NCBI GenBank assembly: GCA_040387855.1
Contig: JAZKCY010000001.1
Location: 445,857-509,856 of the forward strand
Length of the DNA: 64,000 nucleotides
Direction: 5' to 3'
From: Patescibacteria group bacterium
Lineage (GTDB): Bacteria > Patescibacteriota > Minisyncoccia > Phycocordibacterales > JAKAEA01
Shown: positions 1-64,000 of the stretch, piece after piece
How positions within the stretch are numbered: the stretch's first letter is position 1
How the letters are laid out: every line of letters begins with the position of its first letter
The notes under the pieces: model-generated
What the model saw: only the letters and a program-made list of their open reading frames with translations
Told to the model about the DNA's origin: nothing
Database searches by the model: none
Position numbers and translations under genes: made by a program

Positions 1-833
1 TATGTTTCTTGAGGAATCAAATGTGTAAATCGTTTGCATGATTGAGAAAAAGATTTACCTTGATGAAGATCTATATATACTGAAAGAAGCATGTGTTTAT
101 ATTGTGAGTTGAATAATGTAGTATTTGTTAGCCGAACTGCAGCATCAAGAGGCAATCCACCTTTAAGCATTACTCCTATTGATCTTGTGATACGAGCTGA
201 TTGATATAAAATAATAAAACTTTTAATACTAGGGGTTTTGAGAAATATAGAATCTTGAATTTTTTTAATGTGAGCATATTTCTTATGAAGAAATCTATAG
301 AGTACCGTGCAAAAAATACTACCTGAGAGAATATATATTCCGTAATGTACTAAAAATGTACTTAGATATATTAGAAATTGAGTCGACCAAGGCAATGCGG
401 TTTTAAATGTCCGAAATAATGGTTGGATTTTGGGGAAAATAACAAAAAGTAAAAATCCAGACAGCACCAAAGTCATACACCCTATAATAAGCGGATAGAA
501 AAGACTGGAAATAATAGTTTGTTGAAGTTTTTGTTGCTTTGCGAGTGTTTCAGATGCATAGAAAATGTTTTCTTTAAGAGTCCCGCTATGTTCCCCTGCT
601 GTAATGAGTGAATAGGTAAGTGGATCATACTTGAAATGATTTTTAAATATTTCAGATAAAGCAGTGCCTTGCTGCAACAATTGAACTGCAGTTGTCATTG
701 ATGTACGTATACGCTCAGAACCGTATTGTGCTTGAGAGGTAAAGCAGTCTTCAAGTGAAATACCTGCGCGTAATAGAATATACATCTTTTTAAGAAAAGC
801 TATTTGTTGGTTTTTATTCATGATTCTATTCAT
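1..833 (-). CDS. pilC: Type IV pilus / T2SS platform protein PilC/GspF family; partial, C-terminus runs off the window start
   Basis: My own translation of the minus strand gives a continuous ORF from ATG at 833 to the window edge with no stop: MNRIMNKNQQIAFLKKMYILLRAGISLEDCF...SGTLKENIFYASETLAKQQKLQQTIISSLFYPLIIG. This is GspF-like (T2SSF), polytopic membrane. It is absent from the ORF track because it lacks a stop. Its start overlaps the stop of the upstream ATPase gene, the typical pilB-pilC arrangement. Confidence 0.6.
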   Translation of the reverse strand, partial: MNRIMNKNQQIAFLKKMYILLRAGISLEDCFTSQAQYGSERIRTSMTTAVQLLQQGTALSEIFKNHFKYDPLTYSLITAGEHSGTLKENIFYASETLAKQQKLQQTIISSLFYPLIIGCMTLVLSGFLLFVIFPKIQPLFRTFKTALPWSTQFLIYLSTFLVHYGIYILSGSIFCTVLYRFLHKKYAHIKKIQDSIFLKTPSIKSFIILYQSARITRSIGVMLKGGLPLDAAVRLTNTTLFNSQYKHMLLSVYIDLHQGKSFSQSCKRFTHLIPQET

Positions 834-1911
834 AGAGCACTCGCGCTAATTCTTCATGTGTAGTGATTCCTTCCGCAACTAATGTGCTTCCATTATCATG
901 CATTGGAGTCATTGCTTCACGCTCGGCAATTTTTTGAAGTTCAGCACTTGATGTTCTGTTCATAATTGCTGCACGTAAAGCATCAGTAATAACTAGTACT
1001 TCATAAATACCAATCCGTTCTTTGTAGCAGGTGAAATTACATTGTTCGCAACCGGTATTGTTTTTACAGTAAGTACATAATTTACGAACTAATCTTTGAG
1101 CAATAACGATCTCTAATGTAGAAGCAACAAGATATGGATCCACGCCCATATCAAGTAACCGTGGTAATGCCGTTACAGAATTACTCGTATGAATCGTAGA
1201 AAGTAATAGATGCCCAGTAAGTGCAGTATGCACCGCAACATGAGCTGTGTCTGAGTCTCTAATTTCACCAACCATAATGATATCCGGGTCTTGGCGAACT
1301 AGTGCACGTAAACCATTATTAAAATGCAGGTGAGGGCTTACGGGGATTTGTCGTATTCCAGGCAAGGTATATTCCACTGGGTCTTCGAGTGTAATTATTG
1401 CCTGAGTAGAGTTATTAAGCTGTTTTAAAATCGTATACAGTGTTGTGGTTTTGCCAGAACCAGTAGGTCCTGTCACCAAAATCATTCCGTGACGCTTCTT
1501 TAGTGCTCGGCTAATTTTTCCTTCATCAATCTTAGATAATCCTAGTGAAGATAAACTCTGTGCAGCAAACGTTTCTTTTAGTAATCTTATAACAGCATTT
1601 TCTCCATAAAAGGTGGGCAATAGAGAAACGCGTGCTTCTATATATAGACTTGTACTTATACTTATTCTAAGTCTGCCATCTTGAGAAGTGAGATGTTCGT
1701 CAGTTCTCAAACGAGCTCGGATCTTTATAAGTAGAATTAGTTGCTCGTGCAAAAATTTGGGAAGGGGATCTTGGGTTATAAGAATCCCGTCAACACGCAT
1801 CTGAATTTTAATATGATGTTCTGTTGGATCTATATGAATATCCGAGGCATTTTCCTCATATGCACGCTTAAAGATAGTATGGAGTACTTCAGATGCTGAC
1901 TGTTCATGCAT
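826..1911 (-). CDS. pilB: Type II secretion/type IV pilus assembly ATPase, GspE/PilB family (short form lacking the N-terminal domains)
   Basis: Walker A GPTGSGKTTT, Asp box, RVSLLPTFYGENAVIRLL, and a C-terminal tetracysteine motif (CTYCKNNTGCEQC...C) typical of GspE/PilB rather than PilT. Immediately followed by pilC. Confidence 0.75.
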   Translation of the reverse strand: MHEQSASEVLHTIFKRAYEENASDIHIDPTEHHIKIQMRVDGILITQDPLPKFLHEQLILLIKIRARLRTDEHLTSQDGRLRISISTSLYIEARVSLLPTFYGENAVIRLLKETFAAQSLSSLGLSKIDEGKISRALKKRHGMILVTGPTGSGKTTTLYTILKQLNNSTQAIITLEDPVEYTLPGIRQIPVSPHLHFNNGLRALVRQDPDIIMVGEIRDSDTAHVAVHTALTGHLLLSTIHTSNSVTALPRLLDMGVDPYLVASTLEIVIAQRLVRKLCTYCKNNTGCEQCNFTCYKERIGIYEVLVITDALRAAIMNRTSSAELQKIAEREAMTPMHDNGSTLVAEGITTHEELARVLYE

Positions 1912-1975
1912 AAAAAAACTTTACCTCAACTGAGATAAAGTTTTCTTAAAGATTTCTACAAATAAATCTAAAGTT

Positions 1976-2443
1976 TTATGCGAAGAGACTTTCTACAACT
2001 TCTTTGATGTCAGATCCTTCAGCAGCTGTGCCTTTCAATTCTTTTGCAACAGCACCAATAAGCATTCCCATTTTTGCTTTGTCTGTAATTCCAAGTTCTG
2101 CCTTCTTTGCTTCTGCTACTTTCTTGATTTCTTCCTTTGGCATTGCAGCAGGGAGGTATGTTTCTAGAATTGCGAGCTCTGCTTTTTCATCTGCAGCAAG
2201 ATCTTCTCGTCCTCCTTCTACGAACTGAGCGATTGAATCTTTTCGCTGCTTTACCTGGCGCTTAATAACAGTAAGTACTTCTTCATCACTCAATTCTGCC
2301 TGAGGTGTTCGGCCGATAGTAACGAGCTCGTTTGTCATTGCTGCAGAGATTCCCTTAAGAACATTTGTCTTAACTGGGTCCTTTGCGAGCATGGCGGTCT
2401 TAATGCCTGCCTTAATATCTGTTTGAAGTGACATATATATCAA
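1976..2443 (-). CDS. GatB/YqeY domain-containing protein
   Basis: 155 aa with a Lys/Glu/Ala-rich YqeY-like profile (LAILETYLP...). Confidence 0.5.
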   Translation of the reverse strand: MIYMSLQTDIKAGIKTAMLAKDPVKTNVLKGISAAMTNELVTIGRTPQAELSDEEVLTVIKRQVKQRKDSIAQFVEGGREDLAADEKAELAILETYLPAAMPKEEIKKVAEAKKAELGITDKAKMGMLIGAVAKELKGTAAEGSDIKEVVESLFA

Positions 2444-2577
2444 TAATTAATGTGGGATTACTATAGCACGTTTTTTGAATTGAGACAGGTGTAGGTATCA
2501 ATTCAAGAGGCTTTTTAAAGCTCAGCTTGACATATTCAGATTAAGTTGTAATATGTGAAATACTTAAAAATAAATAT

Positions 2578-3696
2578 ATGAAACGATATCACTGGACGGG
2601 AGTTATTGGGCTACTTATTGTCATTGTGTTTCTGCTTGCTACAGCTTTAAAACTAAGCAATCCGACAAGTGAATCAGTTCATATAAATGTAGCTACTATT
2701 GTTACCTATTCATTGTGGATTTGTTTTGGGATTTTCTTAATAGTGAATTATTTTAAAGAGAGAGAATTAGAAGAAAAAGGTGTGATTATACCTGTTCCTG
2801 AACTATCTTCTATAGAAGATAAGGAACAACTAAAAATAAAGAGAAATAGAATATTGGGCTATGTAATGATAGTTGAAATCATTTCATCTGTAAGTTCATT
2901 TATACTAAACGATTACTTAGCGGGATTAACGCTTATTAATATTCTTGTTACGTTTGATTTAATTATTAATATTATATTTGTATTCGTTGTAGTTGAGATT
3001 TTTAGACATAAAGATGTTTCAAAATTGCTCAAGTATACTGTGATTATTTACACTGTGGGTGCTGTAATACTTGGCTCTCTGCGAAGTGATTGGATTTTAA
3101 TTGTTTCTCAGATTTTATTTGGTGGGTATTTTATTTTTGCATTATCGGCTCCTCTCAATCGAAAAAATCACAGAATCGCTCACAAAATTATTCTGCCAGC
3201 TATTATAATTATTATGGTTGCATTGGGCACATATGAAGCAGGCAGAATTATGGGAATGTGGAAGAATCAAAATAAGTTAGATAAAGAATTTGCAAACGCG
3301 AATACAGATGCTGGGACAGCATATACAGCATTTATTCAAAGTCAAAATCCTAATCTTGTTGAAATTGAACGTATACGTGATGCTATGAATCGCCGAAATG
3401 AAAGACTTGAAAATCTTGCTGTAGCAACAATTGAACTCCGTGAAGAATACAATAAGCAATCTAAGAGTGAACAACAGCAATTAGCGCTAAAAAATATCAC
3501 TATTATACTTTCTCTTATTGATCTCAATAGAAAACAGGGTAATGTACTTATTGAATTTATGGACTACTGTGAAGGAATTGATTTACAGAATATTTCTGAA
3601 GAAGAAGGTACTATTATTGGTGGTTATATGACAGGAATTGAATCACTAAATAGTGAAATTCGGGATACTGCTCTAAAGCTTGATTTAAAGAAGTAG
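2578..3696 (+). CDS. Hypothetical polytopic membrane protein with C-terminal coiled coil
   Basis: Several hydrophobic segments in the N-terminal 200 aa; C-terminal region rich in heptad-like E/K/Q/L. Confidence 0.4.
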   Translation: MKRYHWTGVIGLLIVIVFLLATALKLSNPTSESVHINVATIVTYSLWICFGIFLIVNYFKERELEEKGVIIPVPELSSIEDKEQLKIKRNRILGYVMIVEIISSVSSFILNDYLAGLTLINILVTFDLIINIIFVFVVVEIFRHKDVSKLLKYTVIIYTVGAVILGSLRSDWILIVSQILFGGYFIFALSAPLNRKNHRIAHKIILPAIIIIMVALGTYEAGRIMGMWKNQNKLDKEFANANTDAGTAYTAFIQSQNPNLVEIERIRDAMNRRNERLENLAVATIELREEYNKQSKSEQQQLALKNITIILSLIDLNRKQGNVLIEFMDYCEGIDLQNISEEEGTIIGGYMTGIESLNSEIRDTALKLDLKK

Positions 3697-3713
3697 TTTT
3701 AATTCAAACACAA

Positions 3714-4595
3714 TTACTTATTAAACATATTTCCCAAATATGTATCGATTTCTCGTTGATCGAGATCGTAGAAAGATTTATTTTCTGTCTTTAATTTAGT
3801 AGCCAATTCTATTCCTACAAAGCGCCAGTGCCATGGTTCGTACACGTAGAACTTATTGTTGGGAGGATATGAAAGTGTGAATCCATATTTGTGAGCATTT
3901 TCTTTCATCCAGGTAAAAGCATCTGTCTTATCAAAACTAGTTACTAAACCGCCGTTTACTTTTGGACTCGTAAAATCCAGTGTGGTTCCTAGTTGATGTT
4001 CTGAGTATCCTTGATCTGCAGAAAATGCATTTGCTCCAGATCCGTATCGGACAGTGTAACTAGATTTCAAAGATTTTTGCTCATCAAAAGATCGGTAGGC
4101 AGACGCAACTTTAATTGTTACATCTGCTTGCTCAGCATCTGTGAGCATCTTTTGGAGAAAGGGAAGCACTTGATAGAGAATCCCTACTTGATAGGTTCGT
4201 TTTTGATCGGTGAGATATTTTGTATCAATAGGAGCAATATCTGCTGGTTCATAATTTTCGTTCAAGAAAAATACTTTTGAATATTTAGCGAGGAGTTGCG
4301 TATCAAGCTGTCGAAGCCATTCAAGCTTATCCGCTTTTTGAGTTACCGCATTAAGCTGGGTAGCAAATGCTGTGTTTTTACTTGCTGCTTCATTTAATGC
4401 ATTTACCAAATCAAGCTTTTCTTTTTCAGATCGATCGAGACGGGCCTGAAGATCTGTGGTTGATGCCTGTAAATTCTCAATAATTTTTTTATCAGAATTG
4501 TTTGTGTCGCGATTTGTTGAATATTTATAACTTCCAAATAATGTAGCCCCTCCTAATGCGAGCACTAAAAGTGCAATAAATAAATATTTTTTCAC
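3714..4595 (-). CDS. M15 family D-alanyl-D-alanine carboxypeptidase (VanY-like) with N-terminal TM and coiled coil
   Basis: C-terminal SYPPNNKFYVYEPWHWRFVG and LDFTSP motifs typical of VanY/M15B. Apparent GTG start. Confidence 0.65.
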   Translation of the reverse strand: MKKYLFIALLVLALGGATLFGSYKYSTNRDTNNSDKKIIENLQASTTDLQARLDRSEKEKLDLVNALNEAASKNTAFATQLNAVTQKADKLEWLRQLDTQLLAKYSKVFFLNENYEPADIAPIDTKYLTDQKRTYQVGILYQVLPFLQKMLTDAEQADVTIKVASAYRSFDEQKSLKSSYTVRYGSGANAFSADQGYSEHQLGTTLDFTSPKVNGGLVTSFDKTDAFTWMKENAHKYGFTLSYPPNNKFYVYEPWHWRFVGIELATKLKTENKSFYDLDQREIDTYLGNMFNK

Positions 4596-4639
4596 AGAGC
4601 AATTATATCATGGGTTTAGTTTGAGATAAAAAACTAGTA

Positions 4640-4926
4640 TAAAAAAACCGATCGTTAACACGAGCGGCGGGCTTTGTGGTGTTACCTCTCACTTTTCTGA
4701 GGGGTGTGAGCTTCTCGTTCCATACGATCGGCTCGTGAGTTCGCTAGAAGGGCAACGAAACCGGTTATACATGCAATCATCAGTAACCGGAGTAGGTTAA
4801 GCTTCCAGCGGGGAATTGGACAGTCCAAAGGTAGTGCTCCAAAAGATATGGTGAACTAGGGCGACATGCATTATGACATGCTCTGTGTATAAGTCAAATC
4901 AATGTGTGTATAAAAAAACCGTCGTG
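4640..4926 (-). ncRNA. Candidate structured GC-rich RNA or leader between two similar terminator hairpins, upstream of the VanY-like gene
   Basis: About 280 bp, ORF-free, GC-rich. On the minus strand there is TTGACT-N17-CATAAT near 4880-4855, and a hairpin plus U-run at about 4640-4665 (CCG.TCG...CGA.CGG then TTTTTTT). A similar hairpin at 4908-4930 terminates the upstream gene. No match recognised to SRP, tmRNA, RNase P or ydaO consensus. Confidence 0.3.
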
Positions 4927-5535
4927 CTAGACGATCGGAATGAATGTGGAACTGGCGAATTGGTGGTCGTCGGTGAACTCGAGTATCACTGATTCGCCGC
5001 AACCAATGAGTGCCCGAAACGGCATCTCGCTCCATGCGTGTTCAGCGAAGCTCACGAGGGGGTTGTGACTGACCAACAGGGCTGTTTCTTCTAAGCCCAA
5101 GCCTTCCACAACCTTCTTTGATCCCTCGTGTACTCGCAAGATGCAGTTGTCGATGAGCCTCGGCCACATTCTCCGAAGATCAGTTGGAGTAAGCATTGGA
5201 GCGGTGAGCATCGGTCTGTCACCCAGCCACGTGGCGTACTCGTGATCCCATTCGTCGGGGTCACAAGGATCTAAGCTCTCGTTTGGGGTACGTACTGCAC
5301 CGACCTTAAGCCCAAGTGTGTGCACCAGAATCTCCATCGAATCAACTGCCCGAGGGTAGGTGGAACAATGAACTTCTGTGATACAGCCCCAAAGCTTGAG
5401 TCCTTGTGCAGCACGCATCATCTTAAGTCGACCAGGGTTGGTAAGCGGAGCATCGCGCTGCCACACCCCATACTTCCGAACATCAGGCTGGAATTCAGCC
5501 TGACCACATCTCATGACGATGAGATACTTTGACAT
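4927..5535 (-). CDS. Histidine phosphatase superfamily (phosphoglycerate mutase-like) protein; GC-rich
   Basis: N-terminus LIVMRCGQAEF resembles the RHG phosphohistidine motif but has Cys in place of His. GC is much higher than in flanking genes. Confidence 0.45.
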   Translation of the reverse strand: MSKYLIVMRCGQAEFQPDVRKYGVWQRDAPLTNPGRLKMMRAAQGLKLWGCITEVHCSTYPRAVDSMEILVHTLGLKVGAVRTPNESLDPCDPDEWDHEYATWLGDRPMLTAPMLTPTDLRRMWPRLIDNCILRVHEGSKKVVEGLGLEETALLVSHNPLVSFAEHAWSEMPFRALIGCGESVILEFTDDHQFASSTFIPIV

Positions 5536-5574
5536 TGGTTCAGTTCTCCTGCACGGGTTTATCGTTCTGACACT

Positions 5575-6726
5575 GTGTCCTCCAGGAATATACTCATAAA
5601 TCTGAGGCTAGTCAACGTATGTTATACTATTTTTATGACTACGATTCTTATAGTTTTAATTATTGTATTAACTGCAATTTTGGGGGCAATGGTTGCTGTT
5701 ATTTTGAATTTAATGAAACGGCAGGATGAACCAAAAGAAGATATTGGAGTAAAACTATTGCTCGAGCAAATTAATGAATTAAACAGGACTGTAGACGGCA
5801 AAATGAGCGATTTGTCTCGCACTATGGACTTTAAAATTACTGAATCTGGCAAAATGATGAATGAATCCGTGCGTATGCAATTTACTGAATCTTCAAAACT
5901 AATTCAGAATGTGACTTCAGGACTCACAAAGCTCGATGAAACCAATAGACAAGTAGTTTCCTTTGCGGATCAACTTCAAAGTTTGTCAGATATATTGAAA
6001 AATCCAAAACAACGAGGGATTTTAGGTGAATATTATTTAGAGACTCTTTTAAAGAACGTGTTGCCACCAGGAAGCTTTCAAATGCAATATGGCTTTACGG
6101 ATGGCACTATTGTCGATGCTGCGGTGTTTGTGAAAGACAAAGTAATCCCAGTAGATTCTAAGTTTTCACTTGAAAACTATAATAGATTGGTTGAAACAAA
6201 AGATGAATTAGAACGAGATAGGCTTGAAAAAGTATTTGTGAGTGATTTGAAGAAAAGAATAGAAGAAACCTCAAAATATATTCAGCCCAAAGAAGGAACT
6301 ATGGATTTTGCATTCATGTTTATTCCTCATGAAGCTATCTACTATGATTTGCTCACAAATAGAATTGGTGTATTAAAAGAAGAATCTGAAAATTTAATCC
6401 AGAGAGCAGCAAGTAAGTATCACGTAATTATAGTTTCCCCAACAAGCTTTTTGGCATATTTACAGACAGTATTGCAAGGATTGAAAGCACTTCAGATTGA
6501 AGAATCAGTAAAGGGTATTATTAAAAATGTGGGTGAGCTTCAAAAGCATTTAAAGACATACGAGGAATATCATGGAAAGATGGGAAATGCATTGGGAACT
6601 GTCGTAAGTCACTTTAATAATTCTCATAAAGAATTTAAAAAGATAGATAAAGATATCTTAAGAATTTCAGGTGAGTCGCTTCAGATAGAAGCTCTTACAC
6701 TCGATAAGCCAGAAATGGAGGAATAA
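5575..6726 (+). CDS. rmuC: DNA recombination protein RmuC
   Basis: N-terminal TM, long coiled coil, and a C-terminal RmuC-like region (HVIIVSPTSFLAYLQTV). The real start may be the internal Met near 5635. Confidence 0.6.
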   Translation: MSSRNILINLRLVNVCYTIFMTTILIVLIIVLTAILGAMVAVILNLMKRQDEPKEDIGVKLLLEQINELNRTVDGKMSDLSRTMDFKITESGKMMNESVRMQFTESSKLIQNVTSGLTKLDETNRQVVSFADQLQSLSDILKNPKQRGILGEYYLETLLKNVLPPGSFQMQYGFTDGTIVDAAVFVKDKVIPVDSKFSLENYNRLVETKDELERDRLEKVFVSDLKKRIEETSKYIQPKEGTMDFAFMFIPHEAIYYDLLTNRIGVLKEESENLIQRAASKYHVIIVSPTSFLAYLQTVLQGLKALQIEESVKGIIKNVGELQKHLKTYEEYHGKMGNALGTVVSHFNNSHKEFKKIDKDILRISGESLQIEALTLDKPEMEE

Positions 6727-6791
6727 AAAAAGCGTACACCAAAGTGTAGCGCTATCCCATTTTGTTTGTACAATATCTTGCTCTTGATGGG

Positions 6792-7691
6792 TTACCAGAG
6801 CTTGATGGTGAGGCCGACGCCGATTGCACCGTCGAACTCCCTCGAGTCCGACATGCTGGTGATGGGCGTGCCCATCTTCCACACGGGGAGATCCAGCGTG
6901 ATGCTGTCGGAGAGCTTCCACGCGACCCCGCCGCTGTAGAACAGCATGAGGCCCGAATCGAATCCGTAGAAGCCAGGGTCAGCTAGCACCGCGAGCCGGT
7001 GCTGAAAGCTGACGCTCTCGTTGACCTGCCAGATGTGGTTGACCCCCACCTGGACCTGGCCCTCGAACCCTTCGTTGGTCGCGTTCGCGGACAGGTAGGC
7101 CTCGGGCTTCAGGAAGGGCTTGATCGTGTGGCCGTTGCCCAGATCGAGATCTAGGCTCAGCTCGCCGTACATGTAGATCAAGTCGCCCTTGGTCCCGCTT
7201 AGAAGCCGGGGGGCGGCGAGATCGAAGTACGACACGCCAACGTTCACGTTGACGTCACGTACTTTGCCGACCCACCCGAGGGTGTAGTCGACCTCGTCCC
7301 CGAAATTGGAGTTGAGGTTGGCGTCGTCGAGCCCGGCGGAGTGCCAGAGATCGATGTAGACGCCGTTAGGGAACGTCACGAACACGTCGGACTGCAGCAC
7401 CGGATCGGTGTGGTAGACCGATCCGTTTGCCCCGTAGTACTGAGACCACAGACGGGTCGTCAGCACGACGGACGGGTGAGGGGCCCCTTTGAACACCTCA
7501 TCCGGCTTCCGCGGTTCGTCGGCCTTCTTCGGCGCGACGGTGGGGTCGGTGTGCTCATGCACTCCGCCGCCAGTCGACTTCTCGGTCTTGATCTGCTCGA
7601 ACCGCTCGAGCCCGTCGTTCTGGTTGCCGTTGCAACCCAACAGGAACGACAGGCCGAGCACCAACGCCGCAACGTACATTCGCGTACGCAT
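6792..7691 (-). CDS. Lipoprotein with outer-membrane beta-barrel-like features; GC-rich (about 60%)
   Basis: Signal peptide with lipobox LLGC, alternating hydrophobic beta-strand patterns (VNVNVGVSYFDL), and a C-terminus ending ...GVGLTIKLW with an aromatic terminal residue as in OMPs. GC is far above the window background. Confidence 0.5.
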   Translation of the reverse strand: MRTRMYVAALVLGLSFLLGCNGNQNDGLERFEQIKTEKSTGGGVHEHTDPTVAPKKADEPRKPDEVFKGAPHPSVVLTTRLWSQYYGANGSVYHTDPVLQSDVFVTFPNGVYIDLWHSAGLDDANLNSNFGDEVDYTLGWVGKVRDVNVNVGVSYFDLAAPRLLSGTKGDLIYMYGELSLDLDLGNGHTIKPFLKPEAYLSANATNEGFEGQVQVGVNHIWQVNESVSFQHRLAVLADPGFYGFDSGLMLFYSGGVAWKLSDSITLDLPVWKMGTPITSMSDSREFDGAIGVGLTIKLW

Positions 7692-7917
7692 AAACGATAC
7701 CTTCTCCCCACAAATGGGGCTTCCGAAACCATAGGGACATTACAAATCCGTTTGTGAAACTAACATAAATCTATAGATGAGTCAATAGTGCCATTCCCAT
7801 ATACGAAAAGGCCCACACAATCTAATGTGTGGCCTCTATTCCTTTCTTTTGTAAAAGGTTGTTTATTGAAACGAAAGAACGATGTAGTGCGTTGAACTTA
7901 CTAGGTTTCTTCTCTTC

Positions 7918-8475
7918 TTAGGCTTTTTCCATCGAGCGCCTGGCGCACAAGGCGAGGACTGTGAAGAATAGGATAGCCACAGCTCCGATCACGAGTACCC
8001 TAACTTGTACGGATGTCAAAATGACCTGAGTGCCGATGACGCTGGTGAGTAGGGTAAGCGGGACGACGAGTCCTGCCACCAACATCATCTTTCCAACTAA
8101 GCTCACGATCTTCATATCGTCTCCACGCGGGAATCCTCCGAGGAAGGTTCCTAACGTGAGGAATCCGAGCATGAGGCCGTAGTGGCCTGATGTGCGGATG
8201 AACATCTCCCACTGATAGTCGTACTGACCGACTATCCATGGAATGAAGACATGCAGAGCTGTGAAGACAAAGAATGTGCCATATAGGGCTTTCATCATCT
8301 TCGAGATAGCGGGGCGCATTCTCATCATCAGAGTGCTCGGCTGGCTTGCTTTTGACTCGGTTTCCTCAGCCGGTTTGAGCATGGCTCTTGTAGCAATTGC
8401 TGCTAGAACTAGCAGAAACGCCATAAAGGCCAAGCCGACGGTCATCGCCATCAAATTCTGATGCTCCTGACTCAT
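7918..8475 (-). CDS. Hypothetical integral membrane protein (about 5 TM); elevated GC
   Basis: Hydrophobic segments throughout; no recognised family. Confidence 0.4.
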   Translation of the reverse strand: MSQEHQNLMAMTVGLAFMAFLLVLAAIATRAMLKPAEETESKASQPSTLMMRMRPAISKMMKALYGTFFVFTALHVFIPWIVGQYDYQWEMFIRTSGHYGLMLGFLTLGTFLGGFPRGDDMKIVSLVGKMMLVAGLVVPLTLLTSVIGTQVILTSVQVRVLVIGAVAILFFTVLALCARRSMEKA

Positions 8476-8639
8476 TGCAAACTCCCATAAATGTGTGAGA
8501 ACGAGAAAATCATTGTGAACTGACTATTGTTGATTATATCATATTTTACATAATGAGTCAAGCGTGATAAATCTTGCTCTTTAATTGATTCAAGATCAAT
8601 ACTTGCGTTTTTATTGAAAATAAGTACAATAGTATCACT

Positions 8640-8954
8640 ATGGAATTTGCAGTAATTCAAACCGGCGGTAAGCAATATAAAGTCTCAGCCGGAGACACTA
8701 TTACCATTGAGAAGCTCATTGGTGATTTTAAGGCGGGTGATACGATTACTTTTAACGACGTACTCCTCACTGATTCTGGTTCTGACACAAAGTTTGGTTC
8801 ACCATTTATTGGCGGAGCAAAGGTTGTAGGGGAGCTTGTACAAATTGGACGAGCACAGAAAGTAACAGTTATTAAATACAAGCAGAAGAGTCGATACTTC
8901 AAGAAAAACGGCCATCGACAGCCATTCTTTAAAGTAAAAATCTCATCAATCTAA
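8640..8954 (+). CDS. rplU: 50S ribosomal protein L21
   Basis: MEFAVIQTGGKQYKVSAGDTITIEKL is the L21 signature; 104 aa. Confidence 0.9.
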   Translation: MEFAVIQTGGKQYKVSAGDTITIEKLIGDFKAGDTITFNDVLLTDSGSDTKFGSPFIGGAKVVGELVQIGRAQKVTVIKYKQKSRYFKKNGHRQPFFKVKISSI

Positions 8955-8963
8955 TTAACAAAA

Positions 8964-8986
8964 GGCCGCTGTAGAGCGGTTTTTTG
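8964..8986 (+). terminator. Rho-independent terminator after rplU
   Basis: CCGCT-GTAG-AGCGG followed by TTTTTTG. Confidence 0.6.
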
Positions 8987-9038
8987 TTGAGCTATATATT
9001 GACTTTTTCATATAAACGTGTAAAATAGTACGCTGTCG

Positions 9039-9323
9039 TTGCGAAATGCACGAAGTGTTCTTTTGTTCTTTCTCGGAGTGTTCGGAATGGTGTCTTCCCC
9101 TCAACCAATGACTGGATCAGACAAACAAAGGTTGGTACGAGAGTACCAGCACGAGCGGCTCAATGAGCTGAGTCTCCAGTCCATCATCAATGACGAGAAT
9201 TCGTCTGCGGCGGAAGTTGCGGCTGCTCGAGAGGTGCTACACAGCATTGAGCAGCAGCAGCAGAACTACCAGAACCATGTCGCGCGGCGGCAGGATCTAC
9301 AAATCGTCATTGACGATTCATAA
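9039..9323 (+). CDS. Hypothetical small protein; elevated GC; start uncertain
   Basis: 94-aa ORF with a Gln-rich tail (EQQQQNYQNH); no recognised family. Confidence 0.3.
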   Translation: MRNARSVLLFFLGVFGMVSSPQPMTGSDKQRLVREYQHERLNELSLQSIINDENSSAAEVAAAREVLHSIEQQQQNYQNHVARRQDLQIVIDDS

Positions 9324-9376
9324 CGCCAAACGAAGCGCCACGGAGCGTTCGAGCAATCGAACCTCTGTGGCAATTT

Positions 9377-9997
9377 TTATTTCCGATTATTTAAAGCGTT
9401 TTTGATAGTATCTGAATCTGAGTATTCTAATTCTGTACCTGTTGAAATTCCTCGGCCTAAGTGTGAGATTTTAATAGAATGCTCAAGTGCTTGAGGTTTT
9501 AACAAATTTTCTAAGTAATCAATAGTATTTTCGCCTTCTGCAGTGGCATTCAATGCCATAATAACTTCTTTGAGCTCACCAGACTGGGCACGAGTTTCAT
9601 ACATACTTAAAAGTTCTCGTTGACGTATACGAGTTTCAGGATTTTTTTCAAGAATTGGTACTGCACCTCCTAATACAAAATAAAGACCTGAGAAAGATCG
9701 AGTTTTTTCTATATTCTCTAAATCCACATCTCGGCTCACGATCATAAGAATACTTCGGTCGCGTGAAGGACTGCAGCAAATATCACAGAGTGTTGCCGGA
9801 GTATGTTGATCTTGAAAAAATCTAAAGCACGAACTACAGATTCTTATATCTCTTTTTAAATCTACAATCATTCTACTCAACTGCTGCAGATATTCAGGAT
9901 TGCGGGTGAGGAGATGGTAGACAAAACGTCGAGCTTGGCGAGGACCAATCCCTGGGAAATCAGAAAAATACTCCGTGAGTTTCTGGATGCTGTTCAT
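9377..9997 (-). CDS. recR: Recombination protein RecR
   Basis: N-terminal HhH (PGIGPRQARRFVYHLL), C4 zinc finger (CSSC...C..C) and Toprim region. Confidence 0.9.
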   Translation of the reverse strand: MNSIQKLTEYFSDFPGIGPRQARRFVYHLLTRNPEYLQQLSRMIVDLKRDIRICSSCFRFFQDQHTPATLCDICCSPSRDRSILMIVSRDVDLENIEKTRSFSGLYFVLGGAVPILEKNPETRIRQRELLSMYETRAQSGELKEVIMALNATAEGENTIDYLENLLKPQALEHSIKISHLGRGISTGTELEYSDSDTIKNALNNRK

Positions 9998-10005
9998 AAT
10001 AGGAA

Positions 10006-11433
10006 TTAGAAATCATCATCACCACCACCGCTACCACCCACATCACCTCGATTTGATGCATCAATAGAAAGGAAGGTCGTCTTCTTATCATCGAAGTACA
10101 ATTCGATAAGACCTGTTGGACCGTTTCGATGCTTTTCAATAAGAATTTCGGCAATGTTTTGTCGAGCACCTTCAGCTTTGTTTTGCTTATCTTCTCGGTG
10201 AATAAACATAACCACGTCGGCGTCCTGTTCGATAGAACCTGAGTCTCGAAGGTCGGATAGTCGTGGACGTCCTCCTCGTTGTTCCACGGCTCGAGAAAGC
10301 TGTGAAAGGGCAATCACTGGTACTTCCATTTCTCGCGCCAGTTGCTTGAGCGATCGAGAAATTTCTGTAACCTGTTGCACCACGTTGTCGTTTTTGCCTG
10401 CATTTGTGGGAGCCATGAGCTGCAAGTAGTCCACAATAATCATACCCAAACCTTTATCGGCTTTGAGTCGTCGAGCAACAGATCGCATTTTCAAAATGTT
10501 GTTTGCAGGCTGGTCATCAATAAAGATTGGAGCTTTTGCCAATCGATCGATAGCACCTCGCATTGCTTCAAAGTCTTGTTCAACAATATTTTTACCGGTT
10601 CGGAGTTTCCAAGAGTCCACACGTGATTCTGCGGCAAGAAGACGGTCTACCAATTGTTGTGAACTCATTTCAAGAGAAAAAATACCTACGGGCACATTGT
10701 GCATCACAGCAGCTTGTCGAGCGATATCGAGGGCGAACGAAGTTTTACCCATAGATGGTCGAGCGGCGAGAATGATGAGATCTGATTTTTGGAATCCTGC
10801 GAGTTTGTTATCCAAATCTTTAAAGCCTGTTGGTACACCGCGCATTTCCTCAGTGTTTTTACTGAGCTTATCGAGTCGGTCCCAGGCTTCACTAAGTGTT
10901 TCATTAAGCTGGATAAACCGCTGAGAACTTGAGAAGTTGGTAACTTCAAAAATTTTCTTTTCAGCAGTATCAAGCATCTGCTCGATATCTATTGTTTCAT
11001 CGTATCCAAGACTAGAAATATCTTCAGCACTTTCAATGAGCTTTCTCATCAAATGCTTTTTCTGCACAATTTCAGCATAGTGCTTTACGTTTGATGCTGA
11101 TGGCACCATGTTTACAAGCTCGGTGAGAAATGTAGCTCCACCTACGTTATCCAACACACCTTGATCACGAAGAACTGCAGAAAGAGAAAGCAAGTCAATG
11201 GGAGTTGATTTCGTAAACAACTCATTCATGTGTTTGTACACAATGCGATGCTTTTGAGAATAGAATGAATCTTCTTTAATGAAGTCCAAAATTTCATGCA
11301 TCACATCAGGACGGAGCATGATAGAACCAAGGAGTGCCATTTCGGCGTCGATACTTTGTGGAGGGACTCGTAGATACGGAGTCTTCTTTTCTTCCTTAGG
11401 AGGATATTTACTAAATTTTTTGAATTCGGCCAT
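10006..11433 (-). CDS. dnaB: Replicative DNA helicase DnaB
   Basis: N-terminal DnaB domain (QSIDAEMALLGSIML) and a RecA-like C-domain with Walker A ARPSMGKTSFAL. Length 475 aa, so no intein. Confidence 0.9.
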   Translation of the reverse strand: MAEFKKFSKYPPKEEKKTPYLRVPPQSIDAEMALLGSIMLRPDVMHEILDFIKEDSFYSQKHRIVYKHMNELFTKSTPIDLLSLSAVLRDQGVLDNVGGATFLTELVNMVPSASNVKHYAEIVQKKHLMRKLIESAEDISSLGYDETIDIEQMLDTAEKKIFEVTNFSSSQRFIQLNETLSEAWDRLDKLSKNTEEMRGVPTGFKDLDNKLAGFQKSDLIILAARPSMGKTSFALDIARQAAVMHNVPVGIFSLEMSSQQLVDRLLAAESRVDSWKLRTGKNIVEQDFEAMRGAIDRLAKAPIFIDDQPANNILKMRSVARRLKADKGLGMIIVDYLQLMAPTNAGKNDNVVQQVTEISRSLKQLAREMEVPVIALSQLSRAVEQRGGRPRLSDLRDSGSIEQDADVVMFIHREDKQNKAEGARQNIAEILIEKHRNGPTGLIELYFDDKKTTFLSIDASNRGDVGGSGGGDDDF

Positions 11434-11515
11434 AAAGGCATTTTAACATACCCCAAAATTCATGTGCACTTGAAAAGTAGATAAGATGTGCTCAAGCTGG
11501 GGATTGCTCTGTATA

Positions 11516-12889
11516 TTAAGAATTAGGAAATACTTGCTGGCCTTTGTCAGTATCTTTTACAATAAATCCTAGCTCGGCAATCGCATTTCGAAGCTCATCT
11601 GATTTTGCAAAGTCTTTATTCTGTCGAGCTTGCGCACGTTCATCTACAAGTTTTTGTACTTCTTCTGGAATTTCTATTTCTATTTTCTTAATATTAGCAA
11701 AGCCTAATCCAAATACTTCATCAAATTTAAGTATAGTTATTTTTTTATCAGCAGGTGATACATGAGGGTCTTTAATAAAGAACCACATAAGTGCAATAGC
11801 TTTTGGTGTATCTAAATCATCATTTATGAGCTCAGTAAAGTTCTTTATATATTCAAGATGAATGATCCCACCATCGTCTGGAAGCTCTCTCATATGCTCT
11901 ACAAGCTTGCTGTACGCATTTTGTGCAGCTTCGAGTGCTTCCCATGTAAAGTTGACGGGAGTTCGGTAGTGAGCAGTAAGGAGCCAATAACGATAGGCTA
12001 GGGGGGATATACCTTTATCAACAATACTTTGGAGTCGCAAAAAGTTTCCTTGAGATTTTGCCATCTTGCCACCTTCTATATTTACGAATGCATTATGAAG
12101 CCACACATTTACGAAGTCATGACCTGATTCACATTCAGACTGTGCGATTTCATTATTATGATGAATAGTAGATAGATCTATTCCTCCAGTGTGAACATCA
12201 AAATGATCGCCTAAATATTTTTTAGACATTGCAGAACATTCAATATGCCATCCAGGAAATCCTTTACCCCAAACACTTTCATATCCTAATTCAGCATTAA
12301 ATTTCCAAAGAGCAAAATCTTTAAAGTTTTTCTTTTCAGAATTTGATTCAACTCTGGCATGACTATCATCAGTGCTGATACCTCCGAGCTTTCCATAATG
12401 AGGATCTTTTGAGGTATCAAAATAAACTCCGTCTGAAATTGTATAAGCAATGCCTTTTACTTCAAGATTTTTTATAAACTCTATGTCTTCAGCAATATGT
12501 TCACTTGCTTTAGGCATATGATGGGGAAGTTGTACATTGAGAGAAACTAAGTTTTCTTTGAATCGTTCTGTATAAAAGTCGGCAAGCTCTTTCATTGCTT
12601 CTAATGTGAGTGGTTTGCCTTCACGCTTTAAACCCTTAGTCATTTTGTCATCGCCATCGTCTCCATCGCCACTTAAGTGTCCTATATCAGTAATATTAAT
12701 AACTTGTGTTACAGCTAGTCCATTAAATTCAAATGTTCGTCGCAACATATCAGCAAGGAGAAAAGCTCGTAGGTTTCCAATGTGTACAAAATCGTAGACA
12801 GTAGGTCCACAGTTGTACATTCCTACTTTTCCGGCAGTAATGGGAATAAATTCTTCTTTTTTTCCAGTAAGGGTATTGGTGAGCTTCAT
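11516..12889 (-). CDS. cysS: Cysteinyl-tRNA synthetase
   Basis: CGPTVYDFVHIGNLRAF (HIGH-type), the WHIECS zinc motif and KMAKSQGN (KMSKS). Confidence 0.9.
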   Translation of the reverse strand: MKLTNTLTGKKEEFIPITAGKVGMYNCGPTVYDFVHIGNLRAFLLADMLRRTFEFNGLAVTQVINITDIGHLSGDGDDGDDKMTKGLKREGKPLTLEAMKELADFYTERFKENLVSLNVQLPHHMPKASEHIAEDIEFIKNLEVKGIAYTISDGVYFDTSKDPHYGKLGGISTDDSHARVESNSEKKNFKDFALWKFNAELGYESVWGKGFPGWHIECSAMSKKYLGDHFDVHTGGIDLSTIHHNNEIAQSECESGHDFVNVWLHNAFVNIEGGKMAKSQGNFLRLQSIVDKGISPLAYRYWLLTAHYRTPVNFTWEALEAAQNAYSKLVEHMRELPDDGGIIHLEYIKNFTELINDDLDTPKAIALMWFFIKDPHVSPADKKITILKFDEVFGLGFANIKKIEIEIPEEVQKLVDERAQARQNKDFAKSDELRNAIAELGFIVKDTDKGQQVFPNS

Positions 12890-12936
12890 ACCAGAATAAT
12901 ATCGCGATTATCTTTGGTTTACAAACATGGGGTTAT

Positions 12937-14205
12937 TTGAGATACTTTTCCCATATGTCATCTTTTGGAAAAAATCTTAGTAAAAATATATTAGTTGCAG
13001 TGCTAGGTGTTGGACTTATTGGAAGTGCTTTTGTAATTGGTGCTCGATATGGTGCAGTAAATAGTACCTTTGCTGGCACAAACGTTGCGCCAAATATTGT
13101 AAATAAGGATAGTGGTCAGCCTGAGAATGTTGACTTCTCATTGTTTTGGAGAGCATGGGATCACCTCAATGAAAAATTTGTGGAGACTCATGGCACAAGC
13201 AGCAAAGCTATAACAGATGAAGATAAAGTGTATGGAGCCATTAAAGGGCTAGCAGAATCTTTGGGCGATCCATACACCACGTTTTTTCCTCCACAAGAAA
13301 ACAAAGATTTTCAAGCTGAAATCAGTGGTAACTTTGAAGGTGTAGGAATGGAAGTAGGAACTCGAGATGATATTCTTACTGTTATTGCACCTCTTAAAAA
13401 CACTCCAGCCTTTAAAGCAGGGGTAAAAGCAGGAGATAAAATTCTTAAAATCGACAATACTGTTTCAACTAATATGAGTGCTGATGAAGCCGTAAGTCTT
13501 ATTAAAGGAAAGAAGGGAACTACGGTAACTCTTACATTGCTTGGAACAAATGATTCACAGCCACGAGAAGTAAAAATCGTTCGAGATCGAATTGAAATCC
13601 CAACGCTTGATACAGAGCTTCGATCAGATGGTATTTATGTAATTAAGCTCTATAGCTTTACAAGTAACTCAGCAAATCTCTTTAGAGGAGCTCTTGAGCA
13701 GTTTGTAAAATCTAAAAATAATAAGCTGATTATCGACCTTAGAGGAAATCCAGGAGGATATCTCGATGCTGCTATTGATATGGCAAGTTGGTTCTTACCT
13801 GCAGATAAAATTGTAGTACAAGAAGATAAGGGATCTAATTCAGAAAAGATAGTATATAAGAGTAAGGGATACAATATATTTAATAATAATCTTAAGGTTG
13901 TTGTTCTTGTAGATGGTGGTTCTGCATCAGCTTCGGAAATTCTCGCAGGTGCATTGCAAGAGAACGGGGTAGGAAAACTTGTAGGAACAAAGACCTTCGG
14001 AAAAGGTTCAGTGCAAGAGCTTGTTAACCTTAATCCTGATACATCATTAAAGATCACTATTGCTCGATGGCTTACTCCAAAAGGCAACACTATTTCAGAA
14101 CAAGGCCTTAAACCTGATGTAGAAGTGAAAGTAACAGATGCCGATATTGAGAAGAAAATAGATGCACAGCTCAATAAGGCGGTAGAATTGCTTTTAGCCA
14201 AATAA
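12937..14205 (+). CDS. ctpA: C-terminal processing peptidase (S41, Ctp/Prc) with PDZ domain
   Basis: PDZ region plus the S41 catalytic region GGSASASEILAGALQENG. Confidence 0.85.
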   Translation: MRYFSHMSSFGKNLSKNILVAVLGVGLIGSAFVIGARYGAVNSTFAGTNVAPNIVNKDSGQPENVDFSLFWRAWDHLNEKFVETHGTSSKAITDEDKVYGAIKGLAESLGDPYTTFFPPQENKDFQAEISGNFEGVGMEVGTRDDILTVIAPLKNTPAFKAGVKAGDKILKIDNTVSTNMSADEAVSLIKGKKGTTVTLTLLGTNDSQPREVKIVRDRIEIPTLDTELRSDGIYVIKLYSFTSNSANLFRGALEQFVKSKNNKLIIDLRGNPGGYLDAAIDMASWFLPADKIVVQEDKGSNSEKIVYKSKGYNIFNNNLKVVVLVDGGSASASEILAGALQENGVGKLVGTKTFGKGSVQELVNLNPDTSLKITIARWLTPKGNTISEQGLKPDVEVKVTDADIEKKIDAQLNKAVELLLAK

Positions 14206-14249
14206 TATTGTAGTATTCGGAAACAATCACATTATAACCAACGACACAC

Positions 14250-14693
14250 ATGAAAGTTATTCTTTTAAAAGATGTAAAGAAAGTAGGTAAAAAGTTTGAA
14301 GTAAAGGACGTTGCAGACGGCTATGCATTAAACTTTCTTATCCCTAATAAGATGGCTGAAGTTTCAAATCCTTCAAATACCAAGAAACTTGATAATTGGA
14401 AGACTTTGGATGCTGCAGAACGAAAGATCCAGGAAGATCTTCTTATGAAGAATCTTAAGGCTCTTGATGGTATTACTCTTGAAATCAAGGAGAATGCTAA
14501 TGAAAAGGGACATCTTTTTAAGGGAGTAAATAAAGAAGAGATTGTTGCAGAACTTAAGAAGCAAGGACATCTCGATATTCCTGCAGAATACATTGATATT
14601 GAAAAGCCATTCAAGGAAGTGGGAGAACACACTGTGGCTGTGAAGATCGGAGAGAAGTCAGCAAAGTTTAAGCTCGTGATCTCAGCTCAATAA
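14250..14693 (+). CDS. rplI: 50S ribosomal protein L9
   Basis: MKVILLKDVKKVGKKFEVKDVADGYALNFLIPNKMAE is the L9 N-domain signature. Confidence 0.9.
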   Translation: MKVILLKDVKKVGKKFEVKDVADGYALNFLIPNKMAEVSNPSNTKKLDNWKTLDAAERKIQEDLLMKNLKALDGITLEIKENANEKGHLFKGVNKEEIVAELKKQGHLDIPAEYIDIEKPFKEVGEHTVAVKIGEKSAKFKLVISAQ

Positions 14694-14714
14694 TCTAAAG
14701 CTAGAAATAAGCAA

Positions 14715-14750
14715 TAAAAAAACCTTCAGAATATTCTGAAGGTTTTTTTA
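14715..14750. terminator. Bidirectional rho-independent terminator between rplI (+) and rpmA (-)
   Basis: A-run, then ACCTTCAGAA-TATT-CTGAAGGT, then T-run. Confidence 0.7.
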
Positions 14751-14761
14751 TGATTTCTTTA

Positions 14762-15034
14762 TTACTTAACGTTTACAATCTTTCTAGTAGAAGTAGAACC
14801 GTCAAAGTTTTGCTTTCGCTTATTTTTGAATTCTACAACTCCGTCTTTAAGAGCGAAGATTGTGTGATCCTTACCCAATCCAACGTTCTTTCCTGGGATA
14901 ACTTCTGTACCACGCTGTCGGACAATGATATGTCCTACACCTACAGTTTCTAGATGGTTTGCCTTTACTCCAAGGTACTTTGGATTTGAATCGTTAAGGT
15001 TTTTGGCTGATCCGCCGGCTTTTTTGGTTGCCAT
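14762..15034 (-). CDS. rpmA: 50S ribosomal protein L27
   Basis: [24 protein letters not shown]...[28 protein letters not shown] is the L27 signature. Confidence 0.9.
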
Positions 15035-15069
15035 AGTTCGTAATTACTACCGTTTGTTGATAATTAAAT

Positions 15070-15474
15070 GTGGTCATGATTATACCTGATAGTCTAGAAA
15101 AACACAAGATTAGCCTTAAAACTCTTGTCTCTCAGGCTTTTTTACCAATCATAGCTGTGTTGCTTATATCAGGCACAATTGGTGCTTGGAAAGTGTATCA
15201 GATATACAAAAATAGGGAACAAATAACTATAGAATACCCAAAAAAAACTCAAGAACCTCAGAATAATGCTGAACTCGGTATGAAATATGTTACTTCTACG
15301 TCAACAATGAGTAGTATAGATAAAGGGTTGTTCGTTGCCTCGCGTGGTGGGAAAAGTTATTATAAACCTACATGCGCCGGTGCTAAAAAGTTGTCTGAAA
15401 AGAACAAAATTTGGTTTCAATCCAAGGAAGAAGCAGAACGTTTTGGATATAAGCTTGCAAAGAATTGCAAGTAG
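15070..15474 (+). CDS. Membrane-anchored protein with Ada-like zinc-binding domain (Ada_Zn_binding-like)
   Basis: C-terminus YYKPTCAGAKKLSEKNKIWFQSKEEAERFGYKLAKNC matches the Ada N-terminal metal-binding pattern (C..C...NV.FF.S..EA...G(F/Y)RPCKRC-like). One TM segment. Confidence 0.45.
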   Translation: MVMIIPDSLEKHKISLKTLVSQAFLPIIAVLLISGTIGAWKVYQIYKNREQITIEYPKKTQEPQNNAELGMKYVTSTSTMSSIDKGLFVASRGGKSYYKPTCAGAKKLSEKNKIWFQSKEEAERFGYKLAKNCK

Positions 15475-15486
15475 CAAAATAGTTAG

Positions 15487-15738
15487 ATGAAAAGAATTGC
15501 ACACAAAACAGCATTACATATAGGCGGATGGCTATTCATAGGAATTGGTCTTCTTGGCTTGATCCTCCCACTTATCCCGGGCTTTGTTTTTATTGCCTTA
15601 GGTGTTTATATTATCTCCTTTGCTTCTTTGTGGTTGTATACTAAAATTGATCATATCAAACTCAGGTATCCAAAAGTTGGTATTCATTTTGATAAAGTAG
15701 ATAAAGCTATAAGCCGGTTTATTAAGAAGGCCCACTAA
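15487..15738 (+). CDS. DUF454/YbaN-like small inner membrane protein
   Basis: GWLFIGIGLLGLILPLIPGFVFIALG is characteristic of YbaN. Confidence 0.5.
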   Translation: MKRIAHKTALHIGGWLFIGIGLLGLILPLIPGFVFIALGVYIISFASLWLYTKIDHIKLRYPKVGIHFDKVDKAISRFIKKAH

Positions 15739-15758
15739 TACTCAGATAGAGTTCCACA

Positions 15759-16037
15759 ATGAAACGACACCATCAGGTATACATTTACACATCTCACGAC
15801 TGCAAAATGTGTGAGCTCACTAAAAACTTTTTTAGAGACGCAGGTATAGAATTCATAGAAATAGACATAACTCACGATAAAAACGCCGAGATTAAAATGC
15901 TGGAAATTAGTAATCAGAACGATACTCCTGTTGTGGAAATCGACGGACGAGCTATTTCAGGCTATCATCCAGAAATCTATGAAACTATATTAAGTAGAGA
16001 TAGGGAAAGAGAAAAGGATAGAGATAAAAAAGACTAA
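15759..16037 (+). CDS. Glutaredoxin/NrdH-like redoxin
   Basis: CKMC (CxxC) near the N-terminus and thioredoxin-fold spacing (TPVVEIDGRAISGY). Confidence 0.6.
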   Translation: MKRHHQVYIYTSHDCKMCELTKNFFRDAGIEFIEIDITHDKNAEIKMLEISNQNDTPVVEIDGRAISGYHPEIYETILSRDREREKDRDKKD

Positions 16038-16040
16038 TAT

Positions 16041-17057
16041 ATGATCCAACCATTTTCACAGGGACTCGCTCAGGATATTTTAAAGGAAATACAGAAAACT
16101 CAGAATATAATAATGCATTGTCATCCAGGTCCCGATGCCGATAGCATGGGAAGCACTTTAGCAATGAAATTTGCTTTGCAGGCAATGGGAAAATCAGTCA
16201 CCCTAATTAAAGGTGATTCTGATCTTCCAAAATATTTATCGAGCTTACCTGGCTACGATTCAGTAGTTCTTAAAAATATATTTGAACTAGATCTTACACA
16301 ATTTGATCTTTATTTAATACTCGATACTGGAGGGATCAATCAGATTTCTAAGATTAAAAATGTAGAATTCCCAGAAAGTCTTCAAACTATAGTTATTGAT
16401 CACCATATCTCAAATAAAGGCTTTGCAAAGATTAATCTCGTAGATGCTACCTATCCTTCTACCTGTGAAATAGTGTTTGAACTATTTAAAGAATGGGGAA
16501 TAGAGATTACTCATGATATAGCACTATGCTTGTATGCCGGAATGTACTCAGATACTGGCGGATTTGTGTATCCCACAACATCGCCTCGCACTATGCACAT
16601 TGCAGCTGCTTTAGCTGATAAAGCTCCTGAGTTTAATAGTATGATTTTTACCATGATGAATAATAATACTCCAGGACGACTCCAAGCTCAGGGTCTACTG
16701 TATTCATCTATTGAAACCTGGTTCTCAAATTCAATTGCTGTATCATCACTAAGCTATGAAGATATCCAAAAGATAGATGCAAAGCCAGATGATATAGCAG
16801 GACTTGATGTTGCCAACAATTTGAAGTCTGTTGTGGGGTGGAATGTTGGGATTTCAATGATAGAAACCGAACCTGGTGTTGTAAAGATAAGCAGTAGAAG
16901 CAGAGATGGGGATGTGTGGGATGTTTCTAAGATTATGACTGCGATGGGAGGAGGGGGACACAAGGCTGCTGCTGGTGGACGAGTAGAAGGAACCATAGAA
17001 GAAGCCAAAACTAAGCTAAAAAGTGCAATTTTAGAGGTATATCCCGACCTAAAATAG
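16041..17057 (+). CDS. nrnA: DHH-DHHA1 phosphoesterase (NrnA-like bifunctional oligoribonuclease/pAp phosphatase)
   Basis: HCHPGPDADSMGS, DHH (VIDHHIS) and DHHA1 GGGH (GGGGHKAAAG). Confidence 0.75.
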   Translation: MIQPFSQGLAQDILKEIQKTQNIIMHCHPGPDADSMGSTLAMKFALQAMGKSVTLIKGDSDLPKYLSSLPGYDSVVLKNIFELDLTQFDLYLILDTGGINQISKIKNVEFPESLQTIVIDHHISNKGFAKINLVDATYPSTCEIVFELFKEWGIEITHDIALCLYAGMYSDTGGFVYPTTSPRTMHIAAALADKAPEFNSMIFTMMNNNTPGRLQAQGLLYSSIETWFSNSIAVSSLSYEDIQKIDAKPDDIAGLDVANNLKSVVGWNVGISMIETEPGVVKISSRSRDGDVWDVSKIMTAMGGGGHKAAAGGRVEGTIEEAKTKLKSAILEVYPDLK

Positions 17058-17196
17058 TGTTCTGTTTCGGAGCTCAAAAAACAGCTGAAAACGCTTAAAA
17101 ATACCTGATGAGCTTTTTGCTCAGTTTGCTCAAATAATATGGCTCTAAAAGGCCATTTTTTGATACATGTATACAACTAAAACATGCTCAAAATCC

Positions 17197-17224
17197 TTGA
17201 CTTTTTGGGTATATATGCTATACT
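17197..17224 (+). promoter_or_regulatory. Sigma-70-like promoter TTGACT-N16-TATACT
   Basis: Near-consensus -35 and -10, followed by a ~190-nt untranslated leader before the 17415 ORF. Confidence 0.55.
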
Positions 17225-17414
17225 AGTATCAAATCAGACATTAGTTCTGGTTTTTTAATTTATTGGTTTTTGGTTCTAGATCGGTACTTAAGTGAGATTC
17301 TGTCGGAGTCTCATGTACTATCTAAGATCAACTATCAGTAACACCATTCGGTTCCCAAGGTTATATGGTGTCTAGTAACTAAAAAACAGGCTTATTTTAA
17401 ATTTAACTGCTAGT

Positions 17415-17855
17415 TTGGCAATTCTTCTTTCTTCAGTCACTGGAGTGAACGGTACAGCAATTGCTACCAATGCCGTTGAAAACACTCCTATCGTTGAAGC
17501 AGCATCTGCTCAGATTCTTTCACAAAAGAATTCACAGAGTAAGTCAGCTGCAGCAACTACTTCTGTTGAAACATACGTTCGAGCATACTTTGAAGAGACA
17601 CCTATTCTCGCCGAAGTTGCACGATGTGAATCTCGATTTCGACAGCATGGTAAGGACGGAGAAGTATTACGAGGAATGATGGTTGATGATGACCTAGGTG
17701 TTATGCAAATCAACGATTACTTCCACGGAAAGACTGCAGACAAACTTGGTCTCGATCTCCACACTCTTGAAGGTAACCTAGCATATGCTAAGTATCTTTA
17801 TGAGAAGCAAGGACTCCAGCCATGGTCAGCATCTGCTCCATGTTGGGATAAGTAA
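17415..17855 (+). CDS. Secreted transglycosylase-like (Rpf/SLT-like) domain protein; start uncertain
   Basis: ARCESRFRQHG...GVMQIN...WSASAPCW resembles the lysozyme-like transglycosylase CES...GL.QI pattern. Paralogous to 24431..25021. The ORF track starts it at a TTG. Confidence 0.45.
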   Translation: MAILLSSVTGVNGTAIATNAVENTPIVEAASAQILSQKNSQSKSAAATTSVETYVRAYFEETPILAEVARCESRFRQHGKDGEVLRGMMVDDDLGVMQINDYFHGKTADKLGLDLHTLEGNLAYAKYLYEKQGLQPWSASAPCWDK

Positions 17856-17876
17856 TCATTCTTGATTACTCAAACA

Positions 17877-17912
17877 AAACCCCGTACTCGAAAGAGTGCG
17901 GGGTTTTGTGTT
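17877..17912 (+). terminator. Rho-independent terminator
   Basis: AAAACCCCGTACTC-GAAA-GAGTGCGGGGTTTT followed by a T-run. Confidence 0.75.
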
Positions 17913-17938
17913 GTCAGATTTTGTAGTACTCTTATTTC

Positions 17939-18397
17939 ATGAACTACTGGATCCTAAAATCAGAAGCCGATTGCTACTCAATCGATGACATGCAGAAAGA
18001 CAAGAAAACTGCATGGGTAGGTATTCGCAATTATCAGGCTCGGAATTTTATGCGCGATAGTATGAAGATAGGGGATTTATGTCTCTTCTATCATTCAAGC
18101 TCTGAGCCTACTGGGGTATTCGGTGTAGTAAAAGTGGTAAGCAAGCCTCATCCTGATGAAACCCAATTTGATCCTAAAGACGATCATTATGATCCAAAAT
18201 CCACACTAGAAAAGCATCAGTGGCAATGTGTAGACGTGCAGTTTGTCTCAAAGTTTAAGAATCCAATAAGCCTTTCTGAGATAAAGATCCGACCAGAACT
18301 AGAGGGCATAGCTCTAGCTCAACGGGGTAGTAGATTGTCGGTAATGCCACTTTCTGAAGCTCATTTTAAGGTCATTGAAAAGCTCGGAACTAAGTGA
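17939..18397 (+). CDS. EVE (PUA-like) domain protein
   Basis: YWILKSEADCYSIDDMQKDKKTAWVGIRNYQARNFMRDSMKIGDLCLFYHSS...QFDPKDDHYDPKS matches the EVE/DUF55 signature almost end to end. Confidence 0.8.
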   Translation: MNYWILKSEADCYSIDDMQKDKKTAWVGIRNYQARNFMRDSMKIGDLCLFYHSSSEPTGVFGVVKVVSKPHPDETQFDPKDDHYDPKSTLEKHQWQCVDVQFVSKFKNPISLSEIKIRPELEGIALAQRGSRLSVMPLSEAHFKVIEKLGTK

Positions 18398-18554
18398 ATT
18401 ATGAAGAAACGAGCGCTAGCATTATAGTGGCTTAATGTAAGCTTAATCTATTCTTTAAGAGATCTTTATACCTTATCTATTTAAATATGGCTGGGCCTGT
18501 AATTTATGGCCGACTTATGCGTCATTTATTCTGTTATACACTAACAGCATATAC

Positions 18555-20051
18555 ATGAAAGTAATTACTACCAACGATTTAATAGGAGCAATACAGCCAC
18601 AGGCTAAGCTTGAAAAACAACTTAAAAATTTCGATCTTTCGTACCTTGCATCATTGGCACAAGATTATGTAGTGAATAAACCTATGGTAGAAATGCCAAA
18701 GGATATTCAGGCTGTTAAGACATACTCACGAAACCCAACACTTAAGCAGCGATCATTCTACAAGAAAGCTGAAATGGCAGGACGAGAACTCGTACGAGAA
18801 GGAAAGGTTGGTGCATTCCTTGTAGCAGGAGGACAGGGAACACGACTTGGATACGATGGACCAAAGGGAGAATATAGTGTTACACCAGTGAAGAACAAAT
18901 CTCTTTTCCAGGTATTTGCGGAACAGCTTCTTTCATATTCAAAGGAAGCAGGAAAGACTATCCCTTGGTATATCATGACAAGTGATATCAACCGAACAGC
19001 AACAGAAAAATTCTTCGTTGAAAACAAATATTTCGGTTACAACAAATCTGATATATTCTTCTTCGAACAAGGAATGATGCCTGCATTTGATATGACAACT
19101 GGTAAGCTTTTGCTCGCAGAGAAAGATAGTCTTGCTCTAAGTCCAGACGGACACGGAGGGTCTCTTAAAGCACTTCGCGTAAGTGGAGCACTAGCTGATA
19201 TGCAGAAACGAGGTATCGAACACCTATCATACTTCCAGGTAGACAACCCAATGGTGCATGCTATTGATTACCGATTCTTGGGAATGCACGCTCTTACCGA
19301 CAGTGAAATGAGTAGTAAAGTTGTGCCTAAGGTAAGTGCAACAGAAAAGGTAGGTAACTTCGTAGTTGCTGATGGCAAAGTACAGGTTATTGAATATTCT
19401 GATATGCCAGAAGAACTTGCAAAGACAACTAACTCAGATGGATCACTTAAATTCAATGCAGGATCAATTGCTATTCATGCTCTCTCAGTAAAATTTATCG
19501 AACGACTTACATCAGATGGAAACCTCAAGCTTCCATGGCACCGAGCAGAAAAGAAAGTTGCTTTCCTCGATGCTTCAGGAGCACTCGTGAAGCCAGAAAA
19601 GCCAAATGCAGTAAAGCTTGAACAATTTATTTTCGACGCACTTCCATTGGCACAAAATGCTTTGGTCTACGAAACAGATCGAGCAGAAGAATTTAGTCCA
19701 GTGAAGAATGCAGAAGGAAATGATTCACCACTTACCTCACGACAGCATCAGGTAGCCCGAGCACAGCGATGGCTTAAGGAATTGGGAGTAGAAGTACACC
19801 CAGAATCAGTTGTAGAAATCGATCCTTTGTTTGCAGCATCACGAGATCAGCTTAAAGCACGAAAGCTTGAAGTAGAACAGATTGTTGCAAGTGAAAAGAT
19901 TTATTTCGGACACACTGGAATCGAAAGTTCAGCAACACAACCAACAAGACTCCCTCTACCATTCGGAATGTTCAAAAAAGTTGGAGCTGTGTTTACAAAG
20001 TTTGCAAAGCGCGCACCGAAAGACACTGGAGCAGCAGGCGCACAAGCATAA
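18555..20051 (+). CDS. UDPGP-family nucleotide-sugar pyrophosphorylase (UDP-GlcNAc/UDP-glucose pyrophosphorylase-like)
   Basis: LVAGGQGTRLGYDGPKG is the UDPGP family signature; 498 aa. Confidence 0.7.
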   Translation: MKVITTNDLIGAIQPQAKLEKQLKNFDLSYLASLAQDYVVNKPMVEMPKDIQAVKTYSRNPTLKQRSFYKKAEMAGRELVREGKVGAFLVAGGQGTRLGYDGPKGEYSVTPVKNKSLFQVFAEQLLSYSKEAGKTIPWYIMTSDINRTATEKFFVENKYFGYNKSDIFFFEQGMMPAFDMTTGKLLLAEKDSLALSPDGHGGSLKALRVSGALADMQKRGIEHLSYFQVDNPMVHAIDYRFLGMHALTDSEMSSKVVPKVSATEKVGNFVVADGKVQVIEYSDMPEELAKTTNSDGSLKFNAGSIAIHALSVKFIERLTSDGNLKLPWHRAEKKVAFLDASGALVKPEKPNAVKLEQFIFDALPLAQNALVYETDRAEEFSPVKNAEGNDSPLTSRQHQVARAQRWLKELGVEVHPESVVEIDPLFAASRDQLKARKLEVEQIVASEKIYFGHTGIESSATQPTRLPLPFGMFKKVGAVFTKFAKRAPKDTGAAGAQA

Positions 20052-20073
20052 TTACATTTATCTACACTATACA

Positions 20074-20106
20074 AAAAACCACTGAGTGATGTCGGTGGTT
20101 TTTTGT
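20074..20106 (+). terminator. Rho-independent terminator
   Basis: AACCACTGAGTGATGTCGGTGGTT plus TTTTTG. Confidence 0.7.
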
Positions 20107-20159
20107 TTGCAATAAAAAATGTTCGTTACCGAGAAGGCAACGAACAATGTCATTCTAAA

Positions 20160-20567
20160 CTACGTCAGATTCCATGCGGCAGCTGCTTCGAATGGCTCCA
20201 GCTTCTTTAAGAGCTCTGGGATATCGCGTGCCACTGCTTCGAGCATCTGAGGCAAGTGTGTGAACACCAACTCCACATACTCACGCGCGATAGTTGGATT
20301 GTTGTTCTTTGTCGACGTTAAGAACAACTCGTTTGCTCCGTGGTGGCAGCTGATTGCTGCGTACCTAGCTCCAGGTTCGAAATACACAGACCAGTACAGA
20401 GTGCCTGTCGTGTATTTGTAGCTGCAACGCTCGGTTCCTGGAAGCTCTAGGAGTAGCCCCATGAGTATCTTTGACGTTGAGCCGATCCGGTACTTCATGA
20501 TGTCGAGGGCGTTAGAACCATCGATCATGACACTCATCAGCTGTTTGCCGTTCATCTTGCTGTGCAT
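20160..20567 (-). CDS. Hypothetical protein; GC-rich islet
   Basis: 135-aa ORF, GC about 50%; no family recognised. Confidence 0.35.
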   Translation of the reverse strand: MHSKMNGKQLMSVMIDGSNALDIMKYRIGSTSKILMGLLLELPGTERCSYKYTTGTLYWSVYFEPGARYAAISCHHGANELFLTSTKNNNPTIAREYVELVFTHLPQMLEAVARDIPELLKKLEPFEAAAAWNLT

Positions 20568-20714
20568 CGTACTCCTTATCTCTAAGGACCCTCTCGGGGA
20601 AGATGAGTGAACACGTTGCCCACAACACTCTTCTGATTGGTAGAGTATTGCAGAGACAATTATTAGTCAAATAAAAAAGCACACTCCTACATCGTAGGAC
20701 TGTGCTGTGGTGAA

Positions 20715-21374
20715 CTATCGTGGCGCATGCTTTACTCCGCCGTACTTGCTCGTAACGAAGGTCACCCAGGATGGATGATCGACATCTCGATCGGCAGCGA
20801 TCCATGCATCGTACCACCGCTGACACAAGGGACTTAGAATTTGTCCGTAGTTTTGGACCCACGGAACCATTCCGTACTCGGAAGTCTTTCCCCAGGTCAG
20901 CCGCTCGTACTCGATGAGAGCTGGGATGTCGCCGGGTGCGCAATCGGTCCAGCCGTTTGCGAGATGATCGAGCTCATGAAGCACACCCATGACGATCACT
21001 GATTGCCACATTGCATCACAGTTGATCCCATCCAACTTCTGCCTGATTGCATACTGTCGTTCAAGGGCAGGCATGTACAAATCGATGATGGGGATTCCGT
21101 TTCGTGCTGTGTTGGACATGCTGATCATCTTCTGATCACCAGCATAGGCCGGATGGTCAACGGCTATCACCTTGAGGTCGATGGGCCTTCCGTAGCACCT
21201 GCTGATCGTCAGGCGGTGGGAATCGAATCGCCGCTGAATCAGCTCGAGCGGGTAGGTGCACGAGATCAGCAGGTTGAGGATGGGCCCGATCCTCTGGTTG
21301 TAGAAATCCAACAACGCTGGGGGGAACACTTGTTCAGACATAGGATGCTTGCACTTTCTTTTTGGGAGTGACAT
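20715..21374 (-). CDS. Hypothetical protein with HExxH motif (possible zinc metallopeptidase-like); GC-rich islet; start uncertain
   Basis: VIVMGVLHELDHLANGW contains HELDH. The ORF track start at 21434 is probably too long; Met candidates at 21374 and 21341. Confidence 0.35.
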   Translation of the reverse strand: MSLPKRKCKHPMSEQVFPPALLDFYNQRIGPILNLLISCTYPLELIQRRFDSHRLTISRCYGRPIDLKVIAVDHPAYAGDQKMISMSNTARNGIPIIDLYMPALERQYAIRQKLDGINCDAMWQSVIVMGVLHELDHLANGWTDCAPGDIPALIEYERLTWGKTSEYGMVPWVQNYGQILSPLCQRWYDAWIAADRDVDHPSWVTFVTSKYGGVKHAPR

Positions 21375-21425
21375 ATCGGCAAGTGCCGAACCAAGGTGGA
21401 AAATAACACAATATTTGTAAAAAGT

Positions 21426-21466
21426 CAAAAACAAAAAACAGCCCCTCCGGGCTGCTTTTGTTTTTC
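21426..21466. terminator. Bidirectional terminator hairpin (CAGCCC-CTCC-GGGCTG) with flanking A- and T-runs
   Basis: Lies downstream of the minus-strand PMM gene and bounds the GC islet. Confidence 0.6.
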
Positions 21467-21487
21467 TTATATTAGTAAAGAAGAAAA

Positions 21488-22781
21488 TTACACCAATGCT
21501 TTCAACTTGGCAATAAACTCCACAATAGAGTCTAAGTTCTTACCTCCACCAATCACTCGTACGATAGGTTCGGTGTTGGATGTGCGCATATTGACCCAAA
21601 CATCGCCTTTATCGAGCGTAATACCCTCTAGGGTCTCTATGGTAGCCCCTTCAGCCTTTGCGAGCTCGTGGACCTTTGGCTCGATATCAGCCCATTTCTT
21701 GTCTCCAAGCTTGATGTCATCGTTCTTTGTGTAGTGTTCTGGAAGACTCTTCACAAATTCTGAAAGCTTGTCTGAAATCTTTGAAACAGTATTTGCTACT
21801 GTAACCATTGTGAAGATTCCTGAATCGTTCTTGAAGAAGTCATCGAAGTAGTAGTGACCAGAAAATTCTCCAGCAGTACTTGCGTTTTGTTCTCGCAAGA
21901 TACTCTTCACATAGAATGTTCCTACTTTTGATCGCAAGAGTTCTGTGTCAGAAAATAGTTTTAGAGACTGGAGTGATTTGTACACCCATTCATCTGCTAC
22001 ATACGGAGGCTTTCGATGTTTGAAAAGAAGAACACAAATCATGTATGAAGGCATGAGTTCGCCTTTTTCATCCACGAAGAATGCTCGGTCTCCATCGGCA
22101 TCAAATGCAACTCCAAAATCTGCTTGCTGCTTAATCACTTCTGCTGCGAGCTGATTTGTTGCTCCTGCGATAAGTGGATTTGGTCCGTGAGCTTTGAAGT
22201 CTGCATCTGGAGTATCGTTGATTACGATAAGCTCAAGATTTGGAATGTCTTTTAATTCTTTCAATACAAGACCAGTTGTTCCGTTTGAACAATCGGCAAC
22301 AATCTTTAATTTCTTTTCAAGAGAGAAACCTTTCTTGATAAATTCTGCATACAGGGGAAAGTAGTCCATAGAATTATGAAAGTTTATCAATAGCTTCTAA
22401 TACCTGAGTACCACTAATCATCACAGCTTCAGGACCTACAACTTTTGCTCCGTTGTATTCCTTTGGATTGTGAGATGCTGTAACCATTGCTCCTCCTGAT
22501 GCTTTGTAATGGCACACTAAGAAATAAAACATTGGAGTTGTAGAAAGGCCCACAGCTCTGACTGTAATATTCTTATTTAGTACTTTTGCTTCAGCCAAAA
22601 TACTGTCTTCTAAAACCTTCATCATTTCTGGTGATCCGTGACGTGCATCATGGGCTACTACTATTTCGCCTTCGTTAAACATGTGTGCACACGCTCGTCC
22701 TACCTGACTAATTGATCCTTCATTAATATCGGTGGGGTATATACCACGAATATCGTACGCTTTGAATATGCTTCGATTCAT
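21488..22781 (-). pseudogene. Phosphomannomutase/phosphoglucomutase (alpha-D-phosphohexomutase) split by an apparent frameshift at about 22374-22390
   Basis: ORF 22374..22781 encodes domain I with the active site TASHNP. ORF 21488..22390 encodes domains II-IV (FDADGDRAFFVDEKGE). They overlap by 17 bp in different frames next to an A-run. Together 135+300 aa matches one normal gene. Confidence 0.6.
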
Positions 22782-22837
22782 ATAATTATAGTATAATATA
22801 GACTCTACAATTAGTATAAGACATAAAAATTACCAAA

Positions 22838-23428
22838 ATGTTACAAGAACATCCAGATCAAATACCGGGTATGCCACAGGAGCCTGAAGGCAATGACGAA
22901 CAGGCAAAAAACACTACAGAACAGGCACCACACGTTGTTACAAACCTTGCTGAATTTGAAGTGGAGCAAACTACCATGTTTGGAAATGCAGTAAAACGTG
23001 CAGGAGAAGTATATGCCAATGTTTCAGAAGCAATGCAACAGAGAGCTCGAATTCTTACCTTCGGAGCAGCTGCTCTTTTGGCTGTCGCAACAGGATGCTC
23101 AAGCAATCATCCATCAAGTGCAAAGAATCCTCATGGGCTTTCTGCTGATAAAGTGTTGCGAGATATTGGACGTAATGCAGAAGAGGCAATTAATGATGCT
23201 ACAGAAGATGCTCAAAGATCGTCACGACCACGAACTACAGTGAACAGACAATATAATGATGGATTTCAAATTAGAGCAGGAGCAAAATTGGAAGGTTTCA
23301 ATGTTATAAAAAAGGAGGGTAAGCACGACCACGATCATGATCACGACAAGCCAAAGGCAAAACCAAAAGCTGAAAAGCCTTCAAAACCTGCTGCTCCAAA
23401 AAATACTAAACGCAATAATAAACTCTAA
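22838..23428 (+). CDS. Putative lipoprotein with C-terminal His-Asp repeat (KHDHDHDHDKPKAKPKAEKP); true start probably the internal Met near 23030
   Basis: The internal MQQRARILTFGAAALLAVATGCSS is a signal peptide plus lipobox. The HD repeat followed by a lysine-rich tail suggests metal binding. Confidence 0.45.
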   Translation: MLQEHPDQIPGMPQEPEGNDEQAKNTTEQAPHVVTNLAEFEVEQTTMFGNAVKRAGEVYANVSEAMQQRARILTFGAAALLAVATGCSSNHPSSAKNPHGLSADKVLRDIGRNAEEAINDATEDAQRSSRPRTTVNRQYNDGFQIRAGAKLEGFNVIKKEGKHDHDHDHDKPKAKPKAEKPSKPAAPKNTKRNNKL

Positions 23429-23433
23429 TTCTT

Positions 23434-23712
23434 ATGTCTACAAATTACGAACGAATTAAAGTATGTGTTGCGTCCTCAACTATTTCCGATACTGACAAAA
23501 AATATATAACTGATCTTTTTGCCGAGGTTGCTGATCAAAACTTAGCTGAGATTGCTGAACTCTTTGAATCAAAGCCAAAATGGGTGGCTATGTTTAACGA
23601 TAATCGAAAGAAAAAGCAAGAAGCATATGCGTCTGGTGATGCAAGTGCATGGCAATCTATACTTGAAGAAGAAAAGAAAATGATGGACGATCTTCTCTAC
23701 GATCGCGATTAG
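23434..23712 (+). CDS. Hypothetical small protein
   Basis: 92-aa ORF in operon position; no family recognised. Confidence 0.3.
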   Translation: MSTNYERIKVCVASSTISDTDKKYITDLFAEVADQNLAEIAELFESKPKWVAMFNDNRKKKQEAYASGDASAWQSILEEEKKMMDDLLYDRD

Positions 23713-23731
23713 TAGTATTGTTGGTATTCAT

Positions 23732-24361
23732 ATGAAAAAAGTAATTACTGTAATTCTGATTATAGCTGTACTTCTTGTTGGTGGGTGGTTTGTGTTTTTT
23801 AGAACCGAGACTCAACTAGCTGCAAGTATTCGCAATTATCCCTCATCAGGGGAAAATATTATTGCTTTTGGTGATAGTTTGGTTTTTGGTGTGGGATCTG
23901 AAAATGGTGGATTTGTCCAAAAGCTTTCAGATCAGATAGGGCAGCCTATTATAAATGAAGGAGTTCCTGGCAACACTACTGAACAGGCTTTGAAGCGAAT
24001 TAATAGTGTATTGGAACAAGATCCAAAGATCGTAATAGTCTTGTTAGGAGGAAATGATGCTCTGCAAAAAGTGCCAGTAAGTGAGACATTTAAAAAATTG
24101 GACGAGATAATTACTAAGATAGAAGAGAGGGGAGCCATAGTAGTTCTTCTTGGAGTCCAAGGTGGAATTTTGAGTGATCCATATAGTGATCAGTTTAAAG
24201 AATTGGCAAAAAAACACGATTCAGCATTCATTCCGCACATCTTAGCTGGGGTATTTGGCAACAAAGAGTTTATGTACGACACGGTGCATCCAAATGATGC
24301 TGGGTATCAAAAAATTGCTGATAAAATTAAACCACTTTTACAAAGTCTTGTAAAGATCTAG
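23732..24361 (+). CDS. SGNH/GDSL hydrolase (arylesterase/TesA-like)
   Basis: GDS block (IIAFGDSLVFG), LLGGNDA block, and DTVHPNDAGYQKIA (catalytic D..H). Confidence 0.7.
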   Translation: MKKVITVILIIAVLLVGGWFVFFRTETQLAASIRNYPSSGENIIAFGDSLVFGVGSENGGFVQKLSDQIGQPIINEGVPGNTTEQALKRINSVLEQDPKIVIVLLGGNDALQKVPVSETFKKLDEIITKIEERGAIVVLLGVQGGILSDPYSDQFKELAKKHDSAFIPHILAGVFGNKEFMYDTVHPNDAGYQKIADKIKPLLQSLVKI

Positions 24362-24430
24362 ACAGAGTTGTAAGGATGGTATAGTCTGCCTCGTCATACC
24401 CTTGTAATCCGCACAGGGAGCACAGCAGTT

Positions 24431-25021
24431 ATGAACAGCATGATTAAAACGGTGATAGTGATGAGTGCGATGGTATTGGCTATCCTCATTCCTATAGGTC
24501 TATCAAAAGTAGACCCGCATAAAGATCAATTTGCCCAAGGCAACCAGACACAAGTACTGGGCACGTCTGAGGTTATTGGCTTTACGCCACCATTCACAGC
24601 GAGCTCAACAACACTCTTTGCTACTACTACACCTCAATCAACTACAACTCCAGCAGTTTCTAAGACTGTAGCGAAGAAGACTCCTGTAGTTCACAAGTCT
24701 CAGTATTCACGACAAACTCTTAATGCTCTCACAACTACTGAAGAGCTTGACTCAGTGCTCTATCATATTGCCTTTTGTGAATCCGGACATGACCCATTGG
24801 CTCGAAATAAAACAAGCTCAGCAAAGGGACTCCTTCAGATAATTGATGGAACATGGAAAAGTTTTGGTTGTACCGGTAGTGTTCTCAATCGAGAAGACAA
24901 TTATGCCTGTGGTGTGAAGATTGCTACTCAATCAGGACTGCATCACTGGGACGCATCTGCACATTGTTGGATGCCTCTTGTGAAGCGAGACCAAATTGCG
25001 GATAATAGAACCTATGAATAA
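24431..25021 (+). CDS. Secreted transglycosylase-like domain protein (paralog of 17415..17855)
   Basis: IAFCESGHDP...AKGLLQIIDGTW...HHWDASAHCW shares the CES / GL.QI / W.AS..CW blocks with the 17415 protein. N-terminal signal or TM, and a Thr-rich linker. Confidence 0.45.
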   Translation: MNSMIKTVIVMSAMVLAILIPIGLSKVDPHKDQFAQGNQTQVLGTSEVIGFTPPFTASSTTLFATTTPQSTTTPAVSKTVAKKTPVVHKSQYSRQTLNALTTTEELDSVLYHIAFCESGHDPLARNKTSSAKGLLQIIDGTWKSFGCTGSVLNREDNYACGVKIATQSGLHHWDASAHCWMPLVKRDQIADNRTYE

Positions 25022-25475
25022 AAGATTTGTTTTTATTGGACTATTACTAATAATTCTTTTTATTGTAGGTACACTCACATTTTCTCAGAATAATTCAGTA
25101 CCACCCATAACCGTTGTTCCAGAAAACCCACTCGCAAGTACAACACCTGCTACAACCACTCCCATAGTACAAGAACCTGAACCTACAAATTATATTGTGG
25201 ATCAGTCGTATCACAACAAAAGTATAACTCTCAAAGTAGGTGATGAATTTTTGCTAGACTTAGCAGATGATATTGATTGGAAAGTTACACTTACAAATTC
25301 TGGAATCGTAGAACAGCTTAAGACATCAGAAGCACTCCAAGGAACACAAGGGATATTTAAAGCTATAAAAGCAGGGGAAACTACTCTAAATGCAGGAGGC
25401 GGCAAGAAGTGCGCCGAAGGGATGGCTTGTATCCTCATTTACGCAGAATTTACTACTAAGATTATTGTGAAATAA
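24996..25475 (+). CDS. Hypothetical secreted protein
   Basis: N-terminal TM or signal peptide and a Thr/Pro linker; no family recognised. Confidence 0.35.
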   Translation: MRIIEPMNKRFVFIGLLLIILFIVGTLTFSQNNSVPPITVVPENPLASTTPATTTPIVQEPEPTNYIVDQSYHNKSITLKVGDEFLLDLADDIDWKVTLTNSGIVEQLKTSEALQGTQGIFKAIKAGETTLNAGGGKKCAEGMACILIYAEFTTKIIVK

Positions 25476-25575
25476 GGCTGGGGAAAGCTCAACAACTAAG
25501 TTTTTAAAACCAAGGTATAATTGTTACGTACCATAGGCTTGCTCGTAGTATAGGTGAGCCTGTGTACATTTACAC

Positions 25576-26133
25576 ATGGAGTATAACGAAAAAGACCTGA
25601 TTATAAGGAGCCAAAAGGGCGAATCTGAAGCCTTTGGCCGATTGTATGATAAATACATCCGTACTATCTATGACTTTGTCTATTACAAGACTCGTCATAA
25701 AGAAACGGCTGAAGATCTCACAAGTCAAACATTTTTTAAGGCATTAAAAAATATGGCTTCGGTAGATTCTAATAAACCTTTTTCTTCGTGGTTGTATAAA
25801 ATTGCGCAGAACACGGTTTTGGATCATTACCGGACCAAGCGCAATAATCAGGATATAGATGATGTCTACGATATAGCTGATGACACAGATATCGTAGGAA
25901 GTTTGGATATTGCAGAAGATAGTAAGCACATCAAAAAATATCTTGAGAAGTTAGCTCCACTCGAACGCGATATTATTATTATGAGAGTATGGCAAGAATT
26001 ATCTTATAAAGAGATAGCACAAATCCTCGGTAAGTCTGAGGCTAGTTGTAAAATGTCATATTCGCGAAGTATTAAAAAGCTCCGTGAATTCCTTCCGGTC
26101 GCACTCCTACTACTTCTCGTTTCCTACATTTAA
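25576..26133 (+). CDS. ECF-type RNA polymerase sigma factor (sigma-70 family, regions 2 and 4)
   Basis: Region 2 (FGRLYDKYIRTIYDFVYYKT...AEDLTSQTFFKA) and region 4 HTH (LSYKEIAQILGKSEASCKMSYSRSIKKLRE). Confidence 0.8.
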   Translation: MEYNEKDLIIRSQKGESEAFGRLYDKYIRTIYDFVYYKTRHKETAEDLTSQTFFKALKNMASVDSNKPFSSWLYKIAQNTVLDHYRTKRNNQDIDDVYDIADDTDIVGSLDIAEDSKHIKKYLEKLAPLERDIIIMRVWQELSYKEIAQILGKSEASCKMSYSRSIKKLREFLPVALLLLLVSYI

Positions 26134-26138
26134 TTACA

Positions 26139-27731
26139 ATGAAACATCTAAAGACAACCGAAGAACGAACAGAGGCAATCATAAAGGATTTATATAAATT
26201 AGATCCAAGCTTCACAAAGCACGCACCAGAATTGCGTACTATTGTTGCTGATTTGATTACGCTCCAACCGGATACTCACTTTGATGAGTCTTTTGCCCAG
26301 CAATTAAAGAGTAGCTTGATGATCGAAGCTCATACTGGCGTTCATACAGCATCTCGATTTGAAAAAATTGTTTCTCCATTTTCATCACTTTTTGCAACAC
26401 GATTGTTTACGGGATTAGCAGGTGCAATGATGGCAATTATTATTGTTGCTCCATTAACATACCTTGCAACAAAGAAAACTATTCAAGTTAGTCCTGAAGT
26501 TGCAGTAAAAAATATTTCATCAGGGTTAAGTCTGAAACAACAAATAAATAATAAGGGAACCAATGCCTTTGGAACTTTGGCATATTTGCCGGTGTCCTCA
26601 AATGCCAATAATACTGCTACAGCTGATGCAATGACAAAATCTGCATCACCTGAAGTTTCAAATCAGTCTATGTCGGCTTTTGGTGCAGCATCTACTGATC
26701 CAACAAATGGAGTAGAGAATTTTACATATATATACAAAGGCGAACCATTAAAACTTTCACAAACTGAAGGCACAGTACTTAAACGAACAAAAGGAATCAA
26801 CGCAGGCAATCAATTAGCCGACTTTATTAAAGGTGCAAATTTTGGACTTACAAATCTTGAATCTTTTTCTCAGCTAAATTTGCAAAATATTCAGTTGTCA
26901 GAGAATAAGGATTTTGGCTATACCGTTAATGTAAATTTTGACGAGGGAAACATGGTCATTATGCAAAACTGGCAGAAATGGAATGTTAAGACTGATCGGG
27001 TAGAACTCCCAGCTTCAAGTTCACTTGATGATGATACTATTCTTTCTATTGCTCAGACATTTATAAAAGACCGAGGCATTGATACATCTATTTATGGCAA
27101 AGCTGTTGTAGAAAATAAAATTTACAGTAATCCCGACGCATCAGGAAAAATGAAAAAGTATGCATACGATACTGTGATTGTAACGTATCCACTTATACTT
27201 GATGGAAAGGAAGTCTATGACGAGGGAGGAATGCGCTATGGTCTCCAGGTAAATGTTGATATTCGAGAAAAGAAAGTTTCAGGAATCAACAATCTTACAT
27301 CTCAGTTATATGAAAGTTCAAAGTATGCATTAGAAACAGATGCTCAAAAGATTATCGATGCTGCAACATCAACTGCAAATCCTTCGGCACAGACACGTGT
27401 TTCTACTACAAAGACTATAGAGCTTGGATCACCAAAGCAGGTGCTCATGCGAAATTGGACTACTGATGCTTCGGGAGTTACAACGGAGATTTATGTTCCT
27501 GCATTATTATTCGGAGTTAAGCAAAATTCAAACCTTTCAAATATTCCACAAAATATTATTGTGCCGCTTATTAAAGATGTCACAAATCAAGTGAAAAATT
27601 CTAAGCCAGATGCAGTACCAATGCCACGCCCTACAGGTGAACCCATAGTAACTGATCCAATTGTTGTGCCTATCGCAACTTCTACAGCGACTACATCTTC
27701 TGAAACATCAGCAACAACAACGACTGAATAA
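26139..27731 (+). CDS. Putative anti-sigma factor: single-pass membrane protein with large extracytoplasmic domain
   Basis: Directly downstream of the ECF sigma gene. Cytoplasmic N-terminal ~100 aa, one TM (LAGAMMAIIIVAPLTYL), and a 400-aa outside domain ending in a Thr/Ser-rich tail. Confidence 0.5.
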   Translation: MKHLKTTEERTEAIIKDLYKLDPSFTKHAPELRTIVADLITLQPDTHFDESFAQQLKSSLMIEAHTGVHTASRFEKIVSPFSSLFATRLFTGLAGAMMAIIIVAPLTYLATKKTIQVSPEVAVKNISSGLSLKQQINNKGTNAFGTLAYLPVSSNANNTATADAMTKSASPEVSNQSMSAFGAASTDPTNGVENFTYIYKGEPLKLSQTEGTVLKRTKGINAGNQLADFIKGANFGLTNLESFSQLNLQNIQLSENKDFGYTVNVNFDEGNMVIMQNWQKWNVKTDRVELPASSSLDDDTILSIAQTFIKDRGIDTSIYGKAVVENKIYSNPDASGKMKKYAYDTVIVTYPLILDGKEVYDEGGMRYGLQVNVDIREKKVSGINNLTSQLYESSKYALETDAQKIIDAATSTANPSAQTRVSTTKTIELGSPKQVLMRNWTTDASGVTTEIYVPALLFGVKQNSNLSNIPQNIIVPLIKDVTNQVKNSKPDAVPMPRPTGEPIVTDPIVVPIATSTATTSSETSATTTTE

Positions 27732-27777
27732 GATATCCCCACACTCAGGTATAGCGTATATGCTATGATTTATATAC

Positions 27778-28365
27778 ATGAAAAGGTTCGGTGTAGGGTA
27801 TATAGTAGTTTTTCTTCTCGTATATTGTTTTCCATTACATAGTGAGGATATAACTCTTGATGTTTCAAAAGTAGCAGAAAAGGCGGTACCTATTGTTTCT
27901 GCAGATATCATCGAACCTAAACGTCTACTTATCCCAGCTTTAAAAGTATTGTCACCAATCGTAGGAATGGGACAAACTCCAGAGGGTAGAATGGCGGTGC
28001 CTGATAATTATACTGAAGTTGGTTGGTACAATCTTGGAACTCGGCCAGGGGCTATTGGTAGTGCTGTTATGGGTGCACATGTTGATAATGGGAGTACTCT
28101 TCATGGTGTATTTAAGAACCTTAAAAAGCTTAAAATAGGAGATGATATTTATGTACTCGATCAGTTTAATAACGCCTTGCATTATAGGGTAACTGAAAAA
28201 ACTATCTATCCTTATAGATCTAAAGATACAGAGAAAGTATTTTCTCGAAATGATGCTCGTAGATTAAATTTAATTACCTGTTATGGTACATGGTTACCAA
28301 AAGAAAACACTTACGATCGGAGATTGGTGATATTTGCTGAGCTTGTTAAAAAACAGAAATTATAA
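27778..28365 (+). CDS. Sortase family transpeptidase
   Basis: N-terminal TM, catalytic His region (MGAHVDNGS) and the LITCYG (TLxTC) active-site cysteine motif. Confidence 0.75.
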   Translation: MKRFGVGYIVVFLLVYCFPLHSEDITLDVSKVAEKAVPIVSADIIEPKRLLIPALKVLSPIVGMGQTPEGRMAVPDNYTEVGWYNLGTRPGAIGSAVMGAHVDNGSTLHGVFKNLKKLKIGDDIYVLDQFNNALHYRVTEKTIYPYRSKDTEKVFSRNDARRLNLITCYGTWLPKENTYDRRLVIFAELVKKQKL

Positions 28366-28548
28366 TTTCTTATCTGAAGGAACGATGAGTGCCAAAATAA
28401 TATAAGCAATAATTCCAGCTCCACCTACAAGAGTAAAGACGACCCAACCAATTCTAACAAGTGTTGGATCTATAGAAAAATACTCTCCAAGTCCACCGCA
28501 TACACCTGCAATAAAACGATCATTTGATGATCTATGTAGTTTTTTCAT
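28360..28548 (-). CDS. PspC domain-containing small membrane protein
   Basis: RFIAGVCGGLGEYFSIDPTLVRIGWVVFTL is the PspC signature. Confidence 0.75.
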   Translation of the reverse strand: MKKLHRSSNDRFIAGVCGGLGEYFSIDPTLVRIGWVVFTLVGGAGIIAYIILALIVPSDKKL

Positions 28549-28653
28549 AATGGAATTATTTTACTCTATATTTTTGTAAGTATCCAGCTATGTGTGCGTC
28601 GGTACAAGTGCATGTAATTAGTGTGCATATTGTTACCTTAAAATTTAACCAGC

Positions 28654-29313
28654 ATGTTTAAACGATTTTTAATACTTTCAGGAATCCTCTCACTGCCAGC
28701 AATTGCGTTACTTATATATTCAAATGTTCAGGTGTCACAGGTTCAAGCTGATGATTCTGTGTACTCTACAAATAACTACAACAATGTTGGCATCTATTAT
28801 GTGTTTGTAGCACCTGACTCATATTATAAGAATCAAGGAGAACATGTTTCATTTAATGGACACAATTTTTATCCTGGTGAAACAGTTCATGTAACTATGA
28901 ATGGTACATCTCTAGGAACTGTACAAGCAAATAGCAGTGGACATATAGCTACAGGTTCATACATGCTTCCATACTCAGCAGGAACAAAGACATTTATGTT
29001 TAAGGGTGATATGAGTAATATTGCTTACAATGTAGATGTTGCCGTATCGGGAGGTCATGCATGGATTGTCTTGAGTAATTATTACACAGGAGTGGGATCA
29101 TTAATACATGTCCAAGGTAATGCATTTGGAAGTAATGAAACTGTAACAGTATGGTTTGATGGAATGAATATGGGTACAGCGCAAGCAAATGCTCAAGGTC
29201 AATTTAGTCATACAATTACCGTACCAAATACTGGAGCAGGACAAAAGACTATTATGGTAAAAGGATCTCAGACAGGAATTACTGCATCACAGGGCTTCAG
29301 TCAGGCATTCTAA
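28654..29313 (+). CDS. Secreted protein with two internal repeats (Ig-like/Big-like)
   Basis: Signal peptide. Repeats around FYPGETVHVTMNGTSLGTVQANSSGH and ETVTVWFDGMNMGTAQANAQGQFSH. No LPxTG. Confidence 0.4.
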   Translation: MFKRFLILSGILSLPAIALLIYSNVQVSQVQADDSVYSTNNYNNVGIYYVFVAPDSYYKNQGEHVSFNGHNFYPGETVHVTMNGTSLGTVQANSSGHIATGSYMLPYSAGTKTFMFKGDMSNIAYNVDVAVSGGHAWIVLSNYYTGVGSLIHVQGNAFGSNETVTVWFDGMNMGTAQANAQGQFSHTITVPNTGAGQKTIMVKGSQTGITASQGFSQAF

Positions 29314-29360
29314 ATCTAAGAAAATTACACAAACAAGACAGCACTAGATTAGATATCTAG

Positions 29361-30110
29361 ATGCTGTTTTTGTATACTGAGCATATTATGAACAATGCTG
29401 AGCTTGTTATAAAAGAATTAAAGAAAGTCTCAAATAAAACTAAAGCTGGTTTTTTGCAGAAATACTTTAAAACGGGTGTTGGTGAGTATGGAGAAGGGGA
29501 TATTTTTATAGGTGTGACTGTGCCAGTGATGCGTTCTGTTGCACGAGTCCATAAAGATATAGAGCTTCCTGAGGTTTTAAAACTACTTTCAAGTGAGATT
29601 CATGAACATAGATTTGTAGCCTTAGAGATTCTTGTTTTTAAATACGAACAAGCTACAAAGCTAAAAAACAGTGCTCAGCAAAAGAAAATTTTTAATTTTT
29701 ATATAAAGAATAAGAAATATATAAACAACTGGGATCTTGTGGATACTTCAGTAGAATATATAGTGGGCGTATATCTTGAACATCTTGATAAAGATATTTT
29801 GTATACGTTAGCAAAATCTAAAAGAATATGGGACAGGAGAATAGCTGTCATTGCTACTTTTGCTTATATCAAAAAAGGAGAGTTTAAAGAAAGTTTGAAA
29901 ATTATAGAAATGCTTATGCAGGATACACATGATCTTATCCATAAAGCATGTGGATGGATGCTTCGAGAAATAGGTAAAAGGTTTAAAGAAACTGAAGTTG
30001 CTTTTTTAGCACAGCATTACAAAACTATGCCGAGAACAATGCTTCGGTATTCGATCGAGCATTTTTCACGCGACGAGCGAGACTTTTATTTACATAAAAT
30101 AAAAATGTAA
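29361..30110 (+). CDS. DNA alkylation repair protein (AlkC/AlkD-like HEAT-repeat glycosylase family)
   Basis: FLQKYFKTGVGEYGEGDIFIGVTVPVMRSVAR and WDLVDTS match the DNA_alkylation family. Likely true start at the Met near 29388. Confidence 0.65.
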   Translation: MLFLYTEHIMNNAELVIKELKKVSNKTKAGFLQKYFKTGVGEYGEGDIFIGVTVPVMRSVARVHKDIELPEVLKLLSSEIHEHRFVALEILVFKYEQATKLKNSAQQKKIFNFYIKNKKYINNWDLVDTSVEYIVGVYLEHLDKDILYTLAKSKRIWDRRIAVIATFAYIKKGEFKESLKIIEMLMQDTHDLIHKACGWMLREIGKRFKETEVAFLAQHYKTMPRTMLRYSIEHFSRDERDFYLHKIKM

Positions 30111-30194
30111 TGCAATATAAGCATCACTACATGCTTATGTACTTATAAAATATGTTTGCTATAATTGAGCAATTAACGATTAAGAGATTATCAC

Positions 30195-30620
30195 ATGAGT
30201 TCAAAAGCACTATATACAACAATAGCGTTAGTTATCATTGCCGGGATTGGTATTTTCTTATTTGCATCATCACAAAAGGTAGATGCACCAGTTGAAGTTT
30301 CAAATACAGAACAGACACAAGGAACTCAAGCAACCACTACAAATTCTACTGAGGCTACAAGCACTGCAGCAAAGTCATTCACCCTAGCAGAAGTTTCAGC
30401 CCACAACACAAAAGCAGATTGCTGGTTGGTCATTAATGCAAAGGTATACGACGTAACAAAAATGATTGCTAATCACGGAGGAGGAGATGCAATCCTCGAG
30501 GGTTGTGGTAAAGATGCAACAACATTGTTTATGACCCGACCTATGGGATCAGGGACACCTCACTCAGCAAAGGCTCAGTCATTCCTTCCAAACTTCCTTA
30601 TTGGAGATCTTAAAATCTAA
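30195..30620 (+). CDS. Membrane-anchored cytochrome b5-like heme-binding domain protein
   Basis: N-terminal TM, then FTLAEVSAHNTKADCWLVINAKVYDVTKMIANHGGGDAILEGCGKDATTLF, the cyt-b5 HPGG-type heme pocket. Confidence 0.7.
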   Translation: MSSKALYTTIALVIIAGIGIFLFASSQKVDAPVEVSNTEQTQGTQATTTNSTEATSTAAKSFTLAEVSAHNTKADCWLVINAKVYDVTKMIANHGGGDAILEGCGKDATTLFMTRPMGSGTPHSAKAQSFLPNFLIGDLKI

Positions 30621-30622
30621 GC

Positions 30623-31951
30623 ATGGGAGGATTTAGCGCTCATAAAGGTAGAATACTTTTTTATATACTTCTCGCAATTATTCCATTACTCTTATGGATG
30701 ATCGGGGAAGGTACACAACTTGTATTTACCAATTATTATTTGACGCTAACTACAATTGCAAAGATAGCAGGTATTGCCGGCATTAGTTTTTTTGCCGGTA
30801 ATCTTGTTTTATCTGGAAGATACAAATTCTTGGATCGATTATTTGGGGGACTTGATCGTGTCTTTCTCTTTCATCGACAAACAGGAATTGTTACGTTTGT
30901 GCTTCTTACAATTCACTTGGTTGCGATAACTTTACGAAACTGGAGGACTTCTTTCTTTTCAGATATCATAGGCTTTACGCTCAACTTCTCAAATTCAACT
31001 ATAAATTACGGCCGTATCTCATATTATGGCTTACTCATTCTTATAGTTATTACGCTCTATATTCGACTCAAGTATGAACGCTTAAAATTTCTGCATTCAT
31101 TTATGGGAGTGTTTATATTTTTTGGTGCACTCCATGCGTTCTTTATCCCTTCAGATATTGCGCGAAACAATTATCTGAGAGTATATGTACTTGGTTTTGT
31201 TGCTTTAGCACTTGTAAGCTACCTATGCAGAACTGTGTTTAAAAGATGGTTGGTTCGAAGAACTATTGCTGATGTTGTAGCTGTAAATAATCTTGGTAAT
31301 TCTATTACTGAAGTTGTAATGAAACCACGTGCTGGTAAAATTGCATTCATACCTGGGCAGTTTATGTTTTTGAAGTTTAAGCAAGCTGGATTTCCTTATG
31401 AAGATCATCCATTCTCAATTACTGCATCAAGTACAGAAGAGACAATTCGAATTTCTGCAAAAGCTTTAGGCGATTTCACATCTATTCTCCCAACCCTATC
31501 TATTGGAGCAACGGCTCATATTCAAGGTCCCTATGGAGGCTTTACGCTCAATAGATCTTCAAAAAAAGAACAGATCTGGATTGCAGGAGGAATTGGAATT
31601 ACTCCATTTACGAGCATGGCTCGATCATTGCGAGACACTATAGAATCAAAACCTGAACTTAAAGAATATTCTATAGATTTGTTTTATTCTGTTAAGACAG
31701 ACGCTGAGCTTGTATACGCAAAAGAGTTTGAAGAGATTGCTGCAAGATATCCAAACTTTAGATTTCATCCATGGGTTGCAGAACGAGATGGTTTTATTTC
31801 TGCTGATGCTATTTCAAAAAAAATTGATATAAAAAATAAGGGAGTATATATCTGTGGACCAAAGCCATTGCTCAATGCGCTCACTACGCAGTTTGTTGCT
31901 GCTGGTACACCTAAGAATGATATTCATTTTGAGCTCTTCCGATTGCTTTAG
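30623..31951 (+). CDS. Ferric reductase/NADPH oxidase-like flavocytochrome (ferric-reductase TM domain plus FAD- and NAD-binding domains)
   Basis: Six TM segments with His pairs, the FAD motif HPFSITASS, the NAD(P) motif GGIGITPF, and C-terminal CGP. Confidence 0.7.
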   Translation: MGGFSAHKGRILFYILLAIIPLLLWMIGEGTQLVFTNYYLTLTTIAKIAGIAGISFFAGNLVLSGRYKFLDRLFGGLDRVFLFHRQTGIVTFVLLTIHLVAITLRNWRTSFFSDIIGFTLNFSNSTINYGRISYYGLLILIVITLYIRLKYERLKFLHSFMGVFIFFGALHAFFIPSDIARNNYLRVYVLGFVALALVSYLCRTVFKRWLVRRTIADVVAVNNLGNSITEVVMKPRAGKIAFIPGQFMFLKFKQAGFPYEDHPFSITASSTEETIRISAKALGDFTSILPTLSIGATAHIQGPYGGFTLNRSSKKEQIWIAGGIGITPFTSMARSLRDTIESKPELKEYSIDLFYSVKTDAELVYAKEFEEIAARYPNFRFHPWVAERDGFISADAISKKIDIKNKGVYICGPKPLLNALTTQFVAAGTPKNDIHFELFRLL

Positions 31952-31977
31952 TCTGATATTCTAATTACTATACTAGT

Positions 31978-32511
31978 ATGAATAAAAAAGTAATCTATGG
32001 ACTTGTAGCATTGCTTCTCCTGCTTATACTAGGAACTTTTGTGTATGTATATATGCAAACTCGAAAGCCAAGTGTTGTCAGAGAAATTCAAGAACCTATA
32101 TTTCAGGAATATACTGATGCGCAGCTTGAAGACATAATTAGTAAAGAAAGTTTTGCACAAGCAAATTTCGGAGGAAAAGCTTTTGTTTCTTTTAAACGAA
32201 TTGGAGAAGAACTCCAGAATCTAGATCATATTATTTATATGTGGGTGCTTGCAGAAGAATATTATAAAGAAAATGGGATTTTAAAAGAGGGAAGTGGTAC
32301 AAGTTTGCCTATCGTTTTGCATATAAGTGGAAGTGGAACAACCAAGATTGTTGTGCCACGTGATGGATCTGCATATACAAATGATATAAAAAGATTATTT
32401 CCAGAGAATAAAGTAGATCATGATTCTATATTTAATACCAAGGTTAATTCTACTATTGTAAAAGATTTGAAAGCTAGAAATACACAGAAAGCACAAGAGT
32501 ATTTTAAATAG
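31978..32511 (+). CDS. Hypothetical membrane-anchored protein
   Basis: N-terminal TM; no family recognised. Confidence 0.3.
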   Translation: MNKKVIYGLVALLLLLILGTFVYVYMQTRKPSVVREIQEPIFQEYTDAQLEDIISKESFAQANFGGKAFVSFKRIGEELQNLDHIIYMWVLAEEYYKENGILKEGSGTSLPIVLHISGSGTTKIVVPRDGSAYTNDIKRLFPENKVDHDSIFNTKVNSTIVKDLKARNTQKAQEYFK

Positions 32512-32532
32512 CTGTGATACTATTTAAGAATC

Positions 32533-33573
32533 ATGCGAAAAACTGTTAAGAAATATATAGGCGCTCATGAGGGTAACGACTATACTCCACATATTCTCCG
32601 TGGGACTTCTATTCTTGTAGCATTATTTTTATTGTTAGGAATGTTTGCTATCTATATATTTTCTCCACAATTAATTTTCATAAACAAATCGAGTTCTGCG
32701 GTATATACATCATTTCTTGTTGATCTAACAAATAAAGAGCGAATAGAAATTGGGGAAGAACCTTTAGAAATTAGTACTCGACTTACCAAAGCTGCAGAAC
32801 TTAAGGCTCAAGATATGGTTGCCAAAGGGTATTTTGCTCATAATAGTCCACAAGGAGTAACTCCATGGTATTGGTTTGGAAAAGCTGATTACGCATTTAA
32901 ATATGCGGGAGAAAATTTGGCTATTGATTTTAATGACTCAGATAAAGTGGTGGAAGCATGGATGAATTCACCAAAGCATCGAGCAAATATTTTAAATGAG
33001 AAATTTACTCAAATGGGAATTGCATTTGTGAAGGGAAGCTGGGAAGGGAGGAATACTATTTATGTAGTACAGATGTTTGGTACTCCTGATCTTACTGTTC
33101 CAGCATTAGCAACTGCTATAAATAATCAACCTCAGGCATATGCAGTTTCAGCTTCTCCAAATACTCCCGCAGTACTATTGCAATCAGGTTCAAATGTTCA
33201 AGGAGCTTCAAGTGATGATGCTATAAAGATTATTGCTGAAACACCAACCTACATTGCTGTGCAATCAGCATACGCGGATCAACCTCAAGCAATCAAACCA
33301 GCAACAACAGCACTTCAAACACCACCGCAAGATGAATCAATATCTGTGTCGGGATTTATTGCAAAATACATTCTTCAGCCTTCGTATGTACTTCAGACTG
33401 TTTATGTACTCGTTGCAGCACTTATTCTAAGTGCTCTATGTTGTGCTCTTTATTATGAACGTAAAAACAAAGAAGCCACCCATATTATTTATGGTTTTCT
33501 CGTACTAGCAACTGTTATTATTCTCTTTGCGTTTGCTCAAACATACTTCAGTCCGTTTGTACTTATAAAATAA
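32533..33573 (+). CDS. CAP/SCP (PR-1-like, YkwD-like) domain protein with N- and C-terminal TM segments
   Basis: GYFAHNSPQG...GENLA...EAWMNSPKHRANIL matches the CAP domain blocks. Confidence 0.7.
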   Translation: MRKTVKKYIGAHEGNDYTPHILRGTSILVALFLLLGMFAIYIFSPQLIFINKSSSAVYTSFLVDLTNKERIEIGEEPLEISTRLTKAAELKAQDMVAKGYFAHNSPQGVTPWYWFGKADYAFKYAGENLAIDFNDSDKVVEAWMNSPKHRANILNEKFTQMGIAFVKGSWEGRNTIYVVQMFGTPDLTVPALATAINNQPQAYAVSASPNTPAVLLQSGSNVQGASSDDAIKIIAETPTYIAVQSAYADQPQAIKPATTALQTPPQDESISVSGFIAKYILQPSYVLQTVYVLVAALILSALCCALYYERKNKEATHIIYGFLVLATVIILFAFAQTYFSPFVLIK

Positions 33574-33591
33574 AATAGTGCATAATTATAG

Positions 33592-36183
33592 TTGAGCATT
33601 ACAAGTCTCATATATTTTATGTATTTTATATTATTTGTTGTTGTATTTATTCTTTATTTTAACCTACGAAATAAGGTAACCCGTTTGGAAAATGAGCTTA
33701 GGTTGGGTGGGTTTATACGAAATGAAAGCCCCCAAGAACAACAGAAAGTAGCGGCTACTCCAGTAAGTACACCTCCAGAAAATACAACAATGCCTGAGCG
33801 CATAATTGAGCCTCAGGTAAGTGCTCCAATTGCAGCTACTACTCCTATAGTTGAAAATCCTGTACTTGAGCCTGCTCCACAAGAAGTAAAGCATGATGAT
33901 GGCCTTGAGTTTAAATTTGGAAGTAAAGTTTTTACTGGTGTAGGAGCACTAGCAATAATTATAGGTCTCGCATTCTTTTTAAGTTATGCATTTCAAGCGG
34001 GAATTATTACTGAAACCATGCGAGTGGTACTCGGTGTAATTGTAGGTATTGTGCTTGTGGGAGTAGGGTACTTCACTCGTGTTAAATATCCATCATACGG
34101 CCAAGTACTTATAGGTACTGGTCTCGGCGTAGAATATCTTTCTATTTATAGTTCATACAATCTTTATAACCTCATTGATCTTCCAGTTGCATTGATTGGA
34201 ATGATTATTGTTACTGCCGTAGGTGTTGCTTCTGCTGTTGCATTAGATTCAAAACCTCTTGCAACCTTTGCTGGAATTGGAGGATTTCTTACGCCGTACC
34301 TTCTTTCATACTCTGGTGGAAATCCACATCTATTGTTTACGTATATCTTAGTATTAGATGCAGGGCTCATTGCACTTTCTTTCTACAAGCTTTGGCGCAA
34401 TCTTGCTATTGGTACTGTTATCGCAACATATCTTGTATTCATTACCTGGCTATCACAATCATATCAACCATCACTCTGGGGAGTTGCAGAAATATATCTC
34501 ACATTATTCTTTGCAGGATTCCTAGCGGTTTCACTTCTTCACTATGCTCGACAAAAATCTAGAGAGGATGAAGGTGATCTAAGCCTTTTATCGCTAAATG
34601 CAGGAGTGTACTTCCTTTTGAGTTTTGGTCTTATTGATCAAAATGCTCCCGATTGGATGGGGCTCTTTACGGTAGTTCTTGGACTGGTCTATTTTGTTTT
34701 ATGGCTTTTTGTTCGAGGACAGAGTGATCGTGATATTCGTTTCAGAAGCTTCTTGGCAGGTATAAGCTTTATACTGTTTATAATCGCGGTACCTATTCAG
34801 TTTGAAAAATTCATGATTACTATTGCTTGGGCTGCACAAGCATTGGTACTTGCATATTTGGCAGTAAAGCTAACATCTAAACATCTAAGATACTTATCTC
34901 AAACATTATTTACAATAGTATTTATAAAACTTGTGTTTAGTGACTCAATGCTTAGTGTTGCTACACCATTTATAAATACACGGTTTATAACATTCGCTAT
35001 TTGTTTGGTATGTTTTGCTGCTGCATTTCTCGTACACTATCTTGCTAAAGATAAAACAAATGACGATGTATCAATAACAAATATTATGATGTTTGAAGTA
35101 GCTGTGATATTTGTAGCAGGAATTAGTCTCGATTTGTTTAAATTCTTTGAACCATCAGCTATGACTGTATTCTGGTTGCTATCTGTGGGTATTCTAGCTT
35201 TAGCTGCATTTACGACACGTAATATCGTGGGAAGAATGACAATGTTTGCATTGCTCGGAATTTCTCTAGTCCGGATTTTGACAGCACATGCTCGTCTAGA
35301 AGAGACATCAGTAGCATTCATAAATATTCGGTCAGGATTATTACTTTTAGCTGTAGTTATTTCTGCGGGAATTTATTATCTCTATACAACAGGGCTGCCT
35401 CAAGAAGACAGAGCAGGGGAACGTGTAAATGCACTTACCCTCATTACTGTTGAAATGTTTATAGTACTTCAGCTTCTCTTCACTTTCGAAATTTCAGATT
35501 TCTTCAAGGCATTTTGGCTTCCAATTGTATGGTCACTCTTAGCATGTGCGGCGTTCTTTATTGGTCTCAAACTTAAAAACTTTGCTCTTCGTTTGTGTGT
35601 ATACATAACATTAAGCATCGCAACTATTCGAGTAATCTTCTTTGATTCAAATATCAGTACATCAAATTATATTCCTGTTATGAATGGGCGAGTGCTCGCA
35701 TTTGTTGTCGTTGCTGTCGTTATGTTTGTCATTGCATACGTGCTCAATAGACAATCAGAATCAGACATTACTCCCGAAGAAAAAACTCAAATCATCCCTG
35801 CATTTGCAATCGCAGGAAATGTATTACTCGTATGGGTATTAAGCAAAGAAGTGCTTGATTATTTCAATCAACAAATCATTGGTCTTACAGACAGAAAAGA
35901 AATCTCTACATTGGAAAGCACAAAGCGTGTGGCCCTTTCTATTAGTTGGTTGTTCTATGCGTTTATCCTCATGGGAATTAGTATTGCAAAGCGTATGAAG
36001 TTTGGACGTGTTTTGGCGATTGTGCTCATTGTCATGACAGTGTTTAAAATCTTCCTCTATGACACAGCAGAGCTCGACAACTTTTACCGATTCGTTTCTT
36101 ACTTTAGTTTAGGTGTACTGCTTCTCGTTACAGGATTCCTCTACAACAAGTTCAAAAACATCATTATTCAGTTCATGAAGTAG
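33592..36183 (+). CDS. Large polytopic membrane protein (DUF2339-like), 863 aa
   Basis: N-terminal TM plus coiled-coil (LENELRL), a Pro/Thr linker, then at least 20 hydrophobic segments. Confidence 0.4.
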   Translation: MSITSLIYFMYFILFVVVFILYFNLRNKVTRLENELRLGGFIRNESPQEQQKVAATPVSTPPENTTMPERIIEPQVSAPIAATTPIVENPVLEPAPQEVKHDDGLEFKFGSKVFTGVGALAIIIGLAFFLSYAFQAGIITETMRVVLGVIVGIVLVGVGYFTRVKYPSYGQVLIGTGLGVEYLSIYSSYNLYNLIDLPVALIGMIIVTAVGVASAVALDSKPLATFAGIGGFLTPYLLSYSGGNPHLLFTYILVLDAGLIALSFYKLWRNLAIGTVIATYLVFITWLSQSYQPSLWGVAEIYLTLFFAGFLAVSLLHYARQKSREDEGDLSLLSLNAGVYFLLSFGLIDQNAPDWMGLFTVVLGLVYFVLWLFVRGQSDRDIRFRSFLAGISFILFIIAVPIQFEKFMITIAWAAQALVLAYLAVKLTSKHLRYLSQTLFTIVFIKLVFSDSMLSVATPFINTRFITFAICLVCFAAAFLVHYLAKDKTNDDVSITNIMMFEVAVIFVAGISLDLFKFFEPSAMTVFWLLSVGILALAAFTTRNIVGRMTMFALLGISLVRILTAHARLEETSVAFINIRSGLLLLAVVISAGIYYLYTTGLPQEDRAGERVNALTLITVEMFIVLQLLFTFEISDFFKAFWLPIVWSLLACAAFFIGLKLKNFALRLCVYITLSIATIRVIFFDSNISTSNYIPVMNGRVLAFVVVAVVMFVIAYVLNRQSESDITPEEKTQIIPAFAIAGNVLLVWVLSKEVLDYFNQQIIGLTDRKEISTLESTKRVALSISWLFYAFILMGISIAKRMKFGRVLAIVLIVMTVFKIFLYDTAELDNFYRFVSYFSLGVLLLVTGFLYNKFKNIIIQFMK

Positions 36184-36230
36184 TATATAGCTGAGCCCGT
36201 TGACAAATCCCTAAATAGTGTTAATGTCTG

Positions 36231-37211
36231 GTGGTCAAACCAACAGATATGGACACTCTCGAATACATAGCAACAAAGATAGATACCATTGAATTTCCTA
36301 AACGAAAGGCCCTTTCTTCACGCTATCCACAGCTTAAAGGCCCAATTTTAGCTCTAAAACGGGCATACTACTCCCTAGGCTATTCTTTAGGTACAGCGAG
36401 TGCAAACAAGCATTCTGATCGATTTTTCCCCGCAATTATAGCTCGAGGTTCTTCGGTGTTAATGCGAAAGCTTGGAGACTCTGATCTTGAACTACAGAAA
36501 CAAAAAATTACCAATTTAAAGTTGGCCGCAGAAAAGCTTAATGGCTTGATTATTGAGCCCGGAGCTACTTTTTCATTTTGGAATACTCTAGGCAATCCAT
36601 CACTCAAAAATGGATATGTAGAGGGAATGCTTTTGTCGGAAGGTAAAGTAGTGCGTGGAGTAGGAGGTGGTCTTTGCCAAATGTCTAATTTGCTTTTCTG
36701 GATGTTTTTACATGCACCTGTGGAAATAGTAGAACGCTTCCATCATTCTCGAGATTCATTTCCTGATAGTGGAAGAACACTACCTTTTGGAAGTGGAGCA
36801 ACCGTTTTTTACAATCTCATAGATCTAAAAATTAAAAATACTTCTGATCAACCAATTCAGTTAAAGATTTGGCTTACAGATACACAGCTCAAAGGACAGA
36901 TTCTCGCACCAATGCCTGAAAAGCAAAAATTTCATATTCATGAAAAAGATCATAGCTTCATAAAGAAAGGGGAGAAGTACTATCGATATAATGAGTTATG
37001 GAGAGACGTTCTTGTAAAAGGTACCCTTATAGAATCAAAAAAAATCTACACAAACTTTGCTCCAATAATGTATGAAGTAGATGAGAAATATATAACAGAA
37101 AGAAATATTCAACTTATAGATTTGGATCTCGAAAATAAAAAAGAAAATAAAAATAATTTAGAAGAAAATAAATCTATAGGATATCCACACCTCATAACTG
37201 TAGGGACTTGA
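36231..37211 (+). CDS. VanW family protein
   Basis: GGGLCQMSNLLFWMFLHAPVEIVERFHHS matches the VanW core (GGGVCQ.S..L). Confidence 0.65.
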   Translation: MVKPTDMDTLEYIATKIDTIEFPKRKALSSRYPQLKGPILALKRAYYSLGYSLGTASANKHSDRFFPAIIARGSSVLMRKLGDSDLELQKQKITNLKLAAEKLNGLIIEPGATFSFWNTLGNPSLKNGYVEGMLLSEGKVVRGVGGGLCQMSNLLFWMFLHAPVEIVERFHHSRDSFPDSGRTLPFGSGATVFYNLIDLKIKNTSDQPIQLKIWLTDTQLKGQILAPMPEKQKFHIHEKDHSFIKKGEKYYRYNELWRDVLVKGTLIESKKIYTNFAPIMYEVDEKYITERNIQLIDLDLENKKENKNNLEENKSIGYPHLITVGT

Positions 37212-37264
37212 TACCCCACTAGAGGGTAGGGGGGAGAGAGGAGAGGGTGACACCCCTTCTCTTT
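37205..37264 (+). repeat. Direct repeat copy 1 (attL-like), overlaps the last two codons and stop of the VanW-like gene
   Basis: GACTTGATACCCCACTAGAGGGTAGGGGGGAGAGAGGAGAGGGTGACACCCCTTCTCTTT; about 88% identical to the copy at 38812..38870. Confidence 0.8.
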
Positions 37265-37294
37265 TTACATTCGGAAGCATCTATTGCATCCCTA

Positions 37295-37310
37295 AAATCT
37301 GCTGATGTAT
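37295..37310. repeat. Left 16-bp inverted repeat AAATCTGCTGATGTAT
   Basis: Perfect reverse complement of 37733..37748; the pair flanks the ORF 37442..37720. Confidence 0.8.
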
Positions 37311-37441
37311 ATTATTTAATAATATCTATGACCGCTTAATAGTTTTCTCGCGACAGTTGATCTACTCATGACTAAGAGTTCAATCCACGATCTTTGTCTC
37401 TCGATAAGCCACTAGTGAGCTTTTTAAGTCAATTTTATTTA

Positions 37442-37720
37442 CTAACTACTGAATCCAAAACTTTTTAATGAAGTATGATCGTCAGGAGGGTTGGAACCCT
37501 TCATAATAATTTCCCCATAACTAGTTTCATACGACTTAACTTGTTTTATGATTAAATTTCTAAGTCTTTTAGCATGAATAGGAGAGAGCAAAAATTGCTC
37601 GGCAGAGTTTCCGGTAATTGTTTGTAAATAAAAATTCATTTCATCAAACAAAACAGCTGCACCACTAAGCCCCTTAGTAATTGGACTAAGAGGAATACTA
37701 GTAACTTTATTTTTTTCCAT
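37442..37720 (-). CDS. Hypothetical 92-aa protein inside the IR-bounded segment
   Basis: ORF start lies 12 bp from the right IR; no family recognised. Confidence 0.35.
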   Translation of the reverse strand: MEKNKVTSIPLSPITKGLSGAAVLFDEMNFYLQTITGNSAEQFLLSPIHAKRLRNLIIKQVKSYETSYGEIIMKGSNPPDDHTSLKSFGFSS

Positions 37721-37732
37721 ATATTTTCACTA

Positions 37733-37748
37733 ATACATCAGCAGATTT
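37733..37748. repeat. Right 16-bp inverted repeat ATACATCAGCAGATTT
   Basis: Perfect reverse complement of 37295..37310. Confidence 0.8.
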
Positions 37749-37885
37749 CAAGGAAGCAAGTTCTGCTGTAATTATAAATCCGAATTTTAATATTAATATC
37801 TTGTGCTTCTTGGATATGTGTGTCGGGGTTTATAACAGAGAATTGGGCTTCTCCACATAAGGTATAATGCATAAAACTAAAAACA

Positions 37886-38776
37886 ATGCCTATACCTAAT
37901 GAATATATTCTCGATTATATCAACTCTAAGGAGAGAGGAGTGAATACTCGACGAAATTATTTAATATGGTTAAATAAATTATCATCATTAATCGAGAAAG
38001 AAATAGATTTGTTCACCGAAAAAGATTATGAGGATATCGGAAATTATCTACTAAAATCAAATTCTTTAGCATATGTATCGTCCTTAATGTGGCAATTACA
38101 AAACATATTAGCATATTTAAGAAATCGAGATATCGTTAAAATCGATTTATATAAGCTTAATAAGTTTACAAATAATTATGCACCAAATATAACAGAACAG
38201 ATTATTTCTCCAGAGGAGTATGAAAAGATTCTTGATTATATAATGGATAAAGAGGAAGTGACTGATAACAGCAAGCGTATTAAAATTAGAAATGAATTGA
38301 TAATACGTATTTTGTGGGATACTGGAATTACAGTAACAGAAGTAATTAATTTGAGATTAAAGAATATTGATTTTGAAAAAAGATACATAATTATTGGTGA
38401 ACTAAATCCCAGAAGATTAGCATTATCAATGAAGACCATAGAAACAGCAAAATCATATAAAAAGCTTTTAGGTCTAGAAAATCAAAATGCTCCATTTATT
38501 CAAAATTTTGTAAAAAAGAGTTTTGATAAAAAATTCAGTGCAAGATCAATTCAAAGGTTTCTAAAGGATATAACTCAGGAATGTAAAATTGAAAGTGTAG
38601 TTACACCAAATTCATTTAGACATACTAAAGCTGTAATGCTCCTAAAGAAGGGAAGTCCACCAGATCAAGTAATGAAAATACTAGGGGTTAATGATTTTGA
38701 AAGTATATCTAAGTATATTGATATTATAAATGGAAAAAATATTGAGGTAAAAGTTTTAGGTCAAGAATATTTGTAA
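37886..38776 (+). CDS. Tyrosine site-specific recombinase (phage integrase / XerD-like family)
   Basis: N-terminal SAM-like domain, and a catalytic domain with R...HTKAVMLL...ILGVNDFESISKYI (R-H-R-Y type residues with terminal Tyr in SKYID). A TATAAT -10 lies about 30 bp upstream. Confidence 0.7.
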   Translation: MPIPNEYILDYINSKERGVNTRRNYLIWLNKLSSLIEKEIDLFTEKDYEDIGNYLLKSNSLAYVSSLMWQLQNILAYLRNRDIVKIDLYKLNKFTNNYAPNITEQIISPEEYEKILDYIMDKEEVTDNSKRIKIRNELIIRILWDTGITVTEVINLRLKNIDFEKRYIIIGELNPRRLALSMKTIETAKSYKKLLGLENQNAPFIQNFVKKSFDKKFSARSIQRFLKDITQECKIESVVTPNSFRHTKAVMLLKKGSPPDQVMKILGVNDFESISKYIDIINGKNIEVKVLGQEYL

Positions 38777-38811
38777 GAAAACTCATCTTAGTGATCAAAA
38801 TACTGACCAGA

Positions 38812-38870
38812 GACTTAATACCCCACTAGAGGGTAGGGGGGGAGAGAAGGGAGTAACACCCCTTCTCTTT
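38812..38870 (+). repeat. Direct repeat copy 2 (attR-like), immediately after the recombinase stop
   Basis: GACTTAATACCCCACTAGAGGGTAGGGGGGGAGAGAAGGGAGTAACACCCCTTCTCTTT. Carries G7 where copy 1 has G6. Confidence 0.8.
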
Positions 38871-39259
38871 TCTTTTTTATTTTTTCACCTACATGGAAAT
38901 ATGAGATCATAAAACCAAAAATAGAAATAAAATATTTTCTATAAATAATTGGTAGAGAAGTTACATTAAGTTCAACATTAAGATGAAGATTAAGAACATT
39001 AAGACGCCTGTGGATAACTTTTGAGGGGACCCCTCTTAATGTTCATATAAGGGTCGCACAATATATCTTTTACGACTCATATATACAAATAAGCTCTATA
39101 TATAGATATATTTTGCCTCTATATAAAGGACCTGCCTGTGGCTTCTTATGTACATATCAATGTATATACTAGTATCTATAATTACATATACAACAAGACT
39201 CAAGAATTTTGCTCTTGAGTCTCCCCTGATCTTTATTTTGATTTTTTAGGCTTCTTAGA

Positions 39260-39499
39260 TTATGTTGTTTTGATTATCTTTTCGTATCGTTCAATTTGAT
39301 CTTCATTGGCGTATTTTTCTATGTCACGTTCGAAGATCTCTTTAGCCACAGATCTATGTACCTCAAACTTTTCACCGAGCTGGCCCCAAGTCCATTTCTT
39401 TGGGTCCTTAATGCGGTGCTGTACGATTTGTTCGTTTCGATGCTCCTTAGGAAGGTATACCATGTCCTCTATTTTATTGAACTCCCTACACCTATGCAA
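39260..39499 (-). CDS. Hypothetical small protein (possible HTH)
   Basis: KWTWGQLGEKFEVHRSVAKEIFER is HTH-like; no family recognised. Confidence 0.3.
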   Translation of the reverse strand: MHRCREFNKIEDMVYLPKEHRNEQIVQHRIKDPKKWTWGQLGEKFEVHRSVAKEIFERDIEKYANEDQIERYEKIIKTT

Positions 39500-39669
39500 G
39501 GGATAACTATTTTTTGTAAAAATTATGGAGAAATTCTTGGGACCGTTAGATAGAAATAAAGTTTCAATGACTACTGTATCATTGAAAAATTTGAAGTCCC
39601 TACACTTGTGTGTGATACATGACTATATATGACAGTAAGAGGAATAGTTGAAATAAAAAAGCTCACGAA

Positions 39670-39864
39670 CTACGAAGATTTCGATGAGCGTTTGGATGTG
39701 CGTTTGTTTTTTGCACGCTTTGGTTTGTGCAGCTTTTTTAGCTTTGAGTAATTTAGCGCTGGTCCTTGTGGAGACCTGCGATCACTCAATTGGCCTTGAA
39801 GCCGACGGACCTTAGCAATAGCATCTTTTGTGAGCATAGAGACCTCCTCATAAAAGTATAGCAC
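39670..39864 (-). CDS. Hypothetical small basic protein
   Basis: Lys/Arg-rich C-terminus; not matched to any ribosomal protein I know. Confidence 0.25.
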   Translation of the reverse strand: MLYFYEEVSMLTKDAIAKVRRLQGQLSDRRSPQGPALNYSKLKKLHKPKRAKNKRTSKRSSKSS

Positions 39865-39915
39865 AGGTATGTTTCACAACTTTATTAACACTAGTACCTT
39901 GCAATACAAAGTACT

Positions 39916-40290
39916 ATGGTGTATGGTATACCTATGAACAAAGAATCAATGAGCAAGGACTCCCCTTTGGAGAATTCCCGATCGCAAATGCGCAAAGGTA
40001 TTTTGGAGTTTTGTATATTATTAATTATCGCCCGTGGTCGTATTTATTCTTCTGAAATTTTGCTCCAGCTCAAGGATGCAGATTTGCTGGTAGTGGAGGG
40101 GACTCTCTATCCCCTGCTCAGTCGCCTAAAGACTCAAGGCTTGCTCGAACATTCATGGGAAGAATCAAAGTCTGGTCCCCCACGAAAATATTTTACCCTT
40201 ACAAATAAAGGCCACGATACATTGAAAGAACTGAAAGCTACATGGAAAATTCTCTCAGCTTCTATACACTCACTCATTAACAATAAATAA
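39916..40290 (+). CDS. PadR family transcriptional regulator
   Basis: ILEFCILLIIARGRIYSSEILLQLKD...EGTLYPLLSRLKTQGLLEHSWEES is the PadR winged-helix signature. Confidence 0.8.
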   Translation: MVYGIPMNKESMSKDSPLENSRSQMRKGILEFCILLIIARGRIYSSEILLQLKDADLLVVEGTLYPLLSRLKTQGLLEHSWEESKSGPPRKYFTLTNKGHDTLKELKATWKILSASIHSLINNK

Positions 40291-40291
40291 T

Positions 40292-41980
40292 ATGAAAAAA
40301 GCTTTAACAATAACTATAGCCGGTACCCTCTTTACTATTGAGGAAGATGCATATCAAAAACTTGATGTGTATTTAAAATCTATTCAAAATTATTTTGGTA
40401 CAAGTGCTGAGGGTAAAGAAATTATAGAAGACATTGAGGCACGAATTGCCGAACAGCTTTTAGAAAATAAAACGGTTGCTGGTGTTGTTACTATTGAAGC
40501 TATCGAAAAGCTCATGACAACGATGGGAAGTGTTGAAGACTTTGGTGACAAGCCAGAATCTACAGGTACAGCATCGGAGAGTTCTAATGAAGACCCTACA
40601 GCGTCACGAAAGCTGTACAGAGATACTGATGATGTGGTGATTGCTGGTGTTGCTTCAGGTATCGCACACTATATAAAAGTTGATCCGCTCTTTGTTCGTC
40701 TTGGATTTATTGTCCTCACACTTATCACTTCTGGATTTTGGATTGTACTCTATATAATTCTTGCACTCATTGTTCCTAAAGCAGAAACAGCAGCAGAAAA
40801 AATGCAGCAGCGAGGAGGACCTGTTACCCTATCTTCATTTAAAGAAACGATAAAGAAAAATAGCGAGGAGTATATGCAGCGGTCATCAAAGCTTCGCACA
40901 ATACTAGAAAGACTTATCAGAGTATTTGGAAAGATTGTTGTAGTGTTTGTTAAAATTATTATAGGTTTAATTGCTATTAGTCTTATTGCTGGTGCATTAT
41001 TTGGATTAATTACTGCAACATTTACCTATGCCAATCTTATCTTCAATAGTAATTCTACGTATGTAGGGTTCCCTATAACAGAAGTTATTGGAGGACTGGC
41101 CCTCTTTGGATTGTCTACATTCTATTTTATTGCTGTAGCAATTCCACTTATTGTTATTGCGCTTTTGGGAGTAATGATGATTCGCCGAAAGAAAGTAGTT
41201 GGTATGCGATCAAGCGCTATCTTAGCTGGTGTGTGGGCATTGTCATTAATTATGGCTGGTACACTTTCAGTTAAATATATTCCACAAATTCATGATCATC
41301 TTGAGTCAATGCCAGAGAATCAAAGAGTAACTGAAACTCAGGCTATTACTCAGCCTTTTACCAAGCTCGATCTTAATGGATTTGAAAAAGTAAAATTTGT
41401 TCAAGCATCTACAACCTCAATTGTAGAAGAAGGACGTCGTGCTGATGTAGATGAGACAAAGTTTGAAGTGAAAGATGGAACACTTACTTTACAACGAGAT
41501 ATTCAAAATGAGTTTTGCTTGTTCTGTGATCGGGATAGTGTCGACATTATTATTTCTGCACCATTTGTAGATCGAATAGATATTACAGATAATATTCGTT
41601 TTCAAAGTGATGATATTCGTGGGGAAAAAGTGACTGTCGTAGTAGAAGATGTAGCACGAGCTGATATGAAAGTAGATGTTCGAGAATTAGTAGTTATAAC
41701 GCAGGGAGTTGCACGTGCTCATATTACAGGAACTTCAACATCGATGGGACTAACTCTAGAAGATGCTTCTCGTTTTGAAGGTGATACTATGAATGTGAGA
41801 GATGCATCTGTTAAGGCTTCTGGAGTTTCTCGTGCGTACGTACATGTAGATGCAACTCTCCATATTGATGCAGAGGATGTAAGCAGAGTTGAATACACTG
41901 GTACAGCAGAACCCACAATCATAGATAGTGATAATGCAAGAGTTGAACGAATGGATGCTGTAGAAGCTAGAACTGATTAA
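40292..41980 (+). CDS. PspC domain membrane protein with C-terminal DUF4097/DUF2807-like (adhesin-head-like beta) domain
   Basis: DVVIAGVASGIAHYIKVDPLFVRLGFIVLTL is the PspC domain. Multiple TM segments, and a C-terminal repetitive beta-rich region (VDVRELVVITQGVARAHITG...). This is the classic PadR-PspC-DUF4097 gene order. Confidence 0.6.
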   Translation: MKKALTITIAGTLFTIEEDAYQKLDVYLKSIQNYFGTSAEGKEIIEDIEARIAEQLLENKTVAGVVTIEAIEKLMTTMGSVEDFGDKPESTGTASESSNEDPTASRKLYRDTDDVVIAGVASGIAHYIKVDPLFVRLGFIVLTLITSGFWIVLYIILALIVPKAETAAEKMQQRGGPVTLSSFKETIKKNSEEYMQRSSKLRTILERLIRVFGKIVVVFVKIIIGLIAISLIAGALFGLITATFTYANLIFNSNSTYVGFPITEVIGGLALFGLSTFYFIAVAIPLIVIALLGVMMIRRKKVVGMRSSAILAGVWALSLIMAGTLSVKYIPQIHDHLESMPENQRVTETQAITQPFTKLDLNGFEKVKFVQASTTSIVEEGRRADVDETKFEVKDGTLTLQRDIQNEFCLFCDRDSVDIIISAPFVDRIDITDNIRFQSDDIRGEKVTVVVEDVARADMKVDVRELVVITQGVARAHITGTSTSMGLTLEDASRFEGDTMNVRDASVKASGVSRAYVHVDATLHIDAEDVSRVEYTGTAEPTIIDSDNARVERMDAVEARTD

Positions 41981-43872
41981 GTACTAAGTGCTTTCAAGAC
42001 TTCGCTTAATTTTATTTTAGCAAAGCATGATACTTTGTCTGCGCCACCGTAATAGATAAAGATATTATCGCCACGTACTACTGCCCCACAAGGAAATACT
42101 ACGTTATTAATTTCTCCAATAAGTTCATATTGTTCAATAGGTTCAAATAAATGATCAGTCATTCGTGCAGTAACGATCATAGGGTCTTTTAGATCAAGCA
42201 TTAATGCACTTGTGCGATAAATGCCATCATCTGAAATGCCATGGTAAAGCATAAGCCAGCCTTGCTTTGTCTTGATAGGAGGACATGAAAGACCAACTTT
42301 TTTGCTGTCCCACATTCCTGGTCGTGGGGTTAGAATCGGTGTGTATTCTTTTACTCTTTTTGGATTCTTTAAATCAATATAACTAGCAACAATATTGTGA
42401 TCAATACGATGAATCATGAGATTCTTGCCATTTTTAGTAAACGGCATAATGCATGAATCTTTATCATCAATTCCCTCTGGAGAAATAAGAACGGGTTTAG
42501 TCCATTCCCAATCGTGATTGAGAAAATCTTCTGTTGAAATGCTACTAAGAGCAACTGCTGGTGCATCTGTTCCGTTGTATGCTGTGTATGTGATATAGAG
42601 TCTGTCACCTATTTCAACTATTCGTGCATCTTCACATCCTGAATTGCCATTGGGTATATTTTTACTTTCAAAGCTTTCTCGTGGGGTGTAAATAGGATAC
42701 GGCAATCGCTCATCAATCTTTGTTCCGTTTTTTGATGATGCATATCCTACTGTTGAAGTATTATCCATAGACCATGCTCTATAGAGAATGTGGATTTTTC
42801 CATCAAGATCAATTGCTGCAGGATTGAATACTGCTCTATCTTCCCACTTTTCTTTTGTTGGAGAAAGAATTGGGTTGGAAGGCAATCGTAATATCTTTTT
42901 TGAAGGATGATCCAACATTGTTTGCAGTAAATCATCAACATTCACATATGCAACTGCTGTTGTCGTATCTGTAGCTCCATAAAAGATATAAAGTGTCTCA
43001 TCTTCTATTAATGCACCGGATGGAAAAATTGTTTTCGGTACAGTTCCGTATATTTCATAATGCTCTTCTGGAACAAGAAGTGGACCTTTTGTGCGAGCAA
43101 TAACTTTTTGTGGATCTTTGAGATCAAGTAAGACAGCTTCAATACCGAATATCTTTTCTTCAGAATAATAATTTTGAATGTGAGAATAAATAATAAGCCA
43201 GCCGTGTTTAGTCTTGATTGGTGTTGATCCTACTTCAATCTGATCGGTTGGTTTTCGTTTGAGATCCGTAATAAGGTGATCATCTATTTTGTCATGCCAT
43301 GTATTCCAAAATTTCTCTGACCACATATCTTCTTCTTTTGAAAATTGTGCAATTGCAATCTTTGAAGGCGGTTCATCAGTATGAGCAGAAAGAATAACCG
43401 TATATTTGCCGTTAATCTTTTCCGGGAAGAGGGCCATTGCTTTTGCATTAAATGGCGTAACTAAATGTTTTTCTCGTACTGTTTCTAGATCATCACTCAA
43501 TGCTACGGCAACTTTAATTCCCCGAGCGCCAAATGGAAATGTAGAAAGTGCAGTATAAAACGTGTAGTAAGTCTTTCCTAATTTTGTTACGCGAGGATCT
43601 TCGCATCCATAACGTTCCCAAGCTTCTGTAGGTTCTATAAATACCTGTCTGTTTTTATAATCCGCGCCATTGGTACTTACTGCCTTATAAATAGTGGATA
43701 AAGAAAAGTTCGTATTCTCAAATCGCTCTGGAGTAGTCTGTGCTCGATACAAAATATGAGTACGAGTTCCAATTTTGATTGGACTCGCATTAAATGCAGC
43801 ATATGCTTCATGAGCATTTGTTGTGTCGGGAGAAAGTATGGGATTTTGTTTTGATCGATGGACCGTATACAT
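41977..43872 (-). CDS. Tandem double-domain GH130-like (DUF377, beta-mannoside phosphorylase-like) glycosidase
   Basis: Two copies of the (F/A)FN(P/A)..I..(D)G..HILYRA block (AFNASPIKIGTRTHILYRA; VFNPAAIDLDGKIHILYRA). 631 aa. Confidence 0.5.
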   Translation of the reverse strand: MYTVHRSKQNPILSPDTTNAHEAYAAFNASPIKIGTRTHILYRAQTTPERFENTNFSLSTIYKAVSTNGADYKNRQVFIEPTEAWERYGCEDPRVTKLGKTYYTFYTALSTFPFGARGIKVAVALSDDLETVREKHLVTPFNAKAMALFPEKINGKYTVILSAHTDEPPSKIAIAQFSKEEDMWSEKFWNTWHDKIDDHLITDLKRKPTDQIEVGSTPIKTKHGWLIIYSHIQNYYSEEKIFGIEAVLLDLKDPQKVIARTKGPLLVPEEHYEIYGTVPKTIFPSGALIEDETLYIFYGATDTTTAVAYVNVDDLLQTMLDHPSKKILRLPSNPILSPTKEKWEDRAVFNPAAIDLDGKIHILYRAWSMDNTSTVGYASSKNGTKIDERLPYPIYTPRESFESKNIPNGNSGCEDARIVEIGDRLYITYTAYNGTDAPAVALSSISTEDFLNHDWEWTKPVLISPEGIDDKDSCIMPFTKNGKNLMIHRIDHNIVASYIDLKNPKRVKEYTPILTPRPGMWDSKKVGLSCPPIKTKQGWLMLYHGISDDGIYRTSALMLDLKDPMIVTARMTDHLFEPIEQYELIGEINNVVFPCGAVVRGDNIFIYYGGADKVSCFAKIKLSEVLKALST

Positions 43873-43878
43873 AGAATT

Positions 43879-45744
43879 TTAGATTGCGATTGATTTTTCA
43901 GGCTTGAGCGTAAACTCTTTGTTCTTTATTACTTTATCGAGTAATTCTTGAAGTGGTGCTGTTGCTACACAGATATGCTTATCTCCGCCACCGTAGTACA
44001 CATAGAGTGTATCGTTTTCTATAACTGCACCACAGGCATACACCACACCTGGCTTCCAATCATTTTCATACCAGGCATTTGGTTCAAGCAATGGTGCGGG
44101 TGCTCGAGCAAGTATTTTCTTTGGATCTTTAAGATCAAGCAACATTGCACCCAATTTATACTGATCAGGCTCGCGCTTATCTATGGCATGATATAAGACT
44201 AGCCAGCCCTTATCTGTTTTTAATGGTGGTGGACCAACTCCTCGTACATAAGTATCCCATGATGCTTGAGGCTTTCGTTTACCGAAATTACTTTTGATTT
44301 CTACTTTACCTGTAGCTAGATCCTCAAGCTTGTTCACATAATCAACTTCAATAGTTGGTGAAATATTGTGTAAGATAGCAAATTTGCCGTTAATCTTTTC
44401 TGGAAATAACACCCAGTTTTTATTTATTTTTTGAAGAGGAGAAATCAAAAGTGGTTTACTCCATCGCCACTTTTTACTTAAGAAATTCTTTAATGAAATA
44501 GAAGAAACTCCAATGCGAATACTGTCCCATCCCTCAAAGGCACTAAAAGTTACATAGACTTTGTTATCTATAGCAACCATGCGTGGATCTTCACATCCTC
44601 CCCAGCTTCCGCCAGATGGATACATTACAGGATCATATTTTCTAAATTCTGGATCTACATTGAGTCGTGGGTTTTCCATCGCGAATACAGCTTGTTCATG
44701 ATGGTCATCAAACATGAGTCCATCTGTACTTCCTGAATATCCCAAACGAGATACTCCATCAGCTCCTACCGCTCGATAGATAAGGTGTACTTTGCCTTGT
44801 GAGTCGCGAAATGCCGCAGGATTAAACGTCCCACCTGCAGTCCACTCTAAGTGGAGTGCGGGAGATAAAACAGGGTTTTTATGATGCTTTTTAAGCTCTG
44901 ATTTATCTACCTTTGGATGAGTGTGAAGTGAGTGAGTGAGTGCATGCGTTGGTACATCAAGTCGAGTACTCAAAATATAACCTTCTGCAGAGGTCCAAAA
45001 TAGAGATACTGTTGCATCAGTATGTTCTACTAAACCTAACGGCCGCATGTCGGTAAAGTGCTCGGTGGTAAGTGTTGCTTTCCATAGTGGGTCAAATGCA
45101 CGCCACAATATTTTTGTTGGAGTATGTTTATCCAAAAGCACTGCTCCTACTTGGATTACCCATTGCTCATCCTTGAGATATGAAGAATCGTAAAATAGTA
45201 GAGTCCCTCGCAATGTCTCATATGAACCCATGAGTTTTATCACATCTTGGTCAAAGAAATCTTGACGATAGGTCATGATGAGTCCAGGAGCTTTTACCCA
45301 AGTATGCAGATTTTTTGAATATGCCAAACGAGTAAAAGTGCCACCTGAAAACATATGATATTTGTGAGTATGATCGGAAGATTCTGCGAGTACTACATCA
45401 TCTGACGTTGCTGCTACTTCAGACACAATGAGCCATTTTATAAGATCGATAGATGTAGCGATAACGCGCTCTCTCGTGCCACGTTTGATGCGAATATAAG
45501 TAGCTGTCCACATTTTTTCATGTTCAGAAATGGAAAAAGTACTGCAATGGGCAGGATTTTCTTTTGTTCCATGAGGTAAAGAGATACTTATATCTTCAAA
45601 TTCTAGAGACTCTGCAAAAGATCCATCTTTTTGTTTCCAAAGAATTATAAACTTTGATGAAGCAGCATCAGTACGCGCAAAAATACCAACAGAATCTTGG
45701 TTCCCTAGTATTCCAAGTGGTATATAAGGCGTTTGTTTCGCCAT
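43879..45744 (-). CDS. Tandem double-domain GH130-like glycosidase (paralog of 41977..43872)
   Basis: TFNPAAFRDSQGKVHLIYRA plus a second beta-propeller-like half; 621 aa. Confidence 0.5.
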   Translation of the reverse strand: MAKQTPYIPLGILGNQDSVGIFARTDAASSKFIILWKQKDGSFAESLEFEDISISLPHGTKENPAHCSTFSISEHEKMWTATYIRIKRGTRERVIATSIDLIKWLIVSEVAATSDDVVLAESSDHTHKYHMFSGGTFTRLAYSKNLHTWVKAPGLIMTYRQDFFDQDVIKLMGSYETLRGTLLFYDSSYLKDEQWVIQVGAVLLDKHTPTKILWRAFDPLWKATLTTEHFTDMRPLGLVEHTDATVSLFWTSAEGYILSTRLDVPTHALTHSLHTHPKVDKSELKKHHKNPVLSPALHLEWTAGGTFNPAAFRDSQGKVHLIYRAVGADGVSRLGYSGSTDGLMFDDHHEQAVFAMENPRLNVDPEFRKYDPVMYPSGGSWGGCEDPRMVAIDNKVYVTFSAFEGWDSIRIGVSSISLKNFLSKKWRWSKPLLISPLQKINKNWVLFPEKINGKFAILHNISPTIEVDYVNKLEDLATGKVEIKSNFGKRKPQASWDTYVRGVGPPPLKTDKGWLVLYHAIDKREPDQYKLGAMLLDLKDPKKILARAPAPLLEPNAWYENDWKPGVVYACGAVIENDTLYVYYGGGDKHICVATAPLQELLDKVIKNKEFTLKPEKSIAI

Positions 45745-45752
45745 AGGATTAA

Positions 45753-46124
45753 TTAAGAGCGTCCATACTTATCCTCGAGTCGGATAATGTCGTTTTCATC
45801 AAAATCGCCAGTTGATATCTCGAGTATCAATGCGTTTTCTTGTGTCGTTGCAATACGATGCTGCAAGCCAGCAGGAATTGTAAATTCGTCTCCAGGTTGT
45901 GCTTCAATATGTTCTTCGCCAATCGTGAGTGTAGGTGTGCCAGAAATAACCTTCCAAAATTCTTCCCGTTTTGCATGGGTTTGCAAACTCAGCTGCTCTC
46001 CAGCCTTCACAAAAATAGTTTTAACTGTAGATAGTTCGTTGTGTGTAAATTGTGTAAATGATCCCCATGGTTTATCGGTCGTAGAAGATTTCATAGATAG
46101 GCTTATTATACATGGTATCTTCAT
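45753..46124 (-). CDS. Cupin domain protein (mannose-6-phosphate isomerase type II C-terminal cupin-like)
   Basis: PWGSFTQF...LQTHAKREEFWKVISGT...GDEFTIPAGLQHRI is the cupin two-motif pattern. Confidence 0.65.
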   Translation of the reverse strand: MKIPCIISLSMKSSTTDKPWGSFTQFTHNELSTVKTIFVKAGEQLSLQTHAKREEFWKVISGTPTLTIGEEHIEAQPGDEFTIPAGLQHRIATTQENALILEISTGDFDENDIIRLEDKYGRS

Positions 46125-46219
46125 GAAAGGTTCATCAAAGTATCTTCAAACTGTGGATATGTATGAACTCGCTCTAATTGATGGTTTTTTTCAGGTGCAA
46201 AATATGATATAGATATAGT

Positions 46220-47221
46220 ATGAAATTCCTTCGGAGGAGTGTCTTTTTAAATATAAGTATCTTTCTTTGTGGGATTATTCTTGGAGGAAGTGTAATATAC
46301 AGTATATTTACTTCAAGAACCCCAGCAAATACATCTAAACTCATTAGAGAAAATTCCAACGAATATACGTATATAAATCCACTTCTTTTTACAGAAATCA
46401 GTAGTAAGAATACCTTTAACGAATTCACTTCTCTTGAGAAAAAACTGAGAACCTCAATCGATCAATTCACAAAAGATAAAAAGGCTGATTCAGTCTCAGT
46501 ATATATTCGTAGTCTAAATAGCGGCCACTGGACAGGTATAAATGAAGATGTGCTCTACGCTCCTGCAAGCATGCTTAAGGTTGCTCTTATGATCGCTTAT
46601 CTAAAAGAAGTTGAATCAAATTCAGAAATTCTAGATAAAAAAATTCTATATAAAGTCATAAGTAATGAAAAACAGTTTTATTCACCACATACAACTTTTG
46701 AAGATGGGAAATATTATACAGTCCGGCAATTGATTCAGGATATGATAGTCGAATCGGGTAATAATTCAAATCTAGCACTTCTTAATGCAATCGATCAAGA
46801 AGAATTAATAAAGGTATATACAGATCTACGTATCCAGATTCCAATAAAAGACATGCCTGAATTTCTTTCAGTAAAATCCTATTCTACACTATTTAGGACG
46901 CTGTATAGTTCAACATACTTAAATAGAAATATATCGGAATTGGCTCTGGATCTTTTGGCCCATGTTAGTTTTAATGATGGACTGAAAGGTGGAGTTCCAG
47001 ACATAATTCCTGTTGCTCATAAATTTGGCGAAAGGTCATACATCAATAACGATAATCATGAAGTTAAAGAGTTACATGACTGTGGAATTGTATACTATCC
47101 GCAGGATCCATATTTTATATGTGTTATGACTCGAGGTAATGACTTCCCTTCATTAAGTAACGTTATTCAAACTATTTCGAAAGAGACCTATACTTGGTTT
47201 TCATCTAGAATCTCTTTCTGA
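46220..47221 (+). CDS. Class A beta-lactamase-like / PBP-like serine hydrolase
   Basis: SMLK (SxxK) in PASMLKVALMIAYL, ESGNNS (SxN) and HKFGE (KTG-like); N-terminal TM. Confidence 0.6.
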   Translation: MKFLRRSVFLNISIFLCGIILGGSVIYSIFTSRTPANTSKLIRENSNEYTYINPLLFTEISSKNTFNEFTSLEKKLRTSIDQFTKDKKADSVSVYIRSLNSGHWTGINEDVLYAPASMLKVALMIAYLKEVESNSEILDKKILYKVISNEKQFYSPHTTFEDGKYYTVRQLIQDMIVESGNNSNLALLNAIDQEELIKVYTDLRIQIPIKDMPEFLSVKSYSTLFRTLYSSTYLNRNISELALDLLAHVSFNDGLKGGVPDIIPVAHKFGERSYINNDNHEVKELHDCGIVYYPQDPYFICVMTRGNDFPSLSNVIQTISKETYTWFSSRISF

Positions 47222-47412
47222 ATTTCTTTAAACTCATTTTCAATCTTAGCCAAACGAGCTTTGCAGGCTTTAATAAGGTCGGCACCTTCTCGAACCTTAG
47301 TAAGTCCTAGTTCTACATCAATCTCTCGTTCATTTTCAAACCATTTTACGATTTCTGAGAGTTTGGAGAGTGATTCTGTGAGATTTATCTTATTTTCAGT
47401 TTTTGTTGTCAT
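47188..47412 (-). CDS. xseB: Exodeoxyribonuclease VII small subunit
   Basis: LSKLSEIVKWFENEREIDVELGLTKVREGADLIKACKARLAKIENE is the XseB signature. Confidence 0.85.
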   Translation of the reverse strand: MTTKTENKINLTESLSKLSEIVKWFENEREIDVELGLTKVREGADLIKACKARLAKIENEFKEIQKEILDENQV

Positions 47413-47423
47413 GTTCTTTATTG

Positions 47424-48707
47424 TTATTTTAATATTTCTTTAACTTCTGTTTTTAGCTCACCCTGGTATGTTTTAATATCTAGCTCATCCCCTATTTTCA
47501 CATTTCCAGTATCTCTCAGAGCTTTACCCTTTAATCTCACAATGCTATACCCTAGTTTTAGCTGCCGTTCTGGATTGAGGAGTTCTAATTCTTTCTCTCG
47601 GCTATTTAAAAATGTATTTATGTTTGTTGTTGCTTTTATAAAGCTGTTTGAAAGATTTTTTGCCTGAGTCTCTACACGCGTCTGTAATTCTTTTATTCTA
47701 TAGCCTATTTTACTTATTCCACCTGTGAAAGAATTTTGCATCATCTTAAACCTCTCAAAAATAGTCGTAAACTTATCTTGCATAAGTCCAGCTGCTCGTT
47801 CTAAATATATTTTTCGTTTTGCCAGAATTTGTGTGAACGAATTTAAGATCTGCTTTTCTTGAAGGAGTACTCTAGACAATGCCTGTTCCCATGATTTATT
47901 TAACAGCTGGGTTACTGCAGTAGGAGTTGATACCATATGGTCAGCCACAAGACTCACTAAACATATATCTTTATCATGGCCAATACCTGCAATTACCGGT
48001 GCTGGGAAATCTGCTATTTCTCGTACAAGCATTTCATTATTGAATGCAGCAAATGATTCGAGTGACCCTCCTCCTCGCATGATTACTAACACATCTATGT
48101 CTTTATTTTTTAATGTTCTCACAGCAGCTATTAAGTCAGTAATAGCAATCTGTCCTTCTACTCGTGAATTAACAAAACTAATTTCATAGCCAAATTTTCC
48201 AATATTAGTTGTGAAATCACTAATCACCGCTCCATCTTTAGATGTGATCACTCCAATTTTGTGAGGATACTCAGGAACAGGTCGCTTCTTTTCAGCATTC
48301 ATGAGCCCTTCTTTCTCAAGCTTTTGTTTCAACTTATCATATGCTTTCTTGAGTGCGCCTTCTCCCACTAATGCAATAGTCTCTGTCTGGAAAGAAATAG
48401 ATCCGTTAGGTTCATAGATTTTTGTAAATCCAGAAATCGCTACTTCAAGTCCATCAGCTAATTCAATTCCAGAAATATCAAGACTTCGCTTCCACATGAA
48501 GCAATTCATGACAGCATTGGCTTCTTTATCTTTAATAGAAAAATATAAATAACTACGGCCAGAATATAATTTGAGATTTACTACTTCACCAATGACTTTG
48601 CCCTTAATATTTTTAAGGTTGTTGTTGAGCATTGTTAAATACTCAGCCACAGTCATATTTTGTGGCTCGTTTGATTCGTCAAAATTGAAACTCAGTCCGG
48701 AATTCAT
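47424..48707 (-). CDS. xseA: Exodeoxyribonuclease VII large subunit
   Basis: N-terminal OB-fold, catalytic region (VIMRGGGS-like GGGSLESF), C-terminal coiled coil; followed by xseB. Confidence 0.85.
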   Translation of the reverse strand: MNSGLSFNFDESNEPQNMTVAEYLTMLNNNLKNIKGKVIGEVVNLKLYSGRSYLYFSIKDKEANAVMNCFMWKRSLDISGIELADGLEVAISGFTKIYEPNGSISFQTETIALVGEGALKKAYDKLKQKLEKEGLMNAEKKRPVPEYPHKIGVITSKDGAVISDFTTNIGKFGYEISFVNSRVEGQIAITDLIAAVRTLKNKDIDVLVIMRGGGSLESFAAFNNEMLVREIADFPAPVIAGIGHDKDICLVSLVADHMVSTPTAVTQLLNKSWEQALSRVLLQEKQILNSFTQILAKRKIYLERAAGLMQDKFTTIFERFKMMQNSFTGGISKIGYRIKELQTRVETQAKNLSNSFIKATTNINTFLNSREKELELLNPERQLKLGYSIVRLKGKALRDTGNVKIGDELDIKTYQGELKTEVKEILK

Positions 48708-48743
48708 GGGCTTATTATATAGGTTTTTAAGGATTATTTATAT

Positions 48744-48772
48744 TTGACTATAAGTAATATATATGCTATAAT
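48744..48772 (+). promoter_or_regulatory. Consensus sigma-70 promoter TTGACT-N17-TATAAT
   Basis: Perfect hexamers 27 bp upstream of the 48799 ORF. Confidence 0.65.
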
Positions 48773-48798
48773 ACAGACCGTTACATTTTGGAGGGAAC

Positions 48799-49074
48799 GT
48801 GAAGGATAGCACCTCAAAATGGATGGCTGTAACGGGTGCAATGGGGGTTTCATTTTTCCTCATCGCAAACTTTACCTCCATCTTCCATGGATCAGCTGTA
48901 ATTGCTGGAATGATTCAACTCTGTGTGAATGCATGTGTCTTCTTAGTTTGGACCAAAGCTTTTAGAAACAGGTCTGGAAAAAGAAGATGGTTTGCATTCT
49001 GCGGAGTTATCTTTCCAGTGATCATGGCAAGCATTACTATATGCCGAGTACTGCTTCCCTGGATGTCCAAGTAA
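48799..49074 (+). CDS. Hypothetical small membrane protein
   Basis: Three hydrophobic segments; no family recognised. Confidence 0.4.
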   Translation: MKDSTSKWMAVTGAMGVSFFLIANFTSIFHGSAVIAGMIQLCVNACVFLVWTKAFRNRSGKRRWFAFCGVIFPVIMASITICRVLLPWMSK

Positions 49075-49106
49075 GGCATTCGCTCTTTAGAAACTCAAAC
49101 TGAGGA

Positions 49107-49460
49107 TTGGTCATGAAAACCAAATCGTTCGTGTTGGCGCCTCATCAGGTGAACTCCGGTACGGGCCAGACCATGATCAACCAGTGGCTCGCTGAACAGC
49201 AGCTCAAGATCACCAGCGTTCAGCTCACCGAGTTCAACGGTGATCTCATCGTGATCCTGATCTACAAGCCGCGCCTGACGCCGGCCAGGAACTTCGTCGA
49301 GGTGATGTCGTTCTCGATGGCCACGGTCAACGCGTACCAAATCGACACGAAGGTCGAGGCGGTCCAGCGCGAAAAGGGTGAATTTCACCACATCGAGTCC
49401 ATCGCCTTCAACGGCGAGCTCGTCATGGTGCTGCAGTACTCGAGAGTTGTTCCTCGTTAA
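49107..49460 (+). CDS. Hypothetical small protein with two ~35-aa internal repeats (DUF4177-like?); GC-rich islet
   Basis: The repeats end in ...FNGDLIVILIYKPR and ...FNGELVMVLQYSR. Confidence 0.4.
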   Translation: MVMKTKSFVLAPHQVNSGTGQTMINQWLAEQQLKITSVQLTEFNGDLIVILIYKPRLTPARNFVEVMSFSMATVNAYQIDTKVEAVQREKGEFHHIESIAFNGELVMVLQYSRVVPR

Positions 49461-49545
49461 ACAAGCAACAAGGTTTATGCATACCATTGAATGCATACGG
49501 TGCCAACGACGTTACTTGGCTGCTCTCGAGATGTAGTCTCGACTG

Positions 49546-49968
49546 ATGAGTCCAACAGGACGAAAGCAGAGTTTAGACCCGTTCTTTTATTTCAAGTGTT
49601 TCAGGAAAGGTAGGCATCGCGTGCCCGCAACGGATACGAACAAGAAGCAGACTGCTTCTCGCCCGAAGACCGACCGATATGGTATCGTGCTCGGTCAACC
49701 GCATCCCGATTTCGAGCAGGTCCGAGACCTGGCTCGGGAGCTCGGTGTGAAGATCGAGCAGGACGGCAAGCTGTGGACCATGACCGGATTCGACCGGAAG
49801 GTCTGCTACTACGCGCACAACCGGTGCGTTCGGCTCGAAAACGATGAGATGGGAAACCGCGAGGGAGACTTCGCGATCGCCATCACGCTGGTCCTGACGG
49901 GCAAGTACCCGCTGACCAACGACGAGCTGCGTCTCAGCCGCACGATCCGCCACATGCTCTACAAGTAG
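49546..49968 (+). CDS. Hypothetical protein; GC-rich islet
   Basis: 140-aa ORF followed by a hairpin plus T-run at about 49980-50003. Confidence 0.35.
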   Translation: MSPTGRKQSLDPFFYFKCFRKGRHRVPATDTNKKQTASRPKTDRYGIVLGQPHPDFEQVRDLARELGVKIEQDGKLWTMTGFDRKVCYYAHNRCVRLENDEMGNREGDFAIAITLVLTGKYPLTNDELRLSRTIRHMLYK

Positions 49969-50124
49969 TAGAATCTGACCAAGGTATGTACAACCTTTTT
50001 TGTACACGGTTTCGGAGTGCCGTTTCACTCCTACCCCCGCGCTTAATTGTGCGGGGTTTCGTTTTATATACACTTGATTTTGAGATAACGCTGTGTAGTA
50101 TGCTTAAGAGAGGAGGCTTGCCCA

Positions 50125-50294
50125 TGAAAAGTGAAGTCTTTGTATTCCCCATTGCCACACTCGTACTTGATGAGGTAGGCTGTGCCGTCGTTGATTGGCT
50201 CAATAAAAACGGAGGCACATTCGTGACGGCCTACGGCATGAATCACAACGGGAACATGCTTCTCATTGTGATTTATGATCCAGCACCGACTTAA
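50125..50294 (+). CDS. Hypothetical small protein carrying a single copy of the 49107-type repeat; GC-rich islet
   Basis: MKSEVFVF...AVVDWLNKNGGTFVTAYGMNHNGNMLLIVIYDPAPT aligns with both repeats of the 49107 protein. Followed by a terminator at 50287..50318. Confidence 0.4.
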
Positions 50295-50327
50295 GGAGTA
50301 ACCTTAGTCGGTTTTTTATTTGGAAAA

Positions 50328-51581
50328 CTATACTGCCTCTCCCCAATACGGAATTCCCATGCGAAGCCATAGTGCATCTTGTTTCATTTTTTTTGATTCA
50401 GGATTTTGTTTTGAGAATTTGTTGCGAGATGCAAGGCTTGCTGCCAAAAAGATAGATCCTTTCCCCCATTTTTCAAACACGCTATCAACTGTTTTATAGA
50501 GTTCTAGTTTTACATCGCTTTCTTCTTGCATTCCAAATAAATCAAACTGGTACACAGAAGCATCACGAATACTATGAAGCACAATTCCTGTAGCCCTATA
50601 TGTATATTCTTTCCTTAAAATAGCATCAAATTCTTTTCCAATTGCGTTCATAATGTGTGAAGGAGTTGCTATCGGTGCAGTAAAAGTAATTTCTTTTCCA
50701 AAATATCTAAACGTTTCTTGAGTCTTTATATAAAAAGACACAGCCTTTGCTTTCAAATTATTTCTCCGTAATTTAAGACATGCTTTTTCAGCATTTTTTG
50801 CGAGCTCTGAAAGCAGCGCATTTTTATCATTAGTATGAGGTCGAAATGTTCGCGTTGCTCTAATGGATTGATGCTTTTCATGATGACCATCACGCACTCT
50901 ATGCATAGTAATCCCATTGAGCTCATACCAAAGTTCTTGTGAAGGCTTGGCTAAGTGTTCTTCAACCCAATTTTGCGGTTTCATCGCAAATTCTAAAGCT
51001 GTAGCAACCTTCATTTTTTGAAACCAGGCTGATAGGCTTGAGCCAATCCCCCATACCGCACCAATAGGTACTTTTTCCAGAAATGCTGCAATATCTTGTT
51101 GTTGCATTGCAGTAAAGCCTGCAGGCTTTTTCCATTTTGAAGCAACTTTTGCAAGGGTTTTTGTATGTGCCAATCCAAGAGAAAATGTCATGCCCAAGTC
51201 TTGTTCGAGATCTTGTTTTATTTTATGAGCAATTACAGTAAGCTCTTCCCAGGTCTCACCTGAAAGAATTCCAAAGCATTCATCAACACTATATTCTTCT
51301 ACCAACAGCGCATGACGTTTCACTATAGAGTACATTCTTCGAGAGTAGACTTTATATAAATCATAATTGCCAGGCATGATAATGACATTTGGAATGAGTT
51401 TTTTAATTTCACTCATGAGCATGCCGCGACTTACTCCCAACGCTTTTGCCTCATAGGTAAGAGCAATGGCCATGCCCTTTTCTTGTCCCGTTACTACAGG
51501 TTTACCACGAAGTCGTTCGTTTTGGGCAACTTCACATGAAGCAAAAAATGCATCTCCATCAATATGGACAATCGCTTTCAT
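50328..51581 (-). CDS. dinB: Y-family DNA polymerase IV
   Basis: MKAIVHIDGDAFFASCEVAQNERLRGKPVVTG is the UmuC/DinB N-terminus. Start chosen at the Met that abuts the upstream gene's stop. Confidence 0.85.
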   Translation of the reverse strand: MKAIVHIDGDAFFASCEVAQNERLRGKPVVTGQEKGMAIALTYEAKALGVSRGMLMSEIKKLIPNVIIMPGNYDLYKVYSRRMYSIVKRHALLVEEYSVDECFGILSGETWEELTVIAHKIKQDLEQDLGMTFSLGLAHTKTLAKVASKWKKPAGFTAMQQQDIAAFLEKVPIGAVWGIGSSLSAWFQKMKVATALEFAMKPQNWVEEHLAKPSQELWYELNGITMHRVRDGHHEKHQSIRATRTFRPHTNDKNALLSELAKNAEKACLKLRRNNLKAKAVSFYIKTQETFRYFGKEITFTAPIATPSHIMNAIGKEFDAILRKEYTYRATGIVLHSIRDASVYQFDLFGMQEESDVKLELYKTVDSVFEKWGKGSIFLAASLASRNKFSKQNPESKKMKQDALWLRMGIPYWGEAV

Positions 51582-52117
51582 GAAATTTGAATATAATCTC
51601 GTTTCAAACGCATTCGAAGTTCTTTGTAGTGTGGGAGAACTTGAGCTACCAATGCCCAAAAGTTTTTACCATGATTCATTTCTTTTAAGTGACACAATTC
51701 ATGGACAACAATATAGTCTGCTAAATCTTGAGGGATTTTTACTAATCCATAATTAAAATTGAGATTACCCTTAGCAGAGCAACTTCCCCATCGAGAACTT
51801 TGATTTTTAATCCGAATATCTTTAAAGGGAAACTTATATATTTGATTAAAATACAGCACTCGTTCGGTAATCATTTTTCGGGCCGCTTCTTTGTGAGCAA
51901 GATAATCAGCTCTTGTTTGTTTAAGCGTGGTTTTGCCTTCAAATTGCTTTTTAAGACGTGCTTGTGCTTGAAGTATCCAAGGTTCCTTCTCCTTCAAAAA
52001 ACGCAAAGCAAGAGCCTCTGGAGCCTTTAAAGGCATGGTGACAACAACCTCACCGCTAGCCTTTACGCTGATGCTAATTCTTCGAGATCTTTTGGTTTTT
52101 TTGAGGGTATATTCCAT
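51578..52117 (-). CDS. YgjP/DUF45 (SprT/WLM-like) HExxH metal-dependent hydrolase
   Basis: YIVVHELCHLKEMNHGKNFWALV is the DUF45 signature. Overlaps the dinB start by 4 bp (operon). Confidence 0.65.
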   Translation of the reverse strand: MEYTLKKTKRSRRISISVKASGEVVVTMPLKAPEALALRFLKEKEPWILQAQARLKKQFEGKTTLKQTRADYLAHKEAARKMITERVLYFNQIYKFPFKDIRIKNQSSRWGSCSAKGNLNFNYGLVKIPQDLADYIVVHELCHLKEMNHGKNFWALVAQVLPHYKELRMRLKRDYIQIS

Positions 52118-52189
52118 GGATGAGCTCGCTATTGACTAATTGTTATATAAATTGTAGGATATTGATCGGTTCGTTTCAGGAGACCACGG

Positions 52190-52546
52190 ATGGTTGATAC
52201 CGTTCACATAGATCGCGGTGAAATTCATGACTGGGAAGAGCAGTTCCTAAAGGATCTGCTGGGATCTCTCTACAAGGACTACAAGGATCGAGATCTGCTG
52301 CCCAAGACTCGCAACCAGATGTCGGATGGTTTTGCTCGATTGAGGAGCCATCTGACTCCGCGCCAGTGGGACATTCTTCAGTCCAAGTATGGCATCAATG
52401 CGTATGCCTGGGGTCATGAAGACTCTGATGTTGCGGAAGAGTTTGAGTGCACGATCGATCATGTGAGATCTATCATCGCCCAAGCCTTCCAAAAACTTCG
52501 GCACCGATATGCCCCCTTGGACTGTTTGTTGGTCACCCCGGAGTAA
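52190..52546 (+). CDS. Small protein with sigma-70 region-4-like HTH; GC-rich islet
   Basis: LTPRQWDILQSKYGIN...EEFECTIDHVRSIIAQAFQKLRH resembles sigma region 4 / LuxR-type HTH. Confidence 0.4.
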   Translation: MVDTVHIDRGEIHDWEEQFLKDLLGSLYKDYKDRDLLPKTRNQMSDGFARLRSHLTPRQWDILQSKYGINAYAWGHEDSDVAEEFECTIDHVRSIIAQAFQKLRHRYAPLDCLLVTPE

Positions 52547-52574
52547 TCCGCAGGCTTCCCAGCTTTCGGATTTT

Positions 52575-53741
52575 TTATTTGGTTTCTTTTTTAGGTGCAT
52601 CGGGTTTTTTATAATACGTCTTCCCTTTCAATTCATCTGGCAACAAATCTTCTTTTGTATACCGCTCGTATCCCTTTCCATATCCTACCTCTTTCATAAG
52701 TTTTGTGGGAGCGTTTCTTATTTTCATTGGTATCGGCAAATTGCCGTGAGCTTTCACATCATCGAGTGCTTCAAAGTATGCTTCATAAGCATGCTTACTT
52801 TTGGGAGACTTTGCCATGTAAACCGTACCGTGAGCAAGATTGATTTGGGCTTCAGGCATGCCAATAGTATCAACAGCCTGAAACACTGCATTAGCAAGTG
52901 TAAGCGCATGAGGATTTGCCATTCCAATATCTTCTGAAGCAAATATAACTAATCTGCGAGCAATAAATTTTGGATCTTCTCCAGCATCAGTCATGCGGGC
53001 TAAATAATGCAATGCTGCATCTGGTTGTGATGCTCGCATACTTTTTATAAATGCACTAATAGTGTTGTAGTGTTCTTCGCCTTTTTTATCAAATCTAAGA
53101 AACTTACTTTGGAGAGTGTTTTTTAAGTTTTCGAGAGTAATAGTATCTGCATAGAGTCGCCCAGTATTTTCAATCATTGTAATAGCTTGGCGGGCATCAC
53201 CATTGGCCATGCCTATGAGCCATTCTCGAGCTTCAGGATCGAGCTTCTTCCCTGTTCTATCTATGATCTTTTGCATGTCTTCATCACTGAGTTCATTTAA
53301 AATGAAAACTCTACATCGTGATAGAAGCGCTGGGATTACTTCAAAGCTTGGGTTTTCTGTTGTTGCTCCAATGAGTGTGAGTTCTCCTGATTCAACAAAA
53401 GGCAGCAAGAAATCCTGCTGAGCTTTATTAAATCTATGAATCTCATCTAAGAATAAAACTTTAGGTTTTATAGTAAGTAAACTTCTTTGTTCTGCTATCT
53501 TTCTAATATCATCTTTGCCTGCAGATACGGCTGAGAGCTCATAGAAATCAGCGTTCAGTGCATTTGCATAGATGCGGGCAATAGTTGTTTTCCCTACCCC
53601 TGGCGGTCCCCATAAGACAAAAGAAAATAAGTGCTTACCTTCTATAGCTTTCCGTAATGGTTTGTTGGGACCAATGAGATGTTGTTGGCCAACATACTCG
53701 TGAAGTTCTTTTGGTCGAATTTTTGATGCTAAGGGTTCCAT
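52575..53741 (-). CDS. rarA: Replication-associated recombination protein A (AAA+ ATPase)
   Basis: LWGPPGVGKTTIARIYANAL, Walker B LFLDEIHRFNKAQQD, and the MgsA C-terminal domain. Confidence 0.85.
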   Translation of the reverse strand: MEPLASKIRPKELHEYVGQQHLIGPNKPLRKAIEGKHLFSFVLWGPPGVGKTTIARIYANALNADFYELSAVSAGKDDIRKIAEQRSLLTIKPKVLFLDEIHRFNKAQQDFLLPFVESGELTLIGATTENPSFEVIPALLSRCRVFILNELSDEDMQKIIDRTGKKLDPEAREWLIGMANGDARQAITMIENTGRLYADTITLENLKNTLQSKFLRFDKKGEEHYNTISAFIKSMRASQPDAALHYLARMTDAGEDPKFIARRLVIFASEDIGMANPHALTLANAVFQAVDTIGMPEAQINLAHGTVYMAKSPKSKHAYEAYFEALDDVKAHGNLPIPMKIRNAPTKLMKEVGYGKGYERYTKEDLLPDELKGKTYYKKPDAPKKETK

Positions 53742-53743
53742 AG

Positions 53744-54004
53744 CTAAAATTTATGTATGTCCCTATTCATTTTTGCTATGAGCGCCTCTCGAATCGACTC
53801 ACTCTCTTGGATGATGGGTTCACGTTTTTCATCATCACTATTTGTAGAGAGACTTTCAATAAGTTTTTTAGACGCATCAAATAAGTTGTTCGCATAATGG
53901 TGTATTTTTTGGTTCCGTGATAATAATTTAATTTTCCAGATGGGCTTCTCTATGTATGACGCTTCAATGTACATTTTCTGTATGATAATTATTATGTAGT
54001 CCAA
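53744..54004 (-). CDS. Hypothetical small protein
   Basis: 86-aa ORF within the lexA-rarA co-directional string. Confidence 0.3.
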   Translation of the reverse strand: MDYIIIIIQKMYIEASYIEKPIWKIKLLSRNQKIHHYANNLFDASKKLIESLSTNSDDEKREPIIQESESIREALIAKMNRDIHKF

Positions 54005-54453
54005 CCGACTTCAGAATAAAATACTTTATTCTTGTAGCACTCAATCATGTGTTTTACATAATCAATAGTTTGTTCAGGAATTTCATTCAGATCTACCCAT
54101 AGAAGTTCATCACATTTATCTGGTTCCATTATTGTAGGTTCACCCTGCCATGTGCTTACCGTAAAGAAGAAGTCGATATATTCTCTGGGAATATTGTCTG
54201 CTTGGATTGGTGAATATCGATCCATAATATGAACACAAGTGAGATCTTTTGCACGCACTACAATCCCAGCTTCCTCCCGAGCTTCTCGTATTGTTGCGTC
54301 TGTAGCTGGCTCATTTCCATCAATATGTCCTGCAACCAAACTATACCAACCATCCATATATCCAGTATTAAATCTTCGAGATAATAAAACCTTATTGTCT
54401 TTTATAGGAAGTAGGTATACAGCAGCATATGGACGAAATTTATCATTCCTCAT
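53992..54453 (-). CDS. NUDIX hydrolase
   Basis: Nudix box GHIDGNEPATDATIREAREEAGI. Confidence 0.8.
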   Translation of the reverse strand: MRNDKFRPYAAVYLLPIKDNKVLLSRRFNTGYMDGWYSLVAGHIDGNEPATDATIREAREEAGIVVRAKDLTCVHIMDRYSPIQADNIPREYIDFFFTVSTWQGEPTIMEPDKCDELLWVDLNEIPEQTIDYVKHMIECYKNKVFYSEVGWTT

Positions 54454-54461
54454 TGTAAAAA

Positions 54462-54920
54462 TTAGTTAGTACCAAGTTCTTCTAATGCCTTACGTGCGTA
54501 GAACTCTACATCAGGATTGAGATCCATGCTACTGAGCTCATCTGCACTCACCCACTTCCATAAGTCTTCTTTCTTTTCTGGAACTACCTGATCAGAATCA
54601 CTTGTTGCAAAGTAGACAAGTGAAATATGTTCATGCGAAGCATTGATTGCATGCCGGTTCATATAGCGAGGTGGTAGAAGCTCTTTCCGTTCAGGATTGG
54701 AGTACTGTGGTAGTTCTAAGTGAGGGATAAGTGTAATCTGTAATCCCACTTCTTCTTCTACTTCTCGAAAGGCTGCTTCTACAGGATCTTCATCGAGTTC
54801 TATATGCCCTCCAATACTCAACCAAATTTTATACTTATCATGCATCCGCAATAAGACGGTATTCTTGTGAACAATAAATACTTCTACCGTCATATCTATC
54901 TTCTCGTGAATATGAGGCAT
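54462..54920 (-). CDS. NUDIX hydrolase
   Basis: Nudix box GGHIELDEDPVEAAFREVEEEVGL. Confidence 0.8.
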   Translation of the reverse strand: MPHIHEKIDMTVEVFIVHKNTVLLRMHDKYKIWLSIGGHIELDEDPVEAAFREVEEEVGLQITLIPHLELPQYSNPERKELLPPRYMNRHAINASHEHISLVYFATSDSDQVVPEKKEDLWKWVSADELSSMDLNPDVEFYARKALEELGTN

Positions 54921-54968
54921 GATGTTGTGTGATTATTGGTTGTAAATATTTGGATTAGTAAGAGAACT

Positions 54969-55169
54969 CTAGAACATCATTGTTGCCATCACTCGCATTG
55001 ATCGAGCAAGGAAGCTACTCTTCTTCATTATTGAAAGTCGTGAAAGAAGAATTTTGTGATGTCGAGCTTCTGCTGTGTAGTTCTTACCTTCAAGAATCTT
55101 TTGATCAATAAGCTTATTAAGTCTTTTGATCTCTACTTTTAGCTGGTGCTTTAATTCTGATTTACTCAT
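54969..55169 (-). CDS. Hypothetical 66-aa protein immediately downstream of lexA (YdcH/DUF465-like?)
   Basis: Coiled-coil N-terminus and a hydrophobic C-terminus; first gene after lexA in the same transcription unit. Confidence 0.3.
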   Translation of the reverse strand: MSKSELKHQLKVEIKRLNKLIDQKILEGKNYTAEARHHKILLSRLSIMKKSSFLARSMRVMATMMF

Positions 55170-55188
55170 ATATTTTTTGAATTAGTTT

Positions 55189-55764
55189 TTAGTATTTTCG
55201 AATGACTGCTTTTACAACTGCCATAATTTGAAGTTCTTCATTTTCCGCGGGGACTATTGGTTCAAAGTTTACGTTTGCGGGATCGAGCCATATCTTGCCA
55301 TTTCTTTTCCGTAAGAACTTTACCGTATATCCTCCATCTATGAATGCCACCACTATGTCACCATCTTTTGCATCATTTCTCCGTTCTACTATCACCATGT
55401 CTCCGGGTTGAATTCCTGCTTCTATCATTGACTCACCGCTGACTCGTAACATGAATGTTGCTTCCCTATTTCCTATCAGATAATTGTCGAGGCTCATCGT
55501 TTCTGAAAGATCTTCTTCGGCTGGTGTTGGGAATCCGGCTTCAACTGCTCCGAGAATTTTTAATCCTCCTAAGAGCTTTTGCTCTGGCATCAGGCGTCCG
55601 TATGAGTCTTTAGAAACGAATCCGCCTTCTACCAACTTCGCTACTAATTTGAATACTGCGTTCTTAGATTTGAGCCCAAACATATCCATCATTTCGCGAT
55701 ACGAAGGCATGATTTTATTTTCTTCGTAAAACTTTTTTATTTTTTGTTTATATGTCTCGATCAT
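55189..55764 (-). CDS. lexA: LexA repressor (S24 peptidase)
   Basis: N-terminal wHTH, cleavage-site region and the S24 catalytic domain (GESMIEAGIQPGDMVIVERR...GYTVKFLRK). Start chosen at MIETYKQKIKK; the ORF track's longer start would run through the operator. Confidence 0.85.
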   Translation of the reverse strand: MIETYKQKIKKFYEENKIMPSYREMMDMFGLKSKNAVFKLVAKLVEGGFVSKDSYGRLMPEQKLLGGLKILGAVEAGFPTPAEEDLSETMSLDNYLIGNREATFMLRVSGESMIEAGIQPGDMVIVERRNDAKDGDIVVAFIDGGYTVKFLRKRNGKIWLDPANVNFEPIVPAENEELQIMAVVKAVIRKY

Positions 55765-55810
55765 GTTTTTTGTGATGATATGTGGCTCTTTTGTTATGTT
55801 GTAAGTATAG

Positions 55811-55826
55811 GTGAACGATCGTTCAC
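55811..55826. promoter_or_regulatory. LexA operator (Cheo-box type) GTGAACGATCGTTCAC, in the spacer of the lexA promoter
   Basis: A perfect 16-bp palindrome containing GAAC-N4-GTTC. On the minus strand it sits between TTGACG (-35) and TATACT (-10), about 45 bp upstream of the lexA start. Confidence 0.75.
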
Positions 55827-55905
55827 CGTCAATGTTAATAACGCATTGCAACACAAATTCTTACAAATAAAAAATCGCGCAGAGGCAGAATGCTTCTGTG
55901 CGATG

Positions 55906-56259
55906 TTAGACTCGGCTCGCGCCGCTGTCGAGCGCGTTGAGCTTGTTTCCTTCGTCACTTCTGTCGAGGATGACTTGCTCACCGCCATCACGTTGTACCA
56001 GCCGCTTCCCGCTGGACTTCTTGCCGCCGGCGCGACCGATCTTGGAGAAGTGTGGCGAGCCATACTTCTCCTTCACCCGCTGGCCACCTTTCTGACCGGC
56101 TGCTCGTGCCTCGTCGGGCGTGAACTCGTGGGCTGTGCCCTGGGCGTGGGCGGCGCGACCACCCAGACGGGCGATCTCTCTGTGCTTGTCGATGTGCATG
56201 GCAGCGAAGCCCCGTTTTGACCGTGGCGTTTCATCTTCTTGTTCGTCTGGCATATCCAT
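55906..56259 (-). CDS. KGG-repeat general stress protein (YciG/Con-10-like); GC-rich (about 60%)
   Basis: GFAAMHIDKHREIARLGGRAAH, GQKGGQ and RAGGKKSSGK are KGG-domain repeats. Confidence 0.6.
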   Translation of the reverse strand: MDMPDEQEDETPRSKRGFAAMHIDKHREIARLGGRAAHAQGTAHEFTPDEARAAGQKGGQRVKEKYGSPHFSKIGRAGGKKSSGKRLVQRDGGEQVILDRSDEGNKLNALDSGASRV

Positions 56260-56583
56260 CCTCGTACGAGCTATGGGACTGACACGACGGTGTCTCGAGA
56301 AACCCTATCACCAAGTATTATGCTCGTCAACAAAAATCACAGCAGCTTACCTGGGGGAAAGCTGCTGTGATTTGGTTGGGATTATTGAGTTGTTTTATTG
56401 TGAGAGAGTAAGTTTCCAAAGGTTTTCTGGAAATGATACGTTCTGCTTTTTACCGATACTGAAGAGAGTTGAAAAGAATTTTTTGATATCAAACATATGT
56501 TGTTTAATTAAGTATGTAATGTGAACTACATTCATCTTACCTATACAACATTAATAACGCATGAATCTGCTTTTTCTTACAAC

Positions 56584-58245
56584 TTAATTCTTCTTCTTAA
56601 TAGCTTTTTTTATATCTTCAAATGTTCCTCCCACTTTTTTGCCGGGATTAAATATATTTGTAGGATCAAACATAGTTTTTGTTTGCTTGAATAGCTCAAC
56701 AATGTCTGGTCCAAATTGTTGCAAGAGATACGGCGTTCGGATAATTCCGTCATTGTGCTCTGCTGTAATAGAACCTTTATATTCTTTTACAAGATCGTAG
56801 ATTTTTCCAGAAAGCTCGAGAATAATATCTGCTGAAAACGGAGAGTTGAGATCCATCAATGGAATAATGTGGAAGTTTCCGTTGCCCAAGTGACCCTGAA
56901 CTGTATAGTCTAGTTTGTATTGATCAAGAAGAGCTTTTACTTTTGGTAGAAATTCTGGAAGGTACTGTGGCTTCACAATAATGTCATCAATAAATGGTGC
57001 TGTTCTTTTATTCTTAACATGTTTTCTAAGCAAGTTGAAACTCTCATGTCGGATTCTCCAATACTTCTCTGCCTCTCCGCTTGAGTGAGCGATATGCATA
57101 TGGAACCCAAAGTGTTTGATATGATCATATACTTCTTGAAGTTCGCGTCGTACTTCTTCTTCTGTCTCACCGGTAAACTCAATCATGAGAATAAGTTTAG
57201 GTACACCTCCAGCGGCAATCATCCATGTTTCAGGAAGAAACTGAAGTCCAAGTTTCATTGCTCCCCAGAATCCCAATTGCTTGAAGAAATCGAAGAAGAA
57301 TCGTACCGCAAGGATCATACTCTTATCATCGAAGGTTTCGAGACTATCAGGCTTAAAAGGCACAATTTCTGTAACGAGTTTACTTACATCATCAAGTGAT
57401 GGAAGGAATACTACTAATATATTAGAAAAAGGCTGTGTTGGAACTATTTTAAAGGTAATTTCAGATACTATTCCAAGTGTGCCCTGAGATCCAACAATAA
57501 GCTGACAGAGATCAAAAGTTCCAGTCTCTTTGTTGTAGACATTCCACAAATAATATCCAGCAGAATTTTTTGAAACATCAGGTTTTGCCGCAACTATTTT
57601 TTCATAGTTATTTTGAATAAGTGTATTGAGGTCTTTGTAAAGATTTGTTTCAAATTCTGATTGTGTGTTTTGACCAGCAATTTTTGCTTCAAGTTCTGAT
57701 TTGGTGAGTGGCTTTATAGAATACTCATTTCCGTCAGCTAAAACTACTTTAAGTGCATTTATGTAATTTTCTGTTTTACCGTATTTAATAGCTTTTTCAC
57801 CCCCACTATTATTACCCACCATTCCTCCTACTGCATTGATTTCTCGTGATGCAGTAAAAGCTGGCATGAATCGGTTTATCTTTTTTGTCTCAGCATCAAA
57901 ATCTCGATAAAAACATCCTGGCATTACTACTGCATATTCAGGAGTAACTTCCTTAATAACATTCATGTAGCGAGTAAAATCGACAATGATAGAACTACCA
58001 ATAGCTCCTCCAGACATGTCTGTCCCTGCTGATCGAGCTGTAATAGAAAGAGTTGGATCTTCTTTTTTATGAATATTCACCCATTTCACCATTGTTTTAA
58101 TATCCTCAGCATCCTTTGGATACAAAACTACACGTGGTCGAATTTCAAAAAGACTGGCGTCATGAGAATACGTATCAAGGGTTGTATCTAATCCATCAAT
58201 GTCACCTTTAAAATCAGGTTTAAGCGATTCAAAAATAGAATTCAT
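56584..58245 (-). CDS. FAD-linked oxidase (FAD_binding_4 plus FAD-oxidase C-terminal; GlcD / D-lactate dehydrogenase-like)
   Basis: N-terminal FAD-binding PCMH domain (SARSAGTDMSGGAIG) and a C-terminal oxidase domain. Confidence 0.7.
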   Translation of the reverse strand: MNSIFESLKPDFKGDIDGLDTTLDTYSHDASLFEIRPRVVLYPKDAEDIKTMVKWVNIHKKEDPTLSITARSAGTDMSGGAIGSSIIVDFTRYMNVIKEVTPEYAVVMPGCFYRDFDAETKKINRFMPAFTASREINAVGGMVGNNSGGEKAIKYGKTENYINALKVVLADGNEYSIKPLTKSELEAKIAGQNTQSEFETNLYKDLNTLIQNNYEKIVAAKPDVSKNSAGYYLWNVYNKETGTFDLCQLIVGSQGTLGIVSEITFKIVPTQPFSNILVVFLPSLDDVSKLVTEIVPFKPDSLETFDDKSMILAVRFFFDFFKQLGFWGAMKLGLQFLPETWMIAAGGVPKLILMIEFTGETEEEVRRELQEVYDHIKHFGFHMHIAHSSGEAEKYWRIRHESFNLLRKHVKNKRTAPFIDDIIVKPQYLPEFLPKVKALLDQYKLDYTVQGHLGNGNFHIIPLMDLNSPFSADIILELSGKIYDLVKEYKGSITAEHNDGIIRTPYLLQQFGPDIVELFKQTKTMFDPTNIFNPGKKVGGTFEDIKKAIKKKN

Positions 58246-58252
58246 GAAAAAA

Positions 58253-58477
58253 TTAATTAGGAATTATTTTATGCCAATTTGCTGCGAGGAAATCCTGCGC
58301 GTATGCCCAGCCATGTTGAGCCCCTTCGAGTGTCATTGTCCAAAAGTATTCTAAATTACTTCGTACAACTGGTCCTGAAAGAAGATTTTTAATATCAATA
58401 TTAAAATATCCCAAAATGATGAGTGCAATGACTACCAGAACTATGGTATCGATAAAGCCAGAAGATTTTCTGTTCAT
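58253..58477 (-). CDS. Hypothetical small membrane protein
   Basis: Start trimmed to the Met that abuts the upstream gene's stop; one TM. Confidence 0.3.
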   Translation of the reverse strand: MNRKSSGFIDTIVLVVIALIILGYFNIDIKNLLSGPVVRSNLEYFWTMTLEGAQHGWAYAQDFLAANWHKIIPN

Positions 58478-59775
58478 TAGAGGTATGATAGTGGGTTTAA
58501 ATACGCTTTCAAGTCGGCAATTGGCATAACATAGGTTCCTCCACATGCTGCACTTTTACGAGATACTATTTGTACACCTTGTGATGCGTATACAGTGAAA
58601 TGGAGATGCGGTCCTGTTGAGTATCCTGTGTTACCACTATAGCCTATCACATCTCCTGGATTCACGTTATCCCCTTTGCTCACCTGAATTGAGGATAAGT
58701 GAGCATACAGCGTTGAAAGACCATTGGTATGAGTAACCATTATCCATTTACCAAATGATGCACCAGGACATACCGTATCTGTATCACCTGATCCTGCAAC
58801 TGTTCCTACACCAGCTGACATAATTTTAGTTCCGACAGGAATTCCAATATCAATTCCGTTGTGACCTTTACCACTATAGGCATTGGTTGTTCGAGAAAAT
58901 GCAGTGTCACCGAATGTTTGAGTTACCGTTCGTTTTGCTGTGGGCCATGCGAGTACTCCAGGCTTTGCCCCAGGAATACTTGCTGGATCAATGGCAATTT
59001 TGAGCTGAGATTCAAAATTAAGAAGTTCTTTTTCGAAAGCTGCACGTGCTGCCTTTTTATTTGCAATTATAGTTTTATAATTTGATTCCTGATTTTTTGT
59101 CTGAGCTAAAACCTTATCTTTCTCATTTTTTGTTAATGTAACTGATGTTTTTTGACTTGAAAGATCAGACTGGAGTGTGAGTAATTCTTTTTTCTGGGCT
59201 TCAGTGAGCTGCTTATTTGTTTCAAGTCCTACTTTTAATTTTTGAAGCTCAAGTAGATGTTCTTGTATTTTTACTCTAAATTGTCCCTGTGTTTCTATTT
59301 CATTTGAAAAATCAGAAAGATTTCTATACTTAAACAGTGATTCAATAAGAGATACACTGTCATTTTCGCTCATTCGCTTAAGTGACTGTGCTAGTACCTC
59401 TCTACTACGCAAGATACTACTTTCTTGTTTTGAAATGTCAGATGTTAAAACCTGAATTTGGTTATTAGTCGTACCAATCTTAGTCTGTGTGAGTTCTATG
59501 TCTGTGGCTAGTTTTTTGCTGTTGAGATCAAGCTCTCTAATACTTCTTTGCAAGCTCAAAGCCTGGGCACTTGTTTTATCAAGTTCCTGGTTGTATTGAG
59601 CAATTTCTGCTTCAAGACGTTTTATAAGATCGCCATGAGTATCAATCTTGTTTTTTAAGTCTTCTACATCACTTGTTTGTGCCTGAGAATACTTAGCTAC
59701 AACAAAACTACCAATAGCAAACGTACTTATTAATATGAATATAAAAGATAGTAGAGCTTTACGATACATGAGCAA
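58477..59775 (-). CDS. M23 family metallopeptidase with N-terminal coiled coil (EnvC-like)
   Basis: Long coiled coil, then GHNGIDIGIPVGTKI...GYSGNTGYSTGPHLHF (the HxxxD...HxH LytM motifs). Confidence 0.8.
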   Translation of the reverse strand: MLMYRKALLSFIFILISTFAIGSFVVAKYSQAQTSDVEDLKNKIDTHGDLIKRLEAEIAQYNQELDKTSAQALSLQRSIRELDLNSKKLATDIELTQTKIGTTNNQIQVLTSDISKQESSILRSREVLAQSLKRMSENDSVSLIESLFKYRNLSDFSNEIETQGQFRVKIQEHLLELQKLKVGLETNKQLTEAQKKELLTLQSDLSSQKTSVTLTKNEKDKVLAQTKNQESNYKTIIANKKAARAAFEKELLNFESQLKIAIDPASIPGAKPGVLAWPTAKRTVTQTFGDTAFSRTTNAYSGKGHNGIDIGIPVGTKIMSAGVGTVAGSGDTDTVCPGASFGKWIMVTHTNGLSTLYAHLSSIQVSKGDNVNPGDVIGYSGNTGYSTGPHLHFTVYASQGVQIVSRKSAACGGTYVMPIADLKAYLNPLSYL

Positions 59776-61216
59776 CTTTTTCTAGTGCTCTCTTGAGACG
59801 AATGATGGTCTCTTCTTTTCCTAGTAATTCAGCAAGGACAAATGGATCTGGTGATTTGTCTTTTCCAGAAAGTGACACTCGTGTGGGCCACAATACTTCA
59901 CCTTTTCCTTCTTCAGTCGCATAATTCCAGAGAGCGTCTTTAATTATATCTTTTTTGAAGTTATTTTCATCCACAGTTTCAATAAGTTCAATCACTTTTT
60001 GCAAACGACGGCTTGTTGCATCAGTATCTACTGTTCCTTTCCAATACAACATTTCTGTTTTATACTCAGGTGCAGCAAAAACATAGTCTATTTCACCTGT
60101 TTCAATCATGGCACTTATTTCTCCAAAAGTATGAATTCGTTCAAGAATAATTGGAGTTATTTTTTCAAGCATATCTTGTGAAAGTTCTTTCTTTGCATCA
60201 AGTCTCTTCTTAACTTCAGCAATAACAGTCTCCTTTGGGAGCATAGTTATATACTCTTTATTGAACCACTTTAGTTTTTCTTCATTAAATTTCCCTCCAC
60301 TCACCTGAATTTTAGAAATATCAAATGTCTTTATGAGATCTTCTTGTGAAAAGACTTCCTGTTCTGTTCCTGGATTCCAGCCAATAAGTGCCAAAAAGTT
60401 CATCATTGCTTCTGGAAGCACTCCTTCATTTTTATAATCAAGAACATCTTTGGCACCATCGCGCTTTCCAAGCTTTTTCTTTCCATCTGGGCCCATAATT
60501 GGAGGTAGTGTCGCAAATGCTGGACGATCTATTCCAAGAGCATCATAAACAGATAAGAATTTTGGAGTTGAAGAAATAAATTCATCAGCTCGAAGAATGT
60601 GAGTTACACCCATTTCAAGATCATCAATAATGTGAGCAAAATTGTAGGTGGGATATCCATCACTCTTAATAAGAATAAAGTCATCAATGGCTTCTTCACC
60701 AGCTGTAAGTTCACCACGAACTAAATCAGTCCAAGCATGAGACTTTACTTCAGCTTTAATTCGCAATGGCTGTGTGCCATCCCATGCTGGAGGATTCTCT
60801 GGACGATATTCTCTATATAAAAATGGCTTTTTAGATTCCTCAGATTTTTTTCTGAATTCATCAAGCTGTTCTTTTGTATATGGATCTGCATATGCAAGAC
60901 CCTTGTCTACAAGAATCTGTGCATACTTTTTGTATGATTCTAATCGTTGAGACTGAATATATGGACCGTGCGGACCTCCAATATCAGGACCTTCTTGCCA
61001 TGTAATTCCAAGCCACTTTAAGGACTTTATAATGTGTTCAATAGATCCTTCTACTTCTCGTTCTTTATCTGTATCTTCGATTCGGAGGATGAAAGTACCA
61101 TTATTTTTCTTAGCAAAAAGCCATGCAAATAATGCTGTTCGTACGCTTCCCACATGCATAAATCCGGTAGGACTTGGGGCAAAACGTGTAACTACTGGTT
61201 TAGATTCTGAATTCAT
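59759..61216 (-). CDS. gltX: Glutamyl-tRNA synthetase
   Basis: RFAPSPTGFMHVGSVRTALFAW (HIGH region) and KLGKRDG (KMSKS-like). Confidence 0.9.
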   Translation of the reverse strand: MNSESKPVVTRFAPSPTGFMHVGSVRTALFAWLFAKKNNGTFILRIEDTDKEREVEGSIEHIIKSLKWLGITWQEGPDIGGPHGPYIQSQRLESYKKYAQILVDKGLAYADPYTKEQLDEFRKKSEESKKPFLYREYRPENPPAWDGTQPLRIKAEVKSHAWTDLVRGELTAGEEAIDDFILIKSDGYPTYNFAHIIDDLEMGVTHILRADEFISSTPKFLSVYDALGIDRPAFATLPPIMGPDGKKKLGKRDGAKDVLDYKNEGVLPEAMMNFLALIGWNPGTEQEVFSQEDLIKTFDISKIQVSGGKFNEEKLKWFNKEYITMLPKETVIAEVKKRLDAKKELSQDMLEKITPIILERIHTFGEISAMIETGEIDYVFAAPEYKTEMLYWKGTVDTDATSRRLQKVIELIETVDENNFKKDIIKDALWNYATEEGKGEVLWPTRVSLSGKDKSPDPFVLAELLGKEETIIRLKRALEKVAHVS

Positions 61217-61245
61217 AGACCTGTACTATACCACAACTATTTAAA

Positions 61246-61758
61246 TTAGGGATTGCTATAACAACCAGGTTGATCCCAATAACTTGTATATCCTGCACTT
61301 CCCATTCGCTCAGAAGTTGCACCACCACTACCCACACAAAAGTATGCGCCCTTACTTGGCAGCCATGCCATTACTGAGTAATAAGAATTAAAGTTTATTG
61401 CGGTTCCTATATGCAATTTATATTGACCACCTAATGGACTTGTTGCGGCAGAATTTGTAACAATAGCATTGCAAAGTTCTATCGCTTTTGCAGCATAGGT
61501 ACCAGCAATACCTATACCCGAACAAGAACCAACATCTGCCCATCCTTTCTGAAGGTTTGCATAACTTCCTGTGTCATTAAATTCTTGTTCCAATAAAGTA
61601 CGGTATTGGATAACTGCAGACTTTATCGCTGTATCTCGAGCCTTAAGTCGTGCTGTATTTAAACTAGCGAGCACCACAGATGAAAGCAATCCAATAATCG
61701 CTATTACTACTAATAGTTCTATGAGGGTAAAACCTTTTTGATTATTACGCTTACTCAT
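61246..61758 (-). CDS. Type IV pilin (prepilin with N-terminal methylation site)
   Basis: MSKRNNQKGFTLIELLVVIAIIGLL is the class III signal. Confidence 0.85.
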   Translation of the reverse strand: MSKRNNQKGFTLIELLVVIAIIGLLSSVVLASLNTARLKARDTAIKSAVIQYRTLLEQEFNDTGSYANLQKGWADVGSCSGIGIAGTYAAKAIELCNAIVTNSAATSPLGGQYKLHIGTAINFNSYYSVMAWLPSKGAYFCVGSGGATSERMGSAGYTSYWDQPGCYSNP

Positions 61759-62035
61759 TAGATGTATTCATTCTAACTCTATCTAATTCCATTTGACGAA
61801 TAACTTCAGGATTAGCATCTGGTGTACTTCTAATTCCAATTACAAAATACACAAAAATAAAAATAGAAAGAACTACACATGCAATAATAATTCCAATAAG
61901 TGTATGGTGCGCATACGCTTCTTTTACTCCCATTTTTTTAAGACCGCGAATCATTGCCGGAGTCTCAGGTGCTCCAAAGATCTTTCTTGATGAATACTGA
62001 TTAAGTTGTTCTTCAGATTCAAATTCTACAGACAT
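61751..62035 (-). CDS. Hypothetical small membrane protein
   Basis: One TM; no family recognised. Confidence 0.3.
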   Translation of the reverse strand: MSVEFESEEQLNQYSSRKIFGAPETPAMIRGLKKMGVKEAYAHHTLIGIIIACVVLSIFIFVYFVIGIRSTPDANPEVIRQMELDRVRMNTSNE

Positions 62036-62037
62036 GA

Positions 62038-63165
62038 TTATTTTTCGTGACTAAGTGCAATAGATACAATTTCTTTAGCAATAGTATGAGCTGCATCAGT
62101 GCGTGCAAACTTTTTTGCTGAGTCTACCATTTTTTGATGGAGACCTTCTTTAGTCATAATTCGTTCAACTTCTGCTGAAAGTATATGTCCAGTAAGATTA
62201 TTTTCTTCAATTACAACGCCTCCTCCTTCACGGGCATAGCTATATGCATTGTTGTGTTGATGATTGCCATTTGAACTAGAAATTGGAATGAGAATTGCTG
62301 GTACTCCCCAAACAGCAATTTCAAAGATTGTAGATCCTGCTCGAGAGATAATTACGTCAGCAATTCCTGCAAGCATTCGGAGTGTTAGACTATCAACATG
62401 ACCAACTGCGTGATAGCGGGTTTTGTTGGGATTGTTTTGTAGAATAACTTTTGCAGTTTCTTGAACTGGAATCAAATTGTTTTCTCCTGTTTGATGATAT
62501 ACCTGATATTTCTGTAAAAGTTGGGGTAATGCATCAATAATAGTTTCATTGATGATCTGTGAGCCTTGTGAGCCTCCTAGGATGAGAATTAATGGCAGAC
62601 TGTTGTCGAGTTTTAGAAATTCATGAGCACCTTCTCGAGCTGTATGGATAACTTCCTGACGAACAGGATTTCCCGTAAATGCAACTTTTTCTGGTTTGAA
62701 ATATTGTGCAGCATCTGGATATGATACGGCAACACGTTGTGCAAATTTTCCTGCCCATGCATTTACTCGTCCAGGTACACTATCTGATTCATGAATAACA
62801 ACAGGAATTCTTAAAAATCTCGCAGCAAAGAGTGCTGGAAAGCTTACGTATCCACCTTTTCCAAATACAACATCTGGGTAAATCCAAAAGAGTTTCCATA
62901 CTGCCTTAAATGCTCCCCATGCTGTCTTAAACATATCGAGATAATTCAATAAAGAAAAATATCGTCGAGACTTTCCTGCAGCACATGGTACAAATGTCAT
63001 CTTGTTTTCAAATAACAATTCGCGATCGTATGGCTGTGGTGCCATGTAAAACAAATGCACTTCTGCGAGCTTTTCTTCTTTAGCTATTTGATTGATTGCT
63101 TGAGCAACAGCAATTACTGGATAAAAGTGTCCACCCGAACCACCTCCTGTTAGCAGAATTTTCAT
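62038..63165 (-). CDS. murG: Undecaprenyldiphospho-muramoylpentapeptide beta-N-acetylglucosaminyltransferase
   Basis: MKILLTGGGSGGHFYPVIAVA plus the C-terminal GT-B domain. Confidence 0.9.
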   Translation of the reverse strand: MKILLTGGGSGGHFYPVIAVAQAINQIAKEEKLAEVHLFYMAPQPYDRELLFENKMTFVPCAAGKSRRYFSLLNYLDMFKTAWGAFKAVWKLFWIYPDVVFGKGGYVSFPALFAARFLRIPVVIHESDSVPGRVNAWAGKFAQRVAVSYPDAAQYFKPEKVAFTGNPVRQEVIHTAREGAHEFLKLDNSLPLILILGGSQGSQIINETIIDALPQLLQKYQVYHQTGENNLIPVQETAKVILQNNPNKTRYHAVGHVDSLTLRMLAGIADVIISRAGSTIFEIAVWGVPAILIPISSSNGNHQHNNAYSYAREGGGVVIEENNLTGHILSAEVERIMTKEGLHQKMVDSAKKFARTDAAHTIAKEIVSIALSHEK

Positions 63166-63180
63166 ATGAATATAGTATAG

Positions 63181-64000
63181 CTAAGTTTTTTGAAATTTAG
63201 AAATGCTTAAAATGATACCTGCTTCTGCCATAGCAAAAAGCATTGCCGATCCTCCATGACTTACGAATGTGAGAGGAATTCCTGTAAGCGGAATCACCCC
63301 AATCATGGCGCCCATATTTATAAACGCTTGAGCGATAATGATTGTTACCAATCCCACACACAGCGTCATTCCAAATGTATCAGGAATACGTGCTGCAATT
63401 TTAAACCCACGCATTGCATAAACTAAAAATAATACAATCAGAAGTACTCCTCCAATGAAGCCGAATTCTTCAGATGCTACTGCAAATATTGAATCTCCAA
63501 TTGGTTCTGGGAGAAAGTTGAACTTTTGAATACTCTGACCAAAACCTCTCCCAAATACTCCTCCCGATCCAATAGCAATCATGGACTGCTGAATTTGATA
63601 ACCAGAACCAAGGGCATCTCGTGATGGATCAATAAAAGTAAGGATTCGGCCCATAAGATATGGTCGCATAAGTGCAAGGAGTGCAATACCAGCTATAGCT
63701 CCTACAAACAATAGAAATACATACCTCCATTTACCTCCTGCAGAAACAAACATCGCAAGTAGTGATGCGAAAATTACCATGAATGTTCCGGTGTCTGGTT
63801 GCTTGAGAATCAGAGCACCACAAATAAAGAGAATAATAAACAATGGCAATGCTCCCCATTTAAATGTTGTAATTTTATCTTTAACTGCTGTAATCCATGC
63901 TGCAAAGTAGATTACCGCACCTAGTTTAAGCATTTCGGACGGTTGAAACGTATATGGTCCAATATGAATCCAACGTGATGCACCTCCGTGACTAAAACCA
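63181..64000 (-). CDS. ftsW: SEDS family peptidoglycan glycosyltransferase FtsW/RodA; N-terminus beyond the window end
   Basis: Polytopic, with C-terminal GGSAMLFAMAEAGIILSISKFQK. Upstream of murG as in dcw clusters. The in-frame sequence continues to position 64000. Confidence 0.7.
   Translation of the reverse strand, partial: GFSHGGASRWIHIGPYTFQPSEMLKLGAVIYFAAWITAVKDKITTFKWGALPLFIILFICGALILKQPDTGTFMVIFASLLAMFVSAGGKWRYVFLLFVGAIAGIALLALMRPYLMGRILTFIDPSRDALGSGYQIQQSMIAIGSGGVFGRGFGQSIQKFNFLPEPIGDSIFAVASEEFGFIGGVLLIVLFLVYAMRGFKIAARIPDTFGMTLCVGLVTIIIAQAFINMGAMIGVIPLTGIPLTFVSHGGSAMLFAMAEAGIILSISKFQKT

Follow-up and report, generated by a model that had tools for sequence, protein, structure and literature searches.

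The 64-kb window analysed here, part of a 981,549-bp contig from a metagenome-assembled genome (MAG) of a Paceibacteria-class Patescibacteria (CPR), contains a series of short GC-rich islets scattered over 52 kb. Sliding-window GC (400 bp) with a two-state HMM over the whole window identifies eight GC-rich segments of 300-1228 bp each with 51.7-61.7% GC, amounting to 5,691 bp (8.9% of the window); measured against 300-bp windows of the backbone (mean 0.372, SD 0.037, maximum 0.483), every islet is 3.9-6.6 SD higher. A first-pass annotation had recognised seven islets in a ~35% GC backbone, and these are real, with positions that match within ~50 bp and no sign of the uniform GC that it had allowed for; however, its second islet (6740-8480) is not one unit but a pair with 190 bp of AT-rich spacer in between, and the backbone GC computes to 37.2%. 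Its description of the codon composition as foreign to the surroundings holds well: the ten main islet ORFs have a GC3 of 0.57-0.87 (I5c, as first delimited, 0.49), compared with 0.22-0.39 for sampled backbone genes with the exception of g48799 (0.45), and the tetranucleotide correlation with the backbone is 0.43 for the islets compared with a mean of 0.80 for size-matched stretches drawn at random from the backbone. The excess islet GC is synonymous, GC2 being alike in islet ORFs and backbone genes. ORFs whose coding signature is GC3 > GC1 > GC2 fill the islets, each of which is a self-contained unit with its own expression signals: a predicted sigma70-like promoter ahead of one to three ORFs, then a hairpin terminator. 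Hairpins are present at most islet ends, as had been annotated, with T-runs to their 3' side, and some are shared with core genes, which points to ordinary terminator behaviour.

Islets 1, 2a, 2b and 3 are in the recR/rplU/rmuC region. Islet 1 (4659..5586, minus strand, 51.7% GC) contains a 202-aa ORF (4927-5535, minus strand, GC3 0.58) of the histidine-phosphatase superfamily, matching His_Phos_1 with 28.4 bits (cut-off 21.7), with no homologue in 80 related loci. Its N-terminal motif, read by eye as VMRCGQAEF, has RCG in place of RHG, and because a cysteine thus occupies the position of the catalytic histidine a histidine phosphatase activity is doubtful. A separate small unit (4659-4926) encodes a 48-aa ORF (4682-4828, minus strand); promoter-like sites are at 5615>5587 and 4897>4870, and terminators at 4936-4917 and about 4666-4640. 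Islet 2a (6789..7738, minus strand, 61.7% GC) has a 299-aa ORF (I2a; 6792-7691, minus strand, GC3 0.87) with a lipoprotein signal peptide and lipobox (LLGC), a disordered linker and a predicted beta-barrel ending in ...TIKLW. In the AlphaFold model pLDDT exceeds 90 across residues 74-298 and 12-14 strands are present; Foldseek matches it to FapF, KdgM/NanC and OmpG with a probability of 1.0. I2a itself has no Pfam match at E<0.1; its homologues P0012 and P0013 pass PF09694 (29.2 and 24.9 bits, cut-off 24), and a third, P0157, carries a precomputed PF09694 domain. With a signal peptide, a predicted transmembrane beta-barrel and a C-terminal aromatic residue, I2a is, as modelled, an outer-membrane channel-type beta-barrel lipoprotein, putatively Gcw_chp/TorF-like. 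A two-way hairpin terminator (about 6731-6753) is common to this islet and rmuC. Islet 2b (7929..8449, minus strand, 52.8% GC) encodes a 185-aa multi-pass membrane protein of no known family (I2b; 7918-8475, minus strand) behind a predicted promoter at 8561>8533 (TTGACT-17-TATAAT with an extended TG), with a terminator at 7832-7813. Islet 3 (9072..9371, plus strand, 54.3% GC) contains a small Gln-rich ORF (9039-9323, plus strand; the likely ATG start is at 9087), a predicted promoter at 8999-9026 and a strong hairpin (9337-9371; -26.5 kcal/mol, z -6.1) abutting the recR stop codon.

Islet 4 (20172..21399, minus strand, 52.0% GC) is a two-gene unit of I4b (about 20715-21374, minus strand), which has a HELDH motif and no family, and the 135-aa I4a (20160-20567, minus strand). 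It is flanked on one side by the PGM/PMM terminator (21459-21434) and on the other by the UDPGP 3' end, with a predicted promoter at 21428>21400 and a terminator at 20146-20120. Islet 5 (49126..50294, plus strand, with a 55.6% GC core at 49126-50056) is downstream of dinB where conserved gene order breaks, and comprises I5a (49107-49460, 117 aa), I5b (49546-49968, 140 aa) and the lower-GC I5c (about 50124-50294, 56 aa), all on the plus strand, with a terminator at 50035-50056. The first-pass annotation described these as tandem-repeat small proteins, which fits only loosely; there are three modules of ~55 aa, two in I5a and one in I5c, with a mutual identity of about 23%, but no DNA tandem repeat was found in the islet. 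The contents of this slot differ in all five close relatives, one of which (L165) has a different GC-rich ORF of 395 aa.

Islet 6 (52167..52569, plus strand, 51.9% GC) encodes a 118-aa protein, I6 (52190-52546, plus strand), of which residues 54-105 match Sigma70_r4 (30.4 bits, cut-off 24.1). This region 4 is the sole match; scores to the NCBIfam sigma models are all far under their cut-offs and region 2 is without a match, so that we reject assignment as a sigma factor in favour of a stand-alone region-4-like helix-turn-helix protein. The unit has a predicted promoter (52132-52160) and a terminator hairpin (52546-52572) that abuts the rarA stop. Alignment with relatives reveals a clean insertion of ~460 bp between rarA and a YgjP-like gene, with no repeat at its junctions; the two genes abut or overlap in five relatives, and the islet is missing from all five close relatives, in which LexA and RarA are 79-86% identical. 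Islet 7 (55876..56305, minus strand, 61.2% GC) encodes a 117-aa KGG stress-motif protein, I7 (55906-56259, minus strand; PF10685, 22.9 bits, cut-off 20.4), and has a hairpin of -29 kcal/mol (z -8.9); the terminator of a FAD-oxidase gene (56337-56372) precedes it and the lexA promoter and SOS box (55832-55804) follow. In one of the five close relatives, L169, this slot is occupied by a counterpart of like orientation with similar flanks; it is 59% identical at the amino acid level (core proteins are about 81% identical) and its islet has 60.3% GC against a background of 42%. I7 is 50-68% identical to proteins annotated as KGG that are encoded on plasmids of Deinococcus, Acinetobacter and Methylomagnum. 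The earlier assignments of islets 1, 2a, 6 and 7 as histidine-phosphatase-like, OMP-like lipoprotein, sigma-r4-like and KGG stress proteins are thus all consistent with these matches and predicted folds.

The islets were noted from the outset to sit among core genes, and comparison with relatives shows that the flanking gene order is conserved. The order g12937-g11516-dnaB-recR-rplU-rmuC-g1976 is kept in most of 80 related recR loci, with gaps that range from 11-60 bp up to >2 kb; the recR>rplU slot, occupied here by islet 3, varies from 11 to 2756 bp. The core genes are recovered in 54-80 of these 80 loci, and none of the 11 islet proteins of the window recurs in any of them. In relatives with the core order unchanged, the slots that contain islets 1-3 and 6 here are either vacant or filled otherwise. 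The other occupants are for the most part unrelated, of no known family and in many cases GC-rich. Between genomes with a RecR and DnaB identity of 93-96%, occupants of one slot show 50-75% identity or no relationship. The view that small foreign insertions of this kind are unusual does not survive for this clade, as the relatives contain 98 comparable islets in 1.217 Mb and gene transfer in Patescibacteria has been published (PMC12455944). Most islet ORFs of the relatives (90/104) are singletons and about 80/93 are without a Pfam family. Several islet families in the relatives keep both slot and high GC3 across diverged genomes, with five of them at GC3 0.62-0.72 compared with 0.27-0.39 in the core.

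Because the slots are empty or otherwise filled in relatives, single genes have probably been gained and replaced recurrently, in agreement with the repeated horizontal acquisition that was one of three origins proposed at first pass. We think it probable that the islets are small accessory-gene cassettes, recurrently gained or replaced at fast-turnover intergenic slots between syntenic core genes. The islet genes would be drawn from a pool with GC-richer codon usage than that of the resident genome, and the DNA could enter by natural competence, or by a monoderm-type conjugation system as reported for Patescibacteria. Insertion in the first instance may have been by illegitimate recombination, and the cassettes could then have been spread or swapped among relatives through homologous recombination within the core genes on either side. 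Foreign need not mean recent, because the KGG islet and several families in the relatives retain both slot and high GC3; a simple model of recent foreign DNA yet to drift to host composition fails to predict this persistence.

Homologues of the islet proteins were sought exhaustively among 1.84 billion representatives, keeping the best 150 matches, and no donor lineage was found. I2a has hundreds of homologues, with best identities of 38-41%, I4b has relatives about 31% identical, and I5b has one, P0017, at 69%; I2b, I4a and I5a have no relatives among the best 150 matches, I2b recovering only itself. The matches of highest identity are on anonymous short contigs, and the closest relatives of I2a lie on contigs that are AT-rich, with one relative sharing the AT-rich composition of its surroundings. 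The location of these I2a relatives, the lack of a donor with best outside identities of 31-69%, the persistence of slot and high GC3 in the KGG islet and in several families of the relatives, and the finding that slot-filling DNA in relatives is on average no GC-richer than the core all count against an accessory-cassette origin.

Several known systems provide comparisons. The replacement-type flexible islands and hypervariable regions of streamlined bacteria such as Prochlorococcus and SAR11 occupy fixed core-flanked positions and, in genomes that are very alike elsewhere, contain unrelated or highly divergent genes, often for envelope proteins; they are typically several to tens of kb long and few per genome. 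The islets share with them the core-flanked slots with occupants that are unrelated or divergent in close relatives, but are single-gene units dispersed every ~8-12 kb, the conspicuous ones being GC-richer than the core. Like classical genomic islands they are deviant in composition and absent from relatives (islets 1-3 and 6), although they have no tRNA association, integrase or flanking direct repeats and do not approach sizes of >10 kb. That Patescibacteria gain accessory genes horizontally has been documented before, and the islets are probably a small-scale form of this process that is also present in related genomes. Islands and individually transferred genes there make up as much as 13% of genome length, with many single-gene events, and exchange, inferred to be mostly within the phylum, is proposed to proceed through competence and pili (PMC12455944). 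The islets resemble those transfers in phylum, in the single-gene events and in occupying 8.9% of the window, but differ in being 0.3-1.2 kb long, in encoding almost exclusively proteins without a family, in using recurrent slots between syntenic core genes, and in having been identified by GC3 contrast and empty-site comparison rather than as donor-recipient pairs, no donor having been found. On this reading the window shows, to the base pair, how an ultra-small, streamlined and highly syntenic CPR genome gains ready-to-express single-gene cassettes, which are inserted or swapped between core genes with no mobile element that can be recognised. It would be a mistake to trim GC-rich patches from such MAGs as contaminants, and the slots are places in which to seek strain-specific and possibly host-interaction genes of uncultured Patescibacteria. 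The persistently GC-rich families offer a test of whether composition is set by mutation bias alone or also by recombination-linked processes.

Persistence of this kind is also what would be expected if the islets were native, long-resident genes rather than incoming foreign DNA, with a high GC3 upheld by GC-biased gene conversion at recombination-prone slots or by selection acting on codons or on mRNA. Such an explanation accords with the KGG cassette in the same slot of the window and L169 (GC3 0.69 and 0.75), with the five GC-rich families of the relatives and with the searches having found no donor. We nonetheless consider it unlikely, given that most islets are private, with the predominance of singletons and the absence of the window islet proteins from the 80 syntenic loci, that islet 6 is missing from every close relative, and that the slot-filling DNA of the relatives shows no average enrichment (mean GC difference from the core -0.004). 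Biased-conversion effects described in bacteria are also far smaller than a shift in GC3 from ~0.3 to 0.7-0.87. It is conceivable, though unlikely, that Paceibacteria as a clade have in common a pool of hyper-divergent genes of no known family that stay GC-rich, their GC being maintained rather than transitional. Such genes would be exchanged at fixed positions between core genes as micro-cassettes of promoter, ORF and terminator. The upkeep of GC would then depend, for example, on biased gene conversion at recombination hotspots, or on an unsampled GC-rich reservoir such as a host or an extrachromosomal element, and some cassettes might act on the host envelope, as with the barrel lipoprotein I2a in a cell presumed to be single-membraned.

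A shared unrecognised insertion mechanism was also raised at first pass, and the small, tightly delimited, single-gene units with a hairpin at one end bear a superficial likeness to gene cassettes, as would the cargo of an unrecognised site-specific mobile system, whether integron-like or composed of miniature elements mobilised in trans. We regard this as very unlikely. No shared terminal inverted or direct repeats, flanking repeats or target duplications were found at the islets of the window, including the short boundary repeats suggested as a check, and the islet 6 junctions are repeat-free. There are no attC-like sites at islet ends in the 64 kb, and the sole attC-core-like pair (RYYYAAC ... 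GTTRRRY) lies inside the I4b coding sequence. The neighbours scanned in the window are housekeeping genes and include no integrase, transposase or recombinase, and the hairpins with their T-runs behave as ordinary terminators. The islets are comparable to integron cassettes and integrase-less attC clusters as compact single-ORF units with a 3' hairpin, but in contrast to them lack an attC core at their ends, have their own predicted promoters, are dispersed instead of forming an array, and have no link to intI in the window.

The sequence derives from a metagenome-assembled genome and chimeric assembly was one of the first-pass options, but an artefact of assembly or binning is highly improbable: the conserved core order resumes after each islet, boundaries fall on promoters and terminators, among them hairpins that core genes also use, and a like architecture is present in dozens of independent MAGs. 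In addition, the independently assembled Logan contig SRR26324620_43485 matches 11,846 bp of the window (14722-26567) at 100% identity and spans both junctions of islet 4. GC-rich structured RNA genes are conspicuous in AT-rich genomes, and five of the 98 islets in relatives are tRNA genes, but this explanation is refuted for the window, which has no Rfam match at the gathering threshold, tRNA or tmRNA, and where the islets consist of ORFs that show a coding signature and recognisable domains or folds.

The GC-rich islets that the first-pass annotation described on an AT-rich backbone are recovered almost to the base by a 400-bp sliding GC window and a two-state HMM. Eight segments are delimited: islet 1 (4659-5586, 51.7% GC), islet 2a (6789-7738, 61.7%), islet 2b (7929-8449, 52.8%), islet 3 (9072-9371, 54.3%), islet 4 (20172-21399, 52.0%), islet 5 (49126-50056, 55.6%), islet 6 (52167-52569, 51.9%) and islet 7 (55876-56305, 61.2%), which add up to 5,691 bp (8.9% of the window). 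Islets 2a and 2b had been drawn as a single islet (6740-8480), which is GC-rich as claimed but contains an AT-rich spacer dividing it in two; the backbone is likewise AT-rich, but at a computed 37.2% GC rather than ~35%. In 300-bp windows the backbone has a mean GC of 0.372 (SD 0.037, maximum 0.483), and the islets lie 3.9-6.6 SD above these. The codon composition is foreign-looking, as had been proposed: the 10 main islet ORFs have a GC content at third codon positions (GC3) of 0.57-0.87 (0.49 for I5c, an islet 5 ORF, as first delimited), compared with 0.22-0.39 in sampled backbone genes, with one exception (g48799, 0.45). Because the contrast is at synonymous sites and GC at second positions is alike in both sets, the difference is truly one of codon usage and does not stem from amino-acid composition. 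By tetranucleotide usage the islets seem to fall into two or more compositional classes.

The islets are protein genes, and the idea that they are RNA genes can be set aside with near certainty, since nothing in the window matches Rfam at gathering thresholds or is called as a tRNA by ARAGORN. The islet 1 protein, I1 (4927-5535, minus strand), matches His_Phos_1 (28.4 bits), I6 matches only Sigma70_r4 (30.4 bits), and I7 matches the KGG family; no family was found for I2b, I3, I4a, I4b or I5a-c in the domain search, and single-sequence structure prediction of the HExxH protein I4b gave a pLDDT of 31, too low for the model to be of use. The N-terminus of I1 reads LIVMRCGQAEF, with a cysteine at the position expected for the catalytic histidine of RHG, and I1 may be catalytically inactive, or a divergent representative of its family. 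The left part of islet 1 (4659-4926, minus strand) is a separate GC-rich mini-unit with its own predicted promoter (4897>4870) and terminator, and contains a hydrophobic 48-aa ORF (4682-4828, minus strand); the motif GTATAAAAAAACCG is common to the terminators of the mini-unit (4638-4651) and islet 1 (4905-4918).

By exact look-up the islet proteins belong to a Patescibacteria MAG, where they lie on one contig of 981,549 bp with locus tags V4519_025xx-027xx, and each is essentially the sole member of its 90% identity cluster. A 48,659 bp Logan contig, from an independent assembly of run SRR26324620, is 100% identical to window positions 14722-26567 over 11,846 bp, a stretch containing both junctions of islet 4, which are the only junctions to which this independent check applies. 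Since these junctions are reproduced, and core gene order is conserved with varying gaps in the recR loci of relatives, the chimeric assembly offered as one option in the first-pass annotation is rejected, and misassembly is a very improbable source of the islets. Close to islet 4, a phosphoglucomutase/phosphomannomutase (21488-22781, minus strand) is divided into two ORFs, with domain I at 22374-22781 and domains II-IV at 21488-22390; the split is also present in the Logan assembly (L170, 3787-5080) and is therefore a real frameshift or split gene rather than an error specific to this MAG.

Each islet is predicted to be a self-contained transcription unit, and the GC-rich stretch and the ORF coincide to within tens of bases. 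A putative sigma70-like promoter lies just 5' of each islet gene within the AT-rich spacer, for example at 8561>8533 for I2b (TTGACT-17-TATAAT, extended TG), 5615>5587 for I1, 8999-9026 for I3, 21428>21400 for islet 4 and 52132-52160 for I6. The hairpin terminators noted earlier are borne out by a hairpin and T-run just 3' (4936-4917, 7832-7813, 20146-20120, 50035-50056, and 9337-9371 at -26.5 kcal/mol, z -6.1), and a hairpin at ~6731-6753 serves rmuC and I2a in both directions. The motif TTGACTCAT (reverse complement of ATGAGTCAA) is present at the -35 of islets 2a (7777-7790) and 2b (8553-8566) and may simply be a local promoter consensus. Shared short repeats had been suggested as a feature to look for at the islet boundaries, and their comparison revealed generic terminator-like motifs only, with no terminal inverted or direct repeats common to the islets and no target duplications. 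There are no attC-like sites at the islet ends and no recombinase among the neighbouring genes scanned, which are housekeeping genes (XseA, a beta-lactamase-fold protein, a cupin, PGM/PMM, UDPGP, an FAD oxidase and EVE), and we consider it improbable that the islets are the product of a dedicated cassette system.

The best-supported interpretation is that accessory cassettes of one gene each have repeatedly been gained and replaced in intergenic slots, the gaps between conserved genes of a syntenic core genome, and that the islets reflect this. Species-representative genomes were scanned with RecR as the anchor, which yielded 80 loci of Paceibacteria/Parcubacteria MAGs with RecR up to 72% identical, whose span covers islets 1-3 and stops short of the islet 4 slot. 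Most retain the order g12937-g11516-dnaB-recR-rplU-rmuC-g1976. The recR-rplU gap is 11-2756 bp in the relatives and 422 bp in the window (islet 3), the rplU-rmuC gap is 24-2318 bp and 1913 bp (islets 2a and 2b), and the rmuC-g1976 gap is 14-1612 bp and 3131 bp (islet 1, vanY and g2578). In the 80 loci tblastn finds no match to any of the 11 islet proteins, and finds the flanking core genes in 54-80 of them. The vanY-like carboxypeptidase gene (3714-4595) and g2578 (2578-3696), both in the variable rmuC-g1976 slot, are found in just one and none of the 80 loci respectively, and have native GC contents of 32-37%; the accessory genes in the window are thus not all GC-rich.

For islets 5-7, a set of 80 RarA-anchored metagenome loci was discarded as an empty-site test because these are from distant CPR lineages with no gene order in common. 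LexA homologues at 79-86% identity identified five syntenic contexts (L165-L169) with the common order FAD-oxidase, variable gap, lexA, 66-aa gene, NUDIX, rarA, ygjP, dinB and second variable gap. The rarA stop and ygjP start abut or overlap in all five, and islet 6 is a clean insertion of ~460 bp at this point in the window (alignment A4) with no repeats at its junctions. The post-dinB region holding islet 5 differs in each relative, and in L165 contains a different GC-rich ORF of 395 aa without known family. The islet 7 KGG gene is absent from its slot in four of the five relatives and is present in L169 (a 1.0-Mb contig) in the same slot and orientation (59% identity), where it also forms a GC islet (60.3% versus 42%, GC3 0.75). 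As the KGG core is similar even between phyla (plasmid copies are 50-68% identical), the case that these two genes are orthologous rests on position and on the similar flanks, which include the lexA promoter. This promoter (55804-55832, minus strand; TTGACG-17-TATACT) contains a palindromic GAACGATCGTTC box (GAAC-N4-GTTC, a Gram-positive-type SOS box) that is conserved in L169 (about 9900-9960). In the relatives, lexA, the 66-aa gene, NUDIX, rarA, ygjP and dinB are tightly packed in one direction, touching or overlapping, in a cluster that looks like an SOS operon, and in the window it is interrupted by the oppositely oriented islet 6. A PemK-family toxin gene between ygjP and dinB in L166 (13407-13793) is another single-gene insertion into the same cluster.

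Small GC-rich insertions had been regarded as unusual, a view at odds with the same segmentation of the relatives' recR loci, which gives 98 islets in 1.217 Mb (4.3%), five of them tRNAs. GC3 is raised in their best ORFs; BLASTP leaves 90 of the 104 islet ORFs (those of the window included) as singletons, and no Pfam family matches about 80 of 93. The remainder are of accessory type (GNAT, ROK, class II dehydroquinase, GH18, pentapeptide, ABC ATPase, pilin) or are local rises in GC within DnaB and MreB. Compared with PHROGs, the islet ORFs of the relatives give no coherent phage signal. Taken over the clade, the DNA that fills the slots has no systematic GC excess over the core (mean difference -0.004, Wilcoxon p = 0.37), so that the GC-rich islets are the upper tail of a broad distribution; 11% of filled slots have a GC excess above +0.08, and the window's slots, at +0.10 and +0.14, fall within this tail.

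The main rival explanation, which we judge unlikely, takes at least some of the islets to be genes of long residence with a high GC content that is maintained. In its favour, the KGG gene is GC-rich in the same slot of the window and L169, and the few islet families common to relatives are GC-rich in every genome (GC3 0.62-0.72, core 0.27-0.39), so that a GC-rich gene is not simply a recent arrival with a composition not yet adjusted to its host. 

The islet families shared among relatives are 37-75% identical where RecR is 81-95% and DnaB 90-96% identical, and are thus far more diverged than the core. Where the same slot is filled in other relatives by GC-rich ORFs of similar size, these are unrelated, and the fixed slots appear to undergo replacement of alleles or genes. 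One slot (L023 3828-4205, L042 3377-3727, L065 3511-3861; the slot is shared with L002, L004 and L056) holds a GC-rich gene of ~116-125 aa that is just 50-75% identical where RecR and DnaB are 93-96% identical. Further relatives have GC-rich ORFs of equal size but no relationship there, and the slot is a putative hyper-divergent replacement locus.

Under recurrent gain and replacement, DNA would enter by competence, or alternatively through a monoderm-type type IV secretion system, reportedly present in the phylum; a cassette would at first integrate through illegitimate recombination and would later be exchanged through homologous recombination in its flanks. Competence has been proposed as an entry route in Patescibacteria, in which horizontally acquired individual genes and islands make up to 13% of genome length (PMC12455944), and on this reading the islets are an instance of this published process. 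What stands out is their micro-cassette scale, together with the fixed slots, the mostly family-less genes and the lasting GC-richness of some families.

In an exhaustive HMMER search of a concatenate of six family-less islet proteins against 1.84 billion representatives, a single relative of I5b was recovered (69% identity), those of I4b are about 31% identical, and I2b, I4a and I5a have none among the best 150 matches; the top matches derive from short contigs. The I2a family has hundreds of members with a best identity of just 38-41%, and a profile search with its alignment gave nine matches; a word-indexed search with I2a and I2b concatenated returned I2a itself alone. The two nearest I2a relatives with usable context (36-41% identity) are on the AT-rich contigs L161 and L164, one contig having 33% and the other 41% GC; one of these relatives has local composition and lies near a pilin gene. 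There is no match by tblastn to plasmids with I2a, I1 or I6, or to phages with I6. These searches did not reveal a donor lineage for the islets.

I2a (6792-7691, minus strand) has a lipoprotein signal peptide, and its model, built from an alignment of 29 homologues, is a 12-14-strand beta-barrel with residues 74-298 at pLDDT above 90. Among solved structures the nearest in fold are FapF, KdgM/NanC and OmpG, all outer-membrane channels, and I2a is confidently predicted to be an outer-membrane-type beta-barrel. It is probably Gcw_chp/TorF-like: homologues pass Pfam Gcw_chp, and I2a itself gives no Pfam match at E<0.1. Patescibacteria are regarded as single-membrane cells, which makes a predicted barrel of this type noteworthy; I2a could be non-functional cargo or a protein directed at the outer membrane of a host.

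Follow-up and report, generated by a model that had tools for sequence, protein, structure and literature searches.

Among described protein families, the TorF/Gcw_chp putative porins come closest to the protein analysed here. Both have a signal peptide and a beta-rich domain of ~225–250 aa with an aromatic end; porin function is a prediction even for TorF/Gcw_chp. The present protein differs in scoring below the family threshold, in having a motif of its own (W-H-S-x-G-L-D...S-[ND]-F-G-D-E-V-D), and in carrying a lipobox and a 50-residue linker rather than a plain signal peptide. Labelled members of its subfamily occur in Patescibacteria and not in Proteobacteria, whereas we take the TorF/Gcw_chp family, as defined, to be one of Proteobacteria or other diderms, a definition that the present host does not fit.

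In architecture, the best size-matched neighbours of the predicted structure are the 12-stranded monomeric porins KdgM/NanC (2wjq and 8xua), on which ~205–210 residues could be superposed with TM-scores of 0.63–0.65 normalised to the target chain. Sequence identity is 11–12%, however, and there is no Pfam match, so that the likeness is one of architecture and does not imply homology. FapF and the beta-domains of autotransporters (5o68, 3aeh and 3kvn) gave the lowest Foldseek E-values (2e-7 to 8e-7) and also have an N-terminal segment ahead of a 12-stranded barrel. The present protein has only a disordered linker in place of a passenger domain or plug helix, the RMSD is 7–11 Å, and amyloid or autotransporter operon partners are absent near its gene. 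N-terminally lipidated outer-membrane barrels of the NodT/OprM type in diderms do combine a lipobox cysteine and a barrel in one polypeptide, as here; these factors form trimeric alpha/beta channels that work together with efflux pumps, and the bacteria concerned possess Lol and BAM. The protein described below would instead be a small, monomer-type barrel from a phylum described as monoderm.

That phylum, the Patescibacteria (CPR), is called monoderm in reviews, and is thought to have descended from diderm ancestors with later loss of the outer membrane. Competence genes are reported to be enriched in Patescibacteria, and the way in which CPR acquire nutrients from their hosts is an acknowledged open question (PMC11665869). 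Our literature search turned up no report of Patescibacteria with porin-like barrels, and nothing on Gcw_chp. Here we report on a gene in a 64-kb window, the whole stretch of Patescibacteria DNA that we analysed. It is probably a real, recently imported member of an accessory family of CPR barrels that circulates horizontally, newly arrived at this site and equipped with a lipobox.

Results

The gene and its product

The open reading frame of 299 codons was intact and carried the lipobox signal that a first-pass annotation had reported (Table 1). NCBI holds an identical protein ('MAG: hypothetical protein V4519_02515 [Patescibacteria group bacterium]') on a contig of 981,549 bp, and in our protein search the sequence formed a singleton cluster found on one contig only.

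Table 1. Coordinates of the gene and of associated features in the window.
Feature	Position	Strand	Evidence
Complete CDS, 299 aa and stop, predicted lipoprotein-type beta-barrel protein	6792..7691	-	ORF list; codon-position GC; identical NCBI protein
Predicted signal peptide with lipobox, residues 1–20, LSFLLG|C; Cys20 codon 7632–7634	7632..7691	-	Pattern match; AF2 helix; GC3 0.80
Predicted disordered polar linker, residues 21–72 (NGNQNDG...KPDEVFKGAPH)	7476..7631	-	pLDDT <50 at residues 19–69; GC3 0.87
Predicted barrel domain, residues 73–299, 12 long antiparallel amphipathic strands	6795..7475	-	AF2; Foldseek; dyad hydrophobicity; family alignment
Shine-Dalgarno-like GGAGAAGG, 8 nt 5' of ATG	7700..7707	-	Sequence reading
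Weak promoter-like site, TTGACT, 17 nt, TAGTTT, TG at -15/-14	7757..7785	-	By eye; below promoter-scan threshold
Terminator-like hairpin of upstream gene 7918–8475, separating that gene from the barrel gene	7813..7832	-	Terminator scan
Hairpin GCGCTACAC-TTTG-GTGTACGC, then T7 on the minus strand, native low-GC sequence	6725..6752		Sequence reading; bulged stem, uncalled by scan

The N-terminus, MRTRMYVAALVLGLSFLLGC, matches the lipoprotein pattern {DERK}(6)-[LIVMFWSTAG](2)-[LIVMFYSTAGCQ]-[AGS]-C, which we take to be that of PROSITE PS51257. With this regular-expression equivalent, the cysteine (residue 20) falls within positions 15–35 and follows a positive N-terminus, with arginines at residues 2 and 4, and then a hydrophobic stretch, as in lipoproteins. 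Residues 2–19 are helical in the AF2 model, and the hydrophobic helix and lipobox together have the form of a Sec-type N-terminal signal. The polar linker is an insertion relative to the family alignment (A1) and is absent from most family members. The family motif reads W-H-S-x-G-L-D...S-N-F-G-D-E-V-D in this barrel domain, which ends in L-W; the C-terminus as a whole, ...GLTIKLW, thus has the aromatic last residue of a beta-signal.

The Shine-Dalgarno-like site lies partly within a small hairpin (CCCCA-TTTG-TGGGG, 7706–7719). The promoter-like site, which scores 8/12, is located in a low-GC spacer of native type, and its -35 context resembles that found 5' of the neighbouring gene (repeat D18). 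On the other side, the hairpin at the 3' end is probably a bidirectional terminator common to the barrel gene and the convergent rmuC (5575–6726, +). At some other loci, barrels are fused to membrane proteins or have genes for them upstream. The 185-aa membrane protein of the upstream gene was compared with these, showed no similarity and was rejected as their counterpart.

Family relationships

An exhaustive phmmer search returned 661 relatives (~660 representatives among 1.84 billion), among them homologs at E-values of 1e-45 to 1e-30. The best relatives are 38–41% identical to the target, and most are ~250 aa long. The end of the protein (...LTIKLW), which had been likened to that of outer-membrane proteins in the first-pass annotation, has its parallel in the family: the last residue is F in 117 and F, Y or W in 128 of 158 relatives. 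A word-indexed search with the target alone found two weak relatives, a 42-sequence profile found ten and a trimmed 66-column core profile one; the ten best profile matches were singleton clusters on short contigs.

Known families were reached through these homologs. Pfam Gcw_chp (PF09694) matched 28 of 42 aligned homologs (best E 4e-8) and TIGR02001, 'TorF family putative porin', matched 22 of the 42 (best E 2e-9); two members, P0120 and P0122, exceed the Pfam cut-off for PF09694. The target itself scored 12.1 bits against PF09694 (E 0.19), below the cut-off of 24 bits, and had no match among NCBIfam models. Because intermediate sequences match both, the target can be linked to TorF/Gcw_chp by transitive homology, and by this sequence criterion the barrel is a divergent relative of these putative porins.

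Family members carry signals either of the signal-peptidase-I type or with a lipobox. A lipobox followed by a linker is present in the target and in P0003, L003 and L004, while in the forms of ~480 aa a multi-TM domain is joined to the N-terminal side of the barrel. Two members gave weak Pfam matches to the Autotransporter domain.

Predicted fold

A single-sequence AF2 run gave an unusable model (pLDDT 36). With an alignment, a shallow one of 10 sequences, AF2 predicted 12 long strands at a pLDDT of 80–91 over residues 70–299, joined by turns of 2–4 residues that alternate with loops of 7–15. The best 50 Foldseek matches to this model in the PDB were all outer-membrane barrels at probability 1.00, and none was a soluble fold; they include FapF (E 2e-7), NanC (TMt 0.63), VhGalP (TMt 0.65), autotransporter domains and OmpG.

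The amphipathic patterning of the strands, also noticed in the first pass, was borne out in all 12 predicted strands of the target, each of which has a hydrophobic and a polar face, and in 181 family sequences, where charged residues make up 4.4% of one face versus 23.8% of the other. Conservation did not differ between the polar and hydrophobic faces (p = 0.73) and so gave no indication of strand orientation. Closure of the barrel, with its hydrophobic side facing outward, is predicted on the basis of the fold matches.

A pattern of dyads alone cannot separate a lipid-facing surface from a hydrophobic core. The product might then be a soluble secreted beta-protein, such as a sandwich or a lipocalin-like binding protein, anchored as a lipoprotein and with no membrane barrel, a reading in keeping with a producer that has no outer membrane and with the lack of a confident fold in the single-sequence model. 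We consider this very unlikely in view of the canonical outer-membrane topology of the 12-stranded model, the exclusively membrane-barrel matches, the transitive homology to putative porins and the aromatic C-terminus of the family. Best homologs that were soluble beta-sandwiches from related organisms had been named as evidence against a barrel. The best homologs do come from related organisms, but they too are predicted barrels. Taken together, the evidence supports a beta-barrel product of outer-membrane type that carries a lipoprotein signal. The first-pass proposal of such a product in a supposedly monoderm lineage is thus upheld by the AF2 model, the Foldseek matches and the TorF/Gcw_chp link on the one hand, and by reviews of the phylum on the other.

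Composition and insertion site

The gene was picked out at first as the one of highest GC (~60%) in the window, and measurement gave 62%, against a background of 38%, the highest value of all genes there. Its codon-position GC of 0.60/0.40/0.87 is typical of coding sequence from a GC-rich genome. The GC3 of 0.87 compares with 0.282 +/- 0.054 in 59 native-looking genes of the window (z = 10.9). Measured in 30-nt steps, the shift in composition falls within ~30 nt of the start codon on one side and of the stop codon on the other, and upstream the GC-rich foreign DNA begins at ~7730. We observed a GC3 of 0.80–0.88 across signal, linker and barrel alike. As the three parts share the composition of the donor, the whole unit was imported together, which refutes the suggestion that a secreted protein was repurposed by gain of a lipobox after transfer.

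Deviant composition, sharp borders and a position that is not conserved (a related contig, L026, has no such gene beside rmuC) are the marks expected of horizontal acquisition, and on these sequence grounds a recent acquisition of the gene is supported. Around the target we found none of the classical marks of a mobile element, that is, no meaningful flanking direct or inverted repeats, tRNA or Rfam element. An origin from a phage or plasmid was rejected after searches of viral contigs, PHROGs, phage DNA and plasmids (tblastn) gave no match to the target.

Such an abrupt jump in composition could also arise if an assembler had joined 0.94 kb of GC-rich DNA from another organism into a CPR contig, the more so as the protein is known from one contig and no independent assembly of the locus or its junctions was found in the gene-position index. 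We hold a chimera or contaminant to be extremely improbable. The insert corresponds precisely to one whole ORF and its ribosome-binding site, set between a terminator and a promoter-like site, it has CPR genes on both flanks in a single 981-kb contig, and the same arrangement of a GC-richer family member between core genes recurs in many independent assemblies, including six contigs of the L026 type from different samples. Contamination, one of the explanations first put forward, can accordingly be set aside as unlikely.

Elsewhere in the window, ~12 further genes are GC-deviant. Some one-sixth of the window genes appear compositionally foreign, each as a single insert between core genes, a notable picture of flux for a genome of ~1 Mb.

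Relatives in other genomes

A scan of 185,579 species-representative genomes with a short motif, itself derived from an alignment biased towards CPR, yielded four target-like matches, all in Patescibacteria MAGs (two Saccharibacteria, one Paceibacterota and one Patescibacteria group). No more than a handful of relatives among the 661 have a known taxonomy, and some of the MAG contigs, being short, could be mis-binned. A related subfamily is present in a MAG labelled Gammaproteobacteria (L010/L025). On three contigs of unlabelled taxonomy (L012, L013 and L018), the gene matches its flanks at 53–62% GC, and their source organisms could be diderm donors. Two metagenome matches came from 0.1-µm groundwater fractions, in keeping with an association of the family with CPR. 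Recent transfer from a diderm, as initially envisaged, is thus borne out by composition as far as a recent horizontal acquisition is concerned, but not as to a diderm donor, since the labelled target-like relatives are all Patescibacteria MAGs.

At 15 of 18 independent loci, the target-like gene was GC-richer than its flanks, by a mean of 8 points (Wilcoxon p = 5e-4). These loci share no synteny, their sites lying between housekeeping genes. Since the inserts are non-syntenic and usually GC-richer than their surroundings, the family appears to have spread horizontally, and repeatedly, from GC-richer sources. Its recurrence in CPR also implies that the target is no isolated curiosity: it belongs to a rare accessory family.

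Vertical descent from a diderm ancestor of CPR, which the presence of the family in several CPR classes might otherwise recall, is scarcely credible against these data. The GC3 lies 10.9 SD from that of the genome and the loci are non-syntenic; L003 and L004, from different CPR classes, are 58% identical, versus ~35% for most pairs. L026, whose RmuC is 58% identical to that of the window, has no copy beside rmuC and a different, decayed one elsewhere: a pseudogene split into 131 and 83 aa between uvrA and uvrC.

In one Saccharibacteria-type CPR pair (L003 and L016), dN/dS was 0.15 at a dS of 0.47, indicating purifying selection, and a strong promoter is conserved. A 38-nt repeat common to these two loci was considered as a cassette end and rejected, being a recurrent terminator hairpin.

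Envelope-related genes in the window

The sortase and PspC genes that had been pointed out nearby were both found in the window, the former at 27778–28365 (PF04203, E 2e-19) and the latter, encoding a PspC-domain protein, at 40292–41980. No other lipobox protein was seen among the ~70 genes of the window, nor were lgt or lspA seen within its 64 kb. BAM-type assembly machinery is not expected in a monoderm.

Discussion

We propose that this copy of the family arrived very recently as a unit of ~940 bp, comprising a 5' UTR with a ribosome-binding site, signal, linker and barrel, which would have landed between the rmuC terminator and a promoter region of native type. Its product would be exported by Sec/SPII and consist of a lipid-anchor signal, a flexible tether of ~50 residues and a 12-stranded barrel of transmembrane type. 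Once exported, the protein would be lipidated at Cys20 and stay attached to the outside of the cytoplasmic membrane. Its barrel would lie in some lipid layer that is not the membrane of the cell itself and form a small pore or an anchor there. In labelled organisms, members of the family appear as isolated single-gene inserts between housekeeping genes of Patescibacteria genomes, and they plausibly spread by natural competence, which is common in Patescibacteria.

An arrival this recent may be that of a transient passenger. The gene would then be just as described but non-functional in this cell and destined to be lost, since a monoderm has no way of assembling a barrel of the outer-membrane kind. 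The un-ameliorated GC3, the singleton protein cluster, the weak promoter and the absence of other lipobox proteins from the window are consistent with such a fate; so is the homolog in the related genome L026, already in two fragments, and the ~12 other GC-deviant genes suggest that foreign DNA is taken up frequently. Set against this are the intact frame of 299 codons, its good ribosome-binding site and its terminators, the recurrence of the family across several CPR classes, and the one CPR pair under purifying selection with its conserved promoter. On balance, we think it possible but rather unlikely that the gene has no function here.

A more specific function can be imagined for the recently imported barrel. 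Tethered to the CPR membrane, or secreted in the case of the signal-peptidase-I forms, it could enter the host's outer membrane where the two cells touch and act there as a nutrient conduit or a means of attachment. Small outer-membrane proteins can fold into bilayers in vitro without BAM. A barrel of transmembrane type in a monoderm producer would fit such a role, as would the tethers found in its variants (a lipobox and linker in four sequences including the target, a fused multi-TM domain in the ~480-aa forms), the purifying selection in the Saccharibacteria-type pair and the open question of how CPR are supplied by their hosts. The conserved C-terminal aromatic residue, however, marks BAM-dependent assembly in the producer rather than self-insertion; the distribution is patchy and includes one decayed copy; and the known hosts of Saccharibacteria are Actinobacteria, mostly without an outer membrane. 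We therefore judge a host-directed pore or anchor to be distinctly unlikely. Slightly more doubtful still is the broader idea that Patescibacteria maintain and exchange among themselves a dedicated family of 12-stranded barrels, secreted or leashed, whose target is either the outer membrane of the host or an outer lipid layer that the epibiont itself has and that has gone unrecognised; at the contact site they would be pores or anchors. If it were true, such barrels would be a part of the epibiont's machinery for feeding or attachment that has so far been overlooked.

A large part of bacterial diversity consists of Patescibacteria, which are treated as monoderm and depend on hosts by largely unknown mechanisms. 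A recurring, horizontally moving family of putative barrels, under purifying selection in at least one lineage, could have any of three meanings for their biology. It may be a tool aimed at the membrane of another cell, which would bear on how epibionts feed. It may indicate that some CPR envelopes are not simply monoderm, which would bear on the loss or gain of the outer membrane. Or it may be a well-documented case of the repeated uptake of unusable genes, which would bear on how fast, and how neutrally, naturally competent and streamlined genomes take up DNA.

Identity of the barrel gene product

The target open reading frame was confirmed, and its 299-residue product begins with MRTRMYVAALVLGLSFLLGC, fits the lipoprotein signature with Cys20 and ends in ...GVGLTIKLW, in agreement with the lipobox signal peptide and LTIKLW terminus described in the first-pass annotation. 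Searched alone, the target gave a sub-threshold match to Gcw_chp in Pfam (E 0.19), no match in NCBIfam and two weak relatives in a word-indexed homolog search. Among 1.84 billion representatives, an exhaustive phmmer search identified 661 relatives (47 below 1e-30), with a best identity to the target of ~41%. In the typical relative, of ~250 aa, a beta-rich domain of ~225 residues comes after a signal peptide; the C-terminal residue was F in 117, and aromatic in 128, of 158 retrieved relatives. The alignment revealed a family motif, W-H-S-x-G-L-D...S-[ND]-F-G-D-E-[VI]-D. Among 42 aligned members, 28 matched Pfam Gcw_chp (best E 4e-8) and 22 matched TIGR02001, 'TorF family putative porin' (best E 2e-9), and two family members passed the Gcw_chp cut-off.

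AlphaFold2 gave no usable model from the target single sequence. With a 10-sequence alignment, residues 70-299 were modelled (pLDDT 80-91) as 12 long antiparallel strands, with 2-4-residue turns alternating with 7-15-residue loops, and residues 19-69 were disordered. The top 50 Foldseek matches in the PDB were exclusively outer-membrane barrels (probability 1.00), including FapF, NanC, the VhGalP oligogalacturonate porin, Hbp/EstA autotransporter domains and OmpG, and TM-scores against size-matched 12-stranded NanC/KdgM-type porins were 0.63-0.65. The alternative raised earlier, of soluble beta-sandwich homologs lacking a barrel, is unsupported, since the fold model and PDB matches all point to outer-membrane barrels. 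The amphipathic pattern proposed earlier was seen in every predicted strand of the target, each with one hydrophobic and one polar face; across 181 family sequences, charged residues made up 4.4% of the hydrophobic strand face and 23.8% of the other. Based on the family matches, the model, the Foldseek matches and the strand faces, we predict that the target consists of a lipobox signal, a ~50-residue tether and a 12-stranded outer-membrane-type barrel resembling TorF/Gcw_chp.

The nearest known family is TorF/Gcw_chp, itself described just as 'putative porin', and among solved structures the architectures of KdgM/NanC porins, FapF and autotransporter barrels come closest. The target lies below the curated HMM cut-offs of TorF/Gcw_chp but is tied to the family through intermediate sequences; it belongs, as a divergent member, to a known superfamily. 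The novelty lies in the predicted lipidated, tethered variant of such a barrel, in a subfamily with every labelled member in Patescibacteria, and in the insertion of the barrel gene singly, with deviant GC and without synteny. In the open-access reviews and papers searched, porin-like barrels were not mentioned for Patescibacteria.

Acquisition of the gene

The GC content of the target, earlier put at ~60%, is 62%, compared with 38.8% for the window (Table). Codon-position GC (0.60/0.40/0.87) is the signature of a genuine coding frame from a GC-rich genome, and GC3 lies 10.9 SD above the mean of 59 native-looking window genes (0.282 +/- 0.054). At the 5' border GC shifts within ~30 nt of the start codon, and at the 3' border the shift lies at the stop codon. 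Transfer of an outer-membrane-type barrel gene, proposed earlier as coming from a diderm, is supported by this GC3 deviation and these sharp borders, although the diderm donor is unproven; contamination is unlikely. The exact protein has an NCBI entry, from a Patescibacteria-group MAG (contig of 981,549 bp). Because signal, linker and barrel each have a GC3 of 0.80-0.88, the lipobox and tether were imported together with the barrel, which refutes a repurposing of the signal after transfer. The flanks searched contained no repeats, integrase or tRNA beside the insert. We consider this identity and origin of the target, taken jointly, to be probable.

Of 18 independent target-like loci, 15 had a barrel gene GC-richer than its flanks (mean difference +8 points; Wilcoxon p = 5e-4); the window copy has the most extreme contrast, though it is not alone. 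At L012, L013 and L018 (contigs of 53-62% GC), barrel gene GC equals that of the surroundings, and the organisms behind these loci are candidate reservoirs. The lipobox-plus-linker gene for P0003 (GC3 0.83), at L032, shows a contrast as extreme as that of the window. Our most economical guess for insertion is that DNA was taken up through natural competence, reported as enriched in Patescibacteria (PMC11665869), and then integrated by illegitimate recombination.

About 12 of the 72 window ORFs have a GC3 of 0.49-0.87, compared with 0.28 for the rest, a mosaic that suggests foreign DNA is taken up often, one gene at a time. These ORFs alternate singly with the core genes rmuC, rplU, recR, dnaB and lexA, and include a His_Phos_1 phosphatase, a 118-aa Sigma70_r4-domain protein and, immediately before the barrel gene on its upstream side, a 185-aa multi-TM protein. 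A GC-rich 117-aa ORF carries repeats (…GGRAAHAQG…GQKGGQRV…GRAGGKK…) that by eye resemble a KGG-type general stress protein. In the 1.2-kb stretch at 49095-50294 (~54% GC), ORFs on the two strands overlap one another, with no Pfam, Rfam or tRNA match.

Features of the window and of related loci
Feature	Locus	Position (strand)	Gene/flank GC (%)	Context
Target barrel gene	window	6792-7691 (-)	62/38	adjoins rmuC
Ribosome-binding site GGAGAAGG	window	8 nt before ATG (-)		target
Hairpin + T-run	window			common to target and convergent rmuC; native low-GC flank
Terminator of upstream gene	window			native low-GC flank
Weak promoter-like site TTGACT-17-TAGTTT, extended -10 TG	window			native low-GC flank
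GC-deviant stretches	window	4927-5535, 7918-8475, 9039-9323, 20160-20567, 20715-21434, 49095-50294, 52190-52546, 55744-56524
Sortase	window	27778-28365
Small PadR-like gene	window	39916-40290		precedes PspC-domain gene
PspC-domain protein	window	40292-41980 (+)
GH130-domain pair	window	41977-45744 (-)
LexA-like gene	window	55189-55854
117-aa ORF	window	55906-56259 (-)		adjoins LexA-like gene
Barrel gene	L001/L011			adjoins nitroreductase
Barrel gene	L003	4827-5690	56/46	between NYN and hydrolase genes
Terminator repeat	L003	4034-4071 (38 nt), 5796-5818 (23 nt)
Barrel gene	L004		49/35	between RNase J and IleRS
Isoleucyl-tRNA synthetase	L004	4157-7687 (-)
Barrel gene	L015		52/37
Barrel gene	L016	779-1278
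Terminator repeat	L016	162-207, 754-789
TrmB-family gene near barrel gene	L025	4443-6654
Split barrel homolog	L026	10001-10717	51/42	between uvrA and uvrC
TrmB-family gene near barrel gene	L029	1026-6030	51/40 (barrel gene)
415-aa protein overlapping barrel gene	L030	5199-7146
Barrel gene (P0003)	L032	1946-2809	63/42	adjoins SNase and HAD hydrolase genes
TrmB-family gene near barrel gene	L034	317-2782

Distribution of the family

A motif scan over 185,579 species, each represented by a single genome, gave eight loci. Four are similar to the target along the entire barrel and lie in MAGs with the labels Saccharibacteria (two), Paceibacterota and Patescibacteria group; a second subfamily, more distantly related, was represented in Moraniibacteriota, Patescibacteria, an unclassified 'bacterium' and a single MAG with the label Gammaproteobacteria. 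Two further metagenome loci came from 0.1-um groundwater fractions, and L026, an 82-kb metagenome contig, encodes an RmuC 58% identical to that of the window. Viral, phage and plasmid searches returned no relative. There was no synteny across barrel loci. Lipoprotein-type copies like the target occur in CPR at L003 (LCVGC), L004 (FAGC) and L016 and in P0003, and the majority of the remaining members carry ordinary signal peptides.

In about nine members of ~480 aa (P0055, P0069, P0100, P0118, P0120, P0122, P0141, P0142, P0149), a conserved N-terminal multi-TM domain of ~240 residues, of no known family, is fused to the barrel. At L030, the barrel gene is overlapped by the gene immediately preceding it, whose product is weakly similar to this domain (E ~1e-4), and the fused and separate forms suggest a two-part module that is at times fused. 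TrmB-family regulator genes lie near the barrel gene at three loci that are unrelated to one another; at two, the regulator gene diverges from an 'unknown membrane protein + barrel' gene pair. None is found near the window copy. The 1176-aa isoleucyl-tRNA synthetase of L004, a Paceibacterota MAG, has His_Phos_1 inserted within its catalytic domain (residues 505-663, E 1e-32).

Selection and decay

Evidence on the use of barrel genes in CPR is mixed. In the Saccharibacteria-type loci L003 and L016, barrel gene, promoter and 5' UTR share 88% nucleotide identity, including a strong promoter, GGCACTTGACT-17-TA[CT]AAT, and the upstream genes differ. Their dN/dS of 0.15 at dS 0.47 indicates purifying selection within one CPR lineage. 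Both also carry a lineage-specific terminator repeat of up to 38 nt (core CCGCGCACCACTTGAGTGCGCGG + T-run). On the other hand, the homolog on L026 (also L027 and L028) is broken into ORFs of 131 and 83 aa, and hence is decaying; this split copy occurs in six contigs from different samples, and has a GC3 of 0.63 against 0.38 in the flanks of the CPR-like contig. The window copy, too, gives little sign of use: it arrived so recently that its intactness says little, and it is the sole ORF with a lipobox among the ~70 genes of the window. It may be a passenger, although a lack of any function in this cell is less likely than not.

Membrane setting

The sortase and PspC genes reported nearby are both real, and the window also contains a type IV pilin-like gene. 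The PspC domain belongs to a 562-aa fusion protein whose C-terminal part is DUF2807 ('putative auto-transporter adhesin head GIN'). The two large tandem GH130-domain proteins (621 and 631 aa; Pfam beta-1,4-mannooligosaccharide phosphorylase) stand in a genome of otherwise minimal metabolism.

A C-terminal aromatic residue is a hallmark of BAM-dependent assembly. Its conservation across the family is odd for proteins of monoderms, and could reflect either a diderm reservoir or constraints of barrel closure itself. The monoderm host assumed earlier agrees with reviews, which describe Patescibacteria as a monoderm phylum that has lost outer membrane and porins.

In the target, a Sec/SPII-type signal and a tether precede a predicted transmembrane-type barrel. 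The protein would be exported and lipidated at Cys20, and its barrel could be held as far as ~15 nm away from the cytoplasmic membrane. That membrane is not itself a place where a beta-barrel would be expected. It seems improbable that the barrel enters an adjacent bilayer, of which the outer membrane of a host with the epibiont attached would be the most interesting case, and action in an unrecognised outer layer or a non-membrane role is possible. We infer, as the leading reading, that the target may function as a pore or anchor. That a barrel family recurs in a phylum of host-dependent monoderms is unexpected and can be tested.

Follow-up and report, generated by a model that had tools for sequence, protein, structure and literature searches.

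What is the 1.6-kb segment that lies between two direct repeats at the end of a VanW-family gene in this Patescibacteria genome, and can it still move? A sequence-only reading had suggested that the repeats are the attachment sites of an integrative element, which rebuilds the 3' end of its target gene, and that the enclosed unit could be a minimal integrative element or part of a phase-variation module. Here we examine the locus within a window of 64,000 nucleotides, by which we mean the whole stretch of DNA that was analysed, equal to 6.5% of the 981-kb genome (Table 1). We tentatively favour the view that the segment is a relic, left by a small element that was acquired horizontally and integrated into the chromosome, and that it is probably immobile now, although we give this view somewhat less than an even chance.

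Table 1. Features of the locus, with positions counted from the first nucleotide of the window.
Feature	Position	Strand	Remarks
VanW-family gene, target or neighbour gene	36231..37211	+	Pfam VanW 9.3e-44
DR1, putative attL	37202..37265 (64 nt)	+	Contains AGGGACTTGA, the end of VanW
IR-L, left arm of 27-nt inverted repeat	37284..37310		24/27 complementary, inner 16 nt perfect
ORF92, 92 aa, hypothetical protein V4519_02705 (MES2436897.1)	37442..37720	-	Wholly inside the segment bounded by the inverted repeat
IR-R, right arm of the inverted repeat	37733..37759		12 nt upstream of the ORF92 start, in the divergent ORF92/recombinase intergenic region
Xer-like 'simple' tyrosine-recombinase homologue, 296 aa (MES2436898.1)	37886..38776	+	Pfam PF00589 2.4e-21
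DR2, putative attR	38809..38871 (63 nt)	+	DR1-like, TAA in register
ACATTAAG motif cluster (three direct, one inverted, plus one GATTAAG)	38963..39042		92 nt right of DR2

The direct repeats, which had been described as ~60 bp long, are real. A gapped local alignment of DR1 with DR2 has 57 identical columns out of 64 (89%), with one 1-nt indel in a G run, and the pair has a BLAST E-value of 5e-14 inside the window. Both lie where they had been placed, but they start 3 nt earlier and end at 37265 and 38871. Without gaps, the similarity divides into two blocks, 37202-37234/38809-38841 (94% identical) and 37230-37265/38836-38871 (86%), which the gapped alignment unites into a single repeat. Perfect blocks of 24 and 16 nt each occur twice in the window, against 0.00 and 0.07 occurrences expected by chance. 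The 24-nt block identical in both copies contains a palindrome, TACCC-CACTAGA-GGGTA, with arms of only 5 bp. It had also been proposed that DR1 supplies the last two codons and the TGA stop of VanW while DR2 carries the same sequence with TAA. This is borne out, as the VanW ORF ends at 37211 and the stop codons stand in register (GGG ACT TGA in DR1, GAG ACT TAA in DR2). The idea that the target's 3' end is rebuilt is not borne out beyond these two codons and the stop; the coding sequence overlaps DR1 by only 10 nt, and the larger part of each repeat is terminator hairpin. As had been noted, only ORF92 and the 296-aa tyrosine-recombinase homologue lie between the repeats, and DR2 begins 33 nt past the recombinase stop codon. 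The locus has direct repeats at both junctions and an integrase-family gene adjoining one of them, which is the arrangement of an integrative element.

Most of each repeat, however, resembles a terminator. The 3' half of both copies folds as an intrinsic-terminator hairpin followed by a T run. The hairpin of DR1 is rich in G:U pairs, and that of DR2 has a perfect stem of 17 pairs (38835-38876) and a long T run. These hairpins make up more than half of each repeat and could have been conserved or duplicated for reasons other than recombination. The repeats might then represent a dispersed terminator or REP-like family, or a local duplication of a terminator, with the recombinase gene lying between them by chance. 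Hairpin and T run do sit exactly where transcripts of VanW and of the recombinase are expected to end, the folds have ordinary z-scores (-0.84 and -1.41), the recombinase looks inactive, and the scan for further copies covers 64 of the 981 kb. Nevertheless, we consider this origin unlikely. No third copy, even a diverged one, was found in the 64-kb window by blastn-short or with an nhmmer profile. An abundant family should leave further copies in such a window, and a rare one would hardly be expected to flank the only recombinase with two copies at a distance of 1.6 kb. Furthermore, the identity between the repeats extends over the 33-nt half that is not terminator, including the in-register stop codon, and the repeats coincide with a break in base composition. 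Elsewhere, the 21-nt core of the repeat had 0 matches in genome, metagenome and viral contig collections, and nhmmer found no similar sequence 3' of VanW or at any other position in 86 loci from relatives. An attachment site of the tRNA type is excluded, because the window contains no tRNA or tmRNA genes; Rfam at the gathering threshold detected no RNA genes of any kind in it.

Nowhere in the window does GC content over 1.5 kb fall lower than in the interior bounded by the repeats (29.6% against 38.8 ± 4.1%), and only overlapping intervals are as low. Its surroundings can be compared with those of VanW in other genomes. The VanW protein scores 194 bits against the NCBIfam model vanW-gen, below the cutoff of 365. 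Homologues align over ~88-90% of the query, leaving unaligned a C-terminal tail of ~30 aa that is of low complexity and rich in Lys and Asn. The closest of these homologues (64% identical) is on a 2-kb contig. In one relative (L001), the genes for VanW (56% amino acid identity), PadR (61%) and PspC adjoin, with only an unrelated 89-aa gene between and no recombinase. Two further loci (L004 and L005) also have no recombinase beside VanW. A 79-aa ORF of our locus was considered as a counterpart of the 89-aa gene between PadR and VanW in L001 and was rejected, as the two are not homologous; neither it nor a 64-aa ORF has a match in PHROGs or NCBIfam. Note that these relatives are distant, that VanW is oppositely oriented relative to PadR in them, and that junctions are not comparable at such a distance. 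They show only that the 2.7-kb interval between VanW and PadR is lineage-specific, and not that the direct repeats are its boundaries. Even so, the lowest GC content, the orphan genes, and the relative with no recombinase beside VanW or PadR-PspC make an insertion plausible. The att-site layout proposed from the letters alone is backed by the window-unique repeats, the lowest-GC interior, the integrase-family gene 33 nt from DR2, the in-register stops, and the relative in which VanW and PadR are neighbours without a recombinase.

Whether such an insertion could still move depends on its recombinase. The protein is clearly recognized by PF00589 (76.7 bits against a cutoff of 27.1, residues 107-279), and it also matches the PHROG 1 integrase (8e-23) and the XerA structures 4a8e and 5hxy. 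Its best NCBIfam and PDB matches are XerA, XerD and XerC. It is nonetheless below all Xer cutoffs in NCBIfam: 94.8 against 220 bits for XerA_Arch, the best of them, 75.5 against 329.6 for XerD, 69.2 against 335 for XerC, and 48.4 against 267 for XerS. An integron integrase was rejected on score (58.5 against 265 bits for TIGR02249, 29.5 against 435 for PRK15417) and also on layout, as the gene is within a repeat-bounded unit and not beside an array.

The active site of the recombinase is degenerate. We read the catalytic residues from three structure-anchored alignments, based on XerA and IntI4 structures, together with a census of 118 homologues. The protein has T149 in place of Arg-I, E172/P175 at the position of the beta-hairpin Lys, N242 in place of His-II and V268 in place of His-III. 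Only Arg-II (R245) and the nucleophile (Y277) are kept, so the catalytic set is incomplete. At the same positions, the homologues overwhelmingly have the expected residue (Arg-I in 105 of 118, Lys in 104, His-II in 105 and His-III in 109), and 100 of the 118 retain all six. Fifteen of these nearest homologues are without at least two catalytic residues; they keep Arg-II and usually the Tyr, with a gap at the Tyr in two of the 15. With four of six catalytic residues substituted, the recombinase is probably catalytically incompetent as an integrase, as far as its sequence can tell. Its intact frame of 296 codons at 27% GC, however, speaks against simple decay. With an exact value of 27.2%, it has a lower GC content than all other genes in the window. 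A comparison with 1.84 billion representative proteins gave a nearest homologue with 28% identity, and the protein is the single member of its cluster. It is an orphan, and it does not show the vertical conservation of an Xer protein. Orphan status, which the recombinase shares with ORF92, is usual for mobile DNA.

These results bear directly on the proposal of an active minimal integrative element, in which the 1.6-kb unit would excise and integrate through DR1 × DR2 by means of its own recombinase, using a non-canonical active site. An active element would have the same att-like layout as a relic. In addition, its ORF is intact with Tyr277 and Arg-II R245 in place, and the 15 degenerate homologues could mark a functional class of variants rather than decay. 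There is also a precedent in IntDOT of CTnDOT, which functions without the canonical Arg-I. We still regard an active element as quite improbable. The recombinase is without Arg-I, the beta-hairpin Lys, His-II and His-III, which means simultaneous substitutions (T, E/P, N and V) at four of the six catalytic positions, and the unit encodes nothing for replication or transfer and no excisionase. None of the collections searched contained a second copy or a relative, and the only documented degenerate relative to have been tested, the streptococcal YnbA/'XerD', showed no recombination activity (PMC1914069).

Within the unit we identified a 27-nt inverted repeat. The sequence-only reading had passed over this feature, as well as the inverted-repeat contexts of the recombinase subfamily and a nearby terminus-like switch. 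The two arms are 422 nt apart, and the repeat is 126 nt from the recombinase start. It is unique in the window (2 matches against 0.00 expected; E 3e-4 for the 16-nt core). Inverted repeats that bound a short segment adjoining a recombinase gene are the layout expected of an inverton. The direct and inverted repeats are unrelated in sequence, so it is unlikely that one protein recognises both. ORF92, the content of the segment, has a weak match to Pfam DUF3467 (E 2.1e-4; 21.7 bits, below the cutoff of 25). We found no homologue besides itself among 5.8 billion proteins and no match in PHROGs or NCBIfam. A single-sequence AF2 model of ORF92 is poor (pLDDT 57.5) and consists of four strands followed by helices; it has no significant match among PDB folds (best E 0.18). 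Promoter-like matches are weak and at the level of shuffled sequence (18 found, 17.1 expected). Two other interpretations were rejected here. The inverted repeats are not those of a MITE or IS, as there is no flanking target-site duplication, and a hand-spotted TGTATATTAT beside IR-L is not a dif site, as its flanking arms are non-palindromic.

Among 80 loci of the recombinase subfamily, 13 have the recombinase gene beside or within inverted repeats. At one of them (L009), an intact member, which adjoins a PD-(D/E)XK/DUF2800 nuclease, is followed by 98-nt inverted repeats (98% over a 45-nt core); the 425-nt segment between them is non-coding and includes a TTGACG-17-TATAAT promoter. At twelve Flavobacteriaceae loci, perfect inverted repeats of 18-23 nt flank the recombinase gene itself in a Hin-like layout. 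Five other Patescibacteria loci of the subfamily have no adjacent inverted repeat. The closest subfamily occurs in mobile-element contexts. L009 with its nuclease is one example, and L044, where the neighbours are a T4 coupling protein, RadC and a RepO-like gene, is another. The subfamily is multi-copy in some genomes, and both multi-copy and associated with mobile elements in Bacteroidota.

The earlier suggestion of a phase-variation module thus gains some support from the inverted repeat around ORF92. The recombinase would flip the 422-nt segment, so that ORF92 would lie either behind the divergent promoter region or behind the terminator of VanW, and the direct repeats would be insulating terminators only. 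The window-unique 27-nt repeat brackets ORF92 right at the recombinase gene, and L009, with its promoter between 98-nt repeats, and the twelve Flavobacteriaceae loci with perfect repeats provide parallels. Against this, the active site is degenerate, the arms have three mismatches whereas the repeats of relatives are near-perfect, and the five other Patescibacteria loci do without an adjacent repeat. An inversion module would also leave unexplained the 89% identity that two terminators, separated by 1.6 kb, share over 64 nt, in the half that is not hairpin as well. On balance, inversion has a small share of the probability.

The position of the locus on the chromosome raises a further alternative. 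Within the window, the maximum of the cumulative GC skew falls at ~42-44 kb, and convergent genes overlap at 41977-41980. This switch in skew and gene orientation, 3-6 kb from the cassette, looks like a replication terminus. The recombinase could accordingly be a host Xer beside a dif-like site at the terminus, forming a chromosome-dimer-resolution module of the XerS/difSL type. Consistent with this are the nearby skew peak and gene convergence, the best NCBIfam and PDB matches, a stand-alone gene with its own terminator as for xerS (PMC1914069), and a 'Cand' subgroup of Xer-related recombinases known from candidate phyla (PMC8138268). Even so, we judge such a module very improbable. Xer model scores are far under their cutoffs (94.8 against 220), the residues for strand exchange are missing, and the GC content is foreign-looking. 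Conservation would be expected of a housekeeping Xer, but here even the nearest homologue is only 28% identical, and the closest subfamily is multi-copy and mobile-element-associated in Bacteroidota. Two directly repeated sites around the gene would, moreover, delete it. A search of the window with the bacterial dif consensus, allowing 3 mismatches, gave no match, though it would miss a non-canonical dif. Literature searches turned up nothing about Xer/dif or about invertons in Patescibacteria. To the right of DR2, four of the seven occurrences of ACATTAAG in the window fall within 80 nt, in a non-coding gap of ~320 nt between convergent terminators. It is uncertain whether this cluster is part of the element.

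We return to the stranded relic, which we regard as the best explanation. A small element would have entered the chromosome by Campbell-type (site-specific) integration at the stop-codon and terminator region of VanW, near the replication terminus. Integration would have duplicated the ~64-nt sequence, making DR1 attL and DR2 attR, with the crossover probably in the 24-nt perfect block that holds the palindrome. VanW would have kept its terminator and a stop codon in frame, and the other terminator copy would mark the end of the recombinase gene. The putative cargo comprises the Xer-like simple tyrosine recombinase and the adjoining 422-nt segment with its small DUF3467-like ORF; this segment was probably once a substrate for inversion or recombination by this enzyme family. 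Later, substitutions would have removed four of the six catalytic residues of the recombinase, and the inverted repeats would have drifted to 24/27. With both changes in place, self-excision or self-inversion is probably no longer possible. The intact frame at 27% GC suggests either retention for a non-catalytic role, such as DNA binding, or a recent loss of activity. The sequence itself shows the repeats and their uniqueness in the window, the terminator folds, the break in composition, the active-site substitutions, the inverted repeat and the coarse synteny. Integration as the source of the repeats, the place of the crossover, present immobility and any residual function are deduced, integration from the layout alone, since neither an empty site nor another genome carrying the element turned up in the collections searched.

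There is, in addition, a slim chance that the protein represents something wider. It could be a domesticated, catalytically inactive recombinase fold that binds DNA sequence-specifically near the terminus (e.g., on the 27-nt inverted repeats or the ACATTAAG cluster), and belong to an unrecognised Xer-like class that keeps only Arg-II and Tyr; or this class may recombine via a non-canonical active site. In the latter case, the 1.6-kb unit would be among the smallest self-sufficient integrative elements.

Should the layout reflect integration, a reduced (~1 Mb) Patescibacteria genome has taken up a very small, recombinase-only insertion near its probable terminus. This insertion would then offer a clean example of mobile DNA that enters reduced genomes and is subsequently stranded there. 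Note that automatic annotation labels all degenerate homologues of this kind, a noticeable minority among the nearest Xer-like ones, 'site-specific integrase', which would mislead surveys of mobile elements and phase variation. The locus is a single, unreplicated instance, and its value is that of a lead rather than a discovery.

Several known systems share parts of this layout. Invertons of tyrosine recombinases include fimS with FimB/FimE and the flagellar switch of Clostridioides difficile with RecV, and the Hin/hix segment carries its own recombinase gene. In all of these, as here, at L009 and at the Flavobacteriaceae loci, a recombinase gene adjoins a stretch of a few hundred base pairs with short inverted repeats at its ends. 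Unlike fimS and the RecV switch, our segment holds a whole small ORF and not a demonstrated promoter, its arms are imperfect, its recombinase is probably inactive, and one orientation is known, from one assembly. IMEX elements integrate at dif, and they resemble our locus in that repeated sites flank an insertion near the terminus. XerS/difSL at terC (PMC1914069) is similar in having a stand-alone Xer-like gene with its own terminator a few kilobases from a switch in skew and orientation. Our locus differs from both in that no dif-like site was found in the window, catalysis is predicted to be lost, the protein is not conserved, and its Xer scores are far under the cutoffs.

The streptococcal and lactococcal 'XerD'/YnbA is an atypical homologue without two of the R-H-R-Y residues and showed no recombination activity (PMC1914069). 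Our protein is likewise Xer-like, with an intact frame and a degenerate catalytic site, and has a weak full-length match to the NCBIfam model of that group (NF002685, E 6.7e-4). Membership was rejected, as 19.6 bits is far from the cutoff of 178, and the resemblance is one of kind, in the degenerate active site. YnbA is also conserved clade-wide, whereas the present protein is a repeat-flanked orphan of foreign composition. Finally, the locus can be compared with integrated elements that use simple (Xer-like) tyrosine recombinases and whose attL/attR direct repeats reconstitute the target gene's 3' end. Small genomic islets, integrative mobilisable elements and Brujita-type phage integrases are examples (class in PMC8138268). 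It departs from them in being only 1.6 kb long with a 92-aa ORF as its sole cargo, in missing four of six catalytic residues, in having no second copy found, and in its target, which is the terminator of a protein gene and not a tRNA gene. As in these elements, direct repeats bracket a segment of foreign composition with orphan cargo genes, an integrase-family gene adjoins one repeat, and the target gene keeps its in-frame stop and terminator.

The direct repeats flanking the cassette, DR1 and DR2, are near-identical copies of a single repeat. Our repeat search of the window returned two adjoining block pairs, which a gapped alignment merges into one repeat with 57 of 64 columns identical (89%) and one 1-nt indel, in a G run. 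The copies agree at every position over 24 nt (ATACCCCACTAGAGGGTAGGGGGG) and over 16 nt (ACACCCCTTCTCTTTT); chance predicts 0.00 and 0.07 occurrences of these blocks in the window, where each is present exactly twice. Neither blastn-short nor an nhmmer profile built from the two copies detected a third copy in the 64 kb, even a diverged one. The VanW ORF ends inside DR1, which carries GGG ACT TGA; DR2 carries GAG ACT TAA, with its stop in the same register. The sequence-only reading had proposed ~60-bp direct repeats at 37.2-38.9 kb, a VanW TGA in DR1 answered by TAA in DR2, and a recombinase and a 92-aa ORF (ORF92) as the sole content between them, all of which our analysis bears out. It made no mention of the inverted repeat, composition break, terminus-like switch or motif cluster reported here.

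Features in and around the cassette, and elsewhere in the window
Feature	Coordinates	Strand	Remark
299-aa ORF	6792-7691	minus	
First direct-repeat block pair	37202-37234/38809-38841		94% identity
Second direct-repeat block pair	37230-37265/38836-38871		86% identity
DR1	37202-37265		
VanW ORF end	37211	plus	
IR-L	37284-37310		left arm of 27-nt inverted repeat
Palindrome ATATTATTTAATAATAT	37309-37325		perfect, 8+1+8; abuts inner end of IR-L
ORF92	37442-37720	minus	92 aa, between DRs
IR-R	37733-37759		right arm of 27-nt inverted repeat
Recombinase ORF	37886-38776	plus	296 aa, between DRs
DR2	38809-38871		
DR2 hairpin stem	38835-38876		17 pairs
ACATTAAG cluster	38963-39042		just right of DR2
ACTAGT-centred palindrome	39149-39192		imperfect, 26 nt; in gap right of DR2
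Terminator-like hairpin of 79-aa ORF	39195-39223		
79-aa ORF	39260-39499	minus	between cassette and PadR; no family match; HTH-like stretch
64-aa ORF	39670-39864	minus	between cassette and PadR; no family match
Convergent gene pair	41977-41980		4-nt overlap
Probable replication terminus	41977-44000		3-6 kb from cassette

In both copies, the 3' half of the repeat is a hairpin followed by a T run. Each repeat therefore doubles as the intrinsic terminator of the preceding plus-strand gene, DR1 for VanW and DR2 for the recombinase. The DR1 stem is the weaker of the two and rich in G:U pairs, and the fold energies are unexceptional compared with shuffles (z = -0.84 and -1.41). The 5' half, with the stop codon, lies outside the terminator and is better conserved than the 3' half. 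By eye, it contains a small palindrome, TACCC-CACTAGA-GGGTA; for the core site of a recombinase, arms of 5 bp are short. The repeats could instead be a dispersed or locally duplicated terminator, unrelated to recombination; we consider this unlikely. Against a dispersed family, an abundant one should be represented elsewhere in the 64 kb, and with a rare one it would seldom happen that two members lie 1.6 kb apart on either side of the only recombinase.

The simplest account is a past Campbell-type integration into the stop/terminator region of VanW, because the repeats are 89% identical over 64 nt, are unique in the window, lie at a composition break, hold stops in register, and have an integrase-family gene 33 nt from one of them. 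Apart from overlapping windows, no stretch of that length in the window is as GC-poor as the interior they bound (29.6%; mean 38.8%, sd 4.1%), and at 27.2% the recombinase gene ranks below every other gene there in GC. With the crossover placed inside the 24-nt identical block, DR1 would carry host sequence and DR2 element sequence at the two mismatches left of the block, and the reverse would hold for the hairpin-arm differences right of it. We infer that this assignment fits the better terminator of DR2.

Comparison with relatives supports an insertion at a coarse level. The 21-nt core of the repeats had no exact match in genome, metagenome or viral collections. The nearest VanW homologue (64% identity) lies on a 2-kb contig, and no recombinase adjoins VanW on longer contigs (L001-L005; VanW identity 56-58%). 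In L001, VanW neighbours PadR (61% identical to the window's PadR) and a PspC/DUF2807 protein, as in the window; orientation differs, and an unrelated 89-aa gene is the only one between VanW and PadR. The 2.7-kb VanW-PadR interval of the window is thus lineage-specific, since L001 keeps the neighbours without the recombinase; this synteny cannot define junctions. The 79-aa and 64-aa ORFs right of the cassette have no homology to the L001 gene at the same position. The window's VanW belongs to the VanW family (Pfam, 9.3e-44); orthology to resistance accessory proteins was ruled out (194 bits against a cutoff of 365).

The recombinase, annotated by NCBI as a 'site-specific integrase' (Patescibacteria MAG, 981,549-bp contig), has a Phage_integrase catalytic domain (2.4e-21) and weak N-terminal SAM-like matches. 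Among curated models it scores highest with XerA, XerD and XerC, each time far under the cutoff (top 94.8 against 220). A word-indexed search of 5.8 billion proteins gave a single weak match, and when 1.84 billion representatives were scanned exhaustively with HMMER, the best non-self match had E = 8e-16 and 28% identity. ORF92 had no homologues among 5.8 billion proteins; its C-terminal helix has a sub-threshold match to DUF3467.

Catalytic positions were set by alignment to the XerA structures 4a8e and 5hxy and to IntI4 2a3v. The protein retains the fold, the nucleophile (Y277) and one arginine (Arg-II, R245), and by this alignment four catalytic residues are gone: Arg-I (T149; GITVTE for GLRVSE), the beta-hairpin Lys (E172/P175; GELNPRR for GKGGKDR), His-II (N242; TPNSFRH for TPHQLRH, the motif that also holds R245) and His-III (V268; LGV for LGH). 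Across 118 of the nearest homologues, aligned with the protein by MAFFT, the same columns hold R in 105, K in 104, H in 105, R in 118, H in 109 and Y in 116, with all six present in 100. Because the established mechanism uses an RKHRH pentad plus Tyr (cited in PMC8138268), the enzyme should be inactive or very atypical, and a still-active minimal element is very unlikely. Although stop codons arise easily at 27% GC, the 296-codon frame is unbroken; some selection therefore probably still acts on the protein. At least two catalytic residues are missing in 15 of the 118 homologues (P0127, P0132, P0150, P0155, P0198, P0211, P0219, P0228, P0264, P0271 and others). About 10 of these show a similar pattern, with K/T/S at Arg-I, N/Q/K at His-II and F/L/Y/V at His-III; the 15 keep Arg-II and usually Tyr. 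They may form a recurrent non-canonical variant class annotated as integrases.

Between the repeats, a 27-nt inverted repeat (24 of 27 positions complementary, inner 16 nt perfect) has arms 422 nt apart that enclose ORF92 as sole gene; the window holds no further copies. Two AT-rich palindromes, ATATTATTTAATAATAT and the one centred on ACTAGT, may be due to chance. Right of DR2, convergent terminators border a 320-nt non-coding gap in which four of the window's seven copies of ACATTAAG, three of them direct and the fourth inverted, fall within 80 nt, along with a single GATTAAG. The cluster resembles an iteron array of putative binding sites.

Inverted repeats also accompany relatives of the recombinase. 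The best full-length relatives have in common the motifs LWDTGxRxSE, TPHSFRHGKAH and LGH, and likewise the C-terminal ending. With one genome scanned per species, a pattern search placed this subfamily in Bacteroidota, including many Flavobacteriaceae (some genomes have several copies), and in Patescibacteria (Moraniibacteriota, Minisyncoccia and Saccharibacteria). In 12 Flavobacteriaceae loci (L040, L041, L042, L044, L046, L047, L050, L054, L056, L070, L074 and L077), perfect 18-23-nt inverted repeats (AGTAACTTAAATACAAAG consensus), ~1.15-1.25 kb apart, flank an intact recombinase gene, around 5740-7120 in most; the outer-left flank is conserved too. The arrangement looks like a self-contained invertible/resolvable recombinase unit within a mobile element. 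In L009 (Moraniibacteriota; 5974-7504), a recombinase with an intact active site is directly followed by 98-nt inverted repeats (6884-6981/7407-7504; 45-nt core at 98%). These enclose a 425-nt non-coding segment with a TTGACG-17-TATAAT promoter that faces genes for an S24/S26 peptidase and a PD-(D/E)XK/DUF2800 nuclease, which makes the segment a candidate for a promoter inverton of Patescibacteria. Five other Patescibacteria loci have no inverted repeats next to the recombinase. The neighbourhoods of L009 and of L044, the latter with a TrwB-like coupling protein, RadC and a RepO-like protein, are mobile-element-like. The subfamily is thus linked to mobile elements and, in part, to inverted repeats; on that basis, the inverted repeat in the window can reasonably be interpreted as a substrate for recombination by enzymes of this type. 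An inversion module whose direct repeats are merely insulating terminators seems to us improbable: the active site is degenerate and the inverted repeats have drifted. For these two reasons, we suggest that after integration the element was immobilised or its protein kept for a non-catalytic role. We tentatively favour this reading of the cassette, as an immobilised relic or a protein retained non-catalytically.

The cassette also lies near a probable replication terminus. The GC skew changes sign from positive (1 to ~42 kb) to negative (~44 to 64 kb); the cumulative skew peaks at 42-44 kb, and long plus- and minus-strand gene runs converge there. The ORF92 locus tag, V4519_02705, would make it about the 541st gene; at a density near one gene per kb, this is consistent with a place towards the middle of the contig. 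An XerS-like terminus module is nonetheless most improbable; the window lacks a canonical dif motif, and the mobile-element association of the subfamily argues against a housekeeping Xer. We see only a slight chance that none of these five explanations holds. Elsewhere in the window, the 4-10 kb region averages ~46% GC and includes a 299-aa ORF with no Pfam match. Its GC is 62% and its GC3 87%, compared with 39% GC for the genome; it may have been acquired recently by horizontal transfer, or be a chimera produced in assembly or binning.

It is very doubtful that the 1.6-kb cassette is an active element, or that it represents a class of domesticated or non-canonical Xer-like proteins that act close to the terminus. 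A degenerate recombinase homologue has a documented precedent in streptococcal 'XerD'/YnbA, a conserved protein in which two of the R-H-R-Y tetrad residues are missing and which was inactive in recombination assays (PMC1914069). Elements integrated at att repeats are of a known kind, as are degenerate homologues of recombinases and inverted repeats beside recombinase genes; the cassette, seen in a single genome, is a new and very small example from a poorly sampled lineage.
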